Part shown: in pieces, positions 1-64,000 of the stretch | How the letters are laid out: every line of letters begins with the position of its first letter | Numbering within the stretch: position 1 is the first letter of the stretch | Assembly (NCBI GenBank): GCA_001821395.1 | Contig: MHLM01000012.1 | Location: forward strand, 64,001-128,000 | From: Candidatus Lloydbacteria bacterium RIFCSPHIGHO2_02_FULL_50_18 | GTDB lineage: Bacteria > Patescibacteriota > Minisyncoccia > Phycocordibacterales > UBA6899 | Reading direction: 5' to 3' | DNA length: 64,000 bases | Notes under the pieces: generated by a model | Database searches by the model: none | What the model was told of the DNA's origin: nothing | The model's input: only the letters and a program-made list of their open reading frames with translations | Translations under genes and position numbers: made by a program

Positions 1-1254
1 AGTTTCGTTCCCGCGATCAGTATCATCGATGTGACCAACGCATCGGGAATGCTGCAGATCATTGATGCTCCCCCCGATGTAAAATCATATGAGATCACCG
101 TGAGTAAGTCCGGATATTCTTCAGAGCAAACGTATGGACCACCCGTGATCAATCCTGTGAAACCTCACGCAACGGTCATTGCACAGACGGTAACACAGCT
201 TACTTTTGCGATCGATCGTATCGCGACGCTCAACATCTCAAGCGTATCTCCATCCTGTGTTCCTATTACTAATGCACAATTTGAGCTTACCGGATCAAAG
301 CAGGTATCCTCGCCACCCGGCAAGCCAAAGCACGATAAATTTTTTAGTACTGATGCCTCCGGGCTTAACGTGCTCAATGATATTGAGTGGGATTCGTATG
401 TTCTGACCGCTACTTCTGCTGCGTATGAGATGGCCGGAGTAACTCCACTTTTTCCATTTGCTGTCGTTGCAGGCTCAGTTCAAGACATACAACTCGTTAT
501 GGTTCCGAAGGATACTCCCTCTGTCGTGGTGACAGTGATAGATTCGGGGACGGGACTTCCTATCACGGGAGCCACTGTCACAATAGACGATGGCGTTCAT
601 CCCGCCATGGTGGAGACGACCGGACGAGGGTACATACGCCAGACTGATTGGTCCGGAGGAGGAGCACAAGAGGCAGATGTCGATCAGACGCAATATTGGG
701 CACATGATGGGAACGTCGACCCGCTCACTACCCCCGGGGAGGTACGGCTTAAGGATATCCTTGGTTCGTATCCTTTGAATGGTTATCTTGAGTCATCGAC
801 ATTTGATACGGGAGCGCCGGCGAATTTTTTCCAATTTACTTTTCAGCCGACCGTACAACCGACAGACCCGATAGTAGGGGATTCAAAGGCGGAGTTTCAG
901 ATCGCCACCGGGAATGCTACTTCATCCTGGACATATCTTGGACCGGATGGAACTCCAGATACTTTTTATACATCAACGACAACGGACATTGCGGCTGCAA
1001 ATGATGGAAAGCGGTATTTGCGCTACAAGATGTTTCTTGGTACTGCTTCGACAACACTCACTCCGAGTATTTCAGATATTCAGTTCACCTTCACTTCGTC
1101 TTGTGTCCCTCCAGGGCAGGTCATCTTTCATGGACTGGCGAATGGAGTTGCTGCGCTCTCTGTTGCTGCCTTGGGATATACCGCAGATTCAAGCACTGTG
1201 GTCGTTGATTCGGCTACTCCATGGCAAGAAGTAGTAGTAACTCTTTCCCCTTAA
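1..1254 (+). CDS. Ser/Thr-rich hypothetical surface protein, 5'-partial (frame open to window start); heads a minor-pilin cluster
   Basis: Frame 1 open from nt 1; 407-aa ORF ends 1254; T/S-rich, low complexity; followed by prepilin-type genes. Confidence 0.45.
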   Translation, partial: SFVPAISIIDVTNASGMLQIIDAPPDVKSYEITVSKSGYSSEQTYGPPVINPVKPHATVIAQTVTQLTFAIDRIATLNISSVSPSCVPITNAQFELTGSKQVSSPPGKPKHDKFFSTDASGLNVLNDIEWDSYVLTATSAAYEMAGVTPLFPFAVVAGSVQDIQLVMVPKDTPSVVVTVIDSGTGLPITGATVTIDDGVHPAMVETTGRGYIRQTDWSGGGAQEADVDQTQYWAHDGNVDPLTTPGEVRLKDILGSYPLNGYLESSTFDTGAPANFFQFTFQPTVQPTDPIVGDSKAEFQIATGNATSSWTYLGPDGTPDTFYTSTTTDIAAANDGKRYLRYKMFLGTASTTLTPSISDIQFTFTSSCVPPGQVIFHGLANGVAALSVAALGYTADSSTVVVDSATPWQEVVVTLSP

Positions 1255-1316
1255 GAACCTCGCTTTTGGGGTATAATGATGCCATATATGATGTCCGCTT
1301 TCCGGTCGCATATTCC

Positions 1317-1979
1317 ATGCTCATGAAATTTACAATACTCAGAACATCTATTACGTCTTATGGGTTTACGCTCATTGAGGCAATCGTTGCAATAGGGATC
1401 ATGACCTTGATCGGTGGAGGTATTGTCGCCTTTCAAAAAAGTGTCATAGTAAATTCAAAAGTGCTTCAAGGTACACTAGTCTCTCAGCAACAGGTCCGGA
1501 AAACCTTCTCAACCTTTTCTGCCGAGCTTCGTTCAGCGAGTCCCTCGGTAAATGGCTCTTACGCGATCGAATCAGTGAGCACTTCGTCGATCGTTTTCTA
1601 TTCAAATATTGATAATGATGCAACGGTCGAACGTGTGCGTTATTTTTACGCTACATCAACAATAGGGAGCACTGTGCTCAATGTGTTGAAAAAGGGTGTC
1701 ACAAGACCGATCGGCGCTGTCTACACCACTGCGCCTGAGACGATCACCACAATTGTTTATGACGTAAAAAATTCTTCCACTACTCCAATTTTTACCTATT
1801 TTGATTCTGCGTATAGCGGGGTCGCCTCCTCGACTGCTCCACTCGCACAACCTGTTCCGATCGCTGAGGTTCGTCTCGTTAAAATGTCACTCGCTATCGA
1901 CCCGAATGCGTCACGGTCGCCCATTTATCAGACCTATGAGACGCAGGTATCCATCCGCAACCTTAAGGACAATCTATGA
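1317..1979 (+). CDS. prepilin-type N-terminal cleavage/methylation domain protein (minor pilin/pseudopilin)
   Basis: Internal Met followed by short leader then G|FTLIEAIVAIGIM hydrophobic segment (class III signal motif) in ORF 1221..1979. Confidence 0.7.
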   Translation: MLMKFTILRTSITSYGFTLIEAIVAIGIMTLIGGGIVAFQKSVIVNSKVLQGTLVSQQQVRKTFSTFSAELRSASPSVNGSYAIESVSTSSIVFYSNIDNDATVERVRYFYATSTIGSTVLNVLKKGVTRPIGAVYTTAPETITTIVYDVKNSSTTPIFTYFDSAYSGVASSTAPLAQPVPIAEVRLVKMSLAIDPNASRSPIYQTYETQVSIRNLKDNL

Positions 1980-3448
1980 AAAAAAACTTTGCGCGCATCT
2001 CTTTTTCTCGCGGTGGCATATTGATCCAGGTCATTGCATTTATGTCCATCGGCATGGTCATCCTTTCGGGGTTCGTCGGTTGGGGAATCATGTCCTCTCG
2101 TGTTGCACGGCACACTGAGGCGCGTGAGCAGGTCTTTGAGATTGCCGAGTCGGGCATCGATTATTACCGTTGGCACTTGGCGCACGCTGATACTGATTAT
2201 CAAGATGGCACTGGGGTGGCAGGTCCTTATGTTCATGATTTTAATGATAAGAATGGAGTCAAGATCGGGACATTCACACTCGATATCACTGCACCCCCAA
2301 CAGGTTCAACGCTGGTCGTCGTGAAGTCAACCGGGGCATTGCTTTCTGATCCGACAATGACACGGACAATCCAAGCTAAATTTGCTAAACCATCCTTCGC
2401 GAAGTATGCACTCGTGACCGATTCCGATGTGTGGGAGGACGCTGTGGAGATATTTGGCCCCTACCATTCAAATGGCGGAGTGCACTTTAGTAACGTCGTC
2501 GCGCACAATGTCGTGACCAGTGCACAAAGAAATTACATTGATCCGGATTTTGGGGGAAATCGTTGGGGTGTTTACACGAGTAAATCTATTGTCGGATATC
2601 CCACCGGAGATCCAAATTATCCGAGCGCATACCCTGTTCGCAATGATGTCTTTGTTGCCGGCCGTACTATTAGCGTGCCGGCGGTTGATTTTGCCGGCAT
2701 GATGTCGGATCTGTCGACGATCAGAACGAATGCACAGACGAGTGGCCGTTATTATGCGCCATCGGGTGCTTTCGGGTATCATATCAAGCTCAAGAATACT
2801 GATAAGTTCGATATCTGGACAGTTACAGCAAAAACTCCTTCACCGAATGGCAGCTGTAAGAGTAACTATTTATCGCAAGACACGCATGGCGGCATGTGGA
2901 GTATTTCGGCTGAGACCGTCCTCGCGTCAAATGTGGATGTACCAACAAATGGACTCATCTTTACTGAAGACGATGTGTGGGTCGAAGGACTGATCGATAC
3001 TGCGCGTGTAACGGTCGCAGCAGCGCGATTTCCCGATAATGCGGCAAATCGAGCAAGCATTATTGTGAATAATGATCTGCTCTATACGAGTACGACAACG
3101 GGAACGGACGTTATTGGGCTTATCGCACAGGGCTATCTGCGTGTTGGCTATGCAAGCGCGGATGACCTTGAGATCGATGCGGCCCTTATCGCACAATCGG
3201 GCGCAATTTGGAGAGATTTTTACTATCAACCTAATTGTGGGGCCTCATCGAAGCGTACGAAGATCACGACGTTTGGTTCATTGATCAGCAATCAGCGATA
3301 CACTTTTTCTTGGTCCTGCGGTGCCAGTTGTACTTCCGGGTATGCGACACAGGTTTCCAATTACGATGTGAATTTGCTTTACGCTCCTCCTCCATCGTTT
3401 CCGCTCACTACCGACAAATATCAGGTGCTCTCCTGGGATGAGATTTAA
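1976..3448 (+). CDS. PilX-like type IV pilus minor pilin/assembly protein
   Basis: N-terminus RGGILIQVIAFMSIGMVILSG resembles PilX_N; 4-nt overlap with upstream pilin gene. Confidence 0.55.
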   Translation: MKKNFARISFSRGGILIQVIAFMSIGMVILSGFVGWGIMSSRVARHTEAREQVFEIAESGIDYYRWHLAHADTDYQDGTGVAGPYVHDFNDKNGVKIGTFTLDITAPPTGSTLVVVKSTGALLSDPTMTRTIQAKFAKPSFAKYALVTDSDVWEDAVEIFGPYHSNGGVHFSNVVAHNVVTSAQRNYIDPDFGGNRWGVYTSKSIVGYPTGDPNYPSAYPVRNDVFVAGRTISVPAVDFAGMMSDLSTIRTNAQTSGRYYAPSGAFGYHIKLKNTDKFDIWTVTAKTPSPNGSCKSNYLSQDTHGGMWSISAETVLASNVDVPTNGLIFTEDDVWVEGLIDTARVTVAAARFPDNAANRASIIVNNDLLYTSTTTGTDVIGLIAQGYLRVGYASADDLEIDAALIAQSGAIWRDFYYQPNCGASSKRTKITTFGSLISNQRYTFSWSCGASCTSGYATQVSNYDVNLLYAPPPSFPLTTDKYQVLSWDEI

Positions 3449-3533
3449 AAATAGATGATGCGCAATATTTGATGGAAGGAGTATCTCTTACTCTCTGGTT
3501 ATCCGGGCTCATTATCGGTTATAATGTTTAACA

Positions 3534-4292
3534 ATGAAATTCATCATTGGAAATTGGAAGATGTTTCCCGCTTCACCCTCCGAGGCAAAGACGATATTTA
3601 GTGGGATCAAGAAGAGCATGAGGGGTGTGACGCATGCGAAAGTGATCATCTGCCCGCCTTCACTGTATGTGGCGCAACTCGCCCTACTTGCCGCAAAAAC
3701 AAAGATCCAGATTGGCGGACAAAATTGCTTTAAGGAAGATGAGGGTGCCTATACTGGCGAGACGTCGCCAAGGGCATTGCGCGCGGTTGGTGCGACGCAT
3801 GTCATTCTTGGTCATTCGGAGCGGAGAGCAATGGGTGAGACGGACTCGGACATTTCGGAAAAGATGTCCGCAGTGATCCGAAATAAACTGACCGTTATCC
3901 TTTGCGTTGGAGAAAAGGCGCGTGATGAACACGGCGGATATTTCAACGAGGTGAGCACAGAGCTGCGCTCTTCTTTGCTCGCGTTTCCCAAGAATGAAGC
4001 GAAACGACTGATCGTAGCGTATGAGCCGATATGGGCGATCGGATCAAGGGCGAAGCGCGTTGCGACCCCCGCGGACTTTCGAGAGATGAGTATCTTGATT
4101 CGCAGAACCCTGACCGAATATTTTGGGAAAAAAGATGCCTTTGCCGTCCCGATACTCTACGGCGGTTCGGTCGATGATCATAATGCTGAGGGTTTTTTGA
4201 AAGAGGGCGGAGCAGACGGGCTGCTTATCGGACGAGTCAGTCTTGACCCCGAGAAGCTTGGCATGATCATCCGCAGTGCGAATACTATTTAA
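3534..4292 (+). CDS. tpiA: triosephosphate isomerase
   Basis: GNWKM N-terminal motif, ILGHSERR signature, 252 aa. Confidence 0.9.
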   Translation: MKFIIGNWKMFPASPSEAKTIFSGIKKSMRGVTHAKVIICPPSLYVAQLALLAAKTKIQIGGQNCFKEDEGAYTGETSPRALRAVGATHVILGHSERRAMGETDSDISEKMSAVIRNKLTVILCVGEKARDEHGGYFNEVSTELRSSLLAFPKNEAKRLIVAYEPIWAIGSRAKRVATPADFREMSILIRRTLTEYFGKKDAFAVPILYGGSVDDHNAEGFLKEGGADGLLIGRVSLDPEKLGMIIRSANTI

Positions 4293-4301
4293 TTTACCAC
4301 T

Positions 4302-5435
4302 ATGATCATTCTTCCTCATGTGACCGATGCATCCGACCTTTCAGGAAAACGCGTTCTCCTGCGTCTCGATCTCAATGTCCCGATCGAAGGCGGCGAGATC
4401 CGCGATCCGTATCGCATTGAAAAATCACTGCAGACGCTGAATTATTTGCGGGCACAGAACGCACGCATCGTGATCATCAGTCACATCGGAAAAGGCGACC
4501 CGGAAGACACGCTCGCTCCGGTCGCCAGATATCTGAATACAAAGTTCCCCACCACGTTTCTTTCCCGGCTTGAAAGTTCTGAAAATGAACGGCTGACCAA
4601 GGAAATGGAGGACGGTGACGTTGTCATCGTTGAGAATCTTCGGCACAGCAAGGGAGAAGAAAAAAATGACTCGCAGTTTGCGGCATATTTAGCGACCCTT
4701 GGAGACGTGTACGTGAATGATGCCTTTTCTGTGTCCCATCGTGCCCACGCTTCAGTGGTGGGGGTTCCCGCTTTGCTTCCGCATTATGCGGGGATACAAA
4801 TACGTGAAGAGGTCGAAAGAATCGCAGTCGCTTTTAAACCCGCGCGTCCATTCTTGTTCATTGTTGGTGGCGCAAAGATCTCGACAAAGATGCCTCTCCT
4901 CAAAAAATTCATTGGTATTGCTGACCATATTTTTGTCGGTGGTGCTAATGTGAACAACCTGCTCAAGTCAAAGGGGTATGAGATCGGTACATCAGTATAT
5001 GACAAAGATGTGGACGGCGACCTTACGGAGCTCCTCGAAAGTAACCGCTTGATCCTGCCGATCGATGTTGTGGTAAAGAATGATGCGGGGTCCGAGGTTC
5101 GCCCCGTCAATCAGGTGAATTCGGGAGACATGATCGTCGATATCGGTCCGGAGACGATCAAGTATCTGGAGGGAGTCGTTGGGTCTGCACAGCTTATCGT
5201 TTGGAATGGGCCTCTCGGATTTTACGAGCAAGGTTTTACTGAGGCAACCAGAGAGCTCATCTCCCTCGTTTCCGGAAGTCGCGCGACTTCTCTCGTTGGC
5301 GGAGGCGATACGGTCGCCCTTATTGATGAAATGGGCGCAATTGATAATTTTTCATTCGTCTCTACCGGAGGTGGTGCAATGCTCGACTTTCTCGCGAACG
5401 AAACATTACCGGGAATCGAGGCATTGCAAAAGTAA
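4302..5435 (+). CDS. pgk: phosphoglycerate kinase
   Basis: RVLLRLDLNVP N-terminal motif, 377 aa, directly downstream of tpiA. Confidence 0.9.
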   Translation: MIILPHVTDASDLSGKRVLLRLDLNVPIEGGEIRDPYRIEKSLQTLNYLRAQNARIVIISHIGKGDPEDTLAPVARYLNTKFPTTFLSRLESSENERLTKEMEDGDVVIVENLRHSKGEEKNDSQFAAYLATLGDVYVNDAFSVSHRAHASVVGVPALLPHYAGIQIREEVERIAVAFKPARPFLFIVGGAKISTKMPLLKKFIGIADHIFVGGANVNNLLKSKGYEIGTSVYDKDVDGDLTELLESNRLILPIDVVVKNDAGSEVRPVNQVNSGDMIVDIGPETIKYLEGVVGSAQLIVWNGPLGFYEQGFTEATRELISLVSGSRATSLVGGGDTVALIDEMGAIDNFSFVSTGGGAMLDFLANETLPGIEALQK

Positions 5436-5556
5436 TACTTGGCCGGACTTTTGTCTGCAGTAAGGGCACCCGAAGAAGCTTCGAGTGTCTTTACATTTGT
5501 GATAAAACGCTATAGTTTTAGCGAGGATGTAAGATTGATTTTTAAAGGAGCGAATA

Positions 5557-6768
5557 ATGCATGATCATGGTCTTGGAATAAATACTCCGATCTACCCTTC
5601 CGTGACTTTTGGGGTAAGCGACCCGGGTAAACCGGCGGAGTATTTCGCAAACGGTATTCCCGAAGGCAAATATTTGTATGGACGCTTTGGGCACCCCAAC
5701 TATGCTGATTTACGCGAGCGTTTGTCACTCATAGAGGGCGGCGAAGATGCACTCCTCTTTGGGAGTGGCATTGCGGCGACGTTTACGCTCTTTTTTGCGA
5801 TGCTTGCTGTTGGTGATCATATTGTTGTATCGAGCCGTATCTACGGCGGCACACGCGGACAGCTTGCTATGCTTGCAGACAAACTTCATCTTAAGGTGAG
5901 TGTGGTCGACATACTCGACATGAATGCAGTGCGTAAGGCATGTACCAAAAACACCAAGTTGTTGTTTGTTGAAGCGCAATCGAATCCTGAGGTCGTGTTT
6001 GCTGACATTCCCAAACTCGCATCTATTTGTCACACTGAAAAAAGAAAAATTCTTTTGGTGGTGGACAACACGTTCACCATACTTGTTGTGCGCCCACTTG
6101 CACTTGGTGCCGACGTGGTGATGCATAGCCTGACGAAATATGTGAATGGGCGCTCTGATGCGATGGGCGGTGCATTGATAGGCAAAAAGGAACTGCTGCA
6201 GAGTATTGCACACCCGGGAACCGGCGAAGCGTCGCTCATTGGCGCGTTGCTCCATCCGCCGGTAGCGCAGGAAATGGCCGAGCGGCTCTATCAGATCGAA
6301 GATCGGGTACGCGAAGCCGGTGTGAGGGCGAAGTATCTTGCAGAACGCTTCCGTGCACGCGGACTTTCGGTGCATTATCCGACTTCGTGCCCCATGAAGC
6401 ATCGACATTTCGGAGATGACCGGGAGTCATGTTACGGCGGTGTATTTTCGGTCCATTTTCCTTCCGTAGAGGAAGGTGTGCGCTTCGTTGATCTTGCCTG
6501 CGCCGAGATGCTTGATGACCCGATGCTCGGAAAATATCCGCTCTCAACCCCTATGGTTTCATTGGGGAGTGCGCATACGTACGTATGGTGCGCCACCGAA
6601 GCATATGTGCAAAGCACGGTGACAAAGTGGAAATCGCTTCCATTTTCACGGGTGCCGTTCGGCTCAGTGCGCATCGCCGTCGGCTATGCGGGTGACAGGA
6701 CCCTCATGCTTAATGGTTTCGATAAGGTGCTTTATGAATTGGGTTATTTTCGATCAAAAGCTCATTAA
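5557..6768 (+). CDS. PLP-dependent Cys/Met metabolism enzyme (cystathionine gamma-synthase/beta-lyase/methionine gamma-lyase family)
   Basis: HSLTKYVNGRSD PLP-lysine motif, VVDNTF, 403 aa. Confidence 0.75.
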   Translation: MHDHGLGINTPIYPSVTFGVSDPGKPAEYFANGIPEGKYLYGRFGHPNYADLRERLSLIEGGEDALLFGSGIAATFTLFFAMLAVGDHIVVSSRIYGGTRGQLAMLADKLHLKVSVVDILDMNAVRKACTKNTKLLFVEAQSNPEVVFADIPKLASICHTEKRKILLVVDNTFTILVVRPLALGADVVMHSLTKYVNGRSDAMGGALIGKKELLQSIAHPGTGEASLIGALLHPPVAQEMAERLYQIEDRVREAGVRAKYLAERFRARGLSVHYPTSCPMKHRHFGDDRESCYGGVFSVHFPSVEEGVRFVDLACAEMLDDPMLGKYPLSTPMVSLGSAHTYVWCATEAYVQSTVTKWKSLPFSRVPFGSVRIAVGYAGDRTLMLNGFDKVLYELGYFRSKAH

Positions 6769-6812
6769 AAGAACATCCCCACATAATGTGGGGATTTTTT
6801 ATCACCGCTCGG

Positions 6813-7226
6813 TCATTTGAATTCCTGCGTGATGATATCTTTGATGGTCTCAATTTCTCCGGTCTGATACGGATTTCCATGCCAGTGTGCGTGCCCGTCA
6901 TCATTGAATCGAGGAATGATGTGCGCGTGCAGATGAAAGACCAGTTGCCCCGCGGCAGTTTCATTGTTGATCCCGATATTGATCCCGTCAGCAGCGACCG
7001 CCTGTTTTATTTTTGGAGCAAGGATACGTACAGTGTCCATGACATGTTGGAATACCGACTGAGGTACCGTGTAGATATTTTGATGATGTTCCTTTGGTAC
7101 GACAAGCGTATGCCCGCGGTTGATCGGATGGATGTCAAGAAATGCAAAAGTAAACTCATCCTCATAGATCTTTAGCGATGGAACCTCGCCGTTCACGATC
7201 TTGCAAAAAAGGCAATCGGTTTCCAT
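6813..7226 (-). CDS. HIT family (histidine triad) hydrolase
   Basis: HLHAHIIPR histidine triad, CLFCKI N-terminus. Confidence 0.85.
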   Translation of the reverse strand: METDCLFCKIVNGEVPSLKIYEDEFTFAFLDIHPINRGHTLVVPKEHHQNIYTVPQSVFQHVMDTVRILAPKIKQAVAADGINIGINNETAAGQLVFHLHAHIIPRFNDDGHAHWHGNPYQTGEIETIKDIITQEFK

Positions 7227-7229
7227 ATG

Positions 7230-7568
7230 CTAAAATACTGATTTTACTCTGTTTATAGTAAGATATTTTCCGAGTACATCGTGGATATGCTTGAGTTTTG
7301 CGGAGCTGTATTTGAAGCGCTTGTTGTTTGCTGCGTCCTTTTCAATATCGGCAACTTCTGCGGGCGACACCTGGGCCCAACCGTACCGCATGTCATTCGG
7401 GGTATCGGGATCCATCGCATCGTCGAGGTCTTCCATGATCTCGTCGACCTCGAAAGAGGTTAATTTATCGGCTGAATGCCCGAAGGGAGCATTTGCTAGC
7501 TCTCCGCGAATAAAATGCAGCTCTTCTTTTGTGATCCCGTTCGGTCGTATCGGTCCAAATAGTGACAT
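7230..7568 (-). CDS. hypothetical protein
   Basis: 112-aa ORF 4 nt downstream of HIT gene on same strand; no recognisable motif. Confidence 0.4.
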   Translation of the reverse strand: MSLFGPIRPNGITKEELHFIRGELANAPFGHSADKLTSFEVDEIMEDLDDAMDPDTPNDMRYGWAQVSPAEVADIEKDAANNKRFKYSSAKLKHIHDVLGKYLTINRVKSVF

Positions 7569-7659
7569 AGTAAATGCGTAAGCGAATATACCTATAGTAT
7601 ATACGGTGTAACGTTCATCGGGTAGGTCAACTTGGGTTTTCTGCTTTCATGGTGTTACT

Positions 7660-9336
7660 ATGCCTCCTATGAATGACCTTTCCTGCTTGCACCCGCTCAC
7701 ACATCTGCTTTTAGAAAATCGACAGATCATTGACCCCTTGGAAAAACAACGATTTCTTTTTCCTGATTATGAACGGGACGGTAATGATCCCTTCCTCATG
7801 CTGAACATGGAGCGCGCAGTCGACCGCATTTTTCTTGCGATGACAAATAATGAAACGATCATGATCTATGGAGATTATGATTGCGACGGCATTCCCGGTT
7901 CGGTGCTTTTGCATGATCTTTTTAAAAAGATCGGGTACGCACCTGTTCAAAATTATATTCCGCACCGCCATCTTGAGGGATATGGGTTGAACAAGGAAGC
8001 GGTTACGCAGTTCGCAAAAGACGGCATCGCGCTCGTCATTACGGTTGATTGCGGCATCACCGACGTGGAAGAGGTTGCACTCGCGAATGAATTAGGTGTC
8101 GACGTGATCGTGACCGATCACCATCTTCCTCAGGTGATACTCCCACCCGCTTATACGATATTGAATTCGAAGCAAGTTGATGATACCTACCCTGACAATA
8201 TGTTGTGCGGCGCCGGGGTGGCATTCAAGCTAGCACAGGCAATACTCTTGCGCGGAAAGTTTGCGCATATCGGTCAAGGCTGGGAAAAGTGGCTGCTCGA
8301 TATGGCGGGGCTCTCGACGATCACTGACATGGTACCGCTCCGTAAGGAAAATCGCATGCTCGCATATTATGGGTTGAAAGTGTTGCGTCGATCACCTCGT
8401 CCCGGCCTTCAGGCTCTGCTCAAAGATGCGGGTACACTGCAGGCACAGCTCACTGAGGAAGATGTCGGATTTACCATCGGACCACGCATCAATGCGGCCT
8501 CTCGGATGGATGTACCGTTGCGCGCCTTTGAATTACTGGCGACCAACGATGCTATTCTTGCAAAAGAACGTGCAAAGTTTTTGGGTGATCTGAATGATGA
8601 ACGGAAGAGCGAGGTTGCGCGCATGGTCAAGGAGGCAAAACATCGCCTGAAGGAGCGGGTGCTTCGCGAGGTCATCGTGATAGGGAATCCGAACTGGCGC
8701 GTCGGTGTTGTCGGTATCGTTGCGAATCAGATCGCGACGGAATATGACCGTCCGACATTCGTGTGGGGAAAGAGCGGATCGCATGACCTCAAAGGATCAT
8801 GCCGCTCGGATGGTCGGGTGAATCTCGTTGAATTGATGTGCGCCGTTGATCCTGGCATCTTTATCGATCGCGGTGGGCATGAATTTTCCGGAGGATTTTC
8901 AGTGACGCCGGAGCATATTCACACGCTTGAAGATCATCTGGTCGCGGCACATGCAACGATAGCAAAAAAAGAAAAACCGGAGCACGCATATGTGATCGAT
9001 GCTGAATTAACGATCGCAGAAGTGAATGAGCGCACGTATACCGCCATCGCACTTCTTGCCCCGTTCGGCGTTGGGAACCCCAAGCCCCATTTTTTCTTTC
9101 GGCAAGTTGTCGTGCGTGACGTCGGGTTATTCGGCAAAGAAAAAAACCATTTAAAACTCACACTTGCTGATGACGCAGGAAAGACCGCGCAAGCGATAGG
9201 ATTTTTTATGACTGCAGAAAGTTTTGTGTCGGCTGATATTCATGATGGAAAGAAAGTCGACCTTGTTGCTACATTCGAGAAATCGTACTTTCGTGGTCGT
9301 CCGGAATTGCGGCTCAGGATCGTTGATATCTCGTGA
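7660..9336 (+). CDS. recJ: single-stranded-DNA-specific exonuclease RecJ
   Basis: DHH motifs IMIYGDYDCDGI and VIVTDHHLP; DHHA1-like C-terminus; 558 aa. Confidence 0.85.
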   Translation: MPPMNDLSCLHPLTHLLLENRQIIDPLEKQRFLFPDYERDGNDPFLMLNMERAVDRIFLAMTNNETIMIYGDYDCDGIPGSVLLHDLFKKIGYAPVQNYIPHRHLEGYGLNKEAVTQFAKDGIALVITVDCGITDVEEVALANELGVDVIVTDHHLPQVILPPAYTILNSKQVDDTYPDNMLCGAGVAFKLAQAILLRGKFAHIGQGWEKWLLDMAGLSTITDMVPLRKENRMLAYYGLKVLRRSPRPGLQALLKDAGTLQAQLTEEDVGFTIGPRINAASRMDVPLRAFELLATNDAILAKERAKFLGDLNDERKSEVARMVKEAKHRLKERVLREVIVIGNPNWRVGVVGIVANQIATEYDRPTFVWGKSGSHDLKGSCRSDGRVNLVELMCAVDPGIFIDRGGHEFSGGFSVTPEHIHTLEDHLVAAHATIAKKEKPEHAYVIDAELTIAEVNERTYTAIALLAPFGVGNPKPHFFFRQVVVRDVGLFGKEKNHLKLTLADDAGKTAQAIGFFMTAESFVSADIHDGKKVDLVATFEKSYFRGRPELRLRIVDIS

Positions 9337-9349
9337 TATAGTAGTAGAC

Positions 9350-10111
9350 ATGAAAGGACCGAAACCCGATCTCGACAATAGCGCACAGCGGACACATCTC
9401 CTCTTTACCGACGGAAGTTCACTTGGTAATCCCGGCTCGGGCGGGTGGGGCGCGGTGCTCGTCATTGACGGAAACCAGGTGGTCGAGTTGGGTGGACATG
9501 AAAAACATACAACGAACAACAGCATGGAACTCCTTGCGCTCATCAAAGGGCTCGAGAGACTTTCTGAGGAATCAGGAGAAGTAACGATCTTTACTGATTC
9601 AAAATACGTACATAAGGGAGCGACGGAGTGGTCGCATGGGTGGAAGGTGCGGGGGTGGAAAACGATGGCAAAGACTGAGGTGGGGAATCGCGATCTCTGG
9701 GAGGTTGCACTCTCCCTTCTCGATGATCGAAAGAAATTTGGAACTGAAAAGTGGGTTCATGTCCCCGGGCATTCGGGTATTGTTGGAAACGAACGTTGTG
9801 ATGTGATCGCAACAGGGTTTGCAAAAGAAGAAGAGGTACCGCTTTTCCAGGGAACGCTTGGAGATTATGCGGTCGACATCTTGAATATTGCGGTTGATGA
9901 AAAGAAGTCAGAAGCACGCTCGGTTGCACGCGCGCATTCGCGTGCAAAAGCATATTCGTACCTTTCACTTGTCGGAGGCGTAGCAAAGCGTCACCTCACT
10001 TGGGGGGAATGCGAAGGACGCGTGAAGGGGAAGTCGGGAGTAAGATACAAAAAAACGCTCTCATCTTCCGATGAAAGCGCGATACTTCGCTCCTGGGGGG
10101 CCTCGCTCTAG
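9350..10111 (+). CDS. rnhA: ribonuclease HI with ~100-aa C-terminal extension
   Basis: TDGSSLGNPGSGGWGAVL and HVPGHSGIVGNERCD motifs; Met at 9350 just after recJ stop (ORF track start 9224 is an upstream extension). Confidence 0.85.
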   Translation: MKGPKPDLDNSAQRTHLLFTDGSSLGNPGSGGWGAVLVIDGNQVVELGGHEKHTTNNSMELLALIKGLERLSEESGEVTIFTDSKYVHKGATEWSHGWKVRGWKTMAKTEVGNRDLWEVALSLLDDRKKFGTEKWVHVPGHSGIVGNERCDVIATGFAKEEEVPLFQGTLGDYAVDILNIAVDEKKSEARSVARAHSRAKAYSYLSLVGGVAKRHLTWGECEGRVKGKSGVRYKKTLSSSDESAILRSWGASL

Positions 10112-10437
10112 TTGTCAAATGGTTCCTCCGCAAATGGCTGCTCTCTCGATTCTCCCTTCAGGTAGCGAACCCAACCTTTGATCGCTGACGCGACAAGGAG
10201 GTGCTCGGTTGGGGACATGTGCATACCGTCTTCACTCTGGTCGGGAATGCCCTCATTATATGCATTCACGACGATATCGCTGATCTCGCCCGTTGGCAGA
10301 GTATCAAAACAGTCTTTGCACACCGCCATAATACCGCCTTCTGGGCAGGTCGGGACTGTTTTTGGGAGGCATTGCTTGCCGTTATTTACGCTATACCACT
10401 CGTATCCACAGTGGCCACATGTACCGAATTGGGTCAT
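10108..10437 (-). CDS. Cys-rich small protein (putative zinc ribbon)
   Basis: CGHC..C..C..CKDC pattern; convergent with rnhA with 4-nt overlap. Confidence 0.45.
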   Translation of the reverse strand: MTQFGTCGHCGYEWYSVNNGKQCLPKTVPTCPEGGIMAVCKDCFDTLPTGEISDIVVNAYNEGIPDQSEDGMHMSPTEHLLVASAIKGWVRYLKGESREQPFAEEPFDN

Positions 10438-10521
10438 GATGATTACTCCTTTTGTTGATGAACTGGATGAACTACATTATATCACAAAATTACAATTACG
10501 CAAGTAACGAAAATATTAAAC

Positions 10522-12093
10522 TTGGGTAATATTTTTTTTGTGCCGCCATTAAAAGCATTTTTTCAATATCCGCTCATTGCCCTCCTTGTCGGAGTGGGTA
10601 TCGCACCGCTGTTCTCAGCATCTCGACCCCTTATTATCTTTTTACTCCTTCTTTCCGTTTCACTATTGCTGCTCGCGCTTGTTTATCGGCGCAAGGAATT
10701 TCTCTATGTGGTCATTCTCCTCTTATTCGCATTACTCGGTATATTGCGCTATGTGTTTTGGAGAGAGGCGCCCCTCGATCCACTTGTTGAGACAGCGATC
10801 GGAAGTGTGGTTGAGATTAACGGTATGGTCGATGATGAACCTGACATTCGAGAGGGCAGTACGAATCTTCTCGTTTCCATGCGCACGCTTCACCTCACCG
10901 CTACTTCCTCCCTAGTATATGGCCGACTGCAGGTTTCCGTAGCTCGTTATCCCGAGTATCGCTATGGCGACCTGGTCCGCATTAAGGGGAAACTCATGCG
11001 ACCTGAAAAATTCGTTAAAGACGACGGTCGCGTTTTTGATTACCCGTCATATCTCGCGGTAAAAGGTGTTCATTATCAGGTCCCTTTTTCTGTCGTCACT
11101 CGGGAGGATCGTAATGAAGGAAATACAATACTCGGAATGCTTTTTACGATGAAGCATGAGTTTCTCGGGGTATTAAGCACGCTTTTTCCGGAGCCGCACA
11201 ATGCGTTACTTGGAGGGTTGCTCCTTGGGGGGAAGCAGTCGCTGGGTGATGCTTGGCAAGATGTTTTTCGCAGGGCCGGAATTGTGCACGTCGTAGTCCT
11301 CTCCGGGTACAACATGACCATTGTTTCGGAATGGCTGGTGAAGCTGTCTAGTTTTATGGGTTTTTATGGAAGCTTGTCTGTCGGCGGAGTTGGTATCATA
11401 TTGTTTGCGCTCATGGCCGGCGCCGGTGCAACGGTGCTCCGGGCGGCAACCATGGCACTCATTGCGCTCTTGGCGCGTGCAACGGGGCGAACGTATACAA
11501 TGGGTCGCGCACTCCTTATCGCGGGCGTGTGTATGGTCCTGCAAAATCCGAGCATCCTTGTTTCCGATCCCTCTTTTCAGCTTTCATTCCTCGCTTCCCT
11601 CGGCCTTATCTTTGTCACTCCGGTGCTTGAAGCGCGCACGAGACTTTTTGTGCGCTTCCCTGTTTGGCGAGAAATTTTTCTTTCAACCCTTGCGACACAG
11701 ATTATGGTATTGCCGTTGCTACTGTCGCAGACGGGGATGCTTTCCCTCGTCGCCCTTCCGGTCAACATGCTGGTACTTCCCATCATTCCGCTTACGATGT
11801 TATTCGGCTTCCTCGCCGGTGTCATCACGGTCATCGTTCCATCAATCGGGTTCATCGCCGCGATTCCCGCCCATGTATTATTGGCGTGGATCCTTTCCGT
11901 GGCCTCATCCGCGGTGCGCATTCCCTATGCTTCGGTCTCACTCACTCTTTCCTCCGGCGTCATGCTTGCTGTCTATCTGCTGCTTACGTTGTTTCTTTGG
12001 CGTGCACATGCTTCTTTTCTTCGGGTAGATCGAGCAGTAATTCCGCAGTCACCTCTTTTGAGTTTAGCAAACGATAAAAAAGAAAAAGAATGA
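10522..12093 (+). CDS. comEC: ComEC/Rec2-family competence membrane channel (no beta-lactamase domain)
   Basis: Many TM segments; FRRAGIVHVVVLSGYNMTIV matches the ComEC competence-domain core (FR.G..HLLAISGLH); 523 aa. Confidence 0.7.
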   Translation: MGNIFFVPPLKAFFQYPLIALLVGVGIAPLFSASRPLIIFLLLLSVSLLLLALVYRRKEFLYVVILLLFALLGILRYVFWREAPLDPLVETAIGSVVEINGMVDDEPDIREGSTNLLVSMRTLHLTATSSLVYGRLQVSVARYPEYRYGDLVRIKGKLMRPEKFVKDDGRVFDYPSYLAVKGVHYQVPFSVVTREDRNEGNTILGMLFTMKHEFLGVLSTLFPEPHNALLGGLLLGGKQSLGDAWQDVFRRAGIVHVVVLSGYNMTIVSEWLVKLSSFMGFYGSLSVGGVGIILFALMAGAGATVLRAATMALIALLARATGRTYTMGRALLIAGVCMVLQNPSILVSDPSFQLSFLASLGLIFVTPVLEARTRLFVRFPVWREIFLSTLATQIMVLPLLLSQTGMLSLVALPVNMLVLPIIPLTMLFGFLAGVITVIVPSIGFIAAIPAHVLLAWILSVASSAVRIPYASVSLTLSSGVMLAVYLLLTLFLWRAHASFLRVDRAVIPQSPLLSLANDKKEKE

Positions 12094-12610
12094 CAAAGGC
12101 AACGAGTGCGAGGATGACCCCGTACGACTTCCACACTTCCGTGCTTTTGCCGAAGAAATATCCGATGCTGATGAACATGAGCGACCAGATCCATGAAGAG
12201 AGGAGCATGAGGGATGCAAATACTCCGCGATGGACACGTCCGAGGGCCGCGGGAATAGGGACAAACACCTTAATAGCCGGGAGGAGTTTTCCTATAAAAA
12301 GGAACCAAAGACCTTTTTTCCTGAACACGATCTCTACTCTTTTAATATCCGCTTTTCGAAACATGCCGAATTTTTCCACATAGTGCAGTCCGCGTGCGCG
12401 GACGATCTCGTAGAGCAATATGTTTCCCACTGTGTTTCCCAGTGCACCGATGATCGATGCTGGAATGATCCCCAGATAGCCCGTACTCACAAAATAGCCC
12501 ACCAAGATATAGAGAATTTGGCTTGAGGGAAAGGAAAGTGCTCCGTTCGTCACCATGAGTCCGAAGATGCCCAAATAACTAAAACCGATGATTATTGCTT
12601 CGGTGTTCAT
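11984..12610 (-). CDS. DedA/SNARE-associated (VTT domain) membrane protein
   Basis: TM-rich 208 aa with DedA-like organisation; start taken at MNTEAIIIGF; about 110-nt convergent overlap with comEC 3' end. Confidence 0.65.
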   Translation of the reverse strand: MNTEAIIIGFSYLGIFGLMVTNGALSFPSSQILYILVGYFVSTGYLGIIPASIIGALGNTVGNILLYEIVRARGLHYVEKFGMFRKADIKRVEIVFRKKGLWFLFIGKLLPAIKVFVPIPAALGRVHRGVFASLMLLSSWIWSLMFISIGYFFGKSTEVWKSYGVILALVAFVILFLFYRLLNSKEVTAELLLDLPEEKKHVHAKETT

Positions 12611-12763
12611 TGGGACATTATAACCTAGTGTAGACACGATTGTTCTTTCAAGGACTTTACATATTATAATTAATATGTTCTGGTGTGAAACTACTTGTCA
12701 GTCACTCGCTGCTCCTTATGATGAAAGTAGTAATAGTTTTTTGTCAATTTCAAGGAGACCGAT

Positions 12764-13438
12764 ATGGCTACTCAGAAATCTGGTAATACGGAATACTTAC
12801 TCTTGCTTCGGACATTCATTGTGCATGCAGTAGGTATCATGCTCATGTTCTTTAGCTACAAGATGGGTTGGCTGCAGAAGGTTATCTCAACCGACACGCT
12901 GTATATCTCTCGCGTGATCATCTTGCTTGGTGTGTTCACACTCGTGATGGGCACTATCAAAGTATGGACTTTTACCAAAGAGCTCAATGTTGCTAGAGAT
13001 GCGACGAAGCGTTTTCGTAGCGGCGGGAAAAGGGCGGTACTCGACCTGCTTTCCGGAAGCAACTCGCGCACTGAAGAATTCGTTAAGCTCAGCATTGATG
13101 CAGGCGCAGAAAATCGTAGCGGTGTAGTGCGTGCATATGTGATGAAACTTGAGCGTAAGGCATCGTCGCTTGATCACTTTCTTGAGATATTGCCCATGCT
13201 CGGACTATTCGGCACGGTCGTTGGTATCATTTCCGCATTCGGCGCACTTGACCCATTGGCACTCGATAAAAGCGGACCCTTGGCGCTCCCGGGATTTATG
13301 ATCGCGCTTATCACGACGGCGGTCGGCATCTGCTTCACCGTGTGGTTCATCTTCATCAGAATGCTGATCGGTGACGGTGTGGGGCAGCTCACTGAAACAC
13401 TGCTCGCGCTTCCTCTCGAGGGAGAAAAAGATGAATGA
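12764..13438 (+). CDS. MotA/TolQ/ExbB-family proton-channel protein
   Basis: LPMLGLFGTVVGIISAF signature; 3 TM; 224 aa. Confidence 0.8.
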   Translation: MATQKSGNTEYLLLLRTFIVHAVGIMLMFFSYKMGWLQKVISTDTLYISRVIILLGVFTLVMGTIKVWTFTKELNVARDATKRFRSGGKRAVLDLLSGSNSRTEEFVKLSIDAGAENRSGVVRAYVMKLERKASSLDHFLEILPMLGLFGTVVGIISAFGALDPLALDKSGPLALPGFMIALITTAVGICFTVWFIFIRMLIGDGVGQLTETLLALPLEGEKDE

Positions 13439-14051
13439 TTTCAAGTTAAGGATCTCCCGTGCATCAAAGACGATCTTGGGCGATGTTGTCTTCAATATGC
13501 TCATGGTCTTTGCACTGCTGTTCATCGTCCTTCCGCATAGTCCCAAAAAGGAAGAATCGAAGAACGAGGCGGTGAAATCCGCAGGCGACATGATGGTCGA
13601 GATCCATTGGCCGGATAAGGTCGATATCGATATCGATCTCTGGACCAAGTCTCCTGACGATGATCGTCCTGTCGGGTACTCGAATCGTGCAGGGAAGACA
13701 TTCAATCTGTTGCGTGACGATCTGGGGGGGTCAAACGATTCCACTGATCGTAATTTTGAGATGGCATATACGCGCGGACTACCCGCCGGTGAATACATCA
13801 TCAATATCCACTATTTCGTTAACCGTGAACCAGGTTCACCCGGTGATGTACCCGTGGATGTCGTCATCAGTACGAAGGCGGGTGACTCCGGCGGAATGAA
13901 GCAGATCATTACGCGAAGGGCAACGTTGCGCGTTTTGGGTGAAGAGATCACCGTCGTACGATTTGTCATTCGAGAAAATGGTGAATTCGACGAGCAAAGT
14001 GTCAATGATTTTTTTCAGGAGCTACGAGCATGGGTACTACCACCACAATAA
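13431..14051 (+). CDS. ExbD/TolR-like single-TM partner protein (divergent C-terminal domain)
   Basis: N-terminal TM GDVVFNMLMVFALLFIVL as in ExbD/TolR; ATGAATGA overlap with upstream MotA/ExbB gene. Confidence 0.55.
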   Translation: MNDFKLRISRASKTILGDVVFNMLMVFALLFIVLPHSPKKEESKNEAVKSAGDMMVEIHWPDKVDIDIDLWTKSPDDDRPVGYSNRAGKTFNLLRDDLGGSNDSTDRNFEMAYTRGLPAGEYIINIHYFVNREPGSPGDVPVDVVISTKAGDSGGMKQIITRRATLRVLGEEITVVRFVIRENGEFDEQSVNDFFQELRAWVLPPQ

Positions 14052-14650
14052 CGCTTTACGCGGTGCTCGTCGCACTCCTTGGATTTGCGTTGGCTTCCGT
14101 CGCGATCTGGTCTCGGCGAGAACTCCGTATGCGTCTGTTCGCCGTCCTGCTTGCGATCGTGGCGGCTCCGGTCTTCTGGTTCGCCTTTTCGCAGTTGCCG
14201 GGGAAACCCGACAGCATAAGCGCCGAGGAATTTCGTGAGCACTATCGGTGCGCGAGAATCACTCCGGTGAAGATCATCGAACGTGTCGGCATCTTTATCC
14301 TTGCTGAAAAGATTCGCACAAAAGAACCCGAGTACCTTTTTGTTCTCTGGAACATGAGACTCGCGTCATCGCTTCAAAAAAGCATGCGTGTCGCAAAGTT
14401 GAATGGCGCCGGTTCGATCATCTACGGCTCTGCATCATGTCAGAATGATGACGAAGAAGGCGGTGGCAACGGTAAGGGAAAGAAAAAGAATGGCAAGAAA
14501 GGGAAACCCAGAATGCAACAGCCCGGAAGTTCCGGACAAGAGCAAGATGGTGGAGACGGTTTCACGTTCTATCCTGACCCCGTTCCTCCCATGCCGGAGA
14601 AGAATTACGGACCACTCTATGAAGGTCCGATCGCGATGCCGGAACGATAA
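14030..14650 (+). CDS. membrane protein with Gly/Lys-rich and Pro-rich C-terminus (third gene of MotA/ExbB cluster)
   Basis: Two N-terminal TM helices; overlaps upstream gene; followed by strong terminator. Confidence 0.45.
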   Translation: MGTTTTITLYAVLVALLGFALASVAIWSRRELRMRLFAVLLAIVAAPVFWFAFSQLPGKPDSISAEEFREHYRCARITPVKIIERVGIFILAEKIRTKEPEYLFVLWNMRLASSLQKSMRVAKLNGAGSIIYGSASCQNDDEEGGGNGKGKKKNGKKGKPRMQQPGSSGQEQDGGDGFTFYPDPVPPMPEKNYGPLYEGPIAMPER

Positions 14651-14666
14651 TAGTACGGCAGAACAA

Positions 14667-14700
14667 GACACCCCCGAATATTCGGGGGTGATTTTTTTTT
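14667..14700 (+). terminator. rho-independent terminator
   Basis: cacccccgaatattcgggggtg hairpin followed by T9. Confidence 0.8.
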
Positions 14701-14719
14701 ATATACTGATCATCGTTGA

Positions 14720-15610
14720 TCATTTTTTTCCGCAAGCAGGAACGCTTTGGGAATTTTGCTGCAAATACTCTGAGGGATTGGCGTAAGACATTTGCGTCGG
14801 AACGCCTCTCATCATGATGATCGCCACAACTTGCCCGACAACAGCACCGGTTGCGACCGACACGAGCGGTCCGCCGGAGTTTCCTGGAAGGATCGGCGCG
14901 GTGAACTGGATCTTCGGTGCCCCCTTTTTGCCCGTTTCTTTGTCTTGTGGAACAAAGTCGAGATTGCTGATGAAGCCCGGAGTCATGAAATTCATGTTGC
15001 CAAGCGGCGAGCCAATCGTGAGCACCTCTGCTCCCTCGCGGTAGCTTCCCGGTGCAGCGATCTTCAAATGGGGGAGCGATCCGCCGGGGTGCTCGACGCA
15101 CATGACCGCGATATCGTTTTCTTTGTCCAGCTTGACTAGCTTTGCTCTGAAGACTTTTGTGAACGATTGATTGACCAAGAGACAGAATGTGTCTTTTTTG
15201 CCTTCTTCCCGAAGCGCTGCTTCTTTTTGGCGTCCGACTTCTTTATCCACGGCTTCCTGACTTTTGGGTTCTTCGTTGCTGTTGCCTGTGCAGAAATTTG
15301 TGCCTTCGACGACGTGCACGTTCGTCAGTATGAGGCCGTCTGCGCGCACGGCAAATGCGGAGCCATTAGCGGTTTCAGCATGCATGGCATCAAGAAATGT
15401 GGCATCCCGAAGTTTCTCGACGTCGTCGGTATCCGGAAAGACACTGTAACTTGCGGCACGAGTCTGGACAATGACCTTGTGTCGCTGCATGTCAGCAAGC
15501 ATGATCGCATTTGTTTTTACCATTGATGTTCCGACGCCGTTGTCGTTACATCCGGAAAGACCGCTAAATGCGGCGGTGAGCAAGAGAAGTGCGGTACGAG
15601 CAATCATCAT
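14720..15610 (-). CDS. trypsin-like serine protease (S1 family), lipoprotein
   Basis: GNSGGPL catalytic Ser, TNVHVV His, DIAVM Asp; N-terminal LSGC lipobox; no PDZ domain. Confidence 0.8.
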   Translation of the reverse strand: MMIARTALLLLTAAFSGLSGCNDNGVGTSMVKTNAIMLADMQRHKVIVQTRAASYSVFPDTDDVEKLRDATFLDAMHAETANGSAFAVRADGLILTNVHVVEGTNFCTGNSNEEPKSQEAVDKEVGRQKEAALREEGKKDTFCLLVNQSFTKVFRAKLVKLDKENDIAVMCVEHPGGSLPHLKIAAPGSYREGAEVLTIGSPLGNMNFMTPGFISNLDFVPQDKETGKKGAPKIQFTAPILPGNSGGPLVSVATGAVVGQVVAIIMMRGVPTQMSYANPSEYLQQNSQSVPACGKK

Positions 15611-15857
15611 TGTTCTCCTCGTGTGAAATGAACTCTATTATCAGACTAGCGAGTGAGCGTATTCTGTCAATGATATTTTGTTATTTTGATGTTTAAGACC
15701 ATAGAAGTGCCTATTGCGGTCAATTGAATAAGTAACAATGAACTGTTACCTGAAACAGTATTGTCCAGCAGCGTTTTCGTTGAGTGTCAACAGTGCATCG
15801 CCATCAGACCCGCGGTAGTCTCAGTAGAGGATGATCTTTGATGGGGGGTGTACTGTA

Positions 15858-17036
15858 ATGAAATTGCCACTTAATCGACCAAAGGATTTGCAAAAAAGGG
15901 ACGAATGCCCAATGTCCGCAGAAGAATCGGAGGCACTCAATAAGCCACTTACGCAAGCCATTGTAGTTGAGGTTGTTGAGATGCTTGTCGCGAGGGCTGA
16001 CCGAAGAGAGCTTGCGCTCAGGCGCGAAAAACGTCGTTCCACAATTTGGAAGTGGGGCACATTTCTTTTTATGTGTACTCTTGCCCCGCTTATTTTTTGG
16101 GGTTGGTTTGGACAAGATTCATCAGAGCCGGTTCAAGTGATCTCAGATCCGATCCGTACGATTGCGCTTACTGGTAAGGGAGGGATTGCTCATGTCGCCT
16201 TTATCCCAATCAGCGGAAGTATCGACGGAGACAGGCACGGTGCTCCGGGTCTTGAAAACACCGAGTGGTATGTGGAAAATGCGCTCAAGCTTGCGGAGAA
16301 GCAAGAGAATATTTCTGCGATCATTTTGAATATCACCTCATATGGGGGTGATGCAGTCGCGAGCGCTCATGGGTATCGCATGATCAAGAAATTTCGTGAG
16401 CGGACAAAAATTCCGGTCATCGCTTTTATTTCGCACTATGCGTATTCCGGTGGGTACTATCTTGCGCTGGGTGCGAATGAGATTGTCGTTGATCCTGATG
16501 CAAATATCGGAAGTGTCGGCGTCATTATGTCGTGGTTCAACACTGCATCGATCGGTAAAGTATTTGATGTAGGAGAGGTCAAGATCGCGACAGGCCCGCT
16601 CAAGTCTTGTATCGGACAGTGGGTTGAATTGACTCCTGCATGCCGTGCGGGATTTGCCCGGAGTATTGACGTGGCATTTAAGGGATTTCTTGGTGCGATG
16701 TCTGATTCACGTGATATTCCTCTCTCTACATTGATCAAGGAGTCACGCTCGAATACCGGTCGCTCAAATGGTGGAACGTTTGCAGCAGAGGATGCAGTTG
16801 CACGGAAGATGGCTGATCGCGTCGAGGACGAAGACCAGCTTGAGGAAAGAATTGCTGCCGATATTGCAAAAAAACATCCGGAATTCAAGAGCGTTGAATT
16901 TATTCAGTACGACATGAAGCTTAGCGTGCTTGCCGAATTGTCAGGCGCCACGAAGAAATCGATTCAAGGCGTGTCGCGCTTCATGGATGCGCTCTCCTCC
17001 ATGGTTAATGCTCGTGCCATGATGCGTGCGGAATAA
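15858..17036 (+). CDS. sppA: signal peptide peptidase SppA (S49, 36K type)
   Basis: ITSYGGDAVAS and AYSGGYYLALGANEIV motifs; N-terminal TM. Confidence 0.8.
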   Translation: MKLPLNRPKDLQKRDECPMSAEESEALNKPLTQAIVVEVVEMLVARADRRELALRREKRRSTIWKWGTFLFMCTLAPLIFWGWFGQDSSEPVQVISDPIRTIALTGKGGIAHVAFIPISGSIDGDRHGAPGLENTEWYVENALKLAEKQENISAIILNITSYGGDAVASAHGYRMIKKFRERTKIPVIAFISHYAYSGGYYLALGANEIVVDPDANIGSVGVIMSWFNTASIGKVFDVGEVKIATGPLKSCIGQWVELTPACRAGFARSIDVAFKGFLGAMSDSRDIPLSTLIKESRSNTGRSNGGTFAAEDAVARKMADRVEDEDQLEERIAADIAKKHPEFKSVEFIQYDMKLSVLAELSGATKKSIQGVSRFMDALSSMVNARAMMRAE

Positions 17037-17038
17037 TA

Positions 17039-17068
17039 TAAAACCGGTACTCGTACCGGTTTTTTTTA
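17039..17068. terminator. bidirectional rho-independent terminator
   Basis: aaaccggtacTCgtaccggttttttttat between convergent sppA and phosphatase genes. Confidence 0.8.
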
Positions 17069-17108
17069 TAAAAAAACACGCACAGGTAGTGCGTGTGTGT
17101 TTGGTACA

Positions 17109-17774
17109 TTACGTAAGATGCGCGGTGTCGTTTAATCTAAGAATGACCCATCCTTCTCCTGTTTCGGAAAAATTGGTCCGCACCTTGTGTGTAAGGATGG
17201 AAAACCCGGTGTTATCGAAACGGAATTGATACGCGTTGAGATCGTGCGATGTGAGGCTCTCCCCGCGCTGTGTTGCCGCAACAAAGAACGTCGCGAATAC
17301 CCCATGTGTGACAAGCGCGATGTGTTCATCAGGAAGCGCGAGGAGATAGGTGATCCCTGCGAGTGCTCGCGCTTTCATCATTGAGAACGTTTCGCCGTCT
17401 CCGTAGATAAAGTCCGGATCATGAAAATGATCACGTCCCTCCATGTGAATAATGGACGCACCGGGGTCAGTTGTCAGTTTCCCCCGGATCACGCTTGGGT
17501 GTCGCCGTTCGACGAAGAGAGGCGAGTGGGTCGGCGCGAGACCGATCGCACCTCCGATCGCTCCGGCAGTTTGCACCGCACGGTCATCGGTGCTGGTGAT
17601 GAGTTTTGTGATCGGATAGCGCATGTGTTCACGTGCGAGTCTTGCCGCAAGTGCTTCCGCTTGTGCTTCACCGCGCTTCGTCAGTGGTTCCGTGTTGTGC
17701 TGGAATCGTCCGTCCACGTTTGAACCTGTTTCTCCATGACGGATGATATACAACGTCTTTTGTTTACTGCTCAT
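17109..17774 (-). CDS. histidine phosphatase family protein (phosphoglycerate mutase-like)
   Basis: IIRHGETGSN N-terminal RHG motif; 221 aa. Confidence 0.8.
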   Translation of the reverse strand: MSSKQKTLYIIRHGETGSNVDGRFQHNTEPLTKRGEAQAEALAARLAREHMRYPITKLITSTDDRAVQTAGAIGGAIGLAPTHSPLFVERRHPSVIRGKLTTDPGASIIHMEGRDHFHDPDFIYGDGETFSMMKARALAGITYLLALPDEHIALVTHGVFATFFVAATQRGESLTSHDLNAYQFRFDNTGFSILTHKVRTNFSETGEGWVILRLNDTAHLT

Positions 17775-18011
17775 GGTACGAGTACCTCCTGTTGGTGCAC
17801 CTCCGCGGGGCAGAGATGAGCGCTACTATGAATGAACCACTGCTAGGACAATAGCCGTTTTATCGAGCCGGTGCAAACAGCAGTGATATTGTGTCTCAAG
17901 ACCCTACGACGAATTCTTCGTGAGTTGGAGTCAGTTGTGGATAGCTGCCCATAGCTCCCTCAGTCCTGATCTTATACACAGATTATACACAGAGTTTTCC
18001 ACAAGATAAAA

Positions 18012-18040
18012 AAGTCCGCACATTGTGCGGACTGAAGTGT
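18012..18040 (-). terminator. rho-independent terminator downstream of prs
   Basis: Minus strand reads agtccgcacaatgtgcggacttttttatc. Confidence 0.7.
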
Positions 18041-18058
18041 CGGTTAAAAGACCGTCTT

Positions 18059-19105
18059 CTATTTTGTCTTTCTTGCTTTTGAGACCCCACTCACGCTGCC
18101 CCTCACGAGTGTCGATTGATGGATCGCATCCGCGAACAGCATGTCGATGGGTAGATGCGTCAGCCAAGTCTTGTTGCGCTCGTAGTACAGAGGATCTCTC
18201 GGAAGTGTTTCCGTAACGATCACTTTCATACCACTTTGCGCGAACTTATCCTCGGCGGCGGATATTCCTGTCACCTTATCGAGTTTTGCACTGAAGATCG
18301 GATGTGTCGCCATCAGTGTTACCGTTGCCGCACCTTTATCGAACAACATTTTTCCGGCCTTGAGTGCGGTACCACCCGTATCGATCATGTCTTCACTTAT
18401 CCAAACATGTTTTCCTTCGACACTCGGACCGGTTCCATATGCCATTCCCTCAACTTCGTTGGCTGAGACGCGATCTTTGTCGATGATGCCGAACGGTATC
18501 GGTTCAGGAAGTCCGATCGCCTCCGCAGCGTTCCGCGCAAAGGCACGGACGCGCTTACCTCCTCCGACATCAGCGGCGATCGCAACGATGTCTTTTGCTT
18601 CCGGGTGCTTTGCGAGGAAATACGGGAGAAATATCTTTTCGCCGAAGAGGTTGTCAAACGGTCCCGGAAAGAATCCCTGTATCTGGTCCGCATGCAGGTC
18701 AAGTGCGAATAATCTTCGCACTCCCTGAAAGGCAAGCAGGTTCGCGAGAAGCGCCGCGGTGATTGGTTCGCGCGGTTTCTTGCGGTCTTGGCGGGCATTG
18801 GCAAAGTATGGAAGCACGTTGCTGACCGAGTCGGCATCAGCACGCCGAAGCGCATCGTTCACCTGAAGCAGCTCCCAGATACCCTTATTGATATCCGGAT
18901 AAAATGAGTGAATGAAGTAGACGTGCGTGTTGCGTATCGACTCGGGGATGAATGCCTTGAATTCGCCGTCTGCGAACTCGTCATAGCGAACAGTGAGCAA
19001 TTTTCCGCAATCAACCCCTCGCGCCTTCAATGACTGATGTATTGGTTCGGCGACATAGGCCATTCTCGGCGAGGTGAGGATCGTGATCGCCTTTGTTTTG
19101 GGCAT
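18059..19105 (-). CDS. prs: ribose-phosphate pyrophosphokinase (PRPP synthetase)
   Basis: DLHADQIQGFF and DMIDTGGT motifs; 348 aa. Confidence 0.9.
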   Translation of the reverse strand: MPKTKAITILTSPRMAYVAEPIHQSLKARGVDCGKLLTVRYDEFADGEFKAFIPESIRNTHVYFIHSFYPDINKGIWELLQVNDALRRADADSVSNVLPYFANARQDRKKPREPITAALLANLLAFQGVRRLFALDLHADQIQGFFPGPFDNLFGEKIFLPYFLAKHPEAKDIVAIAADVGGGKRVRAFARNAAEAIGLPEPIPFGIIDKDRVSANEVEGMAYGTGPSVEGKHVWISEDMIDTGGTALKAGKMLFDKGAATVTLMATHPIFSAKLDKVTGISAAEDKFAQSGMKVIVTETLPRDPLYYERNKTWLTHLPIDMLFADAIHQSTLVRGSVSGVSKARKTK

Positions 19106-19224
19106 GAAAACTCCTTATAGAGAATAGTTGAAAGAACTGACGCTGGAACCATAACACGCATCAGCGATTTTGTGAAGTGAAGCCAATTCTTTACGACATC
19201 CTTCTCCTGACGTAGTCTCATCAA

Positions 19225-20100
19225 ATGGCACAAGGGTCATTTCTTTTTTGGGTGCGGCGTCACCCATTCCTGCTGATCATATTATTGCTCGTACTTCTTG
19301 ATATTGTCTTGATATGCGGTCTTTTTGTGCGCGAACACCCGGTCCTACGCGTTTCTTTTCTTGATGTCGGGCAGGGCGATGCCGTGCTCATAGAAGCTCC
19401 GAACGGAAATCAGTTGCTCTACGATGCCGGCCCTCCATCCGGTGCAGCACTTCGCGCTTTGTCACGCGAGATGTCATTTTTGGATCGTTCCATTGATGTC
19501 GTGGTGTTATCACATCCCGACGCGGATCATATCGGCGGTTTTCCTGAAATATTCAAACGTTATCGGGTCGGAGCAGTCATTGAACCTCATGTTTCTTCAG
19601 CAACGGGTGTCTACGATGCAACGGAGAAGGCGATTGAGAATGAGCGTAGCGCTCACTTCGTTGCGAAGAGGGGGATGCAGATTGAACTCGGCGATGGTGT
19701 CGTTCTCGATATTCTTTATCCCGATGCCGATCTCCCCGGCGCCGATACCAACAGCGCTTCTGTCGTGATGCTTCTGCATTATGGTGCAACGGCCTTTCTC
19801 CTTTCCGGCGATCTCCCGCAGAAAGAAGAAGAGCAGATCGCAAGAGCATTTGGCGAACGATTGCATGCGCAAGTGCTCAAGCTCGGGCATCATGGGTCAC
19901 GGACCTCAACAAGTCCGTATTGGCTCGCAGCCATTGACCCTGAAACAGTCATCATTTCCGCCGGTCTGAACAATCGCTATGGGCATCCGCATAAAGAGGT
20001 ACTGGAGCTGCTTGAAAAAATAAGTATCCCGTATCTTACTACCTTTAAAGAAGGAACCGTTTCATACGAAAGCGATGGCGAAACCGTGTCCAGAGACTAG
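19225..20100 (+). CDS. stand-alone ComEC C-terminal metallo-beta-lactamase domain protein with N-terminal TM anchor
   Basis: VSFLDVGQGDAVLIE...HPDADHIGG...KLGHHGS motifs typical of the ComEC MBL domain; preceded by TM helix. Confidence 0.75.
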   Translation: MAQGSFLFWVRRHPFLLIILLLVLLDIVLICGLFVREHPVLRVSFLDVGQGDAVLIEAPNGNQLLYDAGPPSGAALRALSREMSFLDRSIDVVVLSHPDADHIGGFPEIFKRYRVGAVIEPHVSSATGVYDATEKAIENERSAHFVAKRGMQIELGDGVVLDILYPDADLPGADTNSASVVMLLHYGATAFLLSGDLPQKEEEQIARAFGERLHAQVLKLGHHGSRTSTSPYWLAAIDPETVIISAGLNNRYGHPHKEVLELLEKISIPYLTTFKEGTVSYESDGETVSRD

Positions 20101-20212
20101 CTTAAAAAATACATAGGGCCACCCTATGTATAAAATATAGGTATATTTTTCAACGTTCTCTTGTGTGCTAGGGGCGTCGCCCGCGCAAATCGGTGAGATG
20201 GAGAGAATGGGG

Positions 20213-20245
20213 TTGTGCTATTTATTAAACTGTGATATAATATAT
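20213..20245 (+). promoter_or_regulatory. sigma70-like promoter (TTGTGC-17-TATAAT) with downstream GGAGGTG RBS
   Basis: ttgtgctatttattaaactgtgatataat upstream of ORF 20288. Confidence 0.5.
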
Positions 20246-20287
20246 CCGCGTTTGTTTGTTCTTTAATTTACTTATGGAGGTGCCATC

Positions 20288-21067
20288 ATGGCCCAAACTC
20301 TCGGTTCTCTCAATGCGAGTGTCCGCAAGGTCACTCTGCAGTTTTCAATGTCACATGGAAATCAGGTCCCCCGCTGGGTGACGTGGATCAAGCCCGAATG
20401 TTTCGCTGAGCGTAGCCTGCGCAAGGCAGCCGCTGTTCCTGGAGAACAATTCTTGATCCCGGAAAACGATGCATCGGGTCGTGGTGTCAACGATGTCAGT
20501 TTGATTTATGTCGTCGATGACCTTATTGCTGCCGGTTTCACGCTTGTTGAGGCGATCGCTCAGGAGCGTTCTTCCAACAAGGCCGGTGCCCCGGCTTATG
20601 CGATGGTGCGGTATTCATTCTATCGGAATGAACTTGCCAAACATTCATCGGACTTCCTACAAAATATGGCGAACATTGTTCGTGATCTTCAAGAATTCCT
20701 CGAACTCGCTCTGTGGCGCGTGCGGGGCTTCAGAAATCTGTATTTTCAGGAAGATGGCACAGTGATGGACGGTGCGTATGGCATCTCCGTCAATATGGAG
20801 GCGCGAAACCCGCTCTTTGTCGGAAATGACATGACAAAGCCGCAGGTTCGCTGGCAAAAAGATGCTAACGGCGATCGCGTGGGCGATGCCCCTCTTCCGG
20901 TCGTTCCGGGGTCCTATGTCAGCGTCATCGACAACGAGGTCAGTCTCTGCGTCGAGCAATCAGCCGAGGTTTCCGACGCTGAGATGCTCGATAGTCAGGG
21001 TCGCACATGGTCGCAGGTGCTGCGCGAAGAAGATCAAGTGCGTGAAGCATTGTTTGCACAATCGTAA
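20288..21067 (+). CDS. hypothetical protein
   Basis: 259-aa ORF with SD and promoter; terminator at 21078..21107. Confidence 0.5.
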   Translation: MAQTLGSLNASVRKVTLQFSMSHGNQVPRWVTWIKPECFAERSLRKAAAVPGEQFLIPENDASGRGVNDVSLIYVVDDLIAAGFTLVEAIAQERSSNKAGAPAYAMVRYSFYRNELAKHSSDFLQNMANIVRDLQEFLELALWRVRGFRNLYFQEDGTVMDGAYGISVNMEARNPLFVGNDMTKPQVRWQKDANGDRVGDAPLPVVPGSYVSVIDNEVSLCVEQSAEVSDAEMLDSQGRTWSQVLREEDQVREALFAQS

Positions 21068-21077
21068 TTTACGTTAC

Positions 21078-21107
21078 ACACACGCCTCCTTCGGGAGGCG
21101 TTTTTCT
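21078..21107 (+). terminator. rho-independent terminator
   Basis: cgcctccttcgggaggcg hairpin + T-run. Confidence 0.75.
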
Positions 21108-21180
21108 TTAACCGAACGATTCCTATTGTTTTAGGTTTTTGCAACAAAAAACATCCGTGAGGATGTTTTTCTACTTTTGT

Positions 21181-21411
21181 CTACTTGGCCTTTAATTCAA
21201 GATGTTTGCTTGCCTTCATGCAGCGCGTGCAGATCTTGATGCGTCCCCCTGAAAGTCCAGATGCGGTCTTCGCGAGCGCGACCCATTGCAGATTCGGATA
21301 TTTACGGCGGTCACCGCTTGGGTTGAACTTGGTCGCACGGATACGGTTCGAATAGCCCCCTGCCATTTTGGAGCCCTTGTCGCAAAGTTTACATACATTT
21401 GATGATGCCAT
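21181..21411 (-). CDS. rpmB: 50S ribosomal protein L28
   Basis: MASSNVCKLCDKG...PNLQ...KICTRCMK pattern; start at internal Met of ORF 21181..21474. Confidence 0.7.
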   Translation of the reverse strand: MASSNVCKLCDKGSKMAGGYSNRIRATKFNPSGDRRKYPNLQWVALAKTASGLSGGRIKICTRCMKASKHLELKAK

Positions 21412-21487
21412 ATGGTTTTTCCCTCCCCGCACATTACTTTCGTGCTTAGAGTTTGGTGACCGCCATGCTATCATGGGAGCTAATCAC

Positions 21488-22108
21488 ATGCAAGACGTCG
21501 ACCTCATCCAGACTATTTTTTCTATAGCGATCCTTATTTTTTCCGTCGTTGCGCACGAAGTGTCTCACGGCTATATGGCTCAATACCTCGGAGATCCAAC
21601 CGCACGGCTGGCGGGTCGACTAACCATGAACCCACTGCGGCATATCGACCCGATAGGGTCAATCTTGGTTCCGCTCATCACACTCTTGATTCCACCCCAT
21701 TTCGTTTTTGGATGGGCGAAGCCGGTACCCTATAATCCATACAATCTCCGTGATCAAAAATGGGGGGATTCCAAGGTCGCACTCGCCGGGCCGCTCACGA
21801 ACCTCGCTATCGCCTTTATTTTTGGACTGTTTATCCGCTTCGGAGGCGACCTCTTTTCCGGATCAATGATAACCATCATGCATCTTATTGTGTATATCAA
21901 TATCCTTCTCGCGGTGTTCAATCTCGTTCCGATCCCGCCGTTTGATGGTTCAAAAGTGGTCTTGAATGCACTACCACTGCGCCGGCGCTATATCGGCGAC
22001 TACTTACAGCGCTATTCGCTCCTACTGCTCGTCATTTTTGCATTTTTCCTTTGGGGGCCATTTTTGCAGCTTATTGATCTGATTTACTCACTATTCGTCG
22101 GTCTTTGA
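21488..22108 (+). CDS. M50 family (site-2 protease-like) membrane zinc metalloprotease
   Basis: HEVSHG HExxH motif and NLVPIPPFDGSKV motif; TM-rich. Confidence 0.7.
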   Translation: MQDVDLIQTIFSIAILIFSVVAHEVSHGYMAQYLGDPTARLAGRLTMNPLRHIDPIGSILVPLITLLIPPHFVFGWAKPVPYNPYNLRDQKWGDSKVALAGPLTNLAIAFIFGLFIRFGGDLFSGSMITIMHLIVYINILLAVFNLVPIPPFDGSKVVLNALPLRRRYIGDYLQRYSLLLLVIFAFFLWGPFLQLIDLIYSLFVGL

Positions 22109-22250
22109 TCGAATTCGGGCGCTTAAATGCTCGACCTCCTCACGAAAGGTTGCACTTTTCCACCTCTTATAGTAGATTACCGCTACCTAGCCGTACTCCA
22201 TAAGCGCGTGCGATCAGGATCACAAATTTCATTTATCGAATATTTAAGTT

Positions 22251-22667
22251 ATGCCAACGATCAACCAACTCGTAAAAAGCAGCAGAAAGCAGGTCGCCCA
22301 AAAATCGAAGGCGATTGCGATGGGTCGCGGTTTCAACTCGATCCAGAATCGACCGATCTTTTACAATTCCCCGTTTAAGCGTGGTGTTTGTACGAAGGTG
22401 ACGACCATGACTCCCCGCAAGCCGAACTCCGCTATCCGAAAGATCGCACGTGTACGCCTCACGAATGGCATGGAGGTCACTGCCTACATCCCGGGAATCG
22501 GACACAAGCTCCAGGAGCACTCAGTGGTCATCGTGCGCGGCGGCCGCGTGAAGGACCTTGGTCTTCGCTATCATATCGTTCGCGGACGACTCGATGCTAC
22601 CGGTGTGGACAAGCGCCAGCAGGGCCGCTCGTTGTACGGTGCAAAGCGTGCAGAGGTGAAGAAGTAG
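22251..22667 (+). CDS. rpsL: 30S ribosomal protein S12
   Basis: MPTINQLVK...KRGVCTKV...PNSAIRK...VRGGRVKDL; long Firmicutes-type form. Confidence 0.95.
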
Positions 22668-22751
22668 TAGTATTCAAGTCTTTACAGAAACTAATATCGC
22701 ACTGGAGTACCGACGACTTGCGGGAAAGACCAGTCGAACAAATAAAACAAT

Positions 22752-23222
22752 ATGCGCGGACCAGTAAAGAATCGTAATATCCGAAAGCCGGATGCAAAGT
22801 ATCATTCAGTAGAAGTTTCGACACTCATCAACTACGTGATGTGGGAAGGAAAAAAGACCATCGCAACGACGGTCGTTTATGATGCACTTGAGCTCATCAA
22901 AACTCAGCTAAAAGTAGAGGACCCTATCGAAGTCTACAAGGAAGCACTGCGCAACGCCGGACCGATCATGGAAATTCGTTCACGCCGCGTCGGTGGCGCC
23001 AATTATCAGGTTCCCCGTGAGGTCCGACCCGAGCGCCGCATCTTCCTCGCGCTGCGCTGGATCATCGATGCCGCTCGCTCAAAGAAGGGAGCCGGAATGG
23101 CCAAGAAGCTTGCCGATGAGATCATCTCCGCTTCAAAGAACGAGGGTGAAGCTATCAAGAAACGTGAGAATGTGCACAAGATGGCGGAAGCGAACAAAGC
23201 CTTCGCGCACTTCGCCTGGTAA
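22752..23222 (+). CDS. rpsG: 30S ribosomal protein S7
   Basis: S7 family throughout; 156 aa. Confidence 0.95.
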   Translation: MRGPVKNRNIRKPDAKYHSVEVSTLINYVMWEGKKTIATTVVYDALELIKTQLKVEDPIEVYKEALRNAGPIMEIRSRRVGGANYQVPREVRPERRIFLALRWIIDAARSKKGAGMAKKLADEIISASKNEGEAIKKRENVHKMAEANKAFAHFAW

Positions 23223-23487
23223 AAATTTTGTAATTCTGGCGCCCTTCGCGCTTGACTTTGAACGCGAGTCCGACGAACGTACTATGAGGAGTACGTCCGC
23301 ACGGACATCGCATTCTTGCCGCGCGCGAATTGCATCCAGAATAACAAAATTTTTCGTATCGGCTGCAAAATGCAGCAAATAAAATTCCCTCGAAAGGGGA
23401 ATTTTAATTTTACTAAATCGCGTTGCGGACGTAGTGTTTTATGTTATGGTGACGGAAGATCGTTCAAATTTAATGGAGGAGTGCGTT

Positions 23488-24075
23488 ATGTCCAAGAATT
23501 CTTGTGTCACCGTCATCTACCCGAAATCAATTCCAGTGAATAATGGAGCGGAGAATTGTTTTCTCCTTGGGCCCTGCACAAACGCGCCGCCATATCACGA
23601 GGATGTTATTGATATTTTTGCCCGACTCGCGAGAGAAGACAAAAAAATGATCTCCTTGCGCATCAATTGCCCGAAGCGAGAAGGGGAGATGGTCCGTGCG
23701 CTTGATGTTGTTGCTCCTCCCGCAGAGATCCATCATACCTATGCCCGTCAGCGGGAATGGGAGTTCGAGACTCAGGAGAGTGCCGCATTTTCTGCCGGTC
23801 TCTTGTTCTGTTTCGTTAAGCAGGGGAATAATGCTGTTCCCGAGAAGGTCTACGGAGCGATCACCCAAGTGGAGTTTGGCTATTGGCTTGCGCGGGCATC
23901 GGTCGATAGGCGCATACGCATCGCGTATTACTCTGATGGGATATACAACCACCAACTCCGCGTGCTCCTCCATGACATTGAGCGTCTTGCACCATGGCTT
24001 CTCCCGATGCATACTTCGTTTGAGTCATTGTGTGCGCAGTCGCTCGCATGGGCCAAGCAAGGCCCCTCAAAATAG
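23488..24075 (+). CDS. hypothetical protein (island between rpsG and fusA)
   Basis: GGAGG SD 8 nt upstream of MSKNSC start within ORF 23434..24075; no recognised domain. Confidence 0.5.
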   Translation: MSKNSCVTVIYPKSIPVNNGAENCFLLGPCTNAPPYHEDVIDIFARLAREDKKMISLRINCPKREGEMVRALDVVAPPAEIHHTYARQREWEFETQESAAFSAGLLFCFVKQGNNAVPEKVYGAITQVEFGYWLARASVDRRIRIAYYSDGIYNHQLRVLLHDIERLAPWLLPMHTSFESLCAQSLAWAKQGPSK

Positions 24076-24158
24076 TCCATCAAGCAAGCAATACGAACCG
24101 ATCCTCGGTTCGTTTTTCATTGCAATTTGTGATTCTTAGCCATATTTTCCCGCTTTTT

Positions 24159-24179
24159 TGTCAAGGTTAAACCTTGACA
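24159..24179. repeat. 21-bp perfect palindrome TGTCAAGGTTaAACCTTGACA within a ~40-bp repeat (second copy 45036..45056)
   Basis: Identical arms, T-run 5' flank conserved in both copies. Confidence 0.6.
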
Positions 24180-24194
24180 TTGATATATAAAGAA

Positions 24195-24225
24195 AAAACC
24201 TCCGATGAGTCGGAGGTATTTTTAC
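24195..24225. terminator. bidirectional rho-independent terminator
   Basis: aaaaacctccgatgagtcggaggtattttt. Confidence 0.7.
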
Positions 24226-24434
24226 GTTTGTTTGCTTGGAACTTTTTCTACTCGGTCGCGAGAGTAGTGCCCGTCAAGCCCGGGAATGTCCGTTGAAGTG
24301 CATACGTTGCTTCCATCACAGTGCCGGACAATGTAGATATTGCCGACCGTGAGCGGTAACGTACGCGATGTTTGCCCCGTTGGCTTCGAAAGCAATTTGA
24401 CTCGGTCATTCGAGCGCAGTGTTTGATCAGACAT
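24222..24434 (-). CDS. hypothetical small protein, translationally coupled to upstream gene
   Basis: GGAGGA SD and ATGTCTGA start/stop overlap with preceding gene. Confidence 0.4.
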   Translation of the reverse strand: MSDQTLRSNDRVKLLSKPTGQTSRTLPLTVGNIYIVRHCDGSNVCTSTDIPGLDGHYSRDRVEKVPSKQT

Positions 24435-24777
24435 GAGCATCCTCCATAAATAGATCCGTTTCCGGGGTGATCCCAATACTTTTGATGATCTGCCCGTTGT
24501 CACTCCGTTCGTTCAGGGTGAAACATACCGTTGCAGTACTGTATCCCACGTGACACTTGCTCAGTTTTCCGAGTAATTTGCCTTGCGCGTAGGCGCTGAC
24601 TGTTTTACCGGTGAGCGTGCAAAGTGCAGTGAGATATTGGTCGTTGCGTGCATGGCCCAAGGCTACCGCACTTAGCTCTTTTGCCAACGGATGTCCCATT
24701 TTATTGAGTACATTGACGGCATTTCGGTATTGTTCCTCACGGTACTTGTGGAGTACGTAGGGAATGGGGAATTGCAT
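24427..24777 (-). CDS. hypothetical protein
   Basis: 116-aa ORF, first of a two-gene minus-strand operon inside the rpsG-fusA island. Confidence 0.45.
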   Translation of the reverse strand: MQFPIPYVLHKYREEQYRNAVNVLNKMGHPLAKELSAVALGHARNDQYLTALCTLTGKTVSAYAQGKLLGKLSKCHVGYSTATVCFTLNERSDNGQIIKSIGITPETDLFMEDAHV

Positions 24778-24975
24778 TTGCCTCTCCTTGTTTTGATTTT
24801 GAACTCCTGTGTAAAACTATACATAAGATATTGTTCTTGTAAAGATTCTTTGCAGGTTGCTCAAAAGGGGAGTTTTCTATATAGTAACGCCATTAAGTGC
24901 CCTTTGTGGCGTTTTTGTTTACGCGGCAGTTCGCGTTACGGGGAAGATCATTTATTCGTTTTTTATTCACTTTTT

Positions 24976-27123
<2,148 letters not shown>

Positions 27124-27142
27124 ATATATTTCTCGTAGATAA

Positions 27143-27180
27143 ATAAAAGCGATCATTATTTAATGGTCGCTTTTATTTTT
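27143..27180 (+). terminator. rho-independent terminator after fusA
   Basis: aaagcga...tcgcttttattttt. Confidence 0.6.
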
Positions 27181-27194
27181 GCTATACTATATCC

Positions 27195-27746
27195 ATGTAC
27201 GATGATGAAGATGATGACGACGAAGACGAGGGTGAAATAGGGCTTGATGCAGAAACAGTGCGACGCGAAGAGGCCGAGGTCGTGCAGGGGAAAGCATCCC
27301 GTGCTTTTTATGATGACCTCGCAAAAAAAGAAGATGATCGTCACAATGCGATGCGTCTTGACATGCAACAGCGCGCACTTGCCGCGGGTGAACTCCGTCA
27401 AAAATTACGCAATAAAGAAACCGAGCTGCACGCGCTCCAACTCAAGATCACTATTGAGGAAGACCGTATCGATTATGAAAAAAAGAAAGCGTACCGTCTT
27501 GGAGGAGGTGAATCTATCGCTACGGGAGATGGAGCAACACGATCTGTCCCGATCCCCATACTCTCAAAAGATGTTGACGCTAAGGATGCTGATCAAGAAT
27601 TTTCGGTAGAACACGCTGAAATACACATCAAGCAATTGCAGAGTGAAAAATTGGAGCTTGAAAAGGTGTTGAGCGGAATGAAGGAGCATTTGAATGAAGA
27701 AGAGCGTGCGTTGTCACAACTTCAGCATCAACTCGTTCGCATGTAA
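27195..27746 (+). CDS. acidic coiled-coil protein
   Basis: Poly-Asp/Glu N-terminus (MYDDEDDDDEDEGE), heptad-like E/K/L/Q-rich remainder. Confidence 0.5.
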   Translation: MYDDEDDDDEDEGEIGLDAETVRREEAEVVQGKASRAFYDDLAKKEDDRHNAMRLDMQQRALAAGELRQKLRNKETELHALQLKITIEEDRIDYEKKKAYRLGGGESIATGDGATRSVPIPILSKDVDAKDADQEFSVEHAEIHIKQLQSEKLELEKVLSGMKEHLNEEERALSQLQHQLVRM

Positions 27747-27777
27747 TGGCGTTCTTCTTTTTGTTGCATGATATAAT

Positions 27778-29043
27778 TTGGTCATGCCCGAAGATGAAGC
27801 CAACCAATCCTCAGCCGCATCCGGGAGTCTAGGCGGTCTTCCCGATAGTGTAGCTCCTTCGGCCAGCGTGGAACCAAAAATAATTTCATCACCAGCACCA
27901 ATGGTCTCCTCTGTTGTGTTACCCGTGGCGAATCCTATCGATCCTGCGGCGACAGAGAGTTCCGCAAATAATGAGAAGCATCTGCTACTCATTGCGCATC
28001 TATTGAATCAGGTTCGCATCAAAAAGTCTGAGATAGGTGCTGCTCGCGATAAGATGGGTCAATTGGGGCGCGAGAGCGCGCAATTGCAAACCGAAATGCA
28101 CCATATTGAGCAAGACGTGCGCCGTGTTGAGGGAGAGTTGTACCAGGTCAAGCTTGATGCCAATAAGCAAGAGAGCACGTCAAAAGGAGAGCAGGTTGGC
28201 ATGAACGATAAAGATACGGAACTGAAAAGGCGGAGCGATGGCATCGCGAGGCTCGAGCGAGATATCGATAAATTGAAGCAAGCGATCGCCGAGCGAGAGC
28301 AACGAATAGCTGAGATAAAAACTGAAAATAGTTCACTTGCGAAATCAAAGGAGGACCTCAGGCGAAAGATCGAGCTCGAACTTGCAGGCATCAGGGTCAA
28401 GGCCGAAAAAGCACGCGAGAAGGAAACCGCGATACGGCGCATAAAACAAGATCATGAACGGAAAAAGATGGAGATCTTTCACAAGAAGAGTGCGCCTGTT
28501 GACCGCTTACACTCAGCTCTAGATAACCAGCGGGAGGTTTCCCGACTGGAGTCCGACCTGCGGCATATTGAGCAGGAACTGTCGCGCACAGAGGGCGAGC
28601 TCCGTCTTATCGAAACGAGTGAGCACCAAGAAGAGAATACATCAAGGGTGGATCAGGGTGAGATGCGCAATAGGGATATGGTGATCTATAAAACAGGAGA
28701 TGAGGTTGTTAAGCTCGGCAGAGAGATAGGGCGGCTGAACGTTGAGATTGCCGAGAAGGAAAGTGAGATAGCAAAGCTGGGCGGTGAAGGTCAGGAGTTG
28801 AGAAAGGGAAGAGAGGAGTTACGGCGACGGTATGAACTCGAGCATTTTAGTGCAAACTCAGGATTTACGCTTGCGCATGAGAAAGAGCTTCAGCTCTCTC
28901 GTTTTAAGCAGGGATTTCTTTTGAAGGAGGATAAGATCAAAAAGAACGAACATGCGCAAATACAACTACGCCATGACCTCATCTCCCTTGAGCAAGATCT
29001 GGCAACGGTTGAAGCAGAATTGCGTCATGCTAACAGTGCATAG
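27778..29043 (+). CDS. long coiled-coil protein with threefold repeated L..HIEQ.L.R.EGEL motif
   Basis: Repeats EMHHIEQDVRRVEGELY / DLRHIEQELSRTEGELR / LISLEQDLATVEAELR. Confidence 0.5.
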   Translation: MVMPEDEANQSSAASGSLGGLPDSVAPSASVEPKIISSPAPMVSSVVLPVANPIDPAATESSANNEKHLLLIAHLLNQVRIKKSEIGAARDKMGQLGRESAQLQTEMHHIEQDVRRVEGELYQVKLDANKQESTSKGEQVGMNDKDTELKRRSDGIARLERDIDKLKQAIAEREQRIAEIKTENSSLAKSKEDLRRKIELELAGIRVKAEKAREKETAIRRIKQDHERKKMEIFHKKSAPVDRLHSALDNQREVSRLESDLRHIEQELSRTEGELRLIETSEHQEENTSRVDQGEMRNRDMVIYKTGDEVVKLGREIGRLNVEIAEKESEIAKLGGEGQELRKGREELRRRYELEHFSANSGFTLAHEKELQLSRFKQGFLLKEDKIKKNEHAQIQLRHDLISLEQDLATVEAELRHANSA

Positions 29044-29157
29044 CTCTTGATGTGTAACACACTCTGCCGTCACGGGAGACGAACTCTTGCGGGGAAATCT
29101 AAGGACAACGTCAGGTGATGATATGGTTGTGCTTCGATAGTTTATTGTTCAGTAAAA

Positions 29158-29245
29158 GGTATTAAACCCCAGGGCAAGCCCTGGGCTCGCGATGGGCTCG
29201 CAAAGCCTCGCGCGAGTCTAGGGCTGTGCCGCAGGGTATTAAACC
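29158..29245. repeat. 66-bp GC-rich palindromic element flanked by 11-bp direct repeats GGTATTAAACC (TSD-like)
   Basis: Direct repeats at 29158..29168 and 29235..29245; internal ccagggcAAGccctgg hairpin and ctcgcgcgag palindrome. Confidence 0.5.
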
Positions 29246-29295
29246 TTTTTTAGCTCTCCTCGGCACCACGGAGAGTACTTCATTTTTTTATGTTC

Positions 29296-29343
29296 AGAAT
29301 ATTATCTTAACCTATGCTATAGCATAGGTTAAGATAATATTCT
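29296..29343. repeat. 48-bp perfect palindrome AGAATATTATCTTAACCTATGCTA|TAGCATAGGTTAAGATAATATTCT
   Basis: Exact reverse-complement symmetry over 48 nt in the convergent intergenic region. Confidence 0.8.
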
Positions 29344-29460
29344 TGATGTAGATATACATGTGTACACTTTTTTAATCGCACCACGAGAGTACTTCCATTC
29401 TTCTAAGGTGGAGTACCACCAAGAAGAATTGGTCGCTCGATGAAATCGCTCTACATCGGC

Positions 29461-29492
29461 AATAAAAAAACGAACCCGAGGGTTCGTTTTGT
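29461..29492 (-). terminator. rho-independent terminator for the dNK-like gene
   Basis: Minus strand reads aaacgaaccctcgggttcgtttttttattg. Confidence 0.75.
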
Positions 29493-29494
29493 CT

Positions 29495-30235
29495 TCATTC
29501 AGTGTGCTGGCGCATTTTTCGCGCTTCGGCAACAAGTCGCTCGAGCGTGTCCGTTGCGATATGGTTTACCATCTCCGATTCAGTCATTGTGGTCGTATCG
29601 ATGAGTTGGATCTGCGGATATTTCGGCGAAAGTTCTTCATGCATCGTCCGATAGCGGTCCACGAGTTTGCGGATCGACGCGGGGTTCGATGTCTCACCGA
29701 GCTTGTCCGAGAGTGCGATACGTTGTCCGCGGCGCATTGCTTCTTCAGGTTCACATACCACGACATAGGAGGCGATGATACGGTCTACCCAAAAACGCAG
29801 CAGGAAGAATTGCTGGATGAGTTCACGCTCTTCACCGGAGAGCAGTCCCTTGTCTTGCCAGTACATCATCCACGCGTACGGGTCAAAGATCGAACGATCA
29901 AAGATCACCACATCGTAAGCATGACCATGTGTGTAGTCGATGACCATCTCGAGCGCATAGAGTGCGGTGCGGATGTTGTATTCCGGAGTCGTACGCGGAA
30001 TATGTCCGATTACTTCGGCGCCTTCTTGCGGAATGTGCACGCGCAATCCTCTGCGTTTCAAGAATTTATAAAGTTCCTTGATGCAGGTCGTTTTTCCCGA
30101 ATCCGGAGAACCGGTGAATTCGATAAGGAATGGGCGTGGCAAGAATGTACCTCCGTAACGCACGTCCGTTCGCAGGTATCCGTGCAGCATGTCCGCCATG
30201 AGTTCGAGGCGGGCAATGTCGATGGTTTTTGACAT
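29495..30235 (-). CDS. deoxynucleoside kinase-like P-loop kinase
   Basis: Walker A GSPDSGKTT, downstream DRSIFD (ERS/DRY-like) motif and Arg-rich lid RRGQR. Confidence 0.6.
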   Translation of the reverse strand: MSKTIDIARLELMADMLHGYLRTDVRYGGTFLPRPFLIEFTGSPDSGKTTCIKELYKFLKRRGLRVHIPQEGAEVIGHIPRTTPEYNIRTALYALEMVIDYTHGHAYDVVIFDRSIFDPYAWMMYWQDKGLLSGEERELIQQFFLLRFWVDRIIASYVVVCEPEEAMRRGQRIALSDKLGETSNPASIRKLVDRYRTMHEELSPKYPQIQLIDTTTMTESEMVNHIATDTLERLVAEARKMRQHTE

Positions 30236-30288
30236 GAAATACTCTCTTTCTTTTGAAAAAGTACCAAGCTGTGTTTTACTATACCTGA

Positions 30289-30882
30289 ATGATGCTCAAA
30301 AATAATACTATACAAACAGGGCCCCGTATTGTGGGCTTTGACATGGATGGGGTGATCATCAACCATGCTCCGAATAAGATCATGCTTGCAAAGCGTTATG
30401 CCGTAACACTGCGTCCCGAGGAGACGCACTCGGAACTCCTGCCCGGCAAATTCCCCCGCGAGGAGTATCTTGCCTTCCAGAATATGCTTTATGGTAATTC
30501 GGATTTTGCGCTTTCGGCACCGCTCATGCTCGGTGCATTCGATGTTTTGCACGAGATGAAAGATCGTGGCATCCCCTTCGTGCTGATATCCCGCCGCAGG
30601 GAACCCGAAAATGCCATCAGACTTCTTAAGGAGCGCAAATTGTGGGGCGACTTTTTTACCGAAGCAAATGCTTTTTTTGTCGGCACACCGGAAGAAAAGA
30701 ATGTCGCAAGCGTACGAGAGGGCGTCACTCATTTCTTTGATGATGAGCGTAAGGTGTTGCGCGCCATACCGGACGTGAAAAGGAGATTTCTCTTTGATTC
30801 ACTTCGCCAATTCAATGATGAAGATGAGTTTGAGCGTGTATTTGATTGGAAAATGCTCCGTCAGATCGTTTTTGAGGAATAG
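30289..30882 (+). CDS. HAD-superfamily phosphatase, 5'(3')-deoxyribonucleotidase-like (paralog 1)
   Basis: GFDMDGVIINH motif I (DxDGV); 197 aa. Confidence 0.65.
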   Translation: MMLKNNTIQTGPRIVGFDMDGVIINHAPNKIMLAKRYAVTLRPEETHSELLPGKFPREEYLAFQNMLYGNSDFALSAPLMLGAFDVLHEMKDRGIPFVLISRRREPENAIRLLKERKLWGDFFTEANAFFVGTPEEKNVASVREGVTHFFDDERKVLRAIPDVKRRFLFDSLRQFNDEDEFERVFDWKMLRQIVFEE

Positions 30883-30956
30883 GACAAAACGCGGAAGGTG
30901 CATAAGTCGCTTTGAAGGCTGCGGGGGTCTGATACGATGAAGATGAGGAACCTCTT

Positions 30957-31544
30957 ATGACCATTATGCACGAAGAAGGAATAGTCCTTGGGTTTGATCT
31001 CGACGGGGTCATCATCGACCACACGCAAAATAAAATGCTGATCGCTTCGCGCTACGGTATTGAATTAAGTCCAAAAGATACTCACGCCGAGCACATGGGT
31101 ACGCATTTTACTCCTGAACTCTATCGCGTGATCAAATCCCAGCTTTATGATTCAACTGCGCTCGCGCTCGAGGCTCCTTTGATGGCGGGAGCTTTCGCGA
31201 CATTGGCAAAACTCCGCGAACAAGGGATCCCATATTTCCTCGTTTCGCTTCAGAAGAATCCCATGCATGCTGCGCATTTGCTCGAAGAGCGGGGTTTGTG
31301 GGGTACGTACTTCACTCCCGAGAATACGTTATTCGCACGGAATGCTGATGAAAAGCATGCACTCGCGGCGCAGATCGGTGTCACCCACTTCATTGATGAT
31401 GAACCAAATATCCTCGACGTGATGATCTCGATCCCGAACCGTATATTATTTGATGCGCGCGGACTGTTTCCCGAAAAAACTGACTATTGCCATGTAGAGA
31501 GCTGGAGTGAGCTTGCTGAAACACTGGGAATGGCGAATCGTTAG
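30957..31544 (+). CDS. HAD-superfamily phosphatase, 5'(3')-deoxyribonucleotidase-like (paralog 2)
   Basis: GFDLDGVIIDH motif; colinear similarity to 30289..30882 along the whole length. Confidence 0.65.
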   Translation: MTIMHEEGIVLGFDLDGVIIDHTQNKMLIASRYGIELSPKDTHAEHMGTHFTPELYRVIKSQLYDSTALALEAPLMAGAFATLAKLREQGIPYFLVSLQKNPMHAAHLLEERGLWGTYFTPENTLFARNADEKHALAAQIGVTHFIDDEPNILDVMISIPNRILFDARGLFPEKTDYCHVESWSELAETLGMANR

Positions 31545-31654
31545 CCTCGTACCAGTATCTCAGGTTCATTTTTGCGCTTTGTGGATTTTATGTTATGTTT
31601 TTTCATACGCTGTGAATACCGCGCGTAAGTTCTTTTGAATAAAGGAGTTCGAGT

Positions 31655-31966
31655 ATGACTGAGGCATTGCCTTCTTGTCGGGACATGCTGTGTGACGCGT
31701 TTGTCCGTGAATTTGATGAATTGCCGACAGATTCGATCTGGCTGGTAAGCAAGATAGGTTCCGAATTCGCGCTGTCCTCCGCGACGTCGATCGCTTTTAA
31801 GGAGTGGCTTCGACAACATCAGGGATTTTTCAGTAAATTTCCCCGCAGATATTGTGACTGGAAACGGAGCGATGTGCTGCGGTCGTCAAAGATCATCTCC
31901 GCTTACCGATCGACTTTTTACGTATACATCCTGCCCGATGAGCTAAAGACTTTTCCGGAGTCATGA
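31655..31966 (+). CDS. hypothetical protein
   Basis: AAGGAG SD upstream; 103 aa. Confidence 0.4.
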   Translation: MTEALPSCRDMLCDAFVREFDELPTDSIWLVSKIGSEFALSSATSIAFKEWLRQHQGFFSKFPRRYCDWKRSDVLRSSKIISAYRSTFYVYILPDELKTFPES

Positions 31967-32048
31967 GCATTCCCCGTACCTTTTTGTGTTTCAACACCGA
32001 GCATTGCTCGGTTTTTTATTTTCACACACGATGACGTACAATAGCACT

Positions 32049-32552
32049 ATGGATATCATTTCACATGGTCTCTATGGCGGTGTGCTTGTCGGCAGAAGGA
32101 GCCGTAAAAGTTTTTGGACTTCGTGTTTTTTTGGTATCGCTCCGGATTTGTTCTCTTTTGGCATTTTTACCGCGAGTATTTGGCTGCAGCTTGCTTCCGG
32201 TCCGGACTGGTCTTCGGATCACCCTGACGTTTCGCAGATACCCGATTATGTGAATTTGCTCTATGGTATTACCCATAGCCTTGTTATTTTTGCGCTCGTA
32301 TTCCTCATTGTTTGGTTTATAAAAAAGAAACCCGTCTGGGAAATGCTGGCGTGGGGTTTTCACGTTGTACTGGACATTTTCACCCACAATCTCCATTTTT
32401 TCCCGACACCATTCCTCTGGCCAATATCAGGGTACTATTTTAATGGACATAGCTGGGGTACGTTGGAGGTATTCATCCCGAATCTTACCGTACTTGCCAT
32501 TCTTTATGGCTGGTGGTGGTTTCAAAAAAGGAAGAAACGGGCTACCTCTTAG
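32049..32552 (+). CDS. membrane-bound metal-dependent hydrolase-like protein (YdjM/DUF457-like)
   Basis: MDIISHGLYG N-terminus, 4-5 TM; start taken at internal Met of ORF 31986. Confidence 0.45.
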   Translation: MDIISHGLYGGVLVGRRSRKSFWTSCFFGIAPDLFSFGIFTASIWLQLASGPDWSSDHPDVSQIPDYVNLLYGITHSLVIFALVFLIVWFIKKKPVWEMLAWGFHVVLDIFTHNLHFFPTPFLWPISGYYFNGHSWGTLEVFIPNLTVLAILYGWWWFQKRKKRATS

Positions 32553-32935
32553 CATATCGCGGGACGGCGCCTCACTTTTCATGCGCAGTTCTCTCTCGAT
32601 ATGAACTTCGGATAATTGGGTGCCCCATCATTTAATATCCGCTTAACGTACAAATGTGGAAAAAGCTGTGGATAAGCAGTGAATAAGGCGGATCGCTAAG
32701 AGAGATTGACTCTCAGCCCACATCTGGTATCCTGTGCAGACGTTGCTTCATGTGAGTTTTTAGGTTTGAGCCATTCAGTCGAAAGTATGGCTTAAAACAA
32801 GGAGGAAAACGAGCAGTGCACGTGGAATAAAGTTATACGACCATCTCGTATAACCTCTTGTTTTTACAGTATTGGTCATTTCGGTATTATCCGATGTTTC
32901 CAACGCTGAATTATTTAACTAATCAAAAAAGCTTT

Positions 32936-34126
32936 ATGGCAGATTTTGATCGTTCGAAACCGCATGTGAACGTCGGTACCATTGGTCACGTTGACCACGG
33001 AAAAACCACACTCACCGCTGCGATATTACACGTGCTGCACATGGGTGGATTCGAAGTGAAGATGAAGGGAGTCAACGAGATCGACTCTGCTCCTGAGGAG
33101 CGCGAGCGCGGTATCACCATCGCCCTTTCGCACAATGAGTACTCGACTGCAACTCGCCACTACGCACATATCGATGCGCCGGGCCATGCAGACTATATTA
33201 AGAACATGATCACCGGTGCCGCTCAGATGGACGGTGCGATCATCGTGGTTGCGGCAACCGACGGCGTTATGCCTCAGACCCGCGAGCATGTCCTTCTTGC
33301 AAAGCAGGTTGGTGTGCCAAAGATCATCGTCTTCTTGAATAAAGTAGACATGGTTGATGACCAGGACTTGGTTGAGCTCGTTGAGGAAGAGGTTCGTGAA
33401 TTGCTCACCAAGCAGGGATTTGACGGTGCAAACTGCCCCGTTATCCGTGGTTCAGCATTGAAGGCTCTTGAGTCAAAGACCATTGATGATCCTTGGGCTG
33501 TGAAGATCCTTGATCTTGCAAAGGCACTCGATGAGTACATCCCGGTTCCCGTTCGTGAACTCGACAAGCCATTCCTTATGCCCGTTGAAGACGTCTTTTC
33601 TATCGAAGGACGTGGCACGGTCGTTACCGGCCGTATCGAGCGCGGTGTTTGTAAGGTTGGGCAGGAGGTCGAGATCGTTGGTCTCGCAAAGACCGCAAAG
33701 TCGACCATCACCGGTATCGAAATGTTCAACAAGTCCCTCTCAGAAGGACAGGCTGGAGACAACGCCGGCATCCTTATTCGCGGCATCAAGAAAGAAGATG
33801 TTACCCGCGGACAGGTTTTGGCCGCAACCGGTACTGTTACCCCACACACTGACTTTGAGTCAGAAGTCTATATCCTTTCCAAGGAGGAGGGTGGACGACA
33901 CACACCGTTCTTCTCAGGCTATAAGCCACAATTCTATATCCGTACTACTGACGTGACCGGAGAGGTGACGCTCGCAGAGGGTGTCGAAATGGTCATGCCG
34001 GGAGACACGGTGACCTTCAAGGTGAAGCTCATCGCGCCTGTCGCGCTTGAGGCACAAATGCACTTTGCTATCCGCGAGGGTGGCAGGACCGTCGGTGCTG
34101 GTGTTATTACCAAGATCGTTGCATAA
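32936..34126 (+). CDS. tuf: elongation factor Tu
   Basis: [32 protein letters not shown] motifs; start [10 protein letters not shown] inside ORF 32858. Confidence 0.95.
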
Positions 34127-34164
34127 GGCACCATCACCCCATTGTTACTCAACCATAGAATGTC

Positions 34165-34527
34165 ATGACTACAGGAACGGAACACACAAAGAAAGCCGCA
34201 AGTGCAAAGACGAAAGAGGTAGTCTCGAAGCTGCGCATCCGCGTACGCGCATATGAGTACAAGATCCTCGACGCATCGGTGCGTCAGATCATGGATACGG
34301 CATTGCGCTATGATGCAAAGCTTGTCGGGCCGATCCCTCTTCCGACTCAGATCACGAAGTACACGGTCAATCGTTCAGCGTTCATCTATAAGGATGCTCG
34401 TGAGCAGTTCGAGATGCGCGTCCACAAGCGCTTGATCGACATCATGAACCCGACACCAAAGGTGATCGAGGCGCTGACTAACCTTACACTTCCTTCAGGC
34501 GTCAATATCGACGTGAAGATGATGTAA
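34165..34527 (+). CDS. rpsJ: 30S ribosomal protein S10
   Basis: LRIRVRAYEYKILD...GPIPLPT...RLIDI. Confidence 0.9.
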   Translation: MTTGTEHTKKAASAKTKEVVSKLRIRVRAYEYKILDASVRQIMDTALRYDAKLVGPIPLPTQITKYTVNRSAFIYKDAREQFEMRVHKRLIDIMNPTPKVIEALTNLTLPSGVNIDVKMM

Positions 34528-34557
34528 TTTGAGCGCGAGACTTTGTTATCTTCGCTA

Positions 34558-34640
34558 TAAACCCCGCTCACCGTATATGAATACGGCTCGGGTGGTTCGC
34601 AGCTCGATGCCTCGTCTCGCATCTCAAATTTCAACATCTT
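34558..34640 (+). repeat. ~85-nt conserved intergenic element (copy D), between rpsJ and rplC; homologous to 37468..37545
   Basis: About 75% identity to copy C with a compensatory change in the hairpin ccgtatATGAatacgg vs tcatatACGAatatgc. Confidence 0.6.
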
Positions 34641-34786
34641 CTTCAGGGTGCTGAACATTTTCTCTGCAAATTTGATCGAATGTCTTACCGTTTTCCGGAA
34701 GGAAAGCGGGGGCTTCGGTTATTACGGAGCAAAGTACTATTCTTTCTTTCGTTTATTCCCATGACATTCCTACTTAAATTACGGAC

Positions 34787-35410
34787 ATGAAATTCCTATT
34801 AGCAACAAAACAAGAGATGACGCAATACTTCTCGGAAGACGGGAAGTGTATCGCTGCGACGCTTCTTTCCGCGGGCCCAATCACGGTGACCGAGGTGCGT
34901 ACGAAAGAGCGCGACGGCTACGAAGCCGTTCAGTTCGGTTTTGGGACGCAGCTTCCAAAACGCGTCAACAAGCCACAGCTCGGCGCCCTCAAGGAGCTCG
35001 GTGTATTCCGCTTCATGCGTGAATTCCGCCCTAAAACGGGTGGCACTGAGTCATTGAAAGCAGGCGACAAGATCACCGTTGAAGCATTTACTCCCGGAGA
35101 CGACATCGAGGTTTCGGGTATCTCAAAGGGTAAAGGTTTCCAGGGTGTCGTGAAGCGCCACGGTTTCCATGGCGGACCTCGTTCACACGGTCAGAAGCAT
35201 TCTGAGCGTGAGCCGGGATCCATCGGTGCGACCGGACCTCAGCGCGTGGTACCGGGTACCCGCATGGCAGGCCGTATGGGCTCGGATCGTGTGACCATCA
35301 AGGGTCTCAAGGTTCTTGCCATTGATCCGACAAACAATCTTCTTCTCGTGTCGGGAGCGATCCCGGGTCGTCGCGGGACATTGATCGAAATTAAGGCAGC
35401 TCTTTCATAG
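34787..35410 (+). CDS. rplC: 50S ribosomal protein L3
   Basis: GKGFQGVVKRHGFHGGPRSHG. Confidence 0.95.
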   Translation: MKFLLATKQEMTQYFSEDGKCIAATLLSAGPITVTEVRTKERDGYEAVQFGFGTQLPKRVNKPQLGALKELGVFRFMREFRPKTGGTESLKAGDKITVEAFTPGDDIEVSGISKGKGFQGVVKRHGFHGGPRSHGQKHSEREPGSIGATGPQRVVPGTRMAGRMGSDRVTIKGLKVLAIDPTNNLLLVSGAIPGRRGTLIEIKAALS

Positions 35411-35414
35411 GCTT

Positions 35415-36128
35415 ATGACAACAGAAACAACGACAAAGAAAGTTATTGCAAAGAAGGCCATTGATCTCGATGCAACTGTCTACACAATGGACGGAAAGAA
35501 GTCGGGAAACATCAAGCTTCCTGAAACAGTATTCGCAGAAAAATGGAACGCAGACCTCGTACATCAGGTCGTTATCGGTATGCAGGCAAATGCCCGTCAG
35601 CCGATTGCGCACACGAAGGATCGTTCCGAAGTTCGCGGTGGAGGCAAGAAGCCATGGGCCCAGAAGGGTACCGGTCGTGCCCGTCACGGTTCGTCTCGCT
35701 CACCGATCTGGCGCCACGGTGGTGTCACTCATGGTCCGCGTAATGACCGCGATTTTTCACAGAAGATCAACAAGAAGATGCGCGTAAAGGCATTGTTCGT
35801 CGTACTCTCAAAGAAATTTGCAGACGGACAGCTCCTCTTCATGCATGATCTTTCAATGAAAGAGCCAAAGACGAAAGACGCTCGCGCAATGCTTACGACG
35901 TGGGGCACTATCGACGGTTTTACACCGCTTGCAACGCGCCGAAAGAACGCACTCTATGTGGTGCTCTCAAAGGCGGATGCATCGGTAAAGAAATCATTCC
36001 AGAACATGGGCAATGTATTAGTCGGAACAATGGGAACCGTGAATCCGGTCGACCTTCTCTCGTACCGCTATGTCCTCTTTGCAAATCCCGAAGAGTGCAT
36101 GAAGATAATGGAGGCTAAACTGAAATAA
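35415..36128 (+). CDS. rplD: 50S ribosomal protein L4
   Basis: GGGKKPWAQKGTGRARHGS. Confidence 0.9.
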   Translation: MTTETTTKKVIAKKAIDLDATVYTMDGKKSGNIKLPETVFAEKWNADLVHQVVIGMQANARQPIAHTKDRSEVRGGGKKPWAQKGTGRARHGSSRSPIWRHGGVTHGPRNDRDFSQKINKKMRVKALFVVLSKKFADGQLLFMHDLSMKEPKTKDARAMLTTWGTIDGFTPLATRRKNALYVVLSKADASVKKSFQNMGNVLVGTMGTVNPVDLLSYRYVLFANPEECMKIMEAKLK

Positions 36129-36129
36129 T

Positions 36130-36576
36130 ATGGCAACACTCTTCAATAAAAAGTCTCCCGTCAAAAAGACGGTAGCAACAACCGATGTTGCAAAGGCGAA
36201 AGCCGCAAAAGTGGAGAAGGCAGACAAGAAGGACGAGGTCGCAGCACTCAAGGTCAAGGAGGCCGGAAGTGTGCGCGCAAAGAAGGGGGGACTCGAGCTC
36301 AACATGATACTCGTTCGTCCGCATATCACCGAGAAAGCAACCGATCTATCCGAGCACAACGTCTACGCATTTGAGATCGCACGTATGGCGAACAAGGCGC
36401 AGGTCCGTCAGGCGATCGAGAAGTTCTACAAAGTGAAACCCGTCAAGATCGCGATCATCATGGGTATCGCAAAGTACATGAAGAATCCTCGTACCGGTCG
36501 AATGCAGACAAAAAAGATTGCAATTAAAAAGGCGCTCGTCTACTTGAAAAAAGGAGACAAGATTGAGTTTGTATAA
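36130..36576 (+). CDS. rplW: 50S ribosomal protein L23 with ~57-aa Lys/Ala-rich N-terminal extension (alternative start 36301)
   Basis: MILVRPHITEKATD core; start 1 nt after rplD stop. Confidence 0.8.
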   Translation: MATLFNKKSPVKKTVATTDVAKAKAAKVEKADKKDEVAALKVKEAGSVRAKKGGLELNMILVRPHITEKATDLSEHNVYAFEIARMANKAQVRQAIEKFYKVKPVKIAIIMGIAKYMKNPRTGRMQTKKIAIKKALVYLKKGDKIEFV

Positions 36577-36587
36577 ATCTTATCAAC

Positions 36588-37433
36588 ATGAAAACATTCA
36601 AACCATTAACGCCTAGTCTGCGTAACACCGTCCTCACTCCCTATAAGGAGCTCCTCTCCGGCGATTCGAAAGCAATCCCGAAGAGTCTTACGAAAGGAAA
36701 GCGAAAGACCGGTGGCCGCAATAACCAGGGTCGCATCACCATGCGGCACATTGGCGGAGGCAACAAGAACCTGAAGCGCGATGTCGACTTCAAATACAAG
36801 AAGCGTGACGTCTTGGGTCGCGTCGAAGCGGTCCAGTACGATCCCTTGCGCACCGCATTCATCGCCCTCGTTGTCTACAAGGACGGAGAGCGCGTGTATG
36901 TCGTCGCACCGAAGGGGATGAAGAAGGGAGACACGATGATCACGAGTGAGAAGGCCGCCCCTACGGTAGGGAACCGACTTCCGCTCAAGAAGATCGCCGT
37001 CGGTACCTTCGTGTACAACGTTGAGGTCCAGCCCGATGGAGGAGCAAAGCTTGCTCGCTCTGCCGGAAACTTCATCGAAGTCATCGCCAACGATATGGGC
37101 TACGCATTCTTGAAGATGCCGTCATCCGAGGTCCGCAAGGTCCCCGAGAATTGTTGGGCATCGATCGGAGGAGCTTCGAACGATCAGCACAAGCTCCGCA
37201 AGGAGGGAAAGGCCGGTCGTAACCGCTGGAAGGGTATCCGACCACACGTGCGCGGTTCAGCCATGAACGCCGTCGACCATCCTCATGGAGGTGGAGAAGG
37301 CCGCATGGGTCGCGGTATGCGACGCCAGAAGTCACGCACCGGTAAGTTCATCGGCAAGGGACAGAAGACCAGATCGCCGAAGAAGTATTCGAACGTGTTC
37401 ATTGTCTCTCGCCGAAAGGTGGGCAAGAAGTAA
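36588..37433 (+). CDS. rplB: 50S ribosomal protein L2
   Basis: HPHGGGEGR motif, 281 aa. Confidence 0.95.
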   Translation: MKTFKPLTPSLRNTVLTPYKELLSGDSKAIPKSLTKGKRKTGGRNNQGRITMRHIGGGNKNLKRDVDFKYKKRDVLGRVEAVQYDPLRTAFIALVVYKDGERVYVVAPKGMKKGDTMITSEKAAPTVGNRLPLKKIAVGTFVYNVEVQPDGGAKLARSAGNFIEVIANDMGYAFLKMPSSEVRKVPENCWASIGGASNDQHKLRKEGKAGRNRWKGIRPHVRGSAMNAVDHPHGGGEGRMGRGMRRQKSRTGKFIGKGQKTRSPKKYSNVFIVSRRKVGKK

Positions 37434-37467
37434 AAATTTTCGCGCATTGCTTTGTTGTCATCGTCGC

Positions 37468-37545
37468 GAACCCCGCTCGTCATATACGAATATGCCTCGG
37501 GAGGTATCGCAACTCGACGCCTCGCACTGCATCGAAAATATTTAC
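37468..37545 (+). repeat. conserved intergenic element (copy C), downstream of rplB; also shares gcattgcttt module with the 45.6/49.6-kb elements
   Basis: Alignment to 34558..34640; followed by terminator 37570..37591. Confidence 0.6.
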
Positions 37546-37569
37546 TTCTTTCTAAGATTGAAGGAAAAC

Positions 37570-37591
37570 AAAACCGCTTACTAAGCGGTTT
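37570..37591 (+). terminator. rho-independent terminator after rplB
   Basis: aaaccgcttactaagcggttttgttg. Confidence 0.7.
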
Positions 37592-37672
37592 TGTTGTATA
37601 CAAGCACTTATGTGTCAAAAGTTTTTATACATAAGAAAATTGACATTCTTATGTATGAGGATATAATACTTC

Positions 37673-38760
37673 AATGAGTAAAAAACCAGCTATTGTCGAA
37701 CCCCTCAAATTAGATGGCTTAGGGCTAGACTACAACAGGTTTGCAGAAGAACTTTCAACCGCCGAATATGCGCTCGGGTTAATTGAGGGTATGCAAAAAA
37801 ACTACTAAACCCAAATCTTTTGATTAGTCCCCTAACCGCCAAGGAAGCAGCTGCGAGTTCTAAGATAGAAGGAACACAAAGTGATGTGTCCGATGTATTT
37901 ATGTTTGAGGCGGGTGGGGAAACTAAACATGCAGATACACGTGAGGTTGTGAATTACCGTCGAGCAATGCGTTTGGCCATGACGGAGATTAAAAAAGGAA
38001 GAGAGGTAAGCAGTCATCTGGTAGAGACCCTTCACGGAGTATTATTGAAAGATGTCCGTCATATTGGCAATCTTGGAAAATATAGAGAAGGACAAGTTTG
38101 GATTGCCGAACGATCTGGTGATCCAATTGAGAAAGCGATATACGTCCCACCCGAGGCAATACACGTGCGCGGGTTGGCTCAGAATTTGATTGAATACATA
38201 AACGTGGGGAAGGAGAATGCATTGATTAAGGCAGGCGTTGCACACTATCAGTTTGAGGCAACTCATCCATTTGATGATGGGAATGGGAGAATTGGGAGAC
38301 TCCTTATTCCAATTGTGTTACACAGACATCAGAGATTGTCATCACCAATTCTTTATCTTAGCGGCTACTTTGATGATCATCGAGATGAATATATCGCGAG
38401 GCTCCATGCATTGGATGATGGTGCTGATATGGAAGATTGGTTAAAATTTTTTTACATTCGGTTAGCCAGCAGCTCGGTCAAACACAAAAAATAATTGAAG
38501 GAATTTATGAACTCTATGACCAGCTTAGACTTGAAAATAGGGGGATAAAATCACCATTCGTTATTCCCCTCATTGATATGATGTTTGAGATGCCAATTTT
38601 TACGTTGGCCATGGTGCAAGAATCAACTAAATGCTCGAGCTATATAACTGCATCGACACTAATTAAGAGAATGATTGATGCGGGTCATGTTGAAAATGTA
38701 GGAAAGGTTGGAAGGGAAAAGCTTTATGAATTCCGCTCGCTTGTAAAAGTATTAAAATAA
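37673..38760 (+). pseudogene. Fic/Doc family protein (HPFxDGNGR) disrupted by two -1 frameshifts at 7-nt homopolymers
   Basis: Three consecutive frames encode Fic_N (..GMQKK|LLNPNLLISPLTAKEAAASSKIEGTQ), core with HPFDDGNGRIGRLL, and C-terminal wHTH-like part; breaks at A7 (~37795) and T7 (~38455); restoring 8 nt at each gives one ~360-aa ORF. Confidence 0.7.
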
Positions 38761-38888
38761 TCAATGAATCTGTCCTGGTAAGGAAATTAATCACAATTGA
38801 TTTCACAAAATTTTTACTTCCTTTACTTCCCACTGAAACCCATGTAGTTTGACGGGGGATTGATACGTACTTTAACAGGAGAAATCCG

Positions 38889-39546
38889 ATGAGTATTGGT
38901 GAAAATGTTTTTGAGCGTACGGGTCCTTCGACCATGTCGGCGCGCGGTTTCTACGGCGCACTGGGATTGATCGTCGCGTTTGGGCTCTGGTTATCAAGTC
39001 TCGTGGCGGCAGAGTTCACTGCATGGCAGCCGTCACTCATGGTGATACTGCTTGTCGGGCTCGGCATCCCGATCATCGGCATTGTGATCGCTGCGAAGTC
39101 TGAGACTCCAGCGATCTCATTCCTCGGCTACCTCATGGTGGCGGTGCCATTCGGGATGCTCCTGGGGCCAACGCTCAATCAGTATTCGCCCGAGGTCGTG
39201 CAAAAGGCGATGTTCTACACCGCGGCGACCACGCTCGTCATGGGTGCGGCGGGCGTGCTCTATCCGAATTTCTTTGCGCGGATCGGCGGCGCACTCTTCA
39301 TGGCTCATGGCACTCATCGGGCTTGTCGTTGTGCGCGTCATCGGCATCTTTATTCCCGCATTGGGCAACATGTCGGCCATCGACTATATTTCTGCGGGTA
39401 TCTTCTCGCTTTACATCGGCTACGATATGTACCGTGCAAGTGCAATGCCGCACACGCTCGACAATGCCGTTGACGCCGCATTGTCCCTGTATCTCGACAT
39501 CATCAATTTGTTCCTCAGTTTGCTCCGGATATTCGGCAAGAATTGA
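38889..39546 (+). pseudogene. Bax-inhibitor-1/YccA family membrane protein disrupted by 7-bp tandem duplication
   Basis: tcatggc|tcatggc at ~39298..39311; removing one copy joins ORFs 38889..39473 and 39244..39546 into ...GGALFMALIGLVVVRVIGIFIP...LYLDIINLFLSLLRIFG. Confidence 0.65.
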
Positions 39547-39698
39547 TCGTTTCGTTTTAAACTCGGCATACGCCGGGTTTTTTGTTGCATGTATTTGTCA
39601 CGATGGTTGATCTCAGCCTCGCGAGCTGGTGGTGTTGCGTCTCACAGCCACTTGTGTTTGTATGGTCACAGCGTTCATTTGATCACAAAGGAGAATTC

Positions 39699-40199
39699 AT
39701 GTTGCTCGACAAATTGGTTCCCGTTCTCGGTACGCCCATTCGCATTGGTGTACTTATGGAAAGCAGTGGCGATGGAACAAAAATACCATTTTTCCTCATC
39801 GATTTTGGTAAAGAGTATCCATCGATCGAACCGTTGATCGCCAGAAATGGCACAATGACGCTCGACATCGTACCGGATGGTGACCACTGTACTTTCCACG
39901 TCACTGGAGATCGGATGGTCAGCGAGCTCACTCCCGAGCTTTTGAATCGCGCGCTCGCCGCACCGCCTGAGACGAGGAACCAAGTATTGTTCGGGCAGGG
40001 AAGGCCCGAATTCGCTTCAAGTGTTACGCTTTCAGGCGAATCATGCGAGCAATTCATCGAAGCATTCACTGCAGGCGGCGGGTTCTGGCTTCTCGTCACG
40101 CTCAGTCAGTCCGGAACTCGATCCGTGATCGCTCCAGACGGTGAGATCATTCGTACTGAGTCGTGTTCGCGCTTGGAACTTGAGTATCTCTTGGGTTAA
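39699..40199 (+). CDS. hypothetical protein
   Basis: Internal Met MLLDKLV of ORF 39582; followed by terminator 40210..40247. Confidence 0.4.
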   Translation: MLLDKLVPVLGTPIRIGVLMESSGDGTKIPFFLIDFGKEYPSIEPLIARNGTMTLDIVPDGDHCTFHVTGDRMVSELTPELLNRALAAPPETRNQVLFGQGRPEFASSVTLSGESCEQFIEAFTAGGGFWLLVTLSQSGTRSVIAPDGEIIRTESCSRLELEYLLG

Positions 40200-40209
40200 G
40201 GTTTGCCGT

Positions 40210-40247
40210 GCAACACCCCGACGTGTCGGGGTGTTTTTGTTTTTTCG
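40210..40247 (+). terminator. rho-independent terminator
   Basis: caacaccccgacgtgtcggggtgtttttgtttttt. Confidence 0.75.
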
Positions 40248-40274
40248 GTAAATAAAAACTCCGCAGATGCGGAG

Positions 40275-40634
40275 TCAGTCGGGCTTGAAAAGTTTTGCAA
40301 GAAGTTCTTGCGGGAGAATGTTCGGATCGAGCGGCAATGCATCCAATTCGTCAGCCGACCCTATCGTCTCTCGCGACTCAGCGATCTCGAGTGTGCGGAC
40401 GAGGAGCAATATCAATGCAGTGATATATTGCCGGAATTCATCAGCGGTCTGCGTAGCTACCTCTTCGTGTGCACTTTTTGCACGCTCCCCGATCAGTTCA
40501 ATGAGTCCTCCAAGAGAGGGATTAATTTCTTTTAATCGCAGTACGTGAGTCGTAATGTGTGCAATGAGGGCCGGCCGTAATTGTGGAAGTTCACGGCTTG
40601 CCGCCAAAACATCCAAGGGCATGACATGTTTCAT
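40275..40634 (-). CDS. hypothetical protein
   Basis: 119 aa; its own terminator hairpin (aactccgcagatgcggagt) on minus strand at 40255..40275. Confidence 0.4.
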   Translation of the reverse strand: MKHVMPLDVLAASRELPQLRPALIAHITTHVLRLKEINPSLGGLIELIGERAKSAHEEVATQTADEFRQYITALILLLVRTLEIAESRETIGSADELDALPLDPNILPQELLAKLFKPD

Positions 40635-40795
40635 GGATACTCCATGTGGTGAACAGTGCGCTTACTCTGTTGTACGCGCGAGCGTATGTTGTGTCAAGAA
40701 ATAGCGACTGCATCCCATTTTGTTGTTGAATGGAATGTTTCATCCCGCCCCGTCTGCTCGCTTTACATCTTTTATTGTTGCGTTAGAGTAAGCAT

Positions 40796-41116
40796 ATGTT
40801 TAACTTCAATAAAAAACCGATCCCTGAAGATCGAATAATGACGTGGGAGGAGGAGGCGACCTTCCCCATTGAGCTCCAAGAAGCAGCTCTCTCGAGTTTG
40901 ATAGAAGTCGCACAGCGGCAAGGAGCATCTTCGGTCGATCTTGAAAAACAATTGAATACGATTGAGATCAAGAGACGGGTCATTCTCTGGCTCGGAACTT
41001 TTCCTGATATAGCAGAGAAGAATGCTGCGATCGAACGGGCAAATGCGGAGGGTTTGCCGCCGGAGATATTCACTACTCCGGAGTTTGTTGCTCCGGAAGT
41101 TGAGACGCTCCAATAG
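40796..41116 (+). CDS. hypothetical protein
   Basis: 106 aa; terminator 41165..41197. Confidence 0.4.
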   Translation: MFNFNKKPIPEDRIMTWEEEATFPIELQEAALSSLIEVAQRQGASSVDLEKQLNTIEIKRRVILWLGTFPDIAEKNAAIERANAEGLPPEIFTTPEFVAPEVETLQ

Positions 41117-41206
41117 GCGGTGTGCCGTGGTCTTTTGACCTTGCCACCCCTGGTCTTTGAACGAAAAACCCGCTCATTAGTAGCGGGTTTTTGTAACAGA
41201 GCTCCC

Positions 41207-41272
41207 CTATTTCTTTCCTCCCTTCTTCGGCTTCTTTGCCTCCTTCTTGATGTTGTTGTCTCCGCGTCCCAT
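41207..41272 (-). CDS. putative 21-aa lysine-rich micro-protein (MGRGDNNIKKEAKKPKKGGKK)
   Basis: ATG..TAG small ORF immediately followed on minus strand by palindromic terminator hairpin 41165..41197; paralog of 41362..41427. Confidence 0.3.
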   Translation of the reverse strand: MGRGDNNIKKEAKKPKKGGKK

Positions 41273-41361
41273 GTTGTATGCGTCTATTGATAATATTGCA
41301 CAATTATATCATGACACAGCAAAACACCACCGCACATTTGTGCGGTGGTGTTTTGCTTGTT

Positions 41362-41427
41362 GTTATTTCACTACGACCTTCTTTGGCTTTTTCTTATTTT
41401 TCTGCTGTGCATTGTTTCCTTTTGCCA
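41362..41427 (-). CDS. putative 21-aa lysine-rich micro-protein (MAKGNNAQQKNKKKPKKVVVK)
   Basis: Same length and pattern as 41207..41272; followed by palindromic terminator 41318..41353. Confidence 0.3.
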
Positions 41428-42028
41428 TGACGTATTGCTTATACTGCTAATGAACGAACGTATCTTCAGTGTAGCAGATTTTCGTCATGACATGAAAATG
41501 CCCGGTTGTACCCATGTTGATAGTGGTCATACGGACCGACCCATGCTTATTTGCAAAAACAGGGGATAACTTTCACTACGGAAGGCGCTTTGAGGCTATA
41601 ATGGTGACAACATTTTCGCACATTACGCGCTGGGTGCTTTTGGAGTAAAAAGCGAGCAGGACGTAGTGTGAGAAGATCCACAAAATGGATCCTTATGCTA
41701 TGTTCCAGCGAATGGACATATCGTTGCGGAGAAACAAAAACTTCGTTAACGGTAGAGGTTAGTCGTATATCTTTCTTATCAACATCGTGGATACGCGTTC
41801 GTTGCCTACAGCAAGGAATGTGAAAAGTGATGAAGAGAAGTACTCTGGAGCCAATTTTTATGAATCCGTTGTCGAGTGCTAAAAAGCAAAAGTAACGATC
41901 GCCAATCGTCCTCCCGCATAAAAAAGTATCTGTAGTACTTTTTATGCCAGAGTGCATGCTCATCGAAAGATATCAACGAATTGTCATAGCGCCGCGTTCA
42001 GGCAAGAACGCGGCGTTATGTATTGAGG

Positions 42029-42146
42029 ATTGAGAACATAGCAAATTTCTTTGTTGAAACATGAACATGCAAGCAAGCCGTACTCCGAGTACGGCTTGCT
42101 TGCATGTTCATGTTTCGTCTCGAACTTTGCATATGTTCTCAATCCT
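42029..42146. repeat. ~118-bp near-palindrome with 25-bp perfect inner arms (ATGAACATGCAAGCAAGCCGTACTC|GGAGTACGGCTTGCTTGCATGTTCAT)
   Basis: Inner 52-bp perfect palindrome 42061..42112 flanked by imperfect inverted arms GGATTGAGAACAT...ATGTTCTCAATCC. Confidence 0.75.
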
Positions 42147-42231
42147 AAAGGATGAATGTCCAATCGCTACTGTTGCGATTTTTTTATTATCTGGCAGTCT
42201 GAGTACAGAATGGTCTTCGAGGGAGGCAGGA

Positions 42232-42918
42232 ATGGTTCAAGCATCAGTCAACAAAGAGCAACTAGATAAGCTTCGAAATACTTATTGCGATGCAGCGCAG
42301 TACTTGGGTGTCCCACGCACAAGTGCAGAACGATGTTTCACGAAACTCGCGCAATACTATGCTGAACCGCATCGGCGCTATCATACGCTGGCTCATCTGC
42401 ACCAGTGCATGGTTGAGTTTGCGGATGTAGTGTGGCACAGTCAGGATCCTGCGCTCATTGTCATGGCTATTTTTTACCATGATATTACGTACGACGTTCA
42501 TCGCAACGATAACGAAGCGAAGAGTGCGTTGTATTGGAAATTCATTGCCCGCCATGTACTCGAAGTGAAGAACGAAGGATTCATCGCCGAGGTCGCCCGA
42601 TTGATCGAACTTAGCGGCGAACATCGTACGGACCCTGTCACTGATCCTGATGCCGCGCTCTTCCTCGACGTCGACATGTCGATTCTAGGAGCTGACGCAC
42701 CGGAGTACGACGCATATGCGGCCGCAGTGCGACAGGAGTATGCGCACTGCAGTGACGATGAATGGGCGTTTGGTCGCGTTGCGAAGTTCCTTGATCCGAC
42801 CTTGTGTGAGGACAGAATATTTCTCACTGATATCTTTCGTCAAAAATATGAAGAAAATGCGCGCGCAAACCTGATGGAAGAGCGTTGCCGCTATCAAAAA
42901 AACCTACCGCTCGCATGA
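42232..42918 (+). CDS. HD-domain metal-dependent phosphohydrolase
   Basis: RYHTLAHLH and FYHDITYD (H..H / HD) motifs; start at MVQASVNK downstream of the palindrome; terminator overlaps stop (42903..42930). Confidence 0.55.
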   Translation: MVQASVNKEQLDKLRNTYCDAAQYLGVPRTSAERCFTKLAQYYAEPHRRYHTLAHLHQCMVEFADVVWHSQDPALIVMAIFYHDITYDVHRNDNEAKSALYWKFIARHVLEVKNEGFIAEVARLIELSGEHRTDPVTDPDAALFLDVDMSILGADAPEYDAYAAAVRQEYAHCSDDEWAFGRVAKFLDPTLCEDRIFLTDIFRQKYEENARANLMEERCRYQKNLPLA

Positions 42919-43017
42919 GCGGTTTTTTCTTGACAAAGAGTATTTGTTGTGGAGAATCAAGAACGGCAGTCCCAATAGGGAAAGCCGTTCTTTTACAACC
43001 AACCGAAAGGATAACTC

Positions 43018-43866
43018 ATGAGCGAGATAGCCGAAAAAGTAAACCCATCGACCGATGGGCAGATGAAAGACCTCACCAGCGTTCTGGTGACCGCCATGCC
43101 CGATCACGAAAAATTCCCACGGGAACAAATCGAGTATTGGATGAAAAACAAGCGCTTGCTCGCGGCAAAGGTGCGCGCAGTGCTTGAGGGGGCCCCACGT
43201 GGCCTTGGGCAAACAACGCAAGAAGTGCTGCAATCCTGGGAGCGATTTTATCGCGAGATACTCAAAATAAAAGTCGACTTCTCGGATATCGATACTCCGC
43301 CACGTTTTAGTGAATTTAAGGCCATTATTCCCGTGATCTCATCTATTTCCGCAGAAGAAATTGTCGGTTTACTCACGAAAAATTTCAATCATGAATTTAG
43401 TTTGAGAGACTTTCAGTGCAACTTAGATGAGCTCTCGCACTTGCGTCCGGAGGGGCACTATGCGGTTTTGCACCGAGGTACTCGAATGCCCGATCTCGAT
43501 ATGCAGATCACCAGGCAGCGAGCTACTGAGGGTGTGGTCGCGAGGTACACTTGCGTACATCCTCCCGTCGATGCTTCTTCATTTATGAATCCAAGGGAGT
43601 ACATCCTTTTTGCGGCGTTCAACGTCTGGATGACATCTGGTCGTCACTCGTCACCATGGTTCGACTACGACATTGCTGGCACTAATTTTATTGGCGAGAG
43701 AGCGCTCCCTGGAACCGCGTTCCCACAGATGGATGCTTTTGATCGACCACTGGCCGCGTGTTGCCACTCTAGCAATAACCATGAGTGCCACATTGAACAC
43801 CCTTGTGGCTTTGAAAATTCCTACGGGCGACTTGTGAAAGTACTTTCTTCCTTGCGCATCGCATAA
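43018..43866 (+). CDS. hypothetical protein; shares a local motif with ORF 50374..51195 (possible paralog)
   Basis: RPEGHYAVLHRGTRMPD vs RPRCTYVVVHRGGMEPD; terminator 43871..43906. Confidence 0.5.
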   Translation: MSEIAEKVNPSTDGQMKDLTSVLVTAMPDHEKFPREQIEYWMKNKRLLAAKVRAVLEGAPRGLGQTTQEVLQSWERFYREILKIKVDFSDIDTPPRFSEFKAIIPVISSISAEEIVGLLTKNFNHEFSLRDFQCNLDELSHLRPEGHYAVLHRGTRMPDLDMQITRQRATEGVVARYTCVHPPVDASSFMNPREYILFAAFNVWMTSGRHSSPWFDYDIAGTNFIGERALPGTAFPQMDAFDRPLAACCHSSNNHECHIEHPCGFENSYGRLVKVLSSLRIA

Positions 43867-43899
43867 CGTGTTTATCACCACCGAGAAATCGGTGGTTTT

Positions 43900-44970
43900 T
43901 TATATGATGAGCATTCCGTCGCCGAATGAGTAGAAGCGGAATTTTTCCCTTATGGCGATGTCGTAGAGCGCGAGGATGTCGCGCTTCGCTCTTTTGTGTT
44001 TGAGGAGTGCGTCGACCAAGAGCATGAGTGATGAGCGAGGGACGTGGAAGTTCGTAATAAGCCCATCTGCAATCTTGAATTCGTACGGCGGGTAGATAAA
44101 TATATTCGTAGGCTTAGAACATTGCTCAACACTCCAAGGTTCCACCTTGGAGTGTTGGATTGCAGCGGATTCGAGGGTACGCATGGCGGTAGTGCCGACG
44201 GGGATGATGGGAATACCCGCCGCTTTTGCACTATTTATTTTTTTTGCGCTTTCCTTTGTGATATCGAGATACTCCGCAAAAAGTTTTTTACTTTTGAAAT
44301 TTTGTTCATCAATCGGCGCAAAGGTACCCGCACCTACATGAAGCGTGACCTCCGTACGCGTGATGTGTTCACGTTTCATTTTTTCGAGTAAGCGATCGGT
44401 GAAATGGAGCGACGCCGTTGGTGCTGCAATTGACGCGGGATATTTCGCGAGAATACTTTGGTATTTTTCACGCAATGTGTGCTCGGACATCGTATTGCCC
44501 TTGATATATGGGGGTATTGGCGTCACACCCTCTTTCTCGAGCAAACTCCAAAGGCTGCCTTTGGATACACTGGGATTGAAAAAGAAAAATTGCTCTTCTT
44601 GTCTTTCGACCTCAAGGTGCGCCCCTGACTTAAAGAAGAGTTTGGCACCGGGAAGGATCTTGCGGTCGACCACTCCTTTAATAGAGATGTCGCCGGGACG
44701 GAATTCATTCATCATGAGAAGCACCTCGATCTTGCCGCCCGTTTCTTTGGAAAGCCACAATCGGGCAGGAACGACCTTTGTATCATTAAAGACAAGCAGG
44801 CTGGGTTTGGGGAGATATTGGTCAATATTCCGGAAAACATCAAAATGCACCTTATCAGTTTTCGTATCGTAGACGAACAATCGAGCGGAATCTCGCGGAG
44901 AAGCGGGCTCATTGGCGATAAGCCCCTCAGGGAGGTGGTAGTTATAATCATCGAGAGAGATCATGTGCAC
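43900..44970 (-). CDS. queA: S-adenosylmethionine:tRNA ribosyltransferase-isomerase
   Basis: LPEGLIANEPASPRDSARL, PIPPYI, AAPTASLHFT, HVGAGTF, TNFHVPRSSL, YSFGDGMLI motifs. Confidence 0.9.
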   Translation of the reverse strand: MHMISLDDYNYHLPEGLIANEPASPRDSARLFVYDTKTDKVHFDVFRNIDQYLPKPSLLVFNDTKVVPARLWLSKETGGKIEVLLMMNEFRPGDISIKGVVDRKILPGAKLFFKSGAHLEVERQEEQFFFFNPSVSKGSLWSLLEKEGVTPIPPYIKGNTMSEHTLREKYQSILAKYPASIAAPTASLHFTDRLLEKMKREHITRTEVTLHVGAGTFAPIDEQNFKSKKLFAEYLDITKESAKKINSAKAAGIPIIPVGTTAMRTLESAAIQHSKVEPWSVEQCSKPTNIFIYPPYEFKIADGLITNFHVPRSSLMLLVDALLKHKRAKRDILALYDIAIREKFRFYSFGDGMLII

Positions 44971-45035
44971 ATGCTATCAGGTGAAGCAATATGGGCAAGC
45001 TTTTCTATGTTTAGCAACGTATTTTCGACTTTTTT

Positions 45036-45056
45036 TGTCAAGGTTTAACCTTGACA
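45036..45056. repeat. 21-bp perfect palindrome TGTCAAGGTTtAACCTTGACA (second copy of 24159..24179)
   Basis: Same arms and same gtattttc...ttttttt 5' flank as copy 1. Confidence 0.6.
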
Positions 45057-45179
45057 ATTTTAAGTGGTGCGTTTGCGGCTACGATAATATTCCACAGATA
45101 ATCCACAGAGTTATCAACAGCAAAATGTAATAATTATGGCAAAAAATAACCCCAACCCTTCGGTCGGGGTTGGGGTAGG

Positions 45180-45419
45180 TCAGTCGACCTCTGTGATGGT
45201 AAACTTTTCGCTGCAGGAGTAGAGGAAGCCCTCCTCGAGTCCCCAACAGAAAAAGAACATCCCGTCGCCCTCCTTGGGGGGCACCCCATCCTTATTCGAA
45301 ACGGTCGTTACTCCACCTTCGCGAGTGACTTTGACGTCAACGTAGGACCTGGTGGAACTTAAATCTTCCATAAATTCTGCGTGCTCATCTTCGGTGAGTA
45401 TCGCTGTGGCTATTTTCAT
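45180..45419 (-). CDS. hypothetical small protein
   Basis: 79-aa ORF upstream of queA on same strand. Confidence 0.4.
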   Translation of the reverse strand: MKIATAILTEDEHAEFMEDLSSTRSYVDVKVTREGGVTTVSNKDGVPPKEGDGMFFFCWGLEEGFLYSCSEKFTITEVD

Positions 45420-45589
45420 TGTTGCTCCTTCGGTTTGGTTTTTGAGTCTGACATGACATTAGCACGAAAAATATTTATGTCAATAATTTGATATTCCTAT
45501 ATTTTATAACATATTTTGACTTAATTCGAACGCCACACCTAGGAAGTGAGGGAAATAGGTCTTTTGGGAGACTTCACGGGCTTGAAATA

Positions 45590-45720
45590 CGCACCTGGGA
45601 GCGAGGTATTGCTTTTTGAGGGGCTACGGACCGCGGCGGCGGGAGTTTGAGGAAAAAGTCAGCAGACTTTTATCCGTGCCCTCAAAAAGCAATGCCGAGC
45701 GTATACATTGACTTCTTTGG
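45590..45720. repeat. palindromic intergenic repeat element (copy A) upstream of rpsS; related to 49590..49760
   Basis: Internal inverted arms gcgaggtattgctttttgagggg / ccctcaaaaagcaatgccgagcg; aligns to reverse complement of copy B. Confidence 0.65.
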
Positions 45721-45856
45721 GCTGTTTAAGTAGTATCTAGCACAAGGTATTTCAAATAGTTTCACTCTACGCCGTGGGAGGATCAGGGGCGTTGGGAAAT
45801 CTATATCGAAAAATCGCCAAATCGCCCAAAAGGCTTAGAAAAACTTTTATAAACAT

Positions 45857-46201
45857 ATGACAAGATCACTAAAAAAGGGACCATACGTGTACGAGAAATT
45901 GCTCAAGAAGATCGAGGGCAAGAAGCCGGATGTTGCCGGTGTAATTAAGACCTGGGCGCGTGCGTCGCAGATCTCACCTGAGATGGTGGGGCATACCTTC
46001 GGTGTGCACAATGGCAAGGACTTCATTGAGGTAAAGGTCAGCGAGGAGATGGTTGGACATCGTCTCGGTGAATTCTCAGGAACCCGCAAATTCTATCGTC
46101 ACGGTGGAAAGATGCAAAAGGACCTTGAGGCTAAACAGAAGGAAGCCGAGATCTCTGCAGCAAAGGCCGCAAAGGGAGCTGATGCCGCTAAGAAAAAATA
46201 A
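45857..46201 (+). CDS. rpsS: 30S ribosomal protein S19 with Lys/Ala-rich C-terminal tail
   Basis: KKGPYV...[24 protein letters not shown]. Confidence 0.9.
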
Positions 46202-46210
46202 TTCATTACT

Positions 46211-46666
46211 ATGGAAATCACCGCTAAACTCTCTCAGTATCGTCAGGCTCCCCGCAAGGTCCGGCTTGTTGCTACCCTCTTAAAGGGTATGACTGTCGAA
46301 AACGCGCTTGTTGAACTTTCTCATCGCACAAAACGTGTTGCCCCGATCTTTCACAAGCTCGTCTTGTCTGCCGTTGCAAATGCAAAGATGCAAGGACTCG
46401 ACGAGAAGACACTCATCGTTAAAGGCATCCGTGTCGACAAAGGACCGGTGCTGAAACGTTCCCGCCCTCGCGCACAAGGTCGCGCATTCCCGATTCATAA
46501 GCATACGAGTCATATCGTAGTAACGCTTACCGATGGAGCAGTCGCCGACACAAAGACAACAACAACCGCAACCGCCGACACAAAGACCGTAAAGGTAGCT
46601 GTTGCAAAAAAGGTCGTTGCAAAGAAGTCCGTTACCAAGAAAAAAGTAGCCGCCACGGCGAAGTAA
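46211..46666 (+). CDS. rplV: 50S ribosomal protein L22 with Thr/Lys-rich C-terminal tail
   Basis: L22 core plus ~45-aa low-complexity extension. Confidence 0.9.
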   Translation: MEITAKLSQYRQAPRKVRLVATLLKGMTVENALVELSHRTKRVAPIFHKLVLSAVANAKMQGLDEKTLIVKGIRVDKGPVLKRSRPRAQGRAFPIHKHTSHIVVTLTDGAVADTKTTTTATADTKTVKVAVAKKVVAKKSVTKKKVAATAK

Positions 46667-46676
46667 TTTTTATCCT

Positions 46677-47381
46677 ATGTCACATCATGTACATCCATAT
46701 GCACATCGGTTAGGAATCCTCCGTGATTGGAAGTCGCGTTGGTTCGCCGATCGTGGTCAGTATCAAGAATATTTAAAAGGTGACGTTCTTTTGCGTGAGT
46801 TTCTTGAGAAGAAGCTTCGCGGCTCACACGTCTCCGAAATTGTCATGGAGCGCAATGACAAAACTTGGAAGATCCTCATCAAGACTGCACGACCGGGACT
46901 CATTATCGGTCGCAGCGGAGAGGGCGCAGTAAAATTGAAGAATGACGTACTTTCGAAACTCGCCCGCTTAAAGATGAAGCATCCGAAAGACATCAAGATC
47001 GAGATAGAGGAAGTGCGCAGTCCTGAGTCGAATGCGGCGATAGTCGGTCAGATGACTGCCGAGGGACTTGAGAAGCGTATGCCATTCAAGCGTGTGATCA
47101 AGCAGTTGCTTGAGAAGGTGATGGCGAATCGCGACGTTAAGGGAGCACGCATCGAACTTTCCGGACGTTTGGGTGGTGCAGATATGTCTCGCCGCGAGTT
47201 TGTGAAGGCAGGCAATATTCCACTGCAGACCATTCGTGCCGATGTTGATTTTGCACGAGAGAAGGCTTTCCTTCCTTACGGCATCATCGGTATTCAGGTG
47301 TGGATATACAAGGGTGAAGTGTTTGCCGAGAAGGCAAAGGCTGTGGTCGCACCAAAGGCACAGGGGGCTCATCACTCATAA
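46677..47381 (+). CDS. rpsC: 30S ribosomal protein S3
   Basis: HPYAHRLGI, KH and S3_C regions. Confidence 0.9.
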   Translation: MSHHVHPYAHRLGILRDWKSRWFADRGQYQEYLKGDVLLREFLEKKLRGSHVSEIVMERNDKTWKILIKTARPGLIIGRSGEGAVKLKNDVLSKLARLKMKHPKDIKIEIEEVRSPESNAAIVGQMTAEGLEKRMPFKRVIKQLLEKVMANRDVKGARIELSGRLGGADMSRREFVKAGNIPLQTIRADVDFAREKAFLPYGIIGIQVWIYKGEVFAEKAKAVVAPKAQGAHHS

Positions 47382-47394
47382 TCAGAACAGGCTT

Positions 47395-47820
47395 ATGTTA
47401 TTTCCAAAAAAAGTAAAACATCGTAAATGGCAGTCGGATCGCTGGAACCGCAAGAAGAATCGCATCGAGTCGCGCGGAACGACCCTCGCCTATGGTGCAT
47501 ATGGATTGAAGGCGGAGACCGAGTCACGCATCACTTCAAATCAGATCGAAGCTGCACGCCGCGTATTATCGCGCAACGTCGGAAAAACAGGACGCGTATG
47601 GATCCGCGTATTCCCGGATAGACCATATACACAGAAAGGAGCCGAAGTTCCGATGGGTAAGGGTAAGGGAGATCCTCAGGGGTTTGTCGCAGAAATACTT
47701 CCGGGTCGCATCATCTTTGAGATCGACGGAGTGACGTTTGTGCAGGCAAAGGAAGCAATTAGAAAAGCCGGGTCGAAACTTGCAGTCCTCTCACGTATGG
47801 TTACTCGCGATATTGTCTAA
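47395..47820 (+). CDS. rplP: 50S ribosomal protein L16
   Basis: MLFPKKVKHRK start inside ORF 47236; RVFPDRPYTQKGAEVPMGKGKG. Confidence 0.9.
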   Translation: MLFPKKVKHRKWQSDRWNRKKNRIESRGTTLAYGAYGLKAETESRITSNQIEAARRVLSRNVGKTGRVWIRVFPDRPYTQKGAEVPMGKGKGDPQGFVAEILPGRIIFEIDGVTFVQAKEAIRKAGSKLAVLSRMVTRDIV

Positions 47821-47830
47821 TCCCATCTAT

Positions 47831-48022
47831 ATGAAAATCACAGAAATACGAAAGATGTCGGACAAAGAAATCGAGAAGGCACTCGTTGAACAGCGCGCAG
47901 AGGTCAAGCAATTCCGTTTTGATATTACGGGAAGCAAGGCAAAAGATCTGAAAGCAGGTGCAAATGCAAAGAAGGCCGTTGCGCGTCTCTTGACCGAACT
48001 TTCATCTCGGAACGAGAATTAA
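47831..48022 (+). CDS. rpmC: 50S ribosomal protein L29
   Basis: MKITEIRKMSDKEIEKAL...; 63 aa. Confidence 0.85.
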   Translation: MKITEIRKMSDKEIEKALVEQRAEVKQFRFDITGSKAKDLKAGANAKKAVARLLTELSSRNEN

Positions 48023-48024
48023 TC

Positions 48025-48333
48025 ATGACGACTATGGAAACCAAAACAATACAAACGAAAAAGCAGTCGATGGTCGGGGTCGTTGTGTCCGACAAGATGG
48101 ACAAAACACGAGTCGTCCTGGTTACTCGCTACGAGCAGCATCCAAAGTATAAGAAGTACGTGAAGCATCACAAACGCTACAAGGTGCACGATGCAAAAAA
48201 TGAGTTCAAGGTCGGGGACAAAGTGCGTATCGAAACATGTGCGCCACTTTCAAAGCATAAGGCCTTCACCGTGGTCGAAAAGGTCGGAACTCAGGACGTT
48301 GAACAGTACATGAAGACGCGCGGAGCAGCATAA
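48025..48333 (+). CDS. rpsQ: 30S ribosomal protein S17
   Basis: GVVVSDKMDKTRVVLV...HDAKNEFKVGDKVRI. Confidence 0.9.
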   Translation: MTTMETKTIQTKKQSMVGVVVSDKMDKTRVVLVTRYEQHPKYKKYVKHHKRYKVHDAKNEFKVGDKVRIETCAPLSKHKAFTVVEKVGTQDVEQYMKTRGAA

Positions 48334-48345
48334 TCAGACAAATAT

Positions 48346-48714
48346 ATGATACAACCACGCACAATAGTAAAGATCGCTGATAATTCCGGAGGAAAGGTCG
48401 GACGTATCTTTAAGGTTCTCGGCGGTTCGAAGAAGCGCTATGCGGGTCTCGGTGATCTCGTCGTGCTTTCTGTACAGACCGCAGAACCACGTAAGGGAGT
48501 GAAGAAGGGCGAGGTCTGCCGCGCGGTCGTCGTGCGCGTAGCAAATGCTTTTCGCCGACATGACGGATCGTACATCCGTTTTGACGAGAATGCGGTCGTG
48601 CTGATCGATGCAAAGAATGAGCCTCGTGCCGGTCGCGTTTTTGGCCCGATCCCTCGTGAGATCTCAGAAAAGGGATTCAAAAAGATTATTTCTTTGGCCC
48701 CTGAGGTCGTTTAA
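48346..48714 (+). CDS. rplN: 50S ribosomal protein L14
   Basis: MIQPRTIVKIADNSGGK... Confidence 0.95.
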   Translation: MIQPRTIVKIADNSGGKVGRIFKVLGGSKKRYAGLGDLVVLSVQTAEPRKGVKKGEVCRAVVVRVANAFRRHDGSYIRFDENAVVLIDAKNEPRAGRVFGPIPREISEKGFKKIISLAPEVV

Positions 48715-48727
48715 TTTCAATCGGCTT

Positions 48728-48961
48728 ATGCATATAAAAAAAGGAGACGAAGTAGTGATCCTCTCGGGAGATGATAAGGGGAAAAAGGGTAAGGTCGCTC
48801 ATGTGATGCCGAAGCTCGGCACCGCGGTCGTCGAGGGCCTCAACATGCGAAAGAAGCATCAGCATGCTCGTCAGGATGGAAAGAAGGGGCAAGTCATCGA
48901 AATAGCCATGCCGCTCCGTGTGTCCAAGTTGGCATTGGCAGACAAGCCAAAGAAGAAATAA
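48728..48961 (+). CDS. rplX: 50S ribosomal protein L24
   Basis: MHIKKGDEVVILSGDDKGKKGKV KOW motif; start inside ORF 48608. Confidence 0.9.
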   Translation: MHIKKGDEVVILSGDDKGKKGKVAHVMPKLGTAVVEGLNMRKKHQHARQDGKKGQVIEIAMPLRVSKLALADKPKKK

Positions 48962-48971
48962 TTGAACAACC

Positions 48972-49583
48972 ATGAACGTCCCAACAATAAAAGAAAAGAT
49001 AAAGTCCGCATATCCAAAGCTGAAAGAGAAGCATGGATATAAGAACGTCATGCAGGCACCTAAGGTGGAGAAGGTCATCATTTCCGTGGGCACCGGTAAG
49101 ATGTCCCGCAATGACAAGAAGAAGAATGAGTTCGTCGCGAGCCGGCTTGGTATGATCACCGGACAGAAGGCGTCTGCACGAAAGGCAAAACAATCGATCG
49201 CTTCGTTCAAGCTTCGTGAGGGTGATGTCATCGGACAGATGGTCACGATGCGCGGGAGCAAAATGATGGGTTTCCTCGACAAGCTTGTGAACGTGGCTAT
49301 CCCGCGTACGCGCGACTTCCGAGGATTCCGTGCCGCCTCGATCGATGCAATGGGGAATTTCACCCTTGGTATCAAGGAGCACACGATCTTCCCTGAGACT
49401 GCAGATGAAGACCTGAAAGACGTCTTCAGCCTCGCACTCACTGTCGTTCTTTCAACGAGGAACAAGGAGGAGTCCATTGATTTCTTGGAGCACCTTGGTT
49501 TCCCGTTCCGCGAAACTGCGAACGAGGGAAAGAAAAAGAAAGAGAAGAAGGTTGACGCCCCAAGTAAGAAGTGGAAGAAGTAA
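48972..49583 (+). CDS. rplE: 50S ribosomal protein L5 with Lys-rich C-terminal tail
   Basis: L5 family core; C-terminal EGKKKKEKKVDAPSKKWKK. Confidence 0.9.
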   Translation: MNVPTIKEKIKSAYPKLKEKHGYKNVMQAPKVEKVIISVGTGKMSRNDKKKNEFVASRLGMITGQKASARKAKQSIASFKLREGDVIGQMVTMRGSKMMGFLDKLVNVAIPRTRDFRGFRAASIDAMGNFTLGIKEHTIFPETADEDLKDVFSLALTVVLSTRNKEESIDFLEHLGFPFRETANEGKKKKEKKVDAPSKKWKK

Positions 49584-49589
49584 TTACCG

Positions 49590-49760
49590 CTCAGCATTGC
49601 TTTTTGAGAGCACGGATAAAAGTCTGCTGACTTTTTCCACCGCAAGGGTACTTCCAATTTCATACTCCCTATGGTCGTTGAAATTTAGGTCGCTCACACC
49701 TCGCACTGCCCGGCTCCGTAGCCTCTCAAAAAGCAATACTTCGCTCCCAGGTTCGTTTTT
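49590..49760. repeat. palindromic intergenic repeat element (copy B) downstream of rplE, with ~75-bp internal insert sharing cctcgcactgc / aaatttcaac modules with the 34.6/37.5-kb elements
   Basis: Reverse complement aligns to 45596..45700; insert aligns in pieces to copies C/D. Confidence 0.65.
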
Positions 49761-49837
49761 CGAGCGGGGATCCGAAAAGACTTATTGTCTTCGCCCAAGA
49801 GGATCGGAGTTCGCGTTTGAAATACAAAACCCGCTCA

Positions 49838-49868
49838 TTTGAGCGGGTTTTGTTCTTTTGAGAATAAG
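49838..49868. terminator. palindromic rho-independent terminator (near-identical hairpin to 41165..41197)
   Basis: caaaacccgctcatttgagcgggttttgttc. Confidence 0.7.
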
Positions 49869-49939
49869 CTCAATGAGGCCCTTTACTTTTTTGAAAAAAA
49901 GCAGAATCTGAGAAGAGTTGTTTTTATTGAGAGGTAGAG

Positions 49940-50308
49940 ATGCAGATCCGCTTTCGGGTTCGCGAACTCGCTTTGGCAATTCGGGAATTTCTCGTCGGTG
50001 TCTTTGTCTTCTTCCGGCGGTCAGTGAAAAGAAGGGATGAAGTACGATATTGCTTCATGTGCCAAGAGTACGGCCATCCGCTTACTAAAGTATCGTTCAT
50101 GATCCGCACAGAAGCGCGGAGGGGGGCAAAGAAGGAGGCGCCATTCTCGGTCATGGAACTCCACGTGTGCAGTATGCATCATCCTGACAAGGACGTCGTC
50201 GGGGCAGACCTGTCCGAGGAAACACGATCATTTCTTCGAAACAATGATGCTGCCGCAGCGTGTGTCTACTATTACCATGATCCCGATCATGTTTTCCGCC
50301 TCGGATAA
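49940..50308 (+). CDS. hypothetical protein
   Basis: 122 aa; its 3' end plus terminator is duplicated at 51215..51288. Confidence 0.4.
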   Translation: MQIRFRVRELALAIREFLVGVFVFFRRSVKRRDEVRYCFMCQEYGHPLTKVSFMIRTEARRGAKKEAPFSVMELHVCSMHHPDKDVVGADLSEETRSFLRNNDAAAACVYYYHDPDHVFRLG

Positions 50309-50373
50309 GAGGTGGTTTTTTTATACTCCGTACGTTATCCAAAGGTAATTGGACAAAGTAGCAAAAATGCAAT

Positions 50374-51195
50374 ATGGTCAGTACGGAAAAGCTAGCCCCG
50401 GGCTCCATCGTGGGAATATTCTTTGAGAAGGAACAGTCCATGCAAACAGATAAGACAGACTCGGCTTCTGCAACGCCGGAACAACTCGCGATGCTTACTG
50501 GCGAGTTCGCTCTGGCTCTGGCTAAGGCAAAGCCATCCGCCGCTCTCATGCAGCATCTGCTCCGAAGCAGGGTGGCAACACGGAAGATGATCATCGCGGC
50601 CCTATCGACGCAGGGAAGAATCAGTCACACGATTGATCCTCGCCTCGTGCAGTGTCAAAAGCTATGGGAGAAACTCGGAGTGGTGCTCGACTGCATGGAC
50701 AATCTTGTCATGCCGGAAATCCCATCCGGTTGGCGCGGTATCGCCATCATCCCACCACTCACAAATGAAGCACTCCTCGCTCTTTGCAAAAAGCACTTTC
50801 CGATATGGTCGAAACGCGATGGCCTCGACAATATCTTGAGAGAACAAAATCGACCACGATGCACCTACGTCGTCGTCCATCGTGGTGGTATGGAGCCGGA
50901 TAAAGAGCATCGTAATAAGAGTCATGATGATGCGGTCAATGAAGGTTTGTATTTTTTGACGCTGAAGGAGCGTATCTGCATCGAGCTTCTTCATTTCATA
51001 AAAACAGGCAAGCATTTTGATGTTAAGGGGACCATGACAGTCACATCCTCGCTGACGATGGGTGGCGATGCGTTTAATGTGTATTGGAGTTCGCATATTC
51101 AGACGTTCATTGTGGATGGTTGCCGTACGGTGACTTCGTACTCGACGAATGGGCTTCGTCAGGCCGTTTTCTTTGGATTGAAGCCTTACCGTTGA
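50374..51195 (+). CDS. hypothetical protein (possible paralog of 43018..43866)
   Basis: 273 aa; shared ..VVHRGG.EPD.. motif. Confidence 0.5.
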   Translation: MVSTEKLAPGSIVGIFFEKEQSMQTDKTDSASATPEQLAMLTGEFALALAKAKPSAALMQHLLRSRVATRKMIIAALSTQGRISHTIDPRLVQCQKLWEKLGVVLDCMDNLVMPEIPSGWRGIAIIPPLTNEALLALCKKHFPIWSKRDGLDNILREQNRPRCTYVVVHRGGMEPDKEHRNKSHDDAVNEGLYFLTLKERICIELLHFIKTGKHFDVKGTMTVTSSLTMGGDAFNVYWSSHIQTFIVDGCRTVTSYSTNGLRQAVFFGLKPYR

Positions 51196-51214
51196 TTGCT
51201 GAGCCGACACTTGT

Positions 51215-51288
51215 GCCGCAGCGTGTGTCTACTATTATCATGATCCCGATCATGTTTTCCGCCTCGGTTAAGAGGCGGTTTTTTTATA
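51215..51288 (+). repeat. non-coding duplicate (~96% identical) of 50252..50330 (3' end of ORF 49940 + terminator)
   Basis: gccgcagcgtgtgtctactatta(c/t)catgatcccgatcatgttttccgcctcgg(a/t)taagagg(t/c)ggttttttta; no start codon in copy 2. Confidence 0.75.
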
Positions 51289-51317
51289 AGACAAATTTTT
51301 GACTTTCCTGAAAGTTA

Positions 51318-52367
51318 ATGTATGGTGAGCACTGGTTTTGTACTTTTATATCTAACCTGAGGAAAGACATGGACATTAATACGTCTGACCCCGGTGACAA
51401 TGGACGACGGGGTATCGATAGGGGTTTGAGCGACAGGCGCGAGTATGACCTTGCCAGGACCCTCATTGGAACGTTGCTGTTCGTTAAGTTATATCGAGCT
51501 GCAGGCGCTCTCAAGTTCCTGAAGGCGCTCAAGGTTCTTGGTCCTCTCATGATGGTGGTCTCCGGAATTTTCACGGGAGAGATCTATTCTCTCGTCATGA
51601 AAACCTCCCTTGTTGTGGGGCTGCTATTTTCTCTTGCGGTGCATGAGCTCGGTCACTATGTTGCGACGAAGCGATGCGGCCTCCGCGCGGCGTGGTGGCT
51701 CTTCATTCCATTCGTCGGAGCGTGGATGGAAGCGCCGGATTTTCGTTCCCGCAATGACGAGGCGTGCATCGCTTTTGGTGGTCCTTTCATCGGAGGGATA
51801 TTTTCTCTGATATTGTTCTGTGCATGGTTGGTACTACCGCTGTCCAATGAATGGGGAAATATTCTCTTCACCATAGCTTTCCTTTCGACGATGTTGAATC
51901 TCTTCAATATGATCCCGCTTTCGCCGCTTGATGGCGGAAGGATCACCGAAGGGGTGAGTATCTGGTTTCGCGTCGCAGGGTTCGTTGTATTGATCACGCT
52001 TTCTCTCTATACCGCTCAAGCATCGATGGCTCTTGTGTGGTTGCTGGTGATGAGTGAAGTTCGGATGTCCGCACGATTGAGGTTTGTCACGGCGGCGCTC
52101 ATGCTGATCCTTATGGCGGTACTCATTATACTGGGGTATCACGGGCCTTCCGCTCTTGAAGATTGGTGCTATTTTGCGGTCGGCGTATGGCTGCTCTCCG
52201 CTTTTTATAAGCGTTGGAAGAATCCGCCCCCTCGGCATGATCATCGCAATGTCAGATTGACTCCAGCGGAGCGAAAAAAATGGAAACGTTCGTACTGTGG
52301 GCTCCTTCTTTTCCTCATCGTATTGTTTGCCGCATTTTTCCCTCACATGAGCAAACTTGCTTTTTGA
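51318..52367 (+). CDS. M50-like membrane zinc metalloprotease
   Basis: AVHELGHYVA HExxH and NLFNMIPLSPLDGG motifs; multi-TM; terminator 52371..52400. Confidence 0.65.
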   Translation: MYGEHWFCTFISNLRKDMDINTSDPGDNGRRGIDRGLSDRREYDLARTLIGTLLFVKLYRAAGALKFLKALKVLGPLMMVVSGIFTGEIYSLVMKTSLVVGLLFSLAVHELGHYVATKRCGLRAAWWLFIPFVGAWMEAPDFRSRNDEACIAFGGPFIGGIFSLILFCAWLVLPLSNEWGNILFTIAFLSTMLNLFNMIPLSPLDGGRITEGVSIWFRVAGFVVLITLSLYTAQASMALVWLLVMSEVRMSARLRFVTAALMLILMAVLIILGYHGPSALEDWCYFAVGVWLLSAFYKRWKNPPPRHDHRNVRLTPAERKKWKRSYCGLLLFLIVLFAAFFPHMSKLAF

Positions 52368-52474
52368 GTTGAATAACTCGCCGATAATCTCGGCGAGTTT
52401 TTTGTGCATTGTTGAATTGCATACTGTTGAGAGCAGTACTATACTTTATGTACATTAATATATATCCTCTCGTC

Positions 52475-55219
52475 ATGTCCTCAACAAAAAGGTTTTTTTC
52501 ACTGTGCATGTTTGGCATATTCCTCCTTCCCTCACTCGCCGCTGCTGACACCACCATCTCCTCCAACATCACCACGAATCAAACCTGGACCACGGCAAGC
52601 AGTACATACATCGTCACCACCGGTATTGCGATCAACGCAGGTGTCACCCTCACCATCAACCCCGGAGTGATCGTGAAGTTCAGCGGGATCATGTCCGGCA
52701 TCACCGTGAATGGGACGTTAAACGCCCAAGGAACCGCACTTGCACCGATATACTTCACCTCATACAAAGATGACACCGTGAATGGTGATACGAATGGCGA
52801 TGCGACCTCAACAACCCCAGCCGGGGGCGACTGGTTTTGGTTCTCCATTCCCGCGGGCGGAGCAGCAACGATCGACAACGCGATCATCCGCTATGGCGGC
52901 AGTTTCAATACTGCGCTGTTCTATAATAACGGAGGTAACCTCACCCTTGCGAACTCCGAAGTCGCATCCAGTTCCAAGTATGGCATCTGGACATATTCCG
53001 GCATATCAACTATCGCTTCTTCCACCATCGATCACAACGCGAGCTACGGTATCTATCATACGGGAGGCACCACTACCGTTGCCACGAGTACGATCCGCGA
53101 TCACAGCACCTATGGCTTCTCCACCCAGAGCGGAACTGGAAATCTCATCCTCACCAACAATATCTTTTCCGGTAATCTTCAAGGTGGAGGACTGGTGAAC
53201 TTGGCCGACAGTGCAAACGTGACCCATACGAACAACAGTGCAACGGGGCAAGGAAAGGGTGGCATGGTCATCTATGGTTCTCCCAATAAGGCACAGACAT
53301 GGGGAGCAGACCCGCTCTTCCCGTATATTATCTCAACGACAACAGGGTCGGTCACCGTGAGTACGTATGCCATCACCCTCAATCCCGGTGCGATCATCAA
53401 ATTTGAAGGAACAACCGCAGGGTTTGCGGGCAATTCAGGCACCTTCACTGCCGCGGGAACTACACAATCTCCCGTATATTTCACCTCCATCAAGGACGAC
53501 ACCGTGGGTGGCGACACCAATGGGAATGGCACGGGTACCACTCCATCTGCGGGGGATTGGGATGGTCTCATGTCCCAGAACTATAGCAATCTCACGTTGA
53601 ACAATACCGTGATCCGCTACGGTGGCTCAAAGATGCTCTATGCCAACGGTGTGAACAGCGTCATCAACCTATTCAACTCAGAAGTTGCCAGCAGTTCAAG
53701 TGCGGGAATCTATAGTGATGCAGGAACAGTGAATGCCACCGGTACGAGCATTCACGACAATCGCTACGGCTATTATCACGGCAATGTCCAAGGCAATAGC
53801 ATTGCCCACATTGCCAATGCCGGCAACACCATCTATCGCAATAGCACCTATGGTATTTATAACAATGGAACCGCCCTCGTGAATGCCGAGCAGGTATACT
53901 GGCCGGCGACAACAACGGGAGCGACGATGAATGGGCCGTATAGTACAAGCACCAACCCAGGGGGGCATGGAGATGCTGTGCTCCCCACATACATCGACTT
54001 TGATCCTTGGCTCTCTACCGTGTCAGGAAATATCGCAACGAATACCACGTGGACTGCTTCGAGTACATATGTCATTGATGGAACGCTCACGGTGAATGCG
54101 GGGACGACACTCACGATTCCTGCAGCTACGGTGGTGAAGTTTGCCAATGCAACCTCAAAGATCAGCGTCTCGGGGAGCTTGGTTGCAGATTCTGCAGCGT
54201 CTTCCTCACGAATATATTTCACGTCAATCAAGGATGATGCGGTGGGAGGGGATACCAATGGAGATGGGGGTGCGACTTCACCTGCTGCGGGAGATTGGGA
54301 TGGGATCAAAGTGAATGCGGGAGGCGTTGCAACACTGAACTTCATTTCTGCTCGCTATGGAGGAAGTGGTGGGCCCATGCTTTGGAACTATGCAGGAACG
54401 TTGGATCTTAATAATTCAGAAATTGCGAGCAGTAGTAATACGGGAATCTTCCATTCCTCGGGTGCCACGCAATTAATAGTTCGAGCTTGTGATATTCACA
54501 ACAATAATTATGGCATATTTGTTGACGACAGCTCGCTTGTGACAATCGGCAGCAACAATATTCATGGCAATGTTGTGGGAGTAAATGATAATACTTTTTT
54601 TGGGATTGATATTAGATATAACTATTGGGGTGATGCAAGTGGCCCATATAATTCTGTCTATCACCCGACTGGGACCGGTGATACCATCGTTGAGAATGCG
54701 TTTACGCTTGTTTCTCCATGGTTAGACAGGGTACATTATTTGTATTTCTTAAACCACAATTTGGTTACTTCGATTACCAGTGGAGTATTGGATTGGAATT
54801 GGTTCAACGGCACATCTACTTATGCGACGGCTTGGTATGCAGGAGTTAACACATGGAACACATATGGAAATTCGGTTGGAGGAGTTACTTTTGCAACAAG
54901 TACCACGGCAACATCCTCAGCTGATTTACTCGTTTTGGACATGGCTAGCTCATCTAGTGATTTATTCTATGCCATCTACGACCCCTTTGTTACTCCTACG
55001 GAAATTAAATTTAACCCTTATTATATGAACACTGCAACTGCTAATATAAGGCAAATGACCACAACTCATGAACTTGGTCATGCCCTAGGGCTTTGGCACA
55101 GTTATATAAACAACATCATGATTGCATCCCCAGCTTCAACTACTGGTCAGGTTTCACTGGGCACTCAAGATATGTTGGATTACGATTATTGTTGGGTGAG
55201 TCATAATTGTGGGATATAA
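52475..55219 (+). CDS. large secreted protein: signal peptide, three ~270-aa parallel beta-helix-like super-repeats, C-terminal metzincin (HELGHALGLWH) protease domain
   Basis: Repeated YFTS(I/Y)KDD.V.GDTNG..G.T.PAGDW and I(R/I)YGGS...NSE(V/I)ASSS blocks; HEXXHXXGXXH at residues ~880; start at MSSTKRFFSLCMFGIFLLPSLAAA within ORF 52409. Confidence 0.7.
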   Translation: MSSTKRFFSLCMFGIFLLPSLAAADTTISSNITTNQTWTTASSTYIVTTGIAINAGVTLTINPGVIVKFSGIMSGITVNGTLNAQGTALAPIYFTSYKDDTVNGDTNGDATSTTPAGGDWFWFSIPAGGAATIDNAIIRYGGSFNTALFYNNGGNLTLANSEVASSSKYGIWTYSGISTIASSTIDHNASYGIYHTGGTTTVATSTIRDHSTYGFSTQSGTGNLILTNNIFSGNLQGGGLVNLADSANVTHTNNSATGQGKGGMVIYGSPNKAQTWGADPLFPYIISTTTGSVTVSTYAITLNPGAIIKFEGTTAGFAGNSGTFTAAGTTQSPVYFTSIKDDTVGGDTNGNGTGTTPSAGDWDGLMSQNYSNLTLNNTVIRYGGSKMLYANGVNSVINLFNSEVASSSSAGIYSDAGTVNATGTSIHDNRYGYYHGNVQGNSIAHIANAGNTIYRNSTYGIYNNGTALVNAEQVYWPATTTGATMNGPYSTSTNPGGHGDAVLPTYIDFDPWLSTVSGNIATNTTWTASSTYVIDGTLTVNAGTTLTIPAATVVKFANATSKISVSGSLVADSAASSSRIYFTSIKDDAVGGDTNGDGGATSPAAGDWDGIKVNAGGVATLNFISARYGGSGGPMLWNYAGTLDLNNSEIASSSNTGIFHSSGATQLIVRACDIHNNNYGIFVDDSSLVTIGSNNIHGNVVGVNDNTFFGIDIRYNYWGDASGPYNSVYHPTGTGDTIVENAFTLVSPWLDRVHYLYFLNHNLVTSITSGVLDWNWFNGTSTYATAWYAGVNTWNTYGNSVGGVTFATSTTATSSADLLVLDMASSSSDLFYAIYDPFVTPTEIKFNPYYMNTATANIRQMTTTHELGHALGLWHSYINNIMIASPASTTGQVSLGTQDMLDYDYCWVSHNCGI

Positions 55220-55230
55220 CATTGAAAACC

Positions 55231-55959
55231 ATGAACAAAGATATAAAAGATATAATAATCCTTCTTACTGCACTCCTGCTCTCTGCCATCGTCATTGCTG
55301 GAATATATTACAGAGCAAAAAGAATACCCGAAGAAACTCCAGGAACCTTGAAAAGATATCAGCTCCAAGGAACACCTGATCATCCGGCGATGTTTTATCC
55401 TACCGATCTGACTAAAGATATAAACCTATTGGGCTCATCTCATGATGTTTTCATAGGAAAAGTCATTTCTCAAACTGGTGACAAAGAAACTCAGATTGGA
55501 CCACGCACACAATATTCGGTGGAAGTTATTGATAATATTAAGGGTAAGTTAAAAGATATTGTAACCATTGACATGCTGGGTGGTTATGACAAAGATGGCA
55601 AGTTGGTAGTAATCGAAGAAAATGATTCAACTGATTTTCTCCTTAAACCAGGCTCAACTTACCTCTTTGCTACCCGTTATAACGAAGAAGAGGATTGGTA
55701 TACTCTAATTTCTCACCCGAATGCTCGAAAAATTATAAGTACAGATAACACAAAAAATGAAGCCGCTCTCATGGCTCTCATCGACCAAGACGAAAAGGTA
55801 AAATCCTTTGAATCCGCATACGCCCATGAAGTTCTCCTCGACGCCGACATCGCCCACGGAAATACTCGTAACTCCTTCCAGTCTCTCGCACCAGCGGAAA
55901 AAGCCGCCGCCCAATCCCGCGCTGATGCGGCAAGAGCCTTGCTTGAGGCAATGCAGTAA
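55231..55959 (+). CDS. N-terminally membrane-anchored protein, partner of the beta-helix/metzincin gene
   Basis: MNKDIKDIIILLTALLLSAIVIAGIYY TM anchor then soluble ~200-aa domain; start overlaps upstream gene stop; 5' region duplicated at 56196. Confidence 0.5.
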   Translation: MNKDIKDIIILLTALLLSAIVIAGIYYRAKRIPEETPGTLKRYQLQGTPDHPAMFYPTDLTKDINLLGSSHDVFIGKVISQTGDKETQIGPRTQYSVEVIDNIKGKLKDIVTIDMLGGYDKDGKLVVIEENDSTDFLLKPGSTYLFATRYNEEEDWYTLISHPNARKIISTDNTKNEAALMALIDQDEKVKSFESAYAHEVLLDADIAHGNTRNSFQSLAPAEKAAAQSRADAARALLEAMQ

Positions 55960-56002
55960 GATGCTTCTGCGGGGGTATACTTATTTGTGAACACAACGGC
56001 TC

Positions 56003-56185
56003 ATGAACAAAAAAATACTAAAATACACACTTGTCATCTTTGGGATATTCCTGCTCGGAGGCGTCGCGTTGTCGATCCATTTGTTCATCCAAAGTAAATT
56101 TGGTGTTTACGCTCCTCTAGATCGCGGATTTCCGGTAAGGACATTCCATCCAACGGGTATTAGTATTGATCAACCCAGCATTTGA
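56003..56185 (+). CDS. small single-TM protein (possibly degenerate copy of same family)
   Basis: MNKKILKYTLVIFGIFLLGGVALSI N-terminus echoes MNKDIKDIIILL... Confidence 0.3.
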   Translation: MNKKILKYTLVIFGIFLLGGVALSIHLFIQSKFGVYAPLDRGFPVRTFHPTGISIDQPSI

Positions 56186-56195
56186 ATGGATACCT

Positions 56196-56380
56196 ATCAT
56201 AATTGTGGGATATAACATTGAAAACTATGAACAAAGACATAAAAGATATAATGATTCTTCTTATTGCACTTCTACTCTCCATCGTCGTCATTGCTGGAAT
56301 ATATTACGGAATAAAAAGTACTCAAGGAACTGTAGTTTCAACATATTCTCATCAGGGAACGCCTGAAAATCCGGCAATGT
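56196..56380 (+). repeat. ~190-bp duplicate (~85% identical) of 55203..55400 (junction: ...HNCGI stop + 5' part of membrane-anchor gene), encoding a truncated 47-aa copy
   Basis: cataattgtgggatataacattgaaaac(c/t)atgaacaaaga(t/c)ataaaagatataat... shared. Confidence 0.7.
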
Positions 56381-56897
56381 AGAATTTCATAGAAAACAAT
56401 AATTATGGAAGCTCTAAAAAATGAATTAAAGAAAACAATGGTCGTATGGAGAGATGCGTTAATCTGAGAAAAAAGATTTGCTAATCTGAAAAAGCTATTC
56501 CTCGTTATTTTGGGTGTGGCTGTGTTTATCATTATCTTTCCGATGCCAACGAGGTGCAGGATAGAAAATCATGGAGCATATAGGCCGGCTAACGATTTAG
56601 TAATTGGTGCATACGTGGTTCGTGATTGTTACCCACCAAACCGTGCTGAATTTTGGCAGAACCCACAATTGAGTTTTGAATTTCGCTGGTTATTTGTTCC
56701 CACGTTAGACAGTATAACTGGTCATCGAGGTGTCAGTGTAATAAATATCCATCTATAAGGTAATCCCACATTCGCGTAAGCAATAAAAACTGCTACAAGG
56801 CGGGTCTTTGTTTTTTGTCTGGGCTATTCCTCGCGAGCACTAAGGTGTTCGCATATTGCTGGTCTGCGATAATCTAGTCTTATATAATAGACTCATA

Positions 56898-57320
56898 ATG
56901 AAACAAAATATACTCCTCGCGCTTACTGTTGCGGGCTTACTTTTCTCGGGTTATCTCGGCGGACTGAAGTTGTTTTCCGACACGTGTGCATTTAACGAGA
57001 CATGCGCGACATTTTTAGGGTACCCGACGTGTTATTACGGCTTTGCGATGTACCTCTTGATCTTTGTCCTTCTTCTCGCGTCGCGTTTCGGGAAGATGGG
57101 CGTTTCCCGCGCTCGGTACGGAGTAGCCGGTATCTCTTTTGCGGGCATTCTTTTTTCCGGATATTACAGTTTCCGCGAGTTATCAACTCTTCTTCGTGGG
57201 GATATTTCCGATTTTTTGCTCGGATTGCCGACCTGCGCATACGGATTCATCATGTATGTGGCTATTTTGGGCTTTGCGTTGTCATCGATACGAGAAATTC
57301 AAAAGAAGAAGTTGAACTAG
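56898..57320 (+). CDS. 4-TM membrane protein with internal duplication (G.PTC.YGF.MY twice)
   Basis: LGYPTCYYGFAMYLLIF and LGLPTCAYGFIMYVAIL halves; start at MKQNILLALT within ORF 56856. Confidence 0.45.
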   Translation: MKQNILLALTVAGLLFSGYLGGLKLFSDTCAFNETCATFLGYPTCYYGFAMYLLIFVLLLASRFGKMGVSRARYGVAGISFAGILFSGYYSFRELSTLLRGDISDFLLGLPTCAYGFIMYVAILGFALSSIREIQKKKLN

Positions 57321-57369
57321 CTGCTATTTTGCAGAAAAATTGAGATATTTTATTCTGTGTCGTCACAAA

Positions 57370-57398
57370 TTGACAGTCGTTGAGCCATTTGTTAGTAT
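57370..57398 (+). promoter_or_regulatory. sigma70-like promoter TTGACA-17-TAGTAT upstream of rpsZ
   Basis: ttgacagtcgttgagccatttgttagtat. Confidence 0.5.
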
Positions 57399-57529
57399 CC
57401 AAGCACGTTTCTTTTGATCCGCCTTTCTCCTTTTTGACCCCAAATCTTGGGAGCAAGAAGAAAACAGGCGTGATATTGAAAGGGCGTATTATGTCCGACC
57501 GCGTCGAGGTTGGTATTTATCTATTTATT

Positions 57530-57712
57530 ATGGCAAAAAAATCAACAATTGCACGACAACTCACCCCGAAATTTCCGGGTCGAGCAGTCAATCGCTGTTT
57601 TAAGTGCGGGCGAAAACGCGGCTATATGAGAGCTTTCGATCTCTGCCGTATCTGTTTTCGTGAATTAGCAAACGAGGGAAAGGTCCCCGGAATAAAGAAA
57701 TCATCATGGTAA
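57530..57712 (+). CDS. rpsZ: 30S ribosomal protein S14 type Z (zinc-binding)
   Basis: [10 protein letters not shown]...[34 protein letters not shown]; 60 aa. Confidence 0.85.
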
Positions 57713-58113
57713 TCACCGACCCAATCGCAGACATGTTCATGCGCATCAGGAATGGCGGTGCCGCCAAGAAGACGGTGGTGTATATCCCATTTTCTGATCT
57801 CAAGATGCGTATCGCAAATACGCTTATGAAGGAAGGATATTTAAGTTCAGTGTCAAAGAAGATACTCAAAGGCCGTATCACGGAGCGCATGATCGCCGTT
57901 GGTATCATTTATAGTGAGGACAAGCTTCCCCTCGTTCGAGGAATGGAGCGTGTCTCTCGTCCGTCGTGTCGTTCATATATTGGTGCAAAGGAACTGCGTC
58001 CGGTCAACCAGGGTCACGGCATCATGCTTCTTTCGACTCCAAAGGGTATTCTCACGGGAGAAGAAGCCCGCAAGGAGCACGTGGGAGGTGAAATTATTGG
58101 CAAAATCTGGTAA
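57706..58113 (+). CDS. rpsH: 30S ribosomal protein S8
   Basis: [14 protein letters not shown]-terminus. Confidence 0.9.
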
Positions 58114-58124
58114 TTCCCATCACT

Positions 58125-58658
58125 ATGTCCCGTTTAGCTAAAAAACCAATAATCATTCCCGAGAAGACGACCGTCACACTTCTTGACCACGTTGTCACTG
58201 TTAAGGGTCCGCTTGGAACACTTTCACGCGCATTTCCAAAGGTCATCGACGTAGCCATCACCGAAGGTCAGATCAATGTTTCACTCAATAATCCTAGCCG
58301 AGATTTCAAGGCACTTCTTGGTACCGCCTGCTCGCATATCAAGAATATGATCGCAGGGGTCAATAAGGTCTATGAAAAGAAGCTCATCATCGAAGGTATC
58401 GGCTATAAGGCAGACGCGAAGGGCCAGTTACTCACGATGGCGCTCGGCTTTTCACATCCCGTGAAGCTTGAGGCACCGGAGGGGGTCACCGTTGTCACTG
58501 AGAAGGGTTCCATGACGATCTCCGGTATCAGTAAGGAGGCGGTCGGACAATTCGCTGCGACTGTACGCTCTTGGAAGGTCCCTGAGCCGTATAAGGGAAA
58601 AGGCATTCGTTACTCCGATGAGGTTATTCGCCGTAAACAGGGTAAGAAAACCGCATAA
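58125..58658 (+). CDS. rplF: 50S ribosomal protein L6
   Basis: MSRLAKKPIIIPE...two L6 repeats. Confidence 0.9.
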   Translation: MSRLAKKPIIIPEKTTVTLLDHVVTVKGPLGTLSRAFPKVIDVAITEGQINVSLNNPSRDFKALLGTACSHIKNMIAGVNKVYEKKLIIEGIGYKADAKGQLLTMALGFSHPVKLEAPEGVTVVTEKGSMTISGISKEAVGQFAATVRSWKVPEPYKGKGIRYSDEVIRRKQGKKTA

Positions 58659-58659
58659 T

Positions 58660-59010
58660 ATGAAAAAGACAGAACTCAAAAACTATCATCGCATGCGACG
58701 ACACAATCGCATCCGTGCAAAAGTGTCGGGTACCGCAGCGATCCCTCGTTTGGCGATATTCCGATCTGCACGACACATCACCGCACAATTGATCGACGAC
58801 GAGAAGTCATTCACGATCGCCGCTTCAGGTGACGTGAAGAGCGTGAAGGGCACGAAGCTCGAGCACGCAACTGCCGTCGGTACGGACATCGCAGCAAAAG
58901 CAAAGGAGAAAAAGATCACCAAGGTCGTATTTGATCGCGGTGGATTCCTCTACGCAGGTCGCGTGAAGGCACTCGCCATCGCTGCACGGGCTGCTGGTCT
59001 CATATTTTAA
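58660..59010 (+). CDS. rplR: 50S ribosomal protein L18
   Basis: PRLAIFRSARHITAQLIDD...VFDRGGFLYAGRVKALA; start MKKTELKN inside ORF 58618. Confidence 0.9.
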   Translation: MKKTELKNYHRMRRHNRIRAKVSGTAAIPRLAIFRSARHITAQLIDDEKSFTIAASGDVKSVKGTKLEHATAVGTDIAAKAKEKKITKVVFDRGGFLYAGRVKALAIAARAAGLIF

Positions 59011-59012
59011 TC

Positions 59013-59696
59013 TTGACTATTACTATGGAAGAAAAAACACAACAAACAGCTCCAGTAGCTCCGGCCAAGGTCGCAACACAAGGCGGCGTACCGGTGCGTG
59101 CGTATACCCCTCGCCCTGCAGGCGGTGCTCCCCGATCTTCGGGCGGAGCACGCGTAGGAACGGGACGTGGCGGTGCAAAACCGCCTGAGCGCCGAGGTGG
59201 CGGTCGCGGTGGACGCACTGATCGTCCGAAACCAGAATATGACCAGAAGTCAATCGATGTGCGACGCGTTGCACGTGTCGTTGCAGGAGGTCGCCGCTTC
59301 TCTTTTTCGGTCGCAATGATCATCGGCGATAGGAAGGGCAAGGTCGGAGTCGGTACCGGGAAGGCCGGTGATATCTCGATGGCCATGGACAAGGCGGCAA
59401 AGGATGCCAAGAAGCACATGATCACCGTGAAGCTCACGAAGACGAACTCGATCCCGCATGAAGTGTTCGCGAAGGCGTCGAGTGCGGTCGTAGAGATCCT
59501 TCCCGCACCATCGCGCGGACTGGTCGCAGGATCAGCGATGCGTAACTTGCTTGAACTCGCAGGTATCACGGATGTTTCGGCAAAGATTCGCAGCGGTTCA
59601 AAGAACAAGCTTAATATGGCACGCGCTGGGATCAAGGCGCTTTCCACTCTTCGTCCTCGTGTACGAAAGGAGGCCGCAGTTACTCAAGAGAAATAA
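59013..59696 (+). CDS. rpsE: 30S ribosomal protein S5 with Gly/Arg/Pro-rich N-terminal extension
   Basis: VVAGGRRFSFSVAMIIGDRKGKVGVGTGKA core. Confidence 0.9.
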   Translation: MTITMEEKTQQTAPVAPAKVATQGGVPVRAYTPRPAGGAPRSSGGARVGTGRGGAKPPERRGGGRGGRTDRPKPEYDQKSIDVRRVARVVAGGRRFSFSVAMIIGDRKGKVGVGTGKAGDISMAMDKAAKDAKKHMITVKLTKTNSIPHEVFAKASSAVVEILPAPSRGLVAGSAMRNLLELAGITDVSAKIRSGSKNKLNMARAGIKALSTLRPRVRKEAAVTQEK

Positions 59697-59707
59697 GCCA
59701 CAGACAT

Positions 59708-60139
59708 ATGCAACTCAATCAACTAAAACGCGTTCACAGGAACAAGGATGACAAGCGTGTCGCACGCGGTGGAAAACGCGGAAAGACTGCGGGCCGCGGA
59801 ACGAAGGGTCAGAAGGCTCGCGCCGGACATCGTATGCGTCCTGAAATGCGTGACATCATCAAGAAGTTCCCGAAGAATCGCGGATACAAGAATCAGTCTT
59901 TCGAGGTGAAACCACAGCCGGTCAATCTTCTCGTCATCGAGACCTCGTTTGCCGCAGGCGAAGCAGTCAATCCGGAGACACTGCTCGCAAAGAAGCTTAT
60001 CAACAGGGTGGGCGGAAGGATGCCAAAGGTCAAGATCCTCGCAATGGGCAAGCTCACAAAGAAAGTGATCGTTACCGGTTGTGCGTTCTCGAAGACCGCA
60101 CAGGAGCACATTGAGGCAGCGGGAGGGACAATTCAATAA
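59708..60139 (+). CDS. rplO: 50S ribosomal protein L15 (no L30 gene between rpsE and rplO)
   Basis: RGGKRGKTAGRGTKGQKARAGH. Confidence 0.9.
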   Translation: MQLNQLKRVHRNKDDKRVARGGKRGKTAGRGTKGQKARAGHRMRPEMRDIIKKFPKNRGYKNQSFEVKPQPVNLLVIETSFAAGEAVNPETLLAKKLINRVGGRMPKVKILAMGKLTKKVIVTGCAFSKTAQEHIEAAGGTIQ

Positions 60140-60142
60140 TCG

Positions 60143-61438
60143 TTGGGCAAGAGCCCCACATTAACCATGAACAATTTTTTCTACAAACTACGCTTGATGA
60201 TCTCTGATCCGTCACTACGAGGGCGACTCCTCTTTGTTGTCGGAGCACTGGCCGTCTTCCGTATCGCCGCTTCGATCCCAATTCCGGGAGTCGATCACGC
60301 TGCACTGCTCCAGTTTTTCCAGAACAATCAGTTCCTGGGACTCTTGAATGTGTTTTCGGGATCGGGACTCTCAACACTCTCCATTGTCATGCTTGGTGTC
60401 GGACCGTATATCACGGGTTCCATCATCATGCAGCTCCTTACGATGATGTCGCCAAAACTGAAGGCGATGTATCACGAGGAAGGGGAGATCGGTCGCAAGA
60501 AATTCACTCAGTATTCACGCTTACTTACGGTGCCACTCGCAATGCTTCAGGGGTATGGATTGCTTGTATTGCTGGCGCGCCAGGGGGTGCTCGGAGATCT
60601 GAATCCATTCCAGTTGTTCGTAAACGTACTCATTGTTACGGCAGGTTCCCTTTTCCTGATGTGGATCGGTGAGCTAATCTCTGAGTTCGGTATCGGCAAT
60701 GGCGTCTCGATCCTCATCTTCGCAGGTATCGTCTCGCGTATTCCTACGGTTGCCTCTCAGACCTTGGTCTCCTACAACCCTCAGGATATACCGCTCTATC
60801 TTGCCTTCACCATCGCGGCAGTGGTTATCATCGCCGGGGTCATCGTCATGACCGAAGCGGAGCGACCGGTGCCGATCACGTATGCGAAGCGCGTGCGTGG
60901 CGGAAAGATGTACGGAGGAGTCTCTACTTACTTGCCGCTTCGTGTGAACCAGGCAGGTGTGATCCCGATCATTTTTGCTCTTTCGATCTTGCTTTTTCCT
61001 CAGCTTATCGGAGGATTTCTCTCTGGGCTCGCTAATCCGACGGCGCAGATGATCGGTGAATTCATGAAGACGAACTTTTCGCAGGGATGGATCTATTCGA
61101 TCTGCTACTTTGCGCTTGTCTTCCTCTTCACGTTCTTCTATACCGCAGTGACGTTCGATCCGGAAGCGGTTGCAACCAACCTTCAAAAGTCGGGTGCGTT
61201 CATTCCGGGAGTTCGACCGGGTGCAGCGACGGCAGAGCATATTGCGAAGATCCTCACTCGTACGACATTTGCAGGAGCATTATTCCTCGCAGGGGTCGCA
61301 GTATTGCCGCTTATCATGCAGTCGTTCACGGGAAACCAATCGCTTGCGATCGGTGGTACCGCACTCTTGATCGTTGTGTCGGTTGTGCTTGATCTTATCA
61401 AGAAAATGGACGCACAACTCTCGATGCGCGAGTATTAA
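60143..61438 (+). CDS. secY: preprotein translocase SecY (alternative start at 60167)
   Basis: LRGRLLFVVGALAVFRIAASIPIPGVD N-terminus, 10 TM. Confidence 0.9.
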   Translation: MGKSPTLTMNNFFYKLRLMISDPSLRGRLLFVVGALAVFRIAASIPIPGVDHAALLQFFQNNQFLGLLNVFSGSGLSTLSIVMLGVGPYITGSIIMQLLTMMSPKLKAMYHEEGEIGRKKFTQYSRLLTVPLAMLQGYGLLVLLARQGVLGDLNPFQLFVNVLIVTAGSLFLMWIGELISEFGIGNGVSILIFAGIVSRIPTVASQTLVSYNPQDIPLYLAFTIAAVVIIAGVIVMTEAERPVPITYAKRVRGGKMYGGVSTYLPLRVNQAGVIPIIFALSILLFPQLIGGFLSGLANPTAQMIGEFMKTNFSQGWIYSICYFALVFLFTFFYTAVTFDPEAVATNLQKSGAFIPGVRPGAATAEHIAKILTRTTFAGALFLAGVAVLPLIMQSFTGNQSLAIGGTALLIVVSVVLDLIKKMDAQLSMREY

Positions 61439-61638
61439 AAAACGAGCAATTTGGGCGCACTACAGGTTTGTCATCGGGTATGACCCCACGTCAACGTACG
61501 AGAGTACGTCTCGTGAGGATCATCCCTCGACGCACCCGTATTGCATCCCAAATTGTTCGTTTTTGTTTTGTCTTAAAATCATGAACATTTGGTTGTCGCG
61601 AATATCGTTGTAGCCGGCAAGTAGATCAAAACACAAAA

Positions 61639-61665
61639 GACCCGAAAGGGTTTTTTGTTTTATCG
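61639..61665 (+). terminator. rho-independent terminator between secY and adk
   Basis: aaaagacccgaaagggttttttgtttt. Confidence 0.65.
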
Positions 61666-61685
61666 TTTTTTGATACACTCTCTTT

Positions 61686-62291
61686 ATGAATAAAGAAACA
61701 TTTATCTTCATTGGGGCATCGGGATCAGGAAAAGGAACGCAGGTTGCCTTGCTCAAAGAAGAACTGCTCAAAAAAGATCCGACTACTCCGATCTTCTATC
61801 TTCAGACCGGACAGTACTTTCGTGAATTCATCAAAGATGATACTCTCGCGTCGCGTATCGCAAAAGATGCGATCAACAATGGCGAGCGTGCACCGGACTT
61901 TTTGGCGATGTATATCTGGTCAAAGGTGTTCGTCGAAAATCTCAAAGGAGAGGAGCATCTCATTATTGATGGTTCCCCGCGGTCGTTGAATGAAGCGCGA
62001 AATCTCGATATCGCGCTCAAGTTCTTTAAACGCGAACATCCCGCCGTCATTTATATCAATGTATCACGGAAGTGGTCGTTCGATCATTTGATGGCACGCG
62101 CAACGAAGGAGGGTCGCATTGACGATAACGCGGAGAGTATCAATAAGCGCATTGCATGGTTCGATGCAGATGTTCTTCCCGCCATCGAAAAATTCCGTCG
62201 CGATAGAGATTATGATTTTGTGGAGGTGAACGGTGAGCAATCGATCGAGGCTGTCCATCGCGACATCATGGCGAATGTGTTTGGGGTGTAA
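61686..62291 (+). CDS. adk: adenylate kinase (short-lid type)
   Basis: GASGSGKGTQV P-loop; 201 aa. Confidence 0.9.
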   Translation: MNKETFIFIGASGSGKGTQVALLKEELLKKDPTTPIFYLQTGQYFREFIKDDTLASRIAKDAINNGERAPDFLAMYIWSKVFVENLKGEEHLIIDGSPRSLNEARNLDIALKFFKREHPAVIYINVSRKWSFDHLMARATKEGRIDDNAESINKRIAWFDADVLPAIEKFRRDRDYDFVEVNGEQSIEAVHRDIMANVFGV

Positions 62292-62389
62292 CGTTCACTT
62301 TTGAGCACAAAATAGTGTTGATCAAACAGACTCGTGCTCACACCCGATCGCCGCTTTTTTATTCCGGAGAACGATGCTAGTATGCCGAT

Positions 62390-63154
62390 ATGGCCAAATT
62401 TAAGACAAAAGAGGAGATCGTCCTTCTGCGAGAGTCCGGAAAACGCTTGGCGCGGGTACTCCATGCCGTAGCAAAGGAGATCAAGCCGGGGGTGACCACG
62501 CAATATCTCGATGAAGTCGCCGAGCGGCTCATTCGTGAAACGGGCGATACTCCGCCATTTTTGAACTACACTCCGGTCGGTGCACGAAGACCGTACCCCG
62601 CGGCGCTTTGTGTGTCGGTGAATGACGAGATCGTGCACGGCATCCCGAGTGATCGCGTACTGAAGGAGGGCGATATCGTCTCTATCGATCTTGGACTCAC
62701 ACACAAAGGAATGATCACTGATGCGGCGCTTACTGTCCCGGTGGGCAAGGTCTCAAATAAGATATTGGAATTGATCTCAGAAACAGAACGCTCACTCAAG
62801 GAGGGCATTCGCGCTATGCATCCCGGAGGACACATCGGGGATATCGGTGCAGCCGTTGAGCGTGTTGCGCATCAGCATGGGTACGGTATCGTGCGTGAGC
62901 TTGGCGGTCATGGGGTAGGGCATGCGGTGCACGAAGACCCCTATGTTCCCAATTACGGAAAAAAACATTCCGGTCCGATACTCAAGCCCGGTATGGTCTT
63001 GGCGCTTGAGCCGATGTTCATGTTGGGAAGTGAAGATATTCGGCTTATGCCGGACGGGTATACGATCATTACGGAAGACGGCTCTCTCTCTGCGCACTTT
63101 GAACATACGGTTGTCGTCACTGAAACAGGAGTAGAGATACTGACGAAGGAATAG
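62390..63154 (+). CDS. map: methionine aminopeptidase type I
   Basis: Metal-ligand D/D/H/E/E pattern; 254 aa. Confidence 0.9.
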   Translation: MAKFKTKEEIVLLRESGKRLARVLHAVAKEIKPGVTTQYLDEVAERLIRETGDTPPFLNYTPVGARRPYPAALCVSVNDEIVHGIPSDRVLKEGDIVSIDLGLTHKGMITDAALTVPVGKVSNKILELISETERSLKEGIRAMHPGGHIGDIGAAVERVAHQHGYGIVRELGGHGVGHAVHEDPYVPNYGKKHSGPILKPGMVLALEPMFMLGSEDIRLMPDGYTIITEDGSLSAHFEHTVVVTETGVEILTKE

Positions 63155-63162
63155 CGATCACC

Positions 63163-63366
63163 ATGTCGATACAGTCAACAGTTCGATATGAATGTGAGCA
63201 AGAACAGGTGAGTGTTCGCTCTGCTTTTGATGTGTTCGTCGCGGAACTGGATGCTATCGATCAGGAGCATGAACTCTTGCTTCAGGATGCGGTGCAGATA
63301 TTAGAAGAGCGGGCTGTGAACAAACTCCGTGCACAGATAAGTAATCCCTTTCAACATGGAACCTAA
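63163..63366 (+). CDS. hypothetical small protein (occupies the position where infA is usually found)
   Basis: 67-aa ORF, not IF-1-like. Confidence 0.35.
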   Translation: MSIQSTVRYECEQEQVSVRSAFDVFVAELDAIDQEHELLLQDAVQILEERAVNKLRAQISNPFQHGT

Positions 63367-64000
63367 CGAATTTCCATCGGATGAATTGCAGCCCTCCGCC
63401 TACCATCCCGAAGAAACAGCGGAGTCGGCAGACCTTTCTCTACTTGAGGATGCTCTCTACCCTGAGGAAAACACTGAAAATGCTGCAGCAGCAGCGGTTG
63501 TAGGAGAGCATGAGGCTATGGCGCTCCGGCAATCGGAGCGAGATCTATCGCAGGAGATAGTCACGCTCCAAGAAAAATTTGAAACGTTGCTCAAGGAGAG
63601 CGAGGTGGAACTATCGCTTGGTGCGAGCAGTCTTGATGCGTCTGCGCATGCGTTTGGTTTGGATGCTGCTGAAAAAAATGAAGCGCTTGAAACGATAGGG
63701 TGGAGCGCTCGCGAGCAAGATCTCCGAGAGCGTCTGCATCAAAGCACCGAGCGATTAGCTAAAGCACTAAGAGAAGGCGCGGGGGTTGTGTCGACTGCTT
63801 TTGTGCTCGGTATTTCAACTCCTGCGTATGCTGAAACGCCCACCGCGCCACTCGAGTCGCTCACCCGAGCGAGTGTTGCTACAGAGACGGGGGAACGGAG
63901 CCCGCTTCCGTCGTACGAGGAGGTGAAAGAACAATTCCGCGCATCAGCACTCATCGCCCTGACAGAAGAGCGAGCGGTCTTTGTGCGGACAAAGGACGGC
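63356..64000 (+). CDS. acidic hypothetical protein, 3'-partial (runs off window)
   Basis: ATG at ~63356, no stop through 64000 (>=215 codons); Glu/Ala-rich. Confidence 0.4.
   Translation, partial: MEPNEFPSDELQPSAYHPEETAESADLSLLEDALYPEENTENAAAAAVVGEHEAMALRQSERDLSQEIVTLQEKFETLLKESEVELSLGASSLDASAHAFGLDAAEKNEALETIGWSAREQDLRERLHQSTERLAKALREGAGVVSTAFVLGISTPAYAETPTAPLESLTRASVATETGERSPLPSYEEVKEQFRASALIALTEERAVFVRTKDG

Follow-up and report, generated by a model that had tools for sequence, protein, structure and literature searches.

Separately promoted units, with insertions at their boundaries, as the likely architecture of the str-S10-spc ribosomal superoperon in Candidatus Lloydbacteria and related Paceibacterota

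In textbooks, the str-S10-spc cluster of translation genes stands for gene order conserved to the extreme, and the syntenic ribosomal-protein markers by which uncultured bacteria are placed and binned have it as their backbone. In E. coli, rpsG, fusA and tuf belong to the single operon str, rplB and rpsS to S10, and rplE and rpsN to spc. The canonical str-S10-spc(-alpha) cluster of Gammaproteobacteria and Bacilli has the same genes, in the same order and orientation, as the locus studied here (PMC8046335). The same study describes small insertions at operon borders (tusDCB, bfd-bfr, nrdHEF, ilv-leu), followed by full disconnection in descendants, and reports that insertions relax selection for synteny of the ribosomal cluster.

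Our window, that is, the whole stretch of 64,000 nucleotides analysed, comes from a groundwater Candidatus Lloydbacteria (Paceibacterota, CPR) of the Rifle aquifer. Translation of its open reading frames gives the canonical gene order, all on the plus strand, in five blocks: rpsL-rpsG (22251-23222; rpsL 22251-22667, rpsG 22752-23222), fusA (24976-27123), tuf-rpsJ-rplCDWB (32936-37433; tuf 32936-34126, rplB 36588-37433), rpsS-rplV-rpsC-rplP-rpmC-rpsQ-rplN-rplX-rplE (45857-49583; rpsS 45857-46201, rplE 48972-49583) and rpsZ-rpsH-rplF-rplR-rpsE-rplO-secY-adk-map (57530-63154; rpsZ 57530-57712, map 62390-63154). Spacers inside the blocks are short, and contiguity is lost at four gaps of 1.75-8.4 kb, measuring 1753 nt at rpsG|fusA, 5812 nt at fusA|tuf, 8423 nt at rplB|rpsS and 7946 nt at rplE|rpsZ; the retained order and orientation and the four interruptions (~1.75, 5.7, 8.4 and 8 kb) are as a first-pass annotation of this DNA had them. 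Set against the E. coli map, the Lloydbacteria breaks fall within single operons, namely in str (rpsG|fusA and fusA|tuf), S10 (rplB|rpsS) and spc (rplE|rpsN). Furthermore, rpmD is absent between rpsE and rplO in the fifth block, in which the window differs from the canonical cluster and agrees with what has been reported for CPR bacteria (PMC9297842).

The same junctions are broken time and again in relatives. Among about 95 loci centred on rplB, rplE or fusA (flanks of at most 10 kb), gaps of more than 400 nt are almost confined to rpsG|fusA (6/7 loci), fusA|tuf (6/8), rplB|rpsS (20/27, plus 8 loci without rpsS within 1.8-10 kb), rplE|rpsZ (22/42, plus 10 loci without rpsZ within 1.8-10 kb), secY|adk (14/25) and adk|map (10/24), where counts are per locus rather than tree-based and need not equal independent insertions, and where n is small (7-8) for junctions distant from the three anchor genes. 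About 20 other junctions, covered by 7-73 loci each, show 0-1 such gaps, and the tuf|rpsJ (str|S10) and rpsQ|rplN (S10|spc) borders are not broken anywhere in this sample, which consists of CPR relatives only. Since the same junctions are repeatedly broken and hold different inserted genes, the earlier proposal that they are preferred insertion sites is borne out; the arrangement is, however, not peculiar to this genome, as had been supposed, but lineage-wide in Paceibacterota-like CPR bacteria. In three loci (L020, L102, L104) the units are wholly disconnected or permuted, in keeping with the published finding that selection on the synteny of the cluster slackens after insertions (PMC8046335).

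Near-consensus promoters of the TTGACA-16/17-TAGTAT type precede tuf, rpsS and rpsZ. In the window, these are a conserved TTGACT-16-TATCCT before tuf (32706-32733), a promoter-like TTGACT-17-TAGTAT on the plus strand 120 nt upstream of rpsS (45708-45736), and, as already noted in the first pass, TTGACA-17-TAGTAT before rpsZ, with an extended TG (57370-57398, plus strand); a candidate fusA promoter (TTGCTC-17-TATAGT, 24857-24885), read by eye, matches the consensus at 8/12 positions and is placed as in relatives. When a promoter-like sequence is defined as a match of at least 10/12 within 300 nt upstream of a gene, such matches occur at 28/41 relative loci for rpsS, 16/42 for rpsZ and 11/22 for tuf, the rate for other genes being 0-12% and that for rpsH reflecting only the rpsZ promoter falling inside its 300 nt. 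They are independent of gap size, being found also where the rplB|rpsS gap is 97-360 nt and the rplE|rpsZ gap 28-230 nt. Hence the downstream promoters are not new, as had been claimed, but conserved across the lineage even at uninterrupted junctions; judged by this distribution, the candidate promoters at rpsS, rpsZ and tuf are independent of the insertions and are probably older than these. Downstream of rplB, 64% of the loci have a terminator-like hairpin; the figure is 40% for fusA, 39% for secY, 29% for rpsG and 17% for rplE, and 0-4% for most other genes (exceptions being rpsL, 25% of 8 loci, and map, 10%). Such hairpins are enriched in the region of the window (38 against 20.6±4.6 expected; 46 against 19.4±4.5), where promoter-like matches overall show no clear enrichment (18 against 21.4; 36 against 24.3±4.8); the window itself lacks a terminator after fusA, and the T-tract of its rplB hairpin is weak. 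Taken over relatives and window, these motif statistics, which are evidence from sequence only, are those of separate units with a promoter upstream and a terminator downstream, and the junctions resemble long-standing boundaries between transcription units because the promoters are present even without an insertion and hairpins follow rplB, fusA and secY.

We therefore consider it likely that Lloydbacteria and their Paceibacterota relatives do not transcribe the superoperon as one long unit but have it divided into a series of units with separate promoters, at whose boundaries insertions are tolerated. The units would be (M50)-rpsL-rpsG, fusA, tuf…rplB, rpsS…rplE, rpsZ…secY, adk and map; every downstream one would start from a promoter of its own, and several upstream ones would close with a terminator. 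The M50 peptidase gene (21368-22108) lies directly upstream of rpsL; of the 8 fusA-centred loci from relatives, 7 have a homologue at this place (53-72% identity) and the eighth, L103, a glycosyl hydrolase gene. With downstream units self-promoted and several upstream ones terminator-ended, DNA between units would spare the expression of essential genes and thus be tolerated, and an insertion inside a unit would disrupt co-transcription as well as close coupling, and would be purged. Over time, the boundaries would gather, swap and lose unrelated genes, units would in some lineages drift fully apart, and the present genome would be one snapshot of this process, with its units in order, its four boundaries filled, and their content partly inherited and partly decaying. 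Gene order, the junction-specific breaks, the variety of inserted genes and the conservation of the promoter and terminator motifs are direct observations; from these we infer that the motifs are functional, and that permissive boundaries, rather than active targeting, account for the pattern of breaks.

It might be argued that each junction was split once in a common ancestor, and that all later diversity is turnover in place without recurrent insertion. In the sampled Lloydbacteria-like relatives whose flanks are long enough, rplB is never adjacent to rpsS, nor fusA to tuf, and anchor genes (queA, YdjM, cc183/cc421) persist, as would be expected from such a history; YdjM-tuf, queA(-)-rpsS, M50-rpsL and the AAA28/HAD/HAD/YdjM core are indeed old conserved adjacencies. 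The fusA|tuf gap is instructive here. Island 2 of the window (27124-32935, 5812 nt) encodes two coiled-coil proteins, an AAA_28 NTPase on the minus strand, two HAD/NT5C-like paralogues, hyp103 and a YdjM-like membrane protein, and has a bidirectional terminator at 29467-29490. L009, L105 and L016 share its AAA28/HAD/HAD/YdjM core, and YdjM stays next to tuf as far as 76% fusA identity (L103). The cc183-cc421 pair, which adjoins tuf in L099-L101, adjoins fusA in the window with five further genes behind it. The contents of this gap are a nested history of additions, which speaks against a single split, as do the uninterrupted rplB|rpsS (7/27) and rplE|rpsZ (20/42) junctions of more distant relatives, intermixed with gaps that hold unrelated genes. 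We regard a single ancestral split as unlikely. The first-pass annotation had held that the same insertions with conserved content in relatives would indicate an ancient, stable arrangement; this is so for the breaks and for some adjacencies, and most other content turns over.

Alternatively, the inserted genes may have been recruited for useful co-expression with translation genes, examples being queA, whose product serves in tRNA modification, nucleotide kinases beside adk, and the nucleotidase-like HAD genes. Kinase genes do recur at the secY|adk and adk|map junctions (cytidylate kinase at 9 loci, a pyrH-like amino-acid kinase at 7, guanylate kinase at 2), and queA on the minus strand adjoins rpsS in L020, L023 and L102 (in L009 it stands at the far end of the island, the locus stopping short of rpsS). 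Overall, however, the gaps hold 222 ORFs that form 170 clusters, 144 of them singletons (ORFs being called naively at 70 aa or more, which inflates this number), and most are unrelated and of unknown function; inserted genes are partly common to the closest relatives and widely different between lineages, and their Pfam range includes toxin-antitoxin genes, reverse transcriptase with bAvd, deaminase, DAGK and nucleotide kinases. Island 3 of the window (37434-45856, 8423 nt) likewise fits poorly with recruitment. It opens with a hairpin (37570-37592) and a perfect promoter, TTGACA-16-TATAAT (37640-37667), followed by a Fic gene in three frameshifted pieces (37674-37808, 37820-38494 and 38437-38760), a frameshifted BI-1 gene (Pfam Bax1-I; 38889-~39546), hyp205, hyp106, hyp285, hyp282, queA (43900-44970, minus strand) and hyp79 on the minus strand. 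Two of these genes, Fic and BI-1, are thus pseudogenes, and queA lies on the opposite strand to the translation genes, which makes recruitment for co-expression quite unlikely. Pfam agrees with the first-pass names of Fic, BI-1 and queA, and of M50 in island 4; the 'HD hydrolase' (42061-42918) has no Pfam or NCBIfam match, its H…HD-like motif being seen by eye only.

Gene content that varies at set places of the chromosome, with conserved flanks on either side, is also what genomic islands or integrative elements at hot spots have in common with the four insertions, and recent mobile islands, integrated site-specifically at att sites in the superoperon, could account for the low GC3 (0.33-0.43 vs 0.57 in core genes) of the Fic pieces, hyp250 and hyp60, for repeats close to the borders, and for the toxin-antitoxin and reverse transcriptase-bAvd genes in the gaps of some relatives. 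The content does vary among the relatives sampled, which are compared at species level, and no empty site was seen within the sampled Lloydbacteria. Island 1 (23223-24975, 1753 nt) consists of hyp213 on the plus strand and hyp93 and hyp116 on the minus strand, with terminator-like hairpins at 23380-23406, 24093-24113 and, bidirectional, at 24198-24217 and a palindrome at 24158-24179; hyp93 and hyp116 are conserved only in L105, a relative with 94% fusA identity. Island 4 (49584-57529, 7946 nt) has a strong terminator (49824-49853), then hyp122, hyp273, M50 (51318-52367), a beta-helix protein (52409-55219), hyp250, hyp60, a partial duplicate of hyp250 and a VKOR-like gene (56856-57320); of the label 'beta-helix metzincin', Pfam upholds the beta-helix, the metzincin matches (HELGHALGLWH) being weak. 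Unlike integrative elements, however, the islands of the window contain no integrase, transposase or recombinase among their ORFs (Pfam, NCBIfam), the window has no tRNA or tmRNA, its Rfam search likewise gives no sign of a mobile element, and a repeat search of the window found no direct, att-type repeats bracketing any single island; likewise, the 25 Pfam families listed per set for the gap ORFs of relatives include no integrase or transposase. Composition is mostly native (GC3 0.515±0.074 in islands against 0.570±0.067 in core genes), the Fic pieces, hyp250 and hyp60 being the only outliers, and part of the content is ancient, with the island 2 core and the queA, YdjM and M50 adjacencies conserved down to 76-85% protein identity. 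'Accessory islands' in the sense of mobile elements, as first suggested, are hence very unlikely. Chimeric assembly, that is, fusion of unrelated contigs at the junctions, which had been raised as a possible cause, has a practically negligible probability, since ENA, JGI and Logan assemblies made independently from different samples have contigs with exactly identical rplB, rpsG and island-4 M50 proteins and reproduce the gene neighbourhoods at all four junctions.

A literature search of partial coverage yielded no description of CPR fragmentation of this kind, which is weak evidence of novelty. A large CPR lineage with a fixed set of breaks other than that of E. coli constitutes a natural experiment on cluster cohesion, and can show that cohesion comes from co-transcription within units and not from the whole cluster. 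It also calls for caution, as ribosomal marker genes in these genomes may sit more than 10 kb apart or on separate contigs, and it points to new candidate promoter and leader elements.

Two inverted copies of a self-folding element, at 45580-45701 and, at the start of island 4, at 49588-49765, bracket the rpsS-rplE block, and no relative examined has such a pair. That the copies form a 5'/3' RNA processing stem around rpsS-rplE is unlikely: each folds alone, the pair is absent from relatives, and the conserved rpsS promoter lies downstream of the left copy.

Alongside the main question, a covarying hairpin (57417-57474) was found in the 5' leader of the rpsZ unit, which is both conserved and structured (57412-57480, plus strand). 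Compensatory changes occur at 16/21 of its pairs, 94.9% of cells are paired, 0/500 shuffles reach an equal value, and the 22 matches to its model all lie between rplE and rpsZ, which adds to the case for rpsZ as the head of a separate unit; a conserved hairpin is likewise present in the rpsS leader (45769-45792). In its place in the 5' UTR of a ribosomal-protein operon and its strong covariation, the rpsZ hairpin resembles the autoregulatory leader RNAs of ribosomal-protein mRNAs (PMC3616713), from which it differs in lying outside the Rfam 15 families and in its regulatory role being putative; in E-value mode, Rfam gave only chance hairpin matches for the rpsZ leader, the rpsS leader and the repeat element. 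Tentatively, Paceibacterota may have re-partitioned the superoperon into separately promoted and regulated units, with a leader RNA at each of the rpsS, rpsZ and tuf starts and with the rpsZ hairpin as an autoregulatory element not described before, whose ligand is perhaps S8 or S14. Such re-partitioning, if true, would explain why insertions and later scattering are confined to these junctions.

ORFs called in all six frames of the window and then translated place every gene of the str-S10-spc superoperon on the plus strand and confirm that it is broken by four inserted stretches, with canonical order and orientation kept. rpsL (22251-22667) and rpsG (22752-23222) are followed, after island 1, by fusA (24976-27123) and, after island 2, by tuf (32936-34126) with rpsJ, rplC, rplD, rplW and rplB, the last ending at 37433; island 3 then precedes rpsS, rplV, rpsC, rplP, rpmC, rpsQ, rplN, rplX and rplE (from the start of rpsS at 45857 to the end of rplE at 49583), and island 4 precedes rpsZ, rpsH, rplF, rplR, rpsE, rplO, secY, adk and map (from the start of rpsZ at 57530 to the end of map at 63154). 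The gaps measure 1753, 5812, 8423 and 7946 nt, in agreement with the sizes proposed in the first-pass annotation. No rpmD is located between rpsE and rplO in the window, a known CPR trait (PMC9297842), and neither tRNA genes nor, at gathering threshold, Rfam families were found there. An assembly artefact is ruled out: exact copies of the rplB, rpsG and island 4 M50 proteins recur in independent assemblies (ENA ANAN16-1 scaffolds, megahit k141 contigs, JGI 3300002502 and Logan runs), and their gene neighbourhoods agree at each of the four junctions. At the protein level fusA matches Candidatus Lloydbacteria bacterium RIFCSPHIGHO2_01_FULL with 100% identity, and the species-level relatives that GTDB yielded are MAGs assigned to Lloydbacteria, Parcubacteria or Paceibacterota.

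Window proteins were placed by tblastn on rplB-centred loci from GTDB genomes, 80 rplE-centred loci from metagenomes (51-81% identity) and fusA-centred loci (74-94% identity). Gaps of more than 400 nt are limited to few junctions, namely rpsG/fusA (6/7 loci), fusA/tuf (6/8), rplB/rpsS (20/27, with 8 further loci having no rpsS within 1.8-10 kb), rplE/rpsZ (22/42, with 10 further loci having no rpsZ within 1.8-10 kb), secY/adk (14/25) and adk/map (10/24); each of the ~20 other junctions exhibits 0 or 1 such gap (n = 7-73 loci). Since the rpsE/rplO spacer, 146 nt at its widest, leaves no room for rpmD in any relative, the sample is CPR-like throughout. In some relatives the blocks are fully separated: one locus (L020) has rplO-secY-adk 5' of queA(-)-rpsS…rplE and lacks rpsZ within 10 kb, a second (L102) runs from fusA through secE-nusG-rplK-queA(-)-rpsS, and in a complete Campbellbacteria genome (CP064977; locus L104, 14766-19349) fusA is followed by a 23S rRNA, three tRNAs and a 5S rRNA. 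In the latter, 16S is absent directly upstream of 23S, and one of the tRNA matches, 151 nt long, possibly includes an intron. Two further loci deserve mention: L101 (85% fusA identity) carries at 5852-7317 a 1.5-kb insertion of three ORFs between rpsL and rpsG, a junction intact in the rest of the sample, and L018, a contig of 1.8 kb (CAZYEQ010000090.1) that bears the label 'uncultured Gammaproteobacteria' and encodes an rplB fragment 90% identical to the Lloydbacteria protein, is probably mis-binned.

A scan for sigma-70-type promoters in the 300 nt 5' of every gene, in all relatives, yielded near-consensus matches (at least 10/12; typically TTGACA-16/17-TAGTAT) upstream of rpsS in 28/41 loci, rpsZ in 16/42 and tuf in 11/22, rising at a threshold of 9/12 to 37/41, 32/42 and 20/22, respectively. 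Upstream of the remaining genes the near-consensus frequency is 0-12%, and the score of rpsH merely reflects the rpsZ promoter inside its 300 nt. The corresponding predicted promoters of the window lie at 32706-32733 (tuf), 45708-45736 (rpsS) and 57370-57398 (rpsZ). The last of these had been offered as an example of new promoters serving the downstream blocks; yet the motif is independent of gap size and present even at uninterrupted junctions, so that these promoters do not appear to be products of the insertions and look instead like marks of lineage-wide unit boundaries. Terminator-like hairpins, scored within 250 nt downstream of each gene, follow rplB in 64% of loci, fusA in 40%, secY in 39%, rpsG in 29%, rpsL in 25% (n = 8 loci) and rplE in 17%, and all other genes in 0-10%, mostly 0-4%. 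The window itself has a strong predicted terminator after rplE (49824-49853) and a hairpin with a weak T-tract after rplB (37570-37592).

The inserted genes are partly old. The nearest relatives, at 82-96% rplB identity, keep the core of island 2, AAA28(-)-HAD-HAD-YdjM, and YdjM adjoins tuf down to 76% fusA identity (L103). Likewise, queA(-) adjoins rpsS in L020, L023 and L102, and is found at the far end of the island in L009, a locus that stops before rpsS; an M50 gene lies upstream of rpsL in 7/8 fusA-centred loci. The two coiled-coil genes of island 2, cc183 and cc421, adjoin tuf in L099-L101 and fusA in the window, where five genes are added after them, and this shifted position thus points to repeated additions within the fusA/tuf junction. 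Other lineages carry different genes at the same junctions (a ParE toxin; a sigma factor with a response regulator and pilin-like genes; GATase_4; an M20 peptidase; MlaC). The 222 gap ORFs form 170 clusters, 144 of them singletons, with Pfam summaries including DAGK, Schlafen-type helicase, deaminase, toxin-antitoxin genes, PadR, PspC and a reverse transcriptase accompanied by bAvd; neither an integrase nor a transposase figures among the 25 families listed per set. The secY/adk and adk/map gaps form a nucleotide-kinase neighbourhood, with a minus-strand cytidylate kinase near adk in 9 loci, a pyrH-like amino-acid kinase in 7 and guanylate kinase in 2 (e.g., L047, L059, L062, L066, L072, L077, L078, L096; L051, L066, L071, L084, L088, L094, L096).

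The proposal that the junctions are integration hot spots hence holds in modified form: they may be regarded as permissive, pre-existing unit boundaries common to the whole lineage, and not as targets of mobile islands. In Gammaproteobacteria and Bacilli, insertions between operons were followed by relaxed selection for synteny (PMC8046335), and insertions in the present lineage likewise occur at predicted unit boundaries. The borders are located elsewhere, however, since among the relatives' loci tuf/rpsJ and rpsQ/rplN are never broken, whereas rplB/rpsS and rplE/rpsZ are. The pattern is a form of operon-cluster erosion, already known as a kind; a limited literature search found no paper describing it for CPR.

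None of the three ORFs of island 1 has a Pfam match. Besides the two coiled-coil proteins, island 2 has an AAA_28 NTPase (-), a pair of HAD/NT5C-like paralogues, one small ORF and a membrane protein that is YdjM-like, and island 3 has Fic, Bax1-I, queA (minus strand, E = 2.9e-101) and five ORFs without matches, one of which had been labelled an HD hydrolase, an assignment that family searches did not bear out. Island 4 comprises an M50 peptidase, a VKOR-like protein, unknowns and a 936-aa β-helix protein with a C-terminal HELGHALGLWH motif and weak M10/M43 matches, whose gene contains, at 52749-54308, three ~730-nt internal repeats (96-nt cores, 67-74% identity). At least two island genes are decaying, since Fic (37674-38760) is broken across three reading frames and BI-1 (38889-39546) carries a frameshift after about residue 139. 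Both lie downstream of a perfect TTGACA-16-TATAAT (37640-37667), from which the Fic pseudogene would be transcribed; BI-1 homologues are intact in L009 and L014, and independent assemblies carry the identical 194-aa BI-1 gene call. In GC3 the island genes are close to the core genes; only the Fic pieces and the island 4 ORFs hyp250 and hyp60 deviate.

The window also contains several repeats. A self-folding repeat of 120-180 nt brackets the rpsS-rplE block in two inverted copies (45580-45701 and 49588-49765) sharing a 51-nt stretch with 96% complementarity and a 66-nt stretch with 83%; folded alone, the copies reach -58.4 and -61.2 kcal/mol (z = -5.8 and -4.3). No sampled relative has this element, which was found only in contigs of this organism; it could serve block inversion or as a 3' UTR stabiliser after rplE. 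One 22-nt palindrome, TTGTCAAGGTT(T)AAACCTTGACAA, occurs in island 1 (24158-24179) and island 3 (45036-45057) with a common T-rich 5' flank, and could be a bidirectional terminator or operator-like site. Two direct repeats in island 4 are signs of local duplication: 50251-50325/51214-51288 (75 nt of gene 3' end plus terminator, 96% identity) and 55201-55322/56197-56318 (the hyp250 start copied over 122 nt, 89% identity). Perfect palindromes with arms of 30, 24 and 19 nt lie at 42056-42116 (overlapping the annotated start of hyp285), 29296-29343 and 41318-41357, respectively.

The most novel by-product of the analysis is the rpsZ leader RNA. Within this ~130-nt leader, a conserved structured RNA (57412-57480) contains a hairpin (57417-57474) for which, in 16 sequences, compensatory changes are seen in 16/21 pairs and 94.9% of cells pair; 0/500 shuffles equalled the real pairing, and slid controls reached 36-62%. 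Its invariant parts are AUC…CUC…AAG…GAUAU. A covariance model gave 22 matches in 1.12 Mb, all on the plus strand and all between rplE and rpsZ, of which six lie outside the seed alignment; beyond the window these are loci L023, L024, L037, L039, L042, L051, L052, L059, L066, L068, L072, L078, L081, L084, L088, L089, L092-L094, L096 and L097. No Rfam family matched, and this RNA is a candidate autoregulatory ribosomal-protein leader. The rpsS leader has a hairpin as well, ACGCC-GUGGGAGGAUCAGG-GGCGU (45769-45792), conserved in the Lloydbacteria-like loci L019, L020, L023 and L102; in more distant relatives its place is taken by a short AGCUC-NNNN-GAGCU hairpin with a U-run just 3' of the promoter, which looks like an attenuator.

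Follow-up and report, generated by a model that had tools for sequence, protein, structure and literature searches.

A palindrome of ribosomal-protein gene islands in Lloydbacteria as a probable REP-like element of a RAYT-like Y1 transposase system in Patescibacteria

The closest described systems are the REP/REPIN-RAYT systems of the Gammaproteobacteria, such as TnpA_REP of E. coli (PDB 4ER8) and the REPINs of Pseudomonas (PMC3337134, PMC3116915, bioRxiv 10.1101/2021.07.10.451892). A RAYT is recognized by an HUH motif with a catalytic tyrosine, by palindromes of its own flanking the gene, by a fixed locus and by a single repeat type for each enzyme (PMC3337134; bioRxiv 10.1101/2021.07.10.451892). 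The Y1 HUH fold is also that of the IS200/IS605 transposases (IS608, ISDra2, IS200), whose units of about 0.7 kb carry at both ends subterminal hairpins that are recognized in single-stranded DNA. DNA uptake sequences, as found in Neisseria and Haemophilus, are mostly single non-palindromic words, sometimes in inverted pairs, that occur about once per kb and lie in genes in tolerated reading frames, by substitution and not by insertion. Finally, the Rickettsia palindromic elements (RPEs) are insertions of about 150 bp that add a peptide segment to a protein and have no known dedicated transposase (PMC10969869).

The window analyzed here, a 64-kb stretch of a Candidatus Lloydbacteria genome, contains two exact copies of a palindrome, TGTCAAGGTT-N-AACCTTGACA, with centre A in copy 1 and centre T in copy 2 (Table 1). 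These are the only matches in the window even when up to 3 mismatches are allowed, against 0.00 expected from 100 shuffles, and the sequence-only reading that had pointed them out was accurate as to both positions. It had also described a shared 5' flank, which is real and longer than described: an alignment of the two regions has TTAGC..C.TATTTTC....TTTTTTT and the palindrome in common, a block of about 50-55 bp that includes a one-sided tail of about 30 nt, with no similarity beyond it.

Table 1. Features at and around the two palindrome copies of the window
Feature	Position	Strand	Remark
Copy 1, 21-bp perfect palindrome TGTCAAGGTTAAACCTTGACA, hairpin core	24159..24179		exact match
One-sided tail of copy 1, minus-strand reading after the palindrome: AAAAAAGCGGGAAAATATGGCTAAGAATCA	24130..24158	-	common to copy 2
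Terminator-like hairpin with T-run after ORF 23434-24075	24093..24113	+	context
Bidirectional terminator-like hairpin, 18 nt right of copy 1	24198..24217		context
queA, start 65 bp from copy 2, tail side	43900..44970	-	Pfam Queuosine_synth, 339 bits
One-sided tail of copy 2, minus-strand reading: AAAAAAAGTCGAAAATACGTTGCTAAACATAGAA	45003..45035	-	common to copy 1
Copy 2, palindrome TGTCAAGGTTTAACCTTGACA	45036..45056		exact match
Terminator of small ORF 45180-45419, about 90 nt upstream of copy 2 on the minus strand	45149..45176	-	context

The bracketing of a transposase gene by the palindrome, the co-variation of hairpin and protein, the fold of the protein, the fixed locus of its gene and the tail shared with the window copies identify the window sites, with a probability of about 0.8, as copies of a REP-like element of a RAYT-like Y1 (HUH) transposase system and not as operators of a transcription factor. 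Within the literature searched, such a system has no precedent in Patescibacteria: no paper linking RAYT, REPIN or REP to Patescibacteria was found, and a search by the palindrome sequence returned unrelated papers only. As in REP/REPIN-RAYT systems, a Y1 HUH protein with a catalytic tyrosine is encoded between its own palindromes of about 20 nt in inverted orientation, each paralog has a hairpin type of its own, the gene holds a fixed chromosomal position and appears to be inherited vertically, and solitary copies are dispersed with intergenic enrichment. Unlike those systems, the one described here belongs to Patescibacteria, its protein is extended by an additional helical region at the C terminus and falls short of the NCBIfam equivalog cutoff, and its hairpin is a perfect palindrome of 21-23 bp with an invariant foot of 7 bp. 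Its copies are singlets and not the inverted doublets of REPINs, they number tens and not hundreds, the same 21-mer recurs across class-level lineages, and about 40-45% of copies lie gapless and in frame within genes, in contrast to the predominantly extragenic REPs.

The likeness to IS200/IS605 elements lies in the Y1 HUH fold, in a unit of about 0.7 kb with a hairpin at both ends and, putatively, in the recognition of these hairpins in single-stranded DNA. The differences are that there is no sign of multiple identical copies or of variable positions of the whole unit, that the fold is nearer to RAYT (E 4e-6 versus about 1e-3) and that solitary hairpins far outnumber the gene. With RPEs the system shares the presence of palindromic repeats of a reduced-genome bacterium, in frame, in unrelated housekeeping genes; the element, however, is 21-23 bp long and replaces resident codons with no change of length. 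Unlike DNA uptake sequences, it occurs only about once per 30-100 kb, is nearly always a full palindrome and is tied to a transposase gene.

Pairing of the palindrome with a Y1 transposase gene

The distribution of the element was determined by scanning one genome per species for the exact 21-mer. Among the matches listed, more than 115 stretches carry it, nearly all from Patescibacteria MAGs, including Lloyd-, Taylor-, Zambryski-, Nomura-, Vogel-, Giovannoni- and Gottesmanbacteria, Paceibacterota and MAGs labelled Saccharibacteria; the motif is conserved in relatives of the window's genome, and its absence elsewhere, on which the sequence-only reading would have been abandoned, can be set aside. 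Several assemblies hold at least 5-11 exact loci each (the window has 2 per 64 kb). Open reading frames neighbouring the palindrome were clustered, which yielded one dominant family of 14 proteins of about 220-230 aa. Its best Pfam family is Y1_Tnp (33-43 bits versus a cutoff of 23), and its only NCBIfam match is the REP-associated tyrosine transposase model NF047646 at 41-45 bits, below the equivalog cutoff of 80; the subfamily is a distant one. An alignment of 35 sequences shows the HUH motif and the catalytic tyrosine as invariant N81-H82-F83-H84 and Y142-I-x-L-N-P. The family protein, of about 225 aa, often ends in ...VKV[EQ]P*, and the few named members among its 5,249 relatives in the protein collection are called transposase or hypothetical protein.

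A sequence search of the transposase against PDB chains gave no match, and structural matches came from a fold search alone. With an AF2 model of pLDDT 88 as query, the best Foldseek match in the PDB was 4ER8_A (E 4.1e-6, TM(target) 0.68), E. coli RAYT in complex with a REP hairpin; the next transposase was 2VJV at 8e-4, with the IS608, ISDra2 and IS200 transposases at about 1e-3. The modelled fold is therefore closer to TnpA_REP than to the IS200/IS605 transposases.

At the transposase loci found through the motif, in at least 10 genomes (L018, L022, L041, L056, L067, L084, L087, L094, L095, L007/L050), a pair of palindromes brackets the gene, one about 25-30 nt before the ATG and the other at or over the stop codon; a bracketed copy that is truncated occurs in a Bathymodiolus symbiont. 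Homologs at 53-70% identity were also picked by protein alone, with the motif ignored, and all those with DNA (5 genomes) have, on either side of the gene, the hairpin or a variant of it in which a change in one arm is compensated in the other. The variants are TGTCAAGGT-TCG/CGA-ACCTTGACA in L120, CACTGTCAAGGTC-C/G-GACCTTGACAGTG in L118, TGTCAAGAC-TAA-GTCTTGACA in L116, TGTCAAGGC-CTC/GAG-GCCTTGACA in L122 and TGTCAAGGA-GAG/CTC-TCCTTGACA in L123, and the two hairpins of the flanking pair are mutual reverse complements in L120, L122, L123 and L118. In the hairpin alignment, pairing holds in 98.3% of cells, double-sided changes occur in 4 of 9 pairs and none of 500 shuffles reaches the score; above an invariant 7-bp foot, the upper stem varies on both sides and tracks the divergence of the protein. 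The same symmetric changes would be expected of a protein that binds double-stranded DNA as a dimer, so that co-variation alone is no proof of a hairpin. More divergent paralogs (33-47% identity) carry unrelated hairpins. A single 64-kb contig, LBYH01000003.1, holds three Y1 paralogs at 33-37% identity (L084 34-588, L084 7014-7682 and L026 4936-5598), each between repeats of its own type, such as GCGTCGAAGTCCGACGTCGA at the L026 copy.

An xAnnnT hexamer stands 16-18 nt after the arm TTGACA in 11 of 15 transposase genes, and the ATG usually comes about 6 nt later. This arrangement suggests that the transposase mRNA is leaderless and that its -35 element is the enzyme's own site.

The gene order rplS-hairpin-gene-hairpin-rluD is found in five genomes (L067, L007/L050, L116, L122, L123) at 63-100% protein identity, and the transposase thus appears, from gene order, to be vertically inherited at a conserved chromosomal position, with the Bathymodiolus symbiont as the exception. 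No transposase homolog was detected in the 64-kb window itself (best tblastn E 0.04), so the partner gene of the window copies is assigned from relatives. The window's ribosomal proteins are 92-98% identical to those of Lloydbacteria GFS_13726 (L025) and about 80-89% identical to those of MAG GL114 (L045), and all six palindrome copies of GL114, including the two flanking its transposase, have the window tail, which at those two points outward. The same tail stands, likewise outward-pointing, beside transposase-flanking hairpins in L067, L122 and L123, and that of copy 2 is nearly identical to the tail beside the flanking copy at L067:6145; the window element is hence the same as the copies that flank the transposase. 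In the closest relative, Lloydbacteria contig L008, rluD and a palindrome are followed by the end of the contig.

The layout of these loci would also suit an autonomous insertion sequence of the IS200/IS605 type, with the palindromes as its subterminal hairpins and the solitary copies as scars or solo ends. In size (about 720-790 bp) and layout the hairpin-gene-hairpin units match IS200, the family belongs to Y1_Tnp and many homologs sit on very short contigs. Furthermore, an unrelated gammaproteobacterial symbiont carries the module, implying at least one horizontal transfer. Against this stand the constant position of the gene between rplS and rluD in five genomes, at identities as low as 63%, the best fold match to a RAYT and not to IS608 or ISDra2, and paralogs within an assembly that are just 33-47% identical and have other hairpins. 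No identical second copies of the transposase were seen in the loci examined, which are 8-20-kb stretches of draft MAGs, and phage carriage was rejected as the palindrome has no match in viral contigs. Genic copies, moreover, align gaplessly and are therefore not excision scars. We regard an autonomous element as improbable.

The transfer just mentioned concerns a thiotrophic symbiont of Bathymodiolus heckerae (L023, NZ_FXLV01000006.1), where positions 4785-5760 contain carA, a ThiS-like ORF and then three exact palindromes, which accompany a transposase copy of low GC (33%) that is truncated at its N terminus; with five more palindrome loci, this genome has six among the matches listed. The genuine gammaproteobacterial context of this module indicates that the protein-hairpin pair was transferred horizontally outside Patescibacteria at least once.

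Copies inside genes

The positions of 133 sites were compared with open reading frames assigned by a greedy ORF call, in DNA that is 87% coding: 63 sites are intergenic, 10 lie over a gene end and 60 lie inside ORFs. About nine of the latter are near an ORF start and may be upstream of the gene, and approximately 51 remain once they are dropped. Intergenic sites are therefore enriched 4-fold, yet a large minority of copies is genic. Among the 60 genic sites, 53 are in the S-R-[LF]-N-L-D frame, the one frame that is always open, and the genes concerned are housekeeping genes, ligA, uvrC, argS, dus, mnmA and purL among others. In an alignment of 120 LigA homologs, 10 have L-SRLNLD at one column, gapless against LQQLNNV, LAKLNLQ, LTRLNLV and similar sequences in the others. 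A further 19 comparisons of carriers and non-carriers are gapless as well, including two uvrC sites and RecJ against the RecJ of the window, and at the codon level close orthologs keep the outer arms and differ in about 5 inner bases. As genic copies align without gaps to homologs that lack the motif, they arose by substitution and not by insertion, and an insertion model for them was rejected on all of these comparisons. The LigA carriers fall in 9 NJ clades, which makes a single inherited gain in ligA unlikely, a point softened by the star-like tree.

Some directional process, be it conversion or selection, is needed to account for the genic copies, and neither cut-and-paste nor copy-and-paste insertion explains them. 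They count against the RAYT-like reading, as do the low copy number, the NCBIfam score below cutoff and the lack of a transposase in the window. It is possible, and we propose it tentatively, that the hairpin is a genomic signal written and kept exact by a domesticated Y1 enzyme, or by selection acting through it, by means of substitution or short-tract conversion, also in essential genes. If so, REP would spread without insertion, and this would explain the gapless genic copies and why they were gained repeatedly at identical codons in scattered lineages. It would also explain why exact copies outnumber degenerate ones: at secondary sites, which are free of the ascertainment introduced by exact matching, 16 copies are exact and 4, 4 and 1 have 1, 2 and 3 mismatches, respectively. 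The same holds for the way the palindrome extends into its flanks, with a different sequence at each site. The bases adjoining the palindrome are complementary at 74% of sites, and flank complementarity of at least 3 bp is found at 31% of sites versus 1.6% expected, reaching 13 bp with sequences specific to each site, alike in genic and intergenic copies.

Much of this could also be put down to what is primarily a chromosomal signal selected by the host, for DNA uptake, segregation or chromosome organization, which the transposase-like gene merely carries or targets. In favour of this, the copies within genes came about by substitution and are found at identical ligA codons in 9 scattered clades, the exact sequence is kept across class-level lineages, exact secondary sites exceed degenerate ones, and DNA uptake sequences are likewise known to build up gaplessly in genes. 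The density, however, is far too low for uptake, lone half-sites are rare (14 in 809 kb), and the hairpin changes along with the transposase subfamily, as expected if the transposase is its reader. A parS-like or origin-linked site was also considered and rejected: GC skew is monotonic across the window and never changes sign, placing no origin there, and the link to DnaA boxes is weak, with 10 boxes within 60 nt of palindromes versus 5.1 expected at up to 1 mismatch, or 3 exact boxes versus 0.42 expected in this post-hoc count. A host-selected signal is likewise judged improbable.

The sites are singlets, and the sole close pair that does not flank a transposase belongs to a 55-bp tandem in L057. 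There, positions 2880-3060 hold an array of units of about 55 bp, each with a full palindrome and further half-sites (gtcaaggt); at no other place seen are copies closely repeated with no transposase between them.

The window copies and their surroundings

Copy 1 lies in the rpsG-fusA gap, between a plus-strand and a bidirectional terminator, which converge on it, and copy 2 lies in the rplB-rpsS gap upstream of queA; the labels of the four ribosomal-operon genes were verified with Pfam. As single-stranded DNA, copy 1 folds into a 9-bp stem with a 3-nt loop (z of -3.1 and -3.3 on the two strands) and copy 2 into a 10-bp hairpin (z of -4.0 and -4.7). Apart from queA, no Pfam domain was found in the ORFs flanking either copy. 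Consensus scans for promoters and terminators at both copies were negative, bar a weak plus-strand terminator call at copy 2, and the tail, considered as a promoter, has TAnnnT-like words (TAGAAT, TAGTAT) with no -35 element at the right spacing. Most likely, the two window copies are passive, lying in untranslated spacers with no sigma-70-type promoter or terminator.

The str and S10 ribosomal-protein operons are interrupted at 23223-24966 and 37434-45856 by blocks of ORFs that mostly have no Pfam domain, the exceptions being a Fic/DOC protein (37820-38494), a Bax1-I family membrane protein (38889-39473) and queA. In its longest form the fusA ORF has 92 codons ahead of the EF-G domain and runs over the minus-strand ORF 24427-24777 (region 24691-24966); the true start is probably near 24967, and the Pfam GTP_EFTU match begins at residue 12. 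L025 and L045 both have a palindrome upstream of rpsS with different adjoining island content, and L025 breaks the rplB|rpsS junction as the window does, with the palindrome there and other content beside it.

The sequence-only reading had taken the palindrome for the operator of a dimeric transcription factor that co-regulates the genes of the two islands. What stands of this is that the element is real, non-random and probably protein-recognized. Its perfect dyad symmetry is of the kind such a dimer would bind, the symmetric two-arm changes fit a dimer as well as a hairpin, and binding at the TTGACA arm, which has -35 spacing in 11 of 15 transposase genes, could regulate transcription. At the window copies, however, no regulator or domain-bearing neighbour other than queA is present and no -10 hexamer occurs at promoter spacing (16-18 nt) on either strand; copy 1, moreover, sits between two convergent terminators. 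Elsewhere, the recurrent neighbour is the Y1 transposase and not the HTH protein that had been proposed as cognate regulator. Flank complementarity that is specific to each site, up to 13 bp, and the 40-45% of copies within coding sequence also speak against an operator. Co-regulation of the island genes was consequently abandoned, the motif being tied to the transposase gene and not to the islands, and an operator of this kind is very unlikely; the one place where an operator-like role is plausible is the promoter of the transposase itself, with the arm TTGACA as -35. The companion suggestion of a mobile origin holds for the element itself; it fails for the island cargo, as the two islands share nothing past the element of about 55 bp and hence have no common cargo origin.

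That the palindrome acts as an RNA hairpin, stabilizing or attenuating transcripts with no dedicated protein, is highly unlikely: the stem is stable on both strands, a simple scan calls copy 2 terminator-like on the plus strand and some copies lie 6-40 nt after intrinsic terminators, but no plus-strand gene ends upstream of copy 2, its T-run is poor, proximity to terminators (8 of 133 sites versus 13 of 348 controls) is not significant, no Rfam family matches, and both the exact conservation of the foot and the pairing with a transposase would be left unexplained. The earlier statement that the motif is not a terminator was confirmed, the T-run being 5' of the hairpin on the plus strand with no gene ending there. 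No Rfam family reached its gathering score anywhere in the 64-kb window, which accordingly has no tRNA and no ribosomal-protein leader, though it spans the str, S10 and spc gene clusters.

Proposed activity and significance

In the RAYT-like system proposed here, the element would consist, in the window's lineage, of the perfect palindrome of 21-23 bp and its one-sided tail of about 30 nt, and its partner would be a RAYT-like Y1 tyrosine transposase encoded elsewhere in the genome, between rplS and rluD in relatives. By analogy with the E. coli RAYT-REP and IS608 complexes, the enzyme may recognize the element as a hairpin in single-stranded DNA and may cut and rejoin near the hairpin foot, probably within the tail. 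The repeats would then be non-autonomous products or substrates of the enzyme, binding, cleavage and copy-making all being attributed to it from those better-known relatives.

The function of RAYTs and the multiplication of REPs are open questions, for which this system offers a minimal case: genomes of about 1 Mb carry tens of sites, the hairpin is perfect and has compensatory variants in nature, and the gene keeps a fixed locus. REP-like sequences arise here within essential genes with no change of length, which is not what the usual insertion models predict. For Patescibacteria, whose regulation and genome dynamics are poorly known, the palindrome is a phylum-wide landmark that breaks assemblies and marks variable junctions in ribosomal-protein operons, and in annotation it should not be taken for an operator, a terminator or a -35 box.

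DnaA-box-like words are frequent in the window as a whole, with 23 occurrences versus 12.6 expected and none of 100 shuffles reaching 23. Four 9-mers with at most 1 mismatch to TTATCCACA are clustered within 70 bp at 17936-18003, in the spacer between the minus-strand ORFs 17109-17774 and 18059-19105; two such words lie at 45099-45119, about 45 nt right of copy 2, and another pair, one box of which is exact, lies at 32655-32675. At L084 7664-7684, the convergent transposase and ligA genes both end within one palindrome, both reading ...VKV[E/Q]P, with the stop codon TGA supplied by the palindrome on each strand.

Follow-up and report, generated by a model that had tools for sequence, protein, structure and literature searches.

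A GC-rich hairpin between two convergent genes of a Lloydbacteria genome is a likely copy of a small, non-autonomous mobile DNA element

The GC-rich segment at 29152-29247 of the window (the whole 64,000-nt stretch of Candidatus Lloydbacteria DNA analysed here) is likely to be one copy of a small, non-coding and non-autonomous mobile DNA element. It lies in a 451-nt spacer (29044-29494) between convergent coiled-coil and P-loop kinase genes, and its counterparts in other genomes form a hairpin-element family whose mobility is shown by a precise filled-versus-empty site in Sphaerochaeta. A broader interpretation, which is put forward tentatively and on which we would not rely, is that one protein-less family of ~70-190-nt hairpins with a near-invariant 19-23-nt core has passed by horizontal transfer into at least eight phyla, CPR bacteria with ultra-small genomes included, and into at least one phage, its insertions being precise, located at AAT and frequently situated between a stop codon and its terminator, and is mobilised by a widespread trans-acting enzyme or host function that reads the hairpin H1. 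We could not find the family described in the searchable literature, in which searches by sequence and by keywords returned nothing relevant to it.

The element copy in the window

The first-pass annotation of the spacer had singled out a GC-rich palindromic segment between 11-bp direct repeats, a second pair of repeats, a long palindrome and a nested hairpin, and the sequence features that it listed are all present, except for a supposed terminator at 29357-29375. There are two exact copies, and no more, of the 11-mer GGTATTAAACC in the window (29158-29168 and 29235-29245), and the 66-nt segment between them, of ~70% GC, contains CCAGGGCAAGCCCTGG (29169-29184) and CTCGCG...CGCGAG (29186-29216). 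The repeat had been considered unlikely to arise by chance; by itself it is not rare, the window having five places with an exact 11-mer direct repeat within 100 nt, compared with ~1.75 matching position pairs per shuffle, and it is because of the family evidence, not of its own statistics, that it is taken to be non-random.

This evidence comes from a covariance model (R1, with 73 model positions) that was built from 37 copies in other genomes, the window being excluded. R1 matches the window on the plus strand over its entire length (model positions 1-73 of 73) with 55.9 bits and E = 7.6e-12, the sole significant match in the window, and nhmmer matches the copy to the family at E = 1e-10. 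The segment is a full-length module A (29152-29247, plus strand), in which a 5' leader, box1, H1, an expanded centre and box2 follow one another. Box1, GGTATTAAACCCC (29158-29170), has the family form GG(G)TAT[T/C/G]A..ACCCC directly before H1 and is not target DNA, while H1 itself (29169-29184) is an exact match to the near-invariant family hairpin CCAGGG-CAAG-CCCTGG, and box2, GGGTATTAAACC (29234-29245), has the family form GGGG(T/A)AT..ACC. The centre (29185-29233) is specific to this copy and comprises the CTCGCG..CGCGAG hairpin together with an arm at 29218-29230, CTAGGGCTGTGCC, similar to H1 in inverted form; in the R1 alignment it stands where other copies have variable H2/H3 hairpins. 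For H3, R1 aligns a weak ..GGGCUgUGCC.. in the window copy, the expanded centre pairing with H1 instead. Furthermore, because the reverse strand also matches R1 (22.8 bits), the copy is nearly symmetric.

At its margins the copy departs from the family. Its 5' side reads AGT before AAAAGG, in place of the AAT that precedes the leader elsewhere, and no AAT end occurs within 45 nt after box2; either decay of the copy or a different location of its true 3' end would account for this. It shares 35 identical nucleotides, the left box included, with a metagenome copy (L056). No further copy was found in the Lloydbacteria genome, in which ~82 kb, including ~18 kb beyond the window edges, hold this one only; weak profile matches at 11082-11191 lie inside coding sequence and were rejected. 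A 23-mer from the window had no match in the first reference-genome scan, and this genome is therefore not among the reference species scanned.

Family architecture and distribution

Across the family, module A measures 70-100 nt and consists of a 5' leader, box1 (GGTAT..ACCCC), H1, a linker, a GC-rich hairpin (H3) and box2 (GGGGTAT..ACC), and its two halves mirror each other in inverted orientation: once reverse-complemented, the 3' half has a consensus parallel to that of the 5' half. H3, which sits directly before the 3' box, has a freely covarying stem: 94.7% of its cells are paired, and 149 cells are changed on both sides as against 43 in shuffles, with none of 500 shuffles reaching 149. 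H1, the apparent invariance of which is partly due to searching with an exact 19-mer, shows rare compensatory stem changes and flipped loops (CAAG to CTTG) in decayed copies. In many lineages a lineage-specific 3' module B is added, and whole units then span ~137-190 nt. Truncated copies were examined as possible autonomous elements and proved to be merely truncated.

The search for further copies that the first-pass annotation had proposed brought to light an interspersed, multi-copy family. The exact 19-mer ACCCCAGGGCAAGCCCTGG is present in at least 119 stretches of reference genomes, which are spread over eight or more phyla and carry many copies each, and the R1 search returned 113 matches in 96 sources. 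The hosts comprise Sphaerochaeta and other Spirochaetota, Bacteroidota, Patescibacteria, Desulfobacterota, Bdellovibrionota, Chloroflexota, Bacillota and Omnitrophota; Sphaerochaeta sp. MAG3 alone accounts for 19 of the fetched loci, and one copy is situated on a phage contig, within a phage structural module. Metagenomes scanned with an 18-mer gave 56 matches, of which only L056 and L038/L048 are clearly real and L042 is weaker, most of the 56 having arisen by chance or from coding sequence (for example, a motif repeated in coding DNA that reads DWQGKPWAPGG). Matches L021, L205 and probably L079 of the viral scan were likewise dismissed as chance, and the phage, plasmid and E. coli collections contained no family match.

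Insertion sites and mobility

The suggestion that the GC-rich segment might be a miniature mobile element is borne out both by this interspersed distribution and by the edges of an individual insertion. In Sphaerochaeta, one copy forms a precise 154-nt insertion at AAT between the hflC stop codon and its terminator, at a site that is empty in relatives with HflC 89-97% identical. The filled site reads ...TAAGCC AAT [GAAAGG...TTGGGG AAT] AAATTTC, and the empty sites read ...TAAGCC AAT CATTTTC (L209) and ...ACC ATT AAATTTC (L206). In this edge-resolved insertion both boxes lie inside the element and AAT is the only sequence common to the two junctions, an arrangement that fits insertion 3' of a fixed target and, equally, a 3-bp duplication. 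Another locus (L194) carries tandem copies with the same 154-nt period, and in all four end-aligned subfamilies AAT both precedes the copies and ends them. Moreover, neighbouring genes are unrelated among copies, which occur in both orientations, and 17 of 107 copies provide the stop codon of the upstream gene; no asymmetry was detected that would indicate a one-sided preference for inserting beside a terminator hairpin.

These junctions bear on the proposal that the window holds a tiny 66-bp element with an 11-bp target duplication, GGTATTAAACC, in the manner of a classical MITE mobilised by a DDE transposase. A MITE carries true terminal inverted repeats that match those of a DDE transposon, and its target duplication is fixed in length and variable in sequence. 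The family resembles MITEs such as Correia, RUP and BOX in being small, non-autonomous, intergenic, multi-copy and highly structured, and in having a module A bounded by quasi-inverted boxes; in the window, two exact 11-nt repeats adjoin the GC-rich core, the ends of which are imperfect inverted repeats, as the reverse-strand match to R1 indicates. However, hairpins are flanked by these same boxes in over 100 copies from unrelated loci of other phyla, which is impossible for a random duplication, and in the resolved insertion they are internal, with the fixed AAT alone at both junctions. Whole units in the four end-aligned subfamilies have no terminal inverted repeats, and no transposase is found near any copy. 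The GGTATTAAACC repeats are not a target-site duplication, since they are conserved internal boxes of the element, and the MITE proposal as a whole is highly improbable.

A different question is whether the family represents a structured RNA, be it a small RNA, a cis-regulatory element of 3' or 5' untranslated regions or a ribozyme, which would make the window copy an RNA gene or motif and not a DNA parasite. The strong H3 covariation, the tetraloops of stable types (CAAG/UGAG, or CUUG on the opposite strand), the retention of the core sequence across phyla and the very stable folds are what such an RNA would display. Against this, Rfam contained no match even at permissive thresholds, the window spacer (E up to 10) and 27 family loci yielding only sub-threshold miRNA-like hairpin noise; G.T and A.C imperfect pairs number 36 and 37, so that neither strand behaves as an RNA strand; the loop flips from CAAG to CTTG are typical of DNA palindromes; and the copies adjoin unrelated genes in both orientations, reach dozens of near-identical members per genome and are precisely inserted. 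The earlier idea of a small non-coding RNA thus finds no backing in Rfam or in an excess of G.U over A.C pairs, and an RNA identity for the family is distinctly unlikely, although an RNA-level role is compatible with mobility, as an element can be both mobile and transcribed. Short resemblances to the c-di-GMP-I riboswitch and the twister ribozyme (CAGGGCAA.., CGCAAAGCC, CAAGCCC) had no covariance-model support and were discarded, as were a CRISPR repeat (on spacing), a SECIS element (TAA instead of TGA in some clades) and a small open reading frame (frame-breaking indels).

For a mobile DNA element of this kind, an enzyme acting in trans would recognise the folded hairpins, H1 above all, and would join DNA at the AAT core. 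Likely routes would be a single-stranded or circular intermediate, as in IS200/IS605 and REP/RAYT systems, or the action of a small site-specific recombinase. No candidate mobilising enzyme is encoded in the window or adjoining any copy, and no enrichment of transposase, reverse transcriptase or recombinase genes was seen near the copies, where the largest cluster of open reading frames is the element's own translation.

Relation to known elements and implications

The closest parallels lie among hairpin elements that depend on enzymes supplied in trans. REP sequences are species-specific and are linked with RAYT proteins (TnpA-REP), which are Y1 HUH endonucleases (PMC6006769), and they are defined by a GT[AG]G (or CGTC) tetranucleotide at the hairpin foot (PMC6006769; PMC3733652). 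In common with REPs and REPINs, the family consists of short, extragenic, GC-rich hairpins that have a short conserved head 5' of the hairpin foot and form an inverted doublet; its members are multi-copy and non-coding, are located downstream of genes or between convergent genes and would be mobilised in trans. Unlike the species-specific REPs, however, it keeps a 19-23-nt core across at least eight phyla. Its head reads GGTAT-N3-5-ACC(CC), the REP tags GTAG and CGTC being absent; the two hairpins of its doublet differ, with H1 fixed and H3 variable, and many copies bear the extra 3' module; and no RAYT gene adjoins the 119 copies listed, within 2.5 kb.

Similarities to the ends of IS200/IS605 elements, and to PATEs, are found in the absence of terminal inverted repeats, the presence of subterminal hairpins, a 5' hairpin that begins ~17-20 nt from the left end and junctions that fit insertion directly 3' of AAT as well as they fit a 3-bp duplication, the element itself ending in AAT. 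In the module-A-only copies of Desulfobacteraceae and of Patescibacteria MAG160, the right end seems, by inspection, to be ~15-20 nt past the last hairpin foot. In addition, the boundary triplet covaries with the H1-foot triplet (TAA/TTA, TGA/TCA, TCA/TGA), across three lineage groups only, in a manner that recalls the pairing of guide and cleavage site in IS200/IS605. The family differs in that no TnpA or TnpB partner was found and in that its left and right hairpins are dissimilar in the longer subfamilies. A lagging-strand bias is typical of IS200/IS605; orientation relative to the local gene-strand majority, a weak proxy for replication direction, lends it no support in the family (24 copies on the same strand, 33 on the opposite, p = 0.29).

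Two further comparisons concern structure more than mechanism. Integron-type attC sites are, like the family, imperfect palindromes located right after stop codons, and it is in folded, single-stranded form that they are recognised, their structure being better conserved than their sequence; an attC assignment was rejected on account of the missing R''/R' core sites (RYYYAAC / GTTRRRY), and the family also differs in having no cassette arrays, dispersed copies and a conserved core sequence. The mobile GC clusters and palindromic elements of AT-rich genomes, in organelles and in Rickettsia, are lineage-restricted. They share with the family the appearance of GC-rich hairpin islands in AT-rich spacers, yet they occupy other hosts and have no sequence relationship to it.

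Small non-autonomous repeats such as REPs, MITEs and PATEs do not, as a rule, range beyond one species or genus, and they depend on a transposase that is resident there, whereas here one core sequence extends over at least eight phyla, with dozens of copies in some genomes, and is present also in streamlined CPR genomes and on a phage. If the broader interpretation is correct, no earlier REP/MITE-like element would have spanned phyla so broadly, the family would offer a way into a new mobilisation system, and a mobilising activity directed at a defined DNA hairpin would have to be widely distributed. The family would, moreover, mark horizontal exchange among anaerobic communities of sediment, groundwater and digesters, and would repeatedly supply strong hairpins between stop codons and terminators, with likely effects on termination and mRNA stability. 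For annotation, the family accounts for GC-rich islands that interrupt AT-rich spacers and for some of the breaks in assemblies.

Transcription termination in the spacer

The Lloydbacteria copy is best pictured as a solitary, remodelled member of the family whose centre may have been expanded, so that the whole copy folds into a single 96-nt hairpin (29154-29249, plus strand) that runs into T6 (29246-29251). This fold is very stable both as RNA (-59.6 kcal/mol, z = -7.2) and as DNA (-31.7 kcal/mol, z = -6.1), and the AAAA that precedes it provides T4 on the minus strand. With a GC-rich stem-loop and a U-run it has the make-up of an intrinsic terminator, and it probably terminates transcription, as judged from the predicted folds. 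Its stem, which lies 110 nt after the stop codon, is far longer than that of a usual terminator, and a simple terminator scan did not call it. The copy would most likely act at present as an extra, bidirectional transcription stop or as an insulator between the convergent coiled-coil and kinase genes.

It could accordingly be asked whether the hairpin evolved in place as a very long intrinsic terminator of the coiled-coil gene, with its likeness to sequences elsewhere being coincidental. A GC-rich hairpin with T6 after it on one strand (plus) and T4 on the other (minus), together with the position between convergent genes, would suit this origin. The full-length 55.9-bit match to R1 and the 35 nucleotides identical to a copy in an unrelated organism speak against it, as do the facts that most family copies have no T-run and that the ordinary terminators of this genome have 10-19-bp arms between an A-tract and a T-tract, and an origin in place is scarcely credible.

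Elsewhere in the spacer, two proper terminators had been assigned to the flanking genes. The assignment at 29461-29492 is real, being matched on both strands by the scan: a bidirectional intrinsic terminator at 29467-29490 (folds of -13.2 and -13.7 kcal/mol) serves the P-loop kinase gene on the minus strand as well as the plus strand. The one at 29357-29375 fails, with a fold of -2.8 kcal/mol (z = -0.4) and no call by the scan. A weak terminator-like site on the plus strand (29253-29289) consists of a 7-bp hairpin, GCUCUCC/GGAGAGU (29253-29276; -10.2 kcal/mol, z = -2.8), a 6-nt gap and T7 (29283-29289), and was not called by the scan either.

Gain of the spacer and its other structures

With the family recognised, what had seemed an odd spacer acquires a dated insertion history. 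In the closest relative (L019), in which the kinase is 76% identical and the coiled-coil gene is homologous, the spacer measures 48 bp and contains one terminator, to which that at 29467-29490 is positionally equivalent; from this difference it follows that the window spacer gained ~410 bp. Other relatives have short, simple spacers of 39-135 bp. As no relative between 76% and 100% kinase identity was found, there is no close-range empty-site comparison for the window copy. The copy belongs to these ~410 bp, which were added between the stop codon and the ancestral terminator.

The 451-nt spacer folds far better than its shuffles on both strands (z = -9.8 and -9.0), and perfect inverted repeats with arms of at least 12 nt occur at six places in the window against 0.08 expected. 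Between the stop codon of the coiled-coil gene and the element, a lineage-specific stretch of 108 nt (29044-29151) is unstructured (fold z-scores of +0.46 and +0.45), with no counterpart in L019 and no similarity to any fetched locus. Beyond the element, GCACCACG(G)AGAGTACTTC is indeed found twice on the plus strand, as GCACCACGGAGAGTACTTC at 29263-29281 and as GCACCACGAGAGTACTTC at 29378-29395. A perfect AT-rich palindrome of 48 bp, with 24-nt arms and no spacer, is confirmed at 29296-29343 (RNA fold -30.2 kcal/mol, z = -10); neither it nor the 18/19-nt repeats have a homologue in the viral, phage and plasmid collections or in the fetched loci. Protein-binding operators, which the first-pass annotation had named as one possibility, might be represented by either. 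The nested hairpin, CCATTCTTCT..GGTGG-AGTA-CCACC..AGAAGAATTGG, is equally present at 29395-29432 on the plus strand (-17.6 kcal/mol, z = -4.1), with no T-run on either strand.

These structures might be thought to belong with the element, the whole ~410-bp gain (29044-29460) then being one composite element or a decayed gene in which palindrome, repeats and nested hairpin are module B. Consistent with this, the relative has only 48 bp here and other subfamilies carry hairpin-rich 3' modules ending in ..AAT; furthermore, ..CACTTTTTTAAT at 29374-29376 resembles the 3' end ..AAAGTTTTAAT of the closest module-A-only subfamily, and 29432-29463 is, by inspection, loosely like the CPR-type 3' end ..TCGCTC..CAAT. 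On the other hand, three full-length subfamily profiles match only 29152-29258, with no module B homology, nothing past 29250 resembles any of the fetched loci, and the block contains no open reading frame longer than 35 codons, so that a single composite origin appears unlikely. The remainder of the gained block, comprising the 48-bp palindrome, the 18/19-nt repeats and the hairpin at 29395-29432, is separate and not recognisably of the family. No tRNA or tmRNA is present in the window. The spacer sequence is identical in four independent assemblies, except for one base in L001, and several other assemblies break at the centre of the palindrome or inside the GC-rich element.

The spacer and its gain in one lineage

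The contig carrying the spacer belongs to a CPR/Patescibacteria bacterium of the Rifle aquifer. The spacer separates a coiled-coil gene (27778-29043, +) from a convergent P-loop kinase-like gene (29495-30235, -); in the str/S10 ribosomal operon, the pair forms part of a non-ribosomal insertion that separates EF-G from EF-Tu. Its initial 108 nt (29044-29151) are unstructured, and the fold of the whole spacer is more stable than that of shuffled sequences by about 9-10 standard deviations on both strands. An 11-nt repeat, GGTATTAAACC (29158 and 29235), brackets a 66-nt GC-rich core that holds CCAGGGCAAGCCCTGG plus CTCGCG..CGCGAG. Beyond it lie a hairpin (29253-29276) followed by a 6-nt gap and a T7 run, an 18/19-nt repeat, GCACCACG(G)AGAGTACTTC (29263 and 29378), whose two occurrences enclose a 96-nt segment including a perfect 48-bp palindrome (29296-29343), a nested hairpin (29395-29432) and a bidirectional terminator (29467-29490). 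The repeats, palindrome, nested hairpin and this terminator, delimited as 29461-29492 in the first-pass annotation, are all in the sequence where it placed them; the further terminator that it set at 29357-29375 did not hold up (-2.8 kcal/mol, z = -0.4).

Four independent assemblies read the spacer identically, except for one base in locus L001. Among other assemblies of the same strain, contigs L006, L008 and L009 stop at the palindrome centre or a few bases from it, L005 ends inside the GC element (29152-29247) and L007 has an N-gap there; the palindrome and the GC element break short-read assemblies.

No kinase relatives are known between 100% and 76% identity. In the relative at 76% (L019), a homologous coiled-coil gene converges on the kinase gene across only 48 bp, which hold one bidirectional terminator, and in further relatives the interval is 39-135 bp long and contains plain terminators. 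Because relatives' spacers are this short, about 410 bp (29044 to ~29460) are a recent gain in the Lloydbacteria lineage; the stop codon on one side of them is unchanged and the terminator on the other is ancestral. Compared with L010, L013, L015 and L018, the EF-G/EF-Tu interval of the str operon (27195-32552) proves, within this Paceibacteria group, to be a hot spot where insertions vary: the window has two coiled-coil genes, a P-loop kinase, two NT5C-like HAD genes and a YdjM gene, in place of which relatives have TldD/PmbA, NUDIX or further small genes.

A cross-phylum family of hairpin elements

By itself, an exact 11-mer that recurs within 100 nt is no rarity, contrary to the chance argument first made for it, and other genomes were therefore needed to interpret it. 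Sequences like the GC element are absent elsewhere in the window, a 23-mer from it had no match in reference genomes, and an 18-mer metagenome scan gave mostly chance matches. Metagenome contig L056, however, shares 35 identical nucleotides with the window copy, including the left box, followed by a different GC hairpin and then GGGGTATTAAA; contigs L038 and L048 have the same layout with GGTATC boxes. A pattern built from the two boxes alone recovered, on a viral contig, a further member that shares the first hairpin, and the 19-mer ACCCCAGGGCAAGCCCTGG matched at least 119 reference-genome stretches.

Among the matches listed, hosts include Spirochaetota (Sphaerochaeta, Pleomorphochaeta, Sediminispirochaeta), Patescibacteria (Moranbacteria, Parcubacteria, Paceibacterota, Saccharibacteria), Bacteroidota, Desulfobacterota/Syntrophia, Bdellovibrionota, Chloroflexota, Bacillota and Omnitrophota, and copies per genome are numerous, with 19 of the fetched loci in Sphaerochaeta sp. 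MAG3 and 7 in each of two others. A single subfamily can be found in more than one phylum: one is common to Bacteroidales and Syntrophaceae, and that of the window copy also occurs in Desulfobacteraceae, a Patescibacteria MAG and Flavobacteriaceae. A phage-borne copy (L078, 3016-3099), a possible vehicle between hosts, lies in a structural module downstream of a portal gene, flanked by a 115-aa ORF on one side and the major capsid gene on the other. Rfam 15, the annotated collections of phages, plasmids and E. coli and the literature open to search gave no description of the family, although one may exist in sources beyond that search. This apparently undescribed family with its cross-phylum distribution, outside the window itself, is the result of interest.

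Anatomy of the family

Module A, 70-100 nt long, opens with a leader (A(A)T[A/G/C]A..), followed by box1 (GG(G)TAT..ACCCC), hairpin H1 (CCAGGG-CAAG-CCCTGG), GGACCC plus a linker with an extra hairpin in some copies, GC hairpin H3, whose loop is CAAG or UGAG, and box2 (GGGG(T/A)AT..ACC). Since the consensus of the 5' half, GGTATTaAACCCC-AGGG-CAAG-CCCT-GG, runs parallel to the reverse complement of the 3' half, GGTttAATACCCC-GccG-CTTG-cggC-GG, module A consists of two 'head plus hairpin' units in inverted arrangement, whose boxes look like direct repeats because the heads are quasi-palindromic. Several lineages add a 3' module of their own, and the whole unit measures 154 nt in Sphaerochaeta, ~137 nt in one CPR group, ~150 nt in Bacteroidales and Syntrophia and ~190 nt in Flavobacteriaceae. 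Short variants in Sphaerochaeta UBA8956 (L130, L162) are without the H1-to-box2 stretch (..CCCTGG followed by AATCTCACC..), which shows that derivatives with internal deletions exist too.

Insertion at AAT

In Sphaerochaeta MAG3, copy L086 sits between hflC and a HAD gene, 6 nt past the stop codon and 8 nt ahead of the terminator. In relatives whose HflC is 97%, 92% and 89% identical, the spacer is 77-86 bp and the element is absent; one of these empty-site relatives carries other family copies elsewhere. The filled site reads ...TAAGCC AAT [ GAAAGGTATC...CGTTGGGG AAT ] AAATTTCTTG and aligns cleanly with the empty sites, ...TAAGCC AAT CATTTTCTTG and ...TAAACC ATT AAATTTCTTG. The unit of 154 nt equals the period of two tandem copies in another locus, L194; both GGTAT boxes are internal, and AAT comprises the only bases common to both junctions. 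An AAT before the start and another at the end recur in all four subfamilies with alignable ends. The empty-site comparison suggested at first pass thus demonstrates that the family is mobile: AAT is the precise insertion point of its protein-less, hairpin-rich unit, which also multiplies inside its host genomes. Of the first-pass reading, the miniature mobile element stands and the target-site duplication is withdrawn, the 11-nt repeats being part of the element itself.

In L194 (reverse-complement coordinates ~4370-4700, the element's + orientation), the two copies lie head to tail and are followed by a lone 20-nt 5' end (ATGAAAGGTTTCAATACCCC), an arrangement that hints at tandem or aborted integration.

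DNA structure and proposed mobilisation

H3 covaries strongly and is paired in 94.7% of cells; doubly changed cells number 149, compared with 43 in shuffles, and 0 of 500 shuffles reach 149. Imperfect pairs across 117 copies divide evenly (36 G.T, 37 A.C), so that neither strand is RNA-like; the H1 loop is flipped from CAAG to CTTG in some copies, and the Rfam scan advised at first pass returned no family match at any threshold. Copies adjoin unrelated genes in both orientations, and the leader TAA or TGA serves as the upstream gene's stop codon in 17 of 107. Transposase, reverse transcriptase and recombinase genes are not enriched near copies, and none occurs in the window.

Most likely, a trans-acting enzyme would recognise the folded hairpins, chiefly H1, and would join DNA at the AAT core via a single-stranded or circular intermediate, a mode comparable to that of IS200/IS605 ends and REP/RAYT systems (PMC6006769). 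In keeping with this, terminal inverted repeats are absent, the fixed target is the same as the element's last bases, subterminal hairpins stand at suitable distances and, in three lineage groups, covariation links a boundary triplet to one near the H1 foot. However, no partner gene was found for the family, the GTAG tag is missing, the two hairpins are dissimilar and copies show no strand bias by a weak proxy. A small site-specific recombinase would be an alternative mobiliser.

The window copy and its surroundings

A covariance model from 37 diverse copies, the window copy left out, matches 29152-29247 (+) over its full length (55.9 bits, E = 7.6e-12). The sole other significant match in the window is the opposite strand of the same segment (22.8 bits), which marks this copy as unusually symmetric. 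Three full-length subfamily profiles match the window only up to ~29258, and no second copy occurs in the window or within ~18 kb beyond its ends. An expanded centre with an inverted H1-like arm makes the whole copy fold as one 96-nt hairpin (RNA -59.6 kcal/mol, z = -7.2; DNA -31.7 kcal/mol), preceded by A4 and followed by T6; most likely, it would act as an extra bidirectional terminator or insulator between the convergent genes. Because it is without AAT junctions, the copy is probably old and decayed.

The 48-bp palindrome, the 18/19-nt repeats, the hairpins at 29253-29276 and 29395-29432 and the 108-nt leader have no homologue in the window, the fetched loci or the viral, phage and plasmid collections. 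These parts of the spacer may represent a second insertion, a 3' module of the GC element specific to its subfamily, for which the similarity of ..CACTTTTTTAAT (29365-29376) to the 3' end of the closest subfamily can be cited, or protein-binding sites.

Other repeats and palindromes in the window

Six perfect inverted repeats with arms of at least 12 nt occur in the window against 0.08 expected, at sites including 37567-37595, 41318-41357, 44127-44157 and 49824-49853; three of the six are textbook bidirectional terminators (A-tract, GC stem, T-tract). An imperfect palindrome of ~120 nt (42027-42146) has a perfect 61-bp core (42056-42116; 30-nt arms, 1-nt spacer) that overlaps the start of ORF 42061-42918 and shares no sequence relationship with the 48-bp palindrome. 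A 22-nt palindrome, TTGTCAAGGTT(T)AAACCTTGACAA, occurs twice in spacers upstream of genes (24143-24179 and 45020-45057), each time preceded by a common TATTTTC..TTTTTT stretch and with TTGACA on both strands, and looks like a putative promoter or operator site.

An inverted pair of ~120-180 nt (45580-45701 and 49588-49765; 83-96% complementary, 3.9 kb apart) brackets the ribosomal L22, S3 and L16 genes and a minus-strand ORF (48686-49663) with no function assigned. Two pairs of direct repeats, 50251-50325/51214-51288 (75 nt, 96% identity, including a terminator hairpin) and 55201-55322/56197-56318 (122 nt, 89% identity), each bracket a single ORF at a distance of ~1 kb, which suggests local duplications.

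Follow-up and report, generated by a model that had tools for sequence, protein, structure and literature searches.

A conserved divergent gene pair of Paceibacteria encoding a P-loop kinase and an NT5C-like phosphatase with a putative function in nucleoside phosphate metabolism

Here we show that a gene encoding a P-loop phosphotransferase (K) and a gene encoding an NT5C-like HAD phosphatase (H) form a conserved divergent pair in Paceibacteria. We consider it somewhat probable that K and the two H paralogues (H1 and H2) found in the window, that is, the whole 64,000-nucleotide stretch of DNA that was analysed, constitute a housekeeping kinase/phosphatase pair that acts on (deoxy)nucleoside phosphates and is expressed divergently from a very short common control region. 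The novelty of the pair lies within known enzyme superfamilies, rather than in a new kind of system.

Background

Paceibacteria and other bacteria of the candidate phyla presumably rely on scavenging for their nucleotide precursors, and the enzymes that re-phosphorylate these precursors are poorly defined. The logic of opposing kinase and nucleotidase activities is established for the control of mammalian dNTP pools. A search of the literature revealed no description of the K family or of the K-H gene pair.

We infer that K and H use nucleotide substrates, catalyze opposing reactions, and are co-regulated. K would phosphorylate a nucleoside or nucleoside monophosphate, with ATP as the most likely donor, while H1 and H2, as predicted Mg-dependent HAD phosphomonoesterases of the NT5C type with the Asp nucleophile in DxDGV, would take the phosphate off again. 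Divergent transcription from a common control region of approximately 50 nt would probably couple the expression of the two, and the relative activities of K and H would determine how nucleosides are balanced against nucleotides. This would serve salvage together with the homeostasis or sanitation of the pool, the organisms themselves presumably being dependent on scavenged nucleic-acid precursors.

Methods

Relatives of K were compiled at 54 loci, with one genome per species, and linkage was evaluated at the 50 loci whose upstream sequence was long enough. The genomes used for linkage were those of Lloyd-, Azam-, Giovannoni-, Yanofsky-, Harrison-, and Jorgensenbacteria (Paceibacteria). Pfam matches were judged against the gathering scores of dNK (PF01712; 27 bits), Thymidylate_kin (PF02223; 27 bits), AAA_28 (PF13521; 27 bits), and NT5C (PF06941; 24.8 bits).

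Results and discussion

Gene content and organization of the locus

The three genes are located between fusA (24691-27123) and tuf (32858-34126). A database protein with 100% identity assigns the window to a genome of Candidatus Lloydbacteria (Patescibacteria, Paceibacteria group). K (29495-30235, minus strand) encodes a 246-aa P-loop phosphotransferase whose formal Pfam match is AAA_28, H1 (30289-30882, plus strand) encodes a 197-aa HAD phosphatase resembling 5'(3')-deoxyribonucleotidases (NT5C-like) with a full set of catalytic motifs, and H2 (30957-31544, plus strand) encodes a 195-aa paralogue of H1 with preserved catalytic motifs and a diverged cap region and motif II context. All three open reading frames reported in the first-pass annotation of this DNA exist at these coordinates and on these strands, and the motifs quoted there are all found, namely FTGSPDSGKTT, FDRSIFD, and the lid MRRGQRIALSDKLGETSNP in K, GFDMDGVIINH in H1, and GFDLDGVIIDH in H2. 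A 247-aa open reading frame on the plus strand opposite K (29489-30232) was rejected as a shadow ORF.

The start of K is separated from that of H1 by a divergent intergenic region of 53 nt (30236-30288) which is common to both genes and contains a putative promoter directed toward H1 (TTGAAA-18-TACTAT). In the equivalent K/H gaps of other loci, a -35-like element (TTGTCA or TTGTAA, read on the strand of H) adjoins the ribosome-binding site of K. Directly 3' of the K stop codon, a bidirectional terminator-like hairpin (29467-29490), recognized by pattern match only, consists of a 10-bp stem (AAAACGAACCC/GGGTTCGTTTT) with a run of T after it on either strand. A scan of the window against Rfam identified no RNA family. 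The G+C content is even throughout the K-H region, which therefore bears no sign of recent foreign origin.

Linkage, distribution, and duplication history

H is encoded divergently upstream of K at 45 of the 50 loci that could be evaluated (about 90%), a frequency far beyond chance. The two genes are directly adjacent at 33 of these linked loci, with gaps typically ranging from 39 to 94 nt, and are separated by one intervening gene at the remaining 12. Two H genes are found only in the window and at four further loci of Lloydbacteria-like genomes (L004-L007), while one other locus (L052) has an H2-type copy. H1 and H2 of the window share 39% identity over 181 aa (E 3e-53), in agreement with the paralogy proposed initially, and their clades are sisters in a Neighbor-Joining tree, indicating a clade-specific tandem duplication that is older than the divergence of these species. 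Identities amount to 68% within the H1 clade, 64% within the H2 clade, and 42% between them, with the differences concentrated in the cap (substrate) region, which suggests that the two paralogues have two substrate preferences. The trio that was initially put forward as a unit is present in the Lloydbacteria-like clade, but only there; the general unit consists of one kinase and one HAD protein.

The placement of K-H between fusA and tuf, where acidic coiled-coil genes and a YdjM-like membrane protein are also found, is restricted to the same Lloydbacteria-like clade, and the position within this "island" therefore says nothing about function. It was likewise suggested at first reading that the genes could serve defence. 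An accessory module for defence or dNTP depletion, or a polynucleotide end-healing pair of the kind represented by T4 Pnkp (P-loop kinase plus HAD phosphatase), would account for the formally similar combination of a kinase with a HAD protein, for the location of the genes in an island that interrupts the str operon, and for a marginal match of H2, at motif I, to a PHROG "polynucleotide kinase" family (E 0.009). However, none of K, H1, and H2 matches a PADLOC-DB model at E<=0.01, and 50,697 phage genomes screened by tblastn contain no homologues; as both searches came back empty, a defence-type or phage-derived reading was rejected. In addition, the pair occurs in about 90% of related species and is highly conserved, a stable, housekeeping-like distribution unlike that of patchy defence genes, and the fusA/tuf location is clade-specific. 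We regard a function in defence or end healing as highly improbable.

Conservation and fold of K

A total of 307 homologues of K were retrieved, and every source name that bears a taxon refers to a Patescibacteria lineage. Annotations of the homologues read "hypothetical", "AAA family ATPase", or, in the case of JGI, "thymidylate kinase". A K-like match from Clostridium (L057) proved to be a frameshifted fragment with an uninformative context and was set aside. In an alignment of 43 relatives, the mean column identity is 57% across lineages at the level of candidate phyla, and such strong conservation argues for a housekeeping role. Invariant features of this alignment include GxPxxGKT, PxEGAE, HxxRxTPxYNxRT, YD...DR...D...WM..W..K, and the lid R169...G180..NP; residues H78, R81, Y86, N87, R89, D118, and W122 make up an invariant cluster. 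The P-loop pattern GxxxxGK[ST] is found as GSPDSGKT at residues 42-49, with G42, G47, and K48 invariant.

The AlphaFold model of K is confident (pLDDT 91) and has the TMPK fold. When the model was compared with viral models using Foldseek, all matches were to proteins named "deoxynucleoside kinase" or "dTMP kinase", in an even mix and with TM of about 0.6. At the sequence level, PDB searches with single proteins and with family profiles gave matches at the level of the P-loop or motif I only and assigned no family, and an NCBIfam scan of K found no family near its cut-off. Comparison of the K profile by hhalign with approximate single sequences gave probabilities of 14% for E. coli Tmk and 1% for human dCK, a weak test whose outcome is not to be read as negative. 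Taken with the Pfam results below, K is a family of its own within the dTMPK/dNK fold superfamily; it is neither a canonical Tmk, judging from related genomes, nor a member of Pfam dNK.

Relationship of K to thymidylate kinases

K shares with Tmk a P-loop, a DRx motif, and a lid segment, and matches two PHROG "thymidylate kinase" families (1e-7 and 1e-5). In contrast to the Tmk P-loop GxDGxGKT, K has GSP[DS][SA]GKT; it alone carries the invariant insert PQEGAEVIRHIPRTTPxYNIRT, and in its model the N-terminus has an additional helix and the C-terminus a long one. Thymidylate_kin (PF02223) scores 13.2 bits on the window K, below the cut-off of 27 bits; 15 of the 43 relatives match this family at E<=0.01 (best 2e-5). 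Furthermore, three related genomes have, no more than 7 kb from K, a separate gene that passes PF02223 (91 bits at L049, 94.7 at L053, and 44.9 at L040), from which it follows that K is not the canonical Tmk of these genomes. The proximity itself is not significant, given that about one such case is expected by chance.

Relationship of K to deoxynucleoside kinases

Hallmarks of dNKs are the ERS motif and, following strand 2, a catalytic Glu. K was originally assigned to this family, and the profile search suggested along with that assignment does not support it: the window K has no match to PF01712 at E<=1, and only 1 of the 43 relatives matches at E<=0.01. K also carries FDR[SC], with D113 and R114 invariant, in place of ERS, DR[SC] being TMPK-like. 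It is nevertheless worth considering that K could phosphorylate deoxynucleosides as a genuine dNK (dN to dNMP), with H1/H2 as 5'(3')-deoxyribonucleotidases (dNMP to dN) in a classical dNK/dNT substrate cycle like mammalian TK2-dGK/mdN or dCK/cdN. Viral dNKs head the Foldseek list of K, an NT5C-like partner is compatible with such a cycle, and one tandem double-K relative (P0176), the sole protein to do so, passes the Pfam dNK threshold with 36 versus 27 bits. K also has the invariant E71 and E74 of PxEGAE after strand 2, where dNKs have their catalytic Glu, and these residues may be equivalent to the dNK base. Against this stand the missing PF01712 match of the window K and the DR[SC] motif, and we judge a classical cycle with a true dNK to be unlikely.

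Apart from the dNK membership of K, the comparison with dNK/NT5C cycles (cdN/mdN) remains instructive: NT5C is the best match of H at the level of sequence as well as of structure, and by analogy the same logic of an opposing kinase and nucleotidase may apply to K-H. The differences are that K is not a dNK, having DRx instead of ERS, and that the HAD proteins of the window fall under the NT5C cut-off. To our knowledge, kinase and nucleotidase genes that are physically linked and divergent are not a feature of the classical dNK/dNT cycle.

Relationship of K to AAA_28 kinases

AAA_28 (PF13521) is the sole Pfam family whose threshold is passed by the window K. The match is marginal (27.8 versus 27 bits) and extends over residues 38-150, corresponding to positions 2-120 of the 164 in the profile, while KTI12 gives a near-threshold match. 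Among the 43 relatives, 42 match AAA_28 at E<=0.01. AAA_28, which we regard as functionally heterogeneous, presumably includes the ribosylnicotinamide-kinase (RNK) domain of NadR, and these matches would be expected if K were a nicotinamide-riboside kinase of the NadR-RNK type, with H as an NMN 5'-nucleotidase, in a pathway of NAD salvage. K-like domains fused to NUDIX domains, described below, also recall NadM-Nudix proteins. However, TMPK and dNK structures score clearly above NadR or NRK1 in comparisons with K, the match to AAA_28 is marginal and confined to the N-terminal two thirds, and NAD genes are found in none of the neighbourhoods. A function in NAD salvage is accordingly rated as very unlikely. 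As a candidate substrate of K, dNMP stands beside a deoxynucleoside, a polyphosphate-linked reaction, and nicotinamide riboside.

The HAD phosphatases

H1 retrieved 55 homologues, and H2 likewise has many. NT5C (PF06941) scores 21.0 bits on H1 (profile positions 3-174 of 180) and 20.0 bits on H2 (3-172 of 180), both below the cut-off of 24.8 bits, and the generic Pfam Hydrolase family scores H1 and H2 about equally with NT5C. Across 49 relatives of the H family, NT5C matches 43 at E<=0.01 over its full length (best 7e-8), the generic HAD model matches 45, and Pfam sugar-phosphatase families match none. The HAD motif set is invariant or nearly so in the H alignment (D18-x-D20-G-V, S101, K137, and D151-D152) and is retained in both the H1 and the H2 clades, and the proteins have the NT5C-type architecture, composed of a core and a small helical cap inserted after motif I. 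Given these near end-to-end matches and the conserved catalytic set, NT5C-like is the best reading of H, with formal membership borderline. The NT5C-type classification suggested at the outset thus holds with respect to the best match and the lack of sugar-phosphatase matches, but not with respect to the Pfam threshold, which neither protein of the window reaches.

Other neighbours and fusion partners of K-like domains

A gene of approximately 230 aa encoding a protein with a ParB fold of the nucleotide-binding type (motifs GQKFVYRE and MDGIHR) lies directly upstream of K, as the intervening gene, at 13 loci. Several of its members pass Pfam ParB-CE (Parb-CE, PF24392) with 26.6-27.4 bits versus a threshold of 23, and in one genome the ParB-CE protein precedes canonical Tmk, not K. 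In one Azambacteria genome, a dCTP deaminase gene and the end of K have 8 nt in common. dCTP deaminase was discarded as a conserved third member, being found in this genome only, and the recurring gene of approximately 230 aa is the ParB-CE protein. The ParB-CE, dCTP deaminase, and Tmk neighbours speak for a nucleotide context of K, but dCTP deaminase and Tmk are neighbours of K in few genomes each.

An exhaustive search with the K profile yielded 976 relatives, and in many of the proteins of 440-470 aa the K motifs are located N-terminally. Pfam scans of four such proteins revealed weak NUDIX matches at the C-terminus of two, and a longer relative, P0320 (663 aa), passes the NUDIX cut-off with 33.9 bits. 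The neighbourhoods of two K-NUDIX fusion genes provided no informative context. At 3 of the 54 loci, K is adjoined by a K-like paralogue with a degenerate P-loop that is fused to a CYTH/triphosphate-tunnel (TTM) domain, as identified by matches to PH1819 (E 2.5e-6) and to the Saci_0718 TTM (E 8e-5). NUDIX and CYTH/TTM are folds of nucleotide or polyphosphate hydrolases; together with the HAD partner, they indicate that the K-like kinase domain is repeatedly joined with phosphohydrolases of one fold or another. The HAD, NUDIX, and CYTH partners are also compatible with polyphosphate or other phospho-metabolite chemistry.

TMPK-fold paralogues encoded alongside canonical Tmk can be polyphosphate kinases (PPK3), and NUDIX proteins are typical neighbours of PPKs (PMC12995831). 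By analogy, K could be a polyphosphate-linked kinase, PPK3- or PPK2-like, which uses or makes polyP to phosphorylate nucleotides, with its HAD, NUDIX, and CYTH partners acting as (poly)phosphate hydrolases. K resembles PPK3 in occurring alongside canonical Tmk, as seen in three related genomes, fusions of K-like domains with NUDIX and with CYTH/TTM are known, and many Arg, His, and Lys residues of K are invariant. On the other hand, PPK2 is absent from the Pfam output for K and its relatives, canonical TMPKs remain the top scorers, and the NT5C-like partner is not a known polyP enzyme. PPK3 operons, moreover, comprise a catalytic and a regulatory paralogue with PPX, CHAD, or Pst neighbours, none of which are found at K loci; the window contains a single K, and a K-like paralogue with a degenerate P-loop accompanies K only at the 3 loci mentioned above. 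We therefore consider a polyphosphate-linked activity quite unlikely.

Conclusions

A role of the K-H pair in salvage or pool homeostasis is plausible, and it is in line with the strong conservation in Paceibacteria. A broader proposal, which we put forward tentatively and with some doubt, is that K founds a functional family which has so far gone unrecognised within the dTMPK/dNK superfamily and whose members invariably have a phosphohydrolase as partner (HAD in Paceibacteria, fused NUDIX or CYTH elsewhere) and often also a ParB-fold nucleotide-binding protein. Such a family could provide ultra-small Paceibacteria with a "missing" salvage activity, for instance the broad phosphorylation of (deoxy)nucleosides or dNMPs, possibly driven by polyP, allowing life on scavenged host nucleic acid, with the HAD protein proofreading or throttling the pool.

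The analysis of K corrects likely mis-annotations, among them "thymidylate kinase" and "AAA family ATPase", and the coupling of the K domain to three phosphohydrolase folds (HAD, NUDIX, and CYTH) is a pattern that deserves explanation in itself. Highly conserved and genetically tied to an NT5C-like phosphatase in about 90% of the genomes examined, the K family offers a testable candidate for a core step of salvage or pool control in these bacteria.

Genomic setting of the kinase gene in the window

The ribosomal-protein gene array of the str/S10/spc type that occupies window positions 22251-62291 is broken at several points by unrelated genes, and, with the exception of fusA and tuf, its gene names were read from ORF translations and not from profile matches. 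Interruptions lie between rpsG and fusA (a 213-aa ORF at 23434-24075 with no Pfam match), between fusA and tuf (27195-32552), between rplB and rpsS (~37820-45419), and after rplN (~48686-57320). Directly after fusA are two acidic or coiled-coil proteins (27195-27746 and 27778-29043), for which only weak matches of the coiled-coil type (SMC, ATG16, YabA-like) were obtained; the first keeps the same position in the Lloydbacteria-like loci L004, L005, and L007.

Downstream of K, the P-loop kinase gene, a 450-nt non-coding gap contains a perfect 48-nt palindrome (29296-29343; AGAATATTATCTTAACCTATGCTA–TAGCATAGGTTAAGATAATATTCT), near which lies a GC-rich stretch (~29158-29250) flanked by the direct repeat GGTATTAAACC. 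No Rfam match was found here. The 440-nt gap (31545-31985) separating H2, the second NT5C-like HAD phosphatase gene, from the gene for a YdjM-like membrane protein contains a 103-aa ORF (31655-31966) with no Pfam match and no homologue among the related loci; it is probably non-coding.

Genes accompanying K in related genomes

A protein of ~230 aa, restricted to Paceibacteria, is encoded between the phosphatase gene H and K, on the strand of K, in 13 of the 54 loci encoding K relatives (for example L008 5753-6445, L017 1612-2313, and L040 6279-6974), and is missing from the window. It is characterized by the motifs GQKFVYRE and MDGIHR and by a C-terminal LFRDLKYLGIDG, and some members pass the threshold of Pfam Parb-CE (PF24392). 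In L053 the GQKFVYRE/MDGIHR protein lies upstream of the canonical thymidylate kinase gene (Tmk), not of K. Such a Tmk gene (PF02223) is found less than 7 kb from K in three genomes, on the minus strand in each: L049 (3861-4685; 91 bits), L053 (3790-4596; 95 bits), and L040 (9076-9750; 45 bits). The Tmk proteins of L049 and L053 have an N-terminal region of ~100 residues, where the PF02223 profile matches only as a separate piece.

Fused and duplicated K-like domains

A paralogue of 460-480 aa has a K-like domain whose P-loop is degenerate, fused to a C-terminal CYTH/triphosphate-tunnel-metalloenzyme domain. Its gene is convergent with K and immediately follows it in L016 (7145-8584, minus strand) and L045 (4402-5790, minus strand); in L042 (10817-12082, minus strand) it lies downstream of K at a distance of ~3 kb.

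Outside Paceibacteria, the K-like domain forms the N-terminus of many 440-470-aa proteins, and a NUDIX domain was detected at the C-terminus of some that were scanned. Relatives of this kind include P0224, P0242, and the 663-aa P0320, among others (L058 6001-7992 and L059 683-2077). In P0320, from 'marine bacterium AO1-C', Pfam reports NUDIX as one stretch; judged by its repeated sequence, the protein appears to contain two NUDIX-like repeats. The K-like domain also occurs as a tandem double in P0176, which passes the Pfam dNK threshold.
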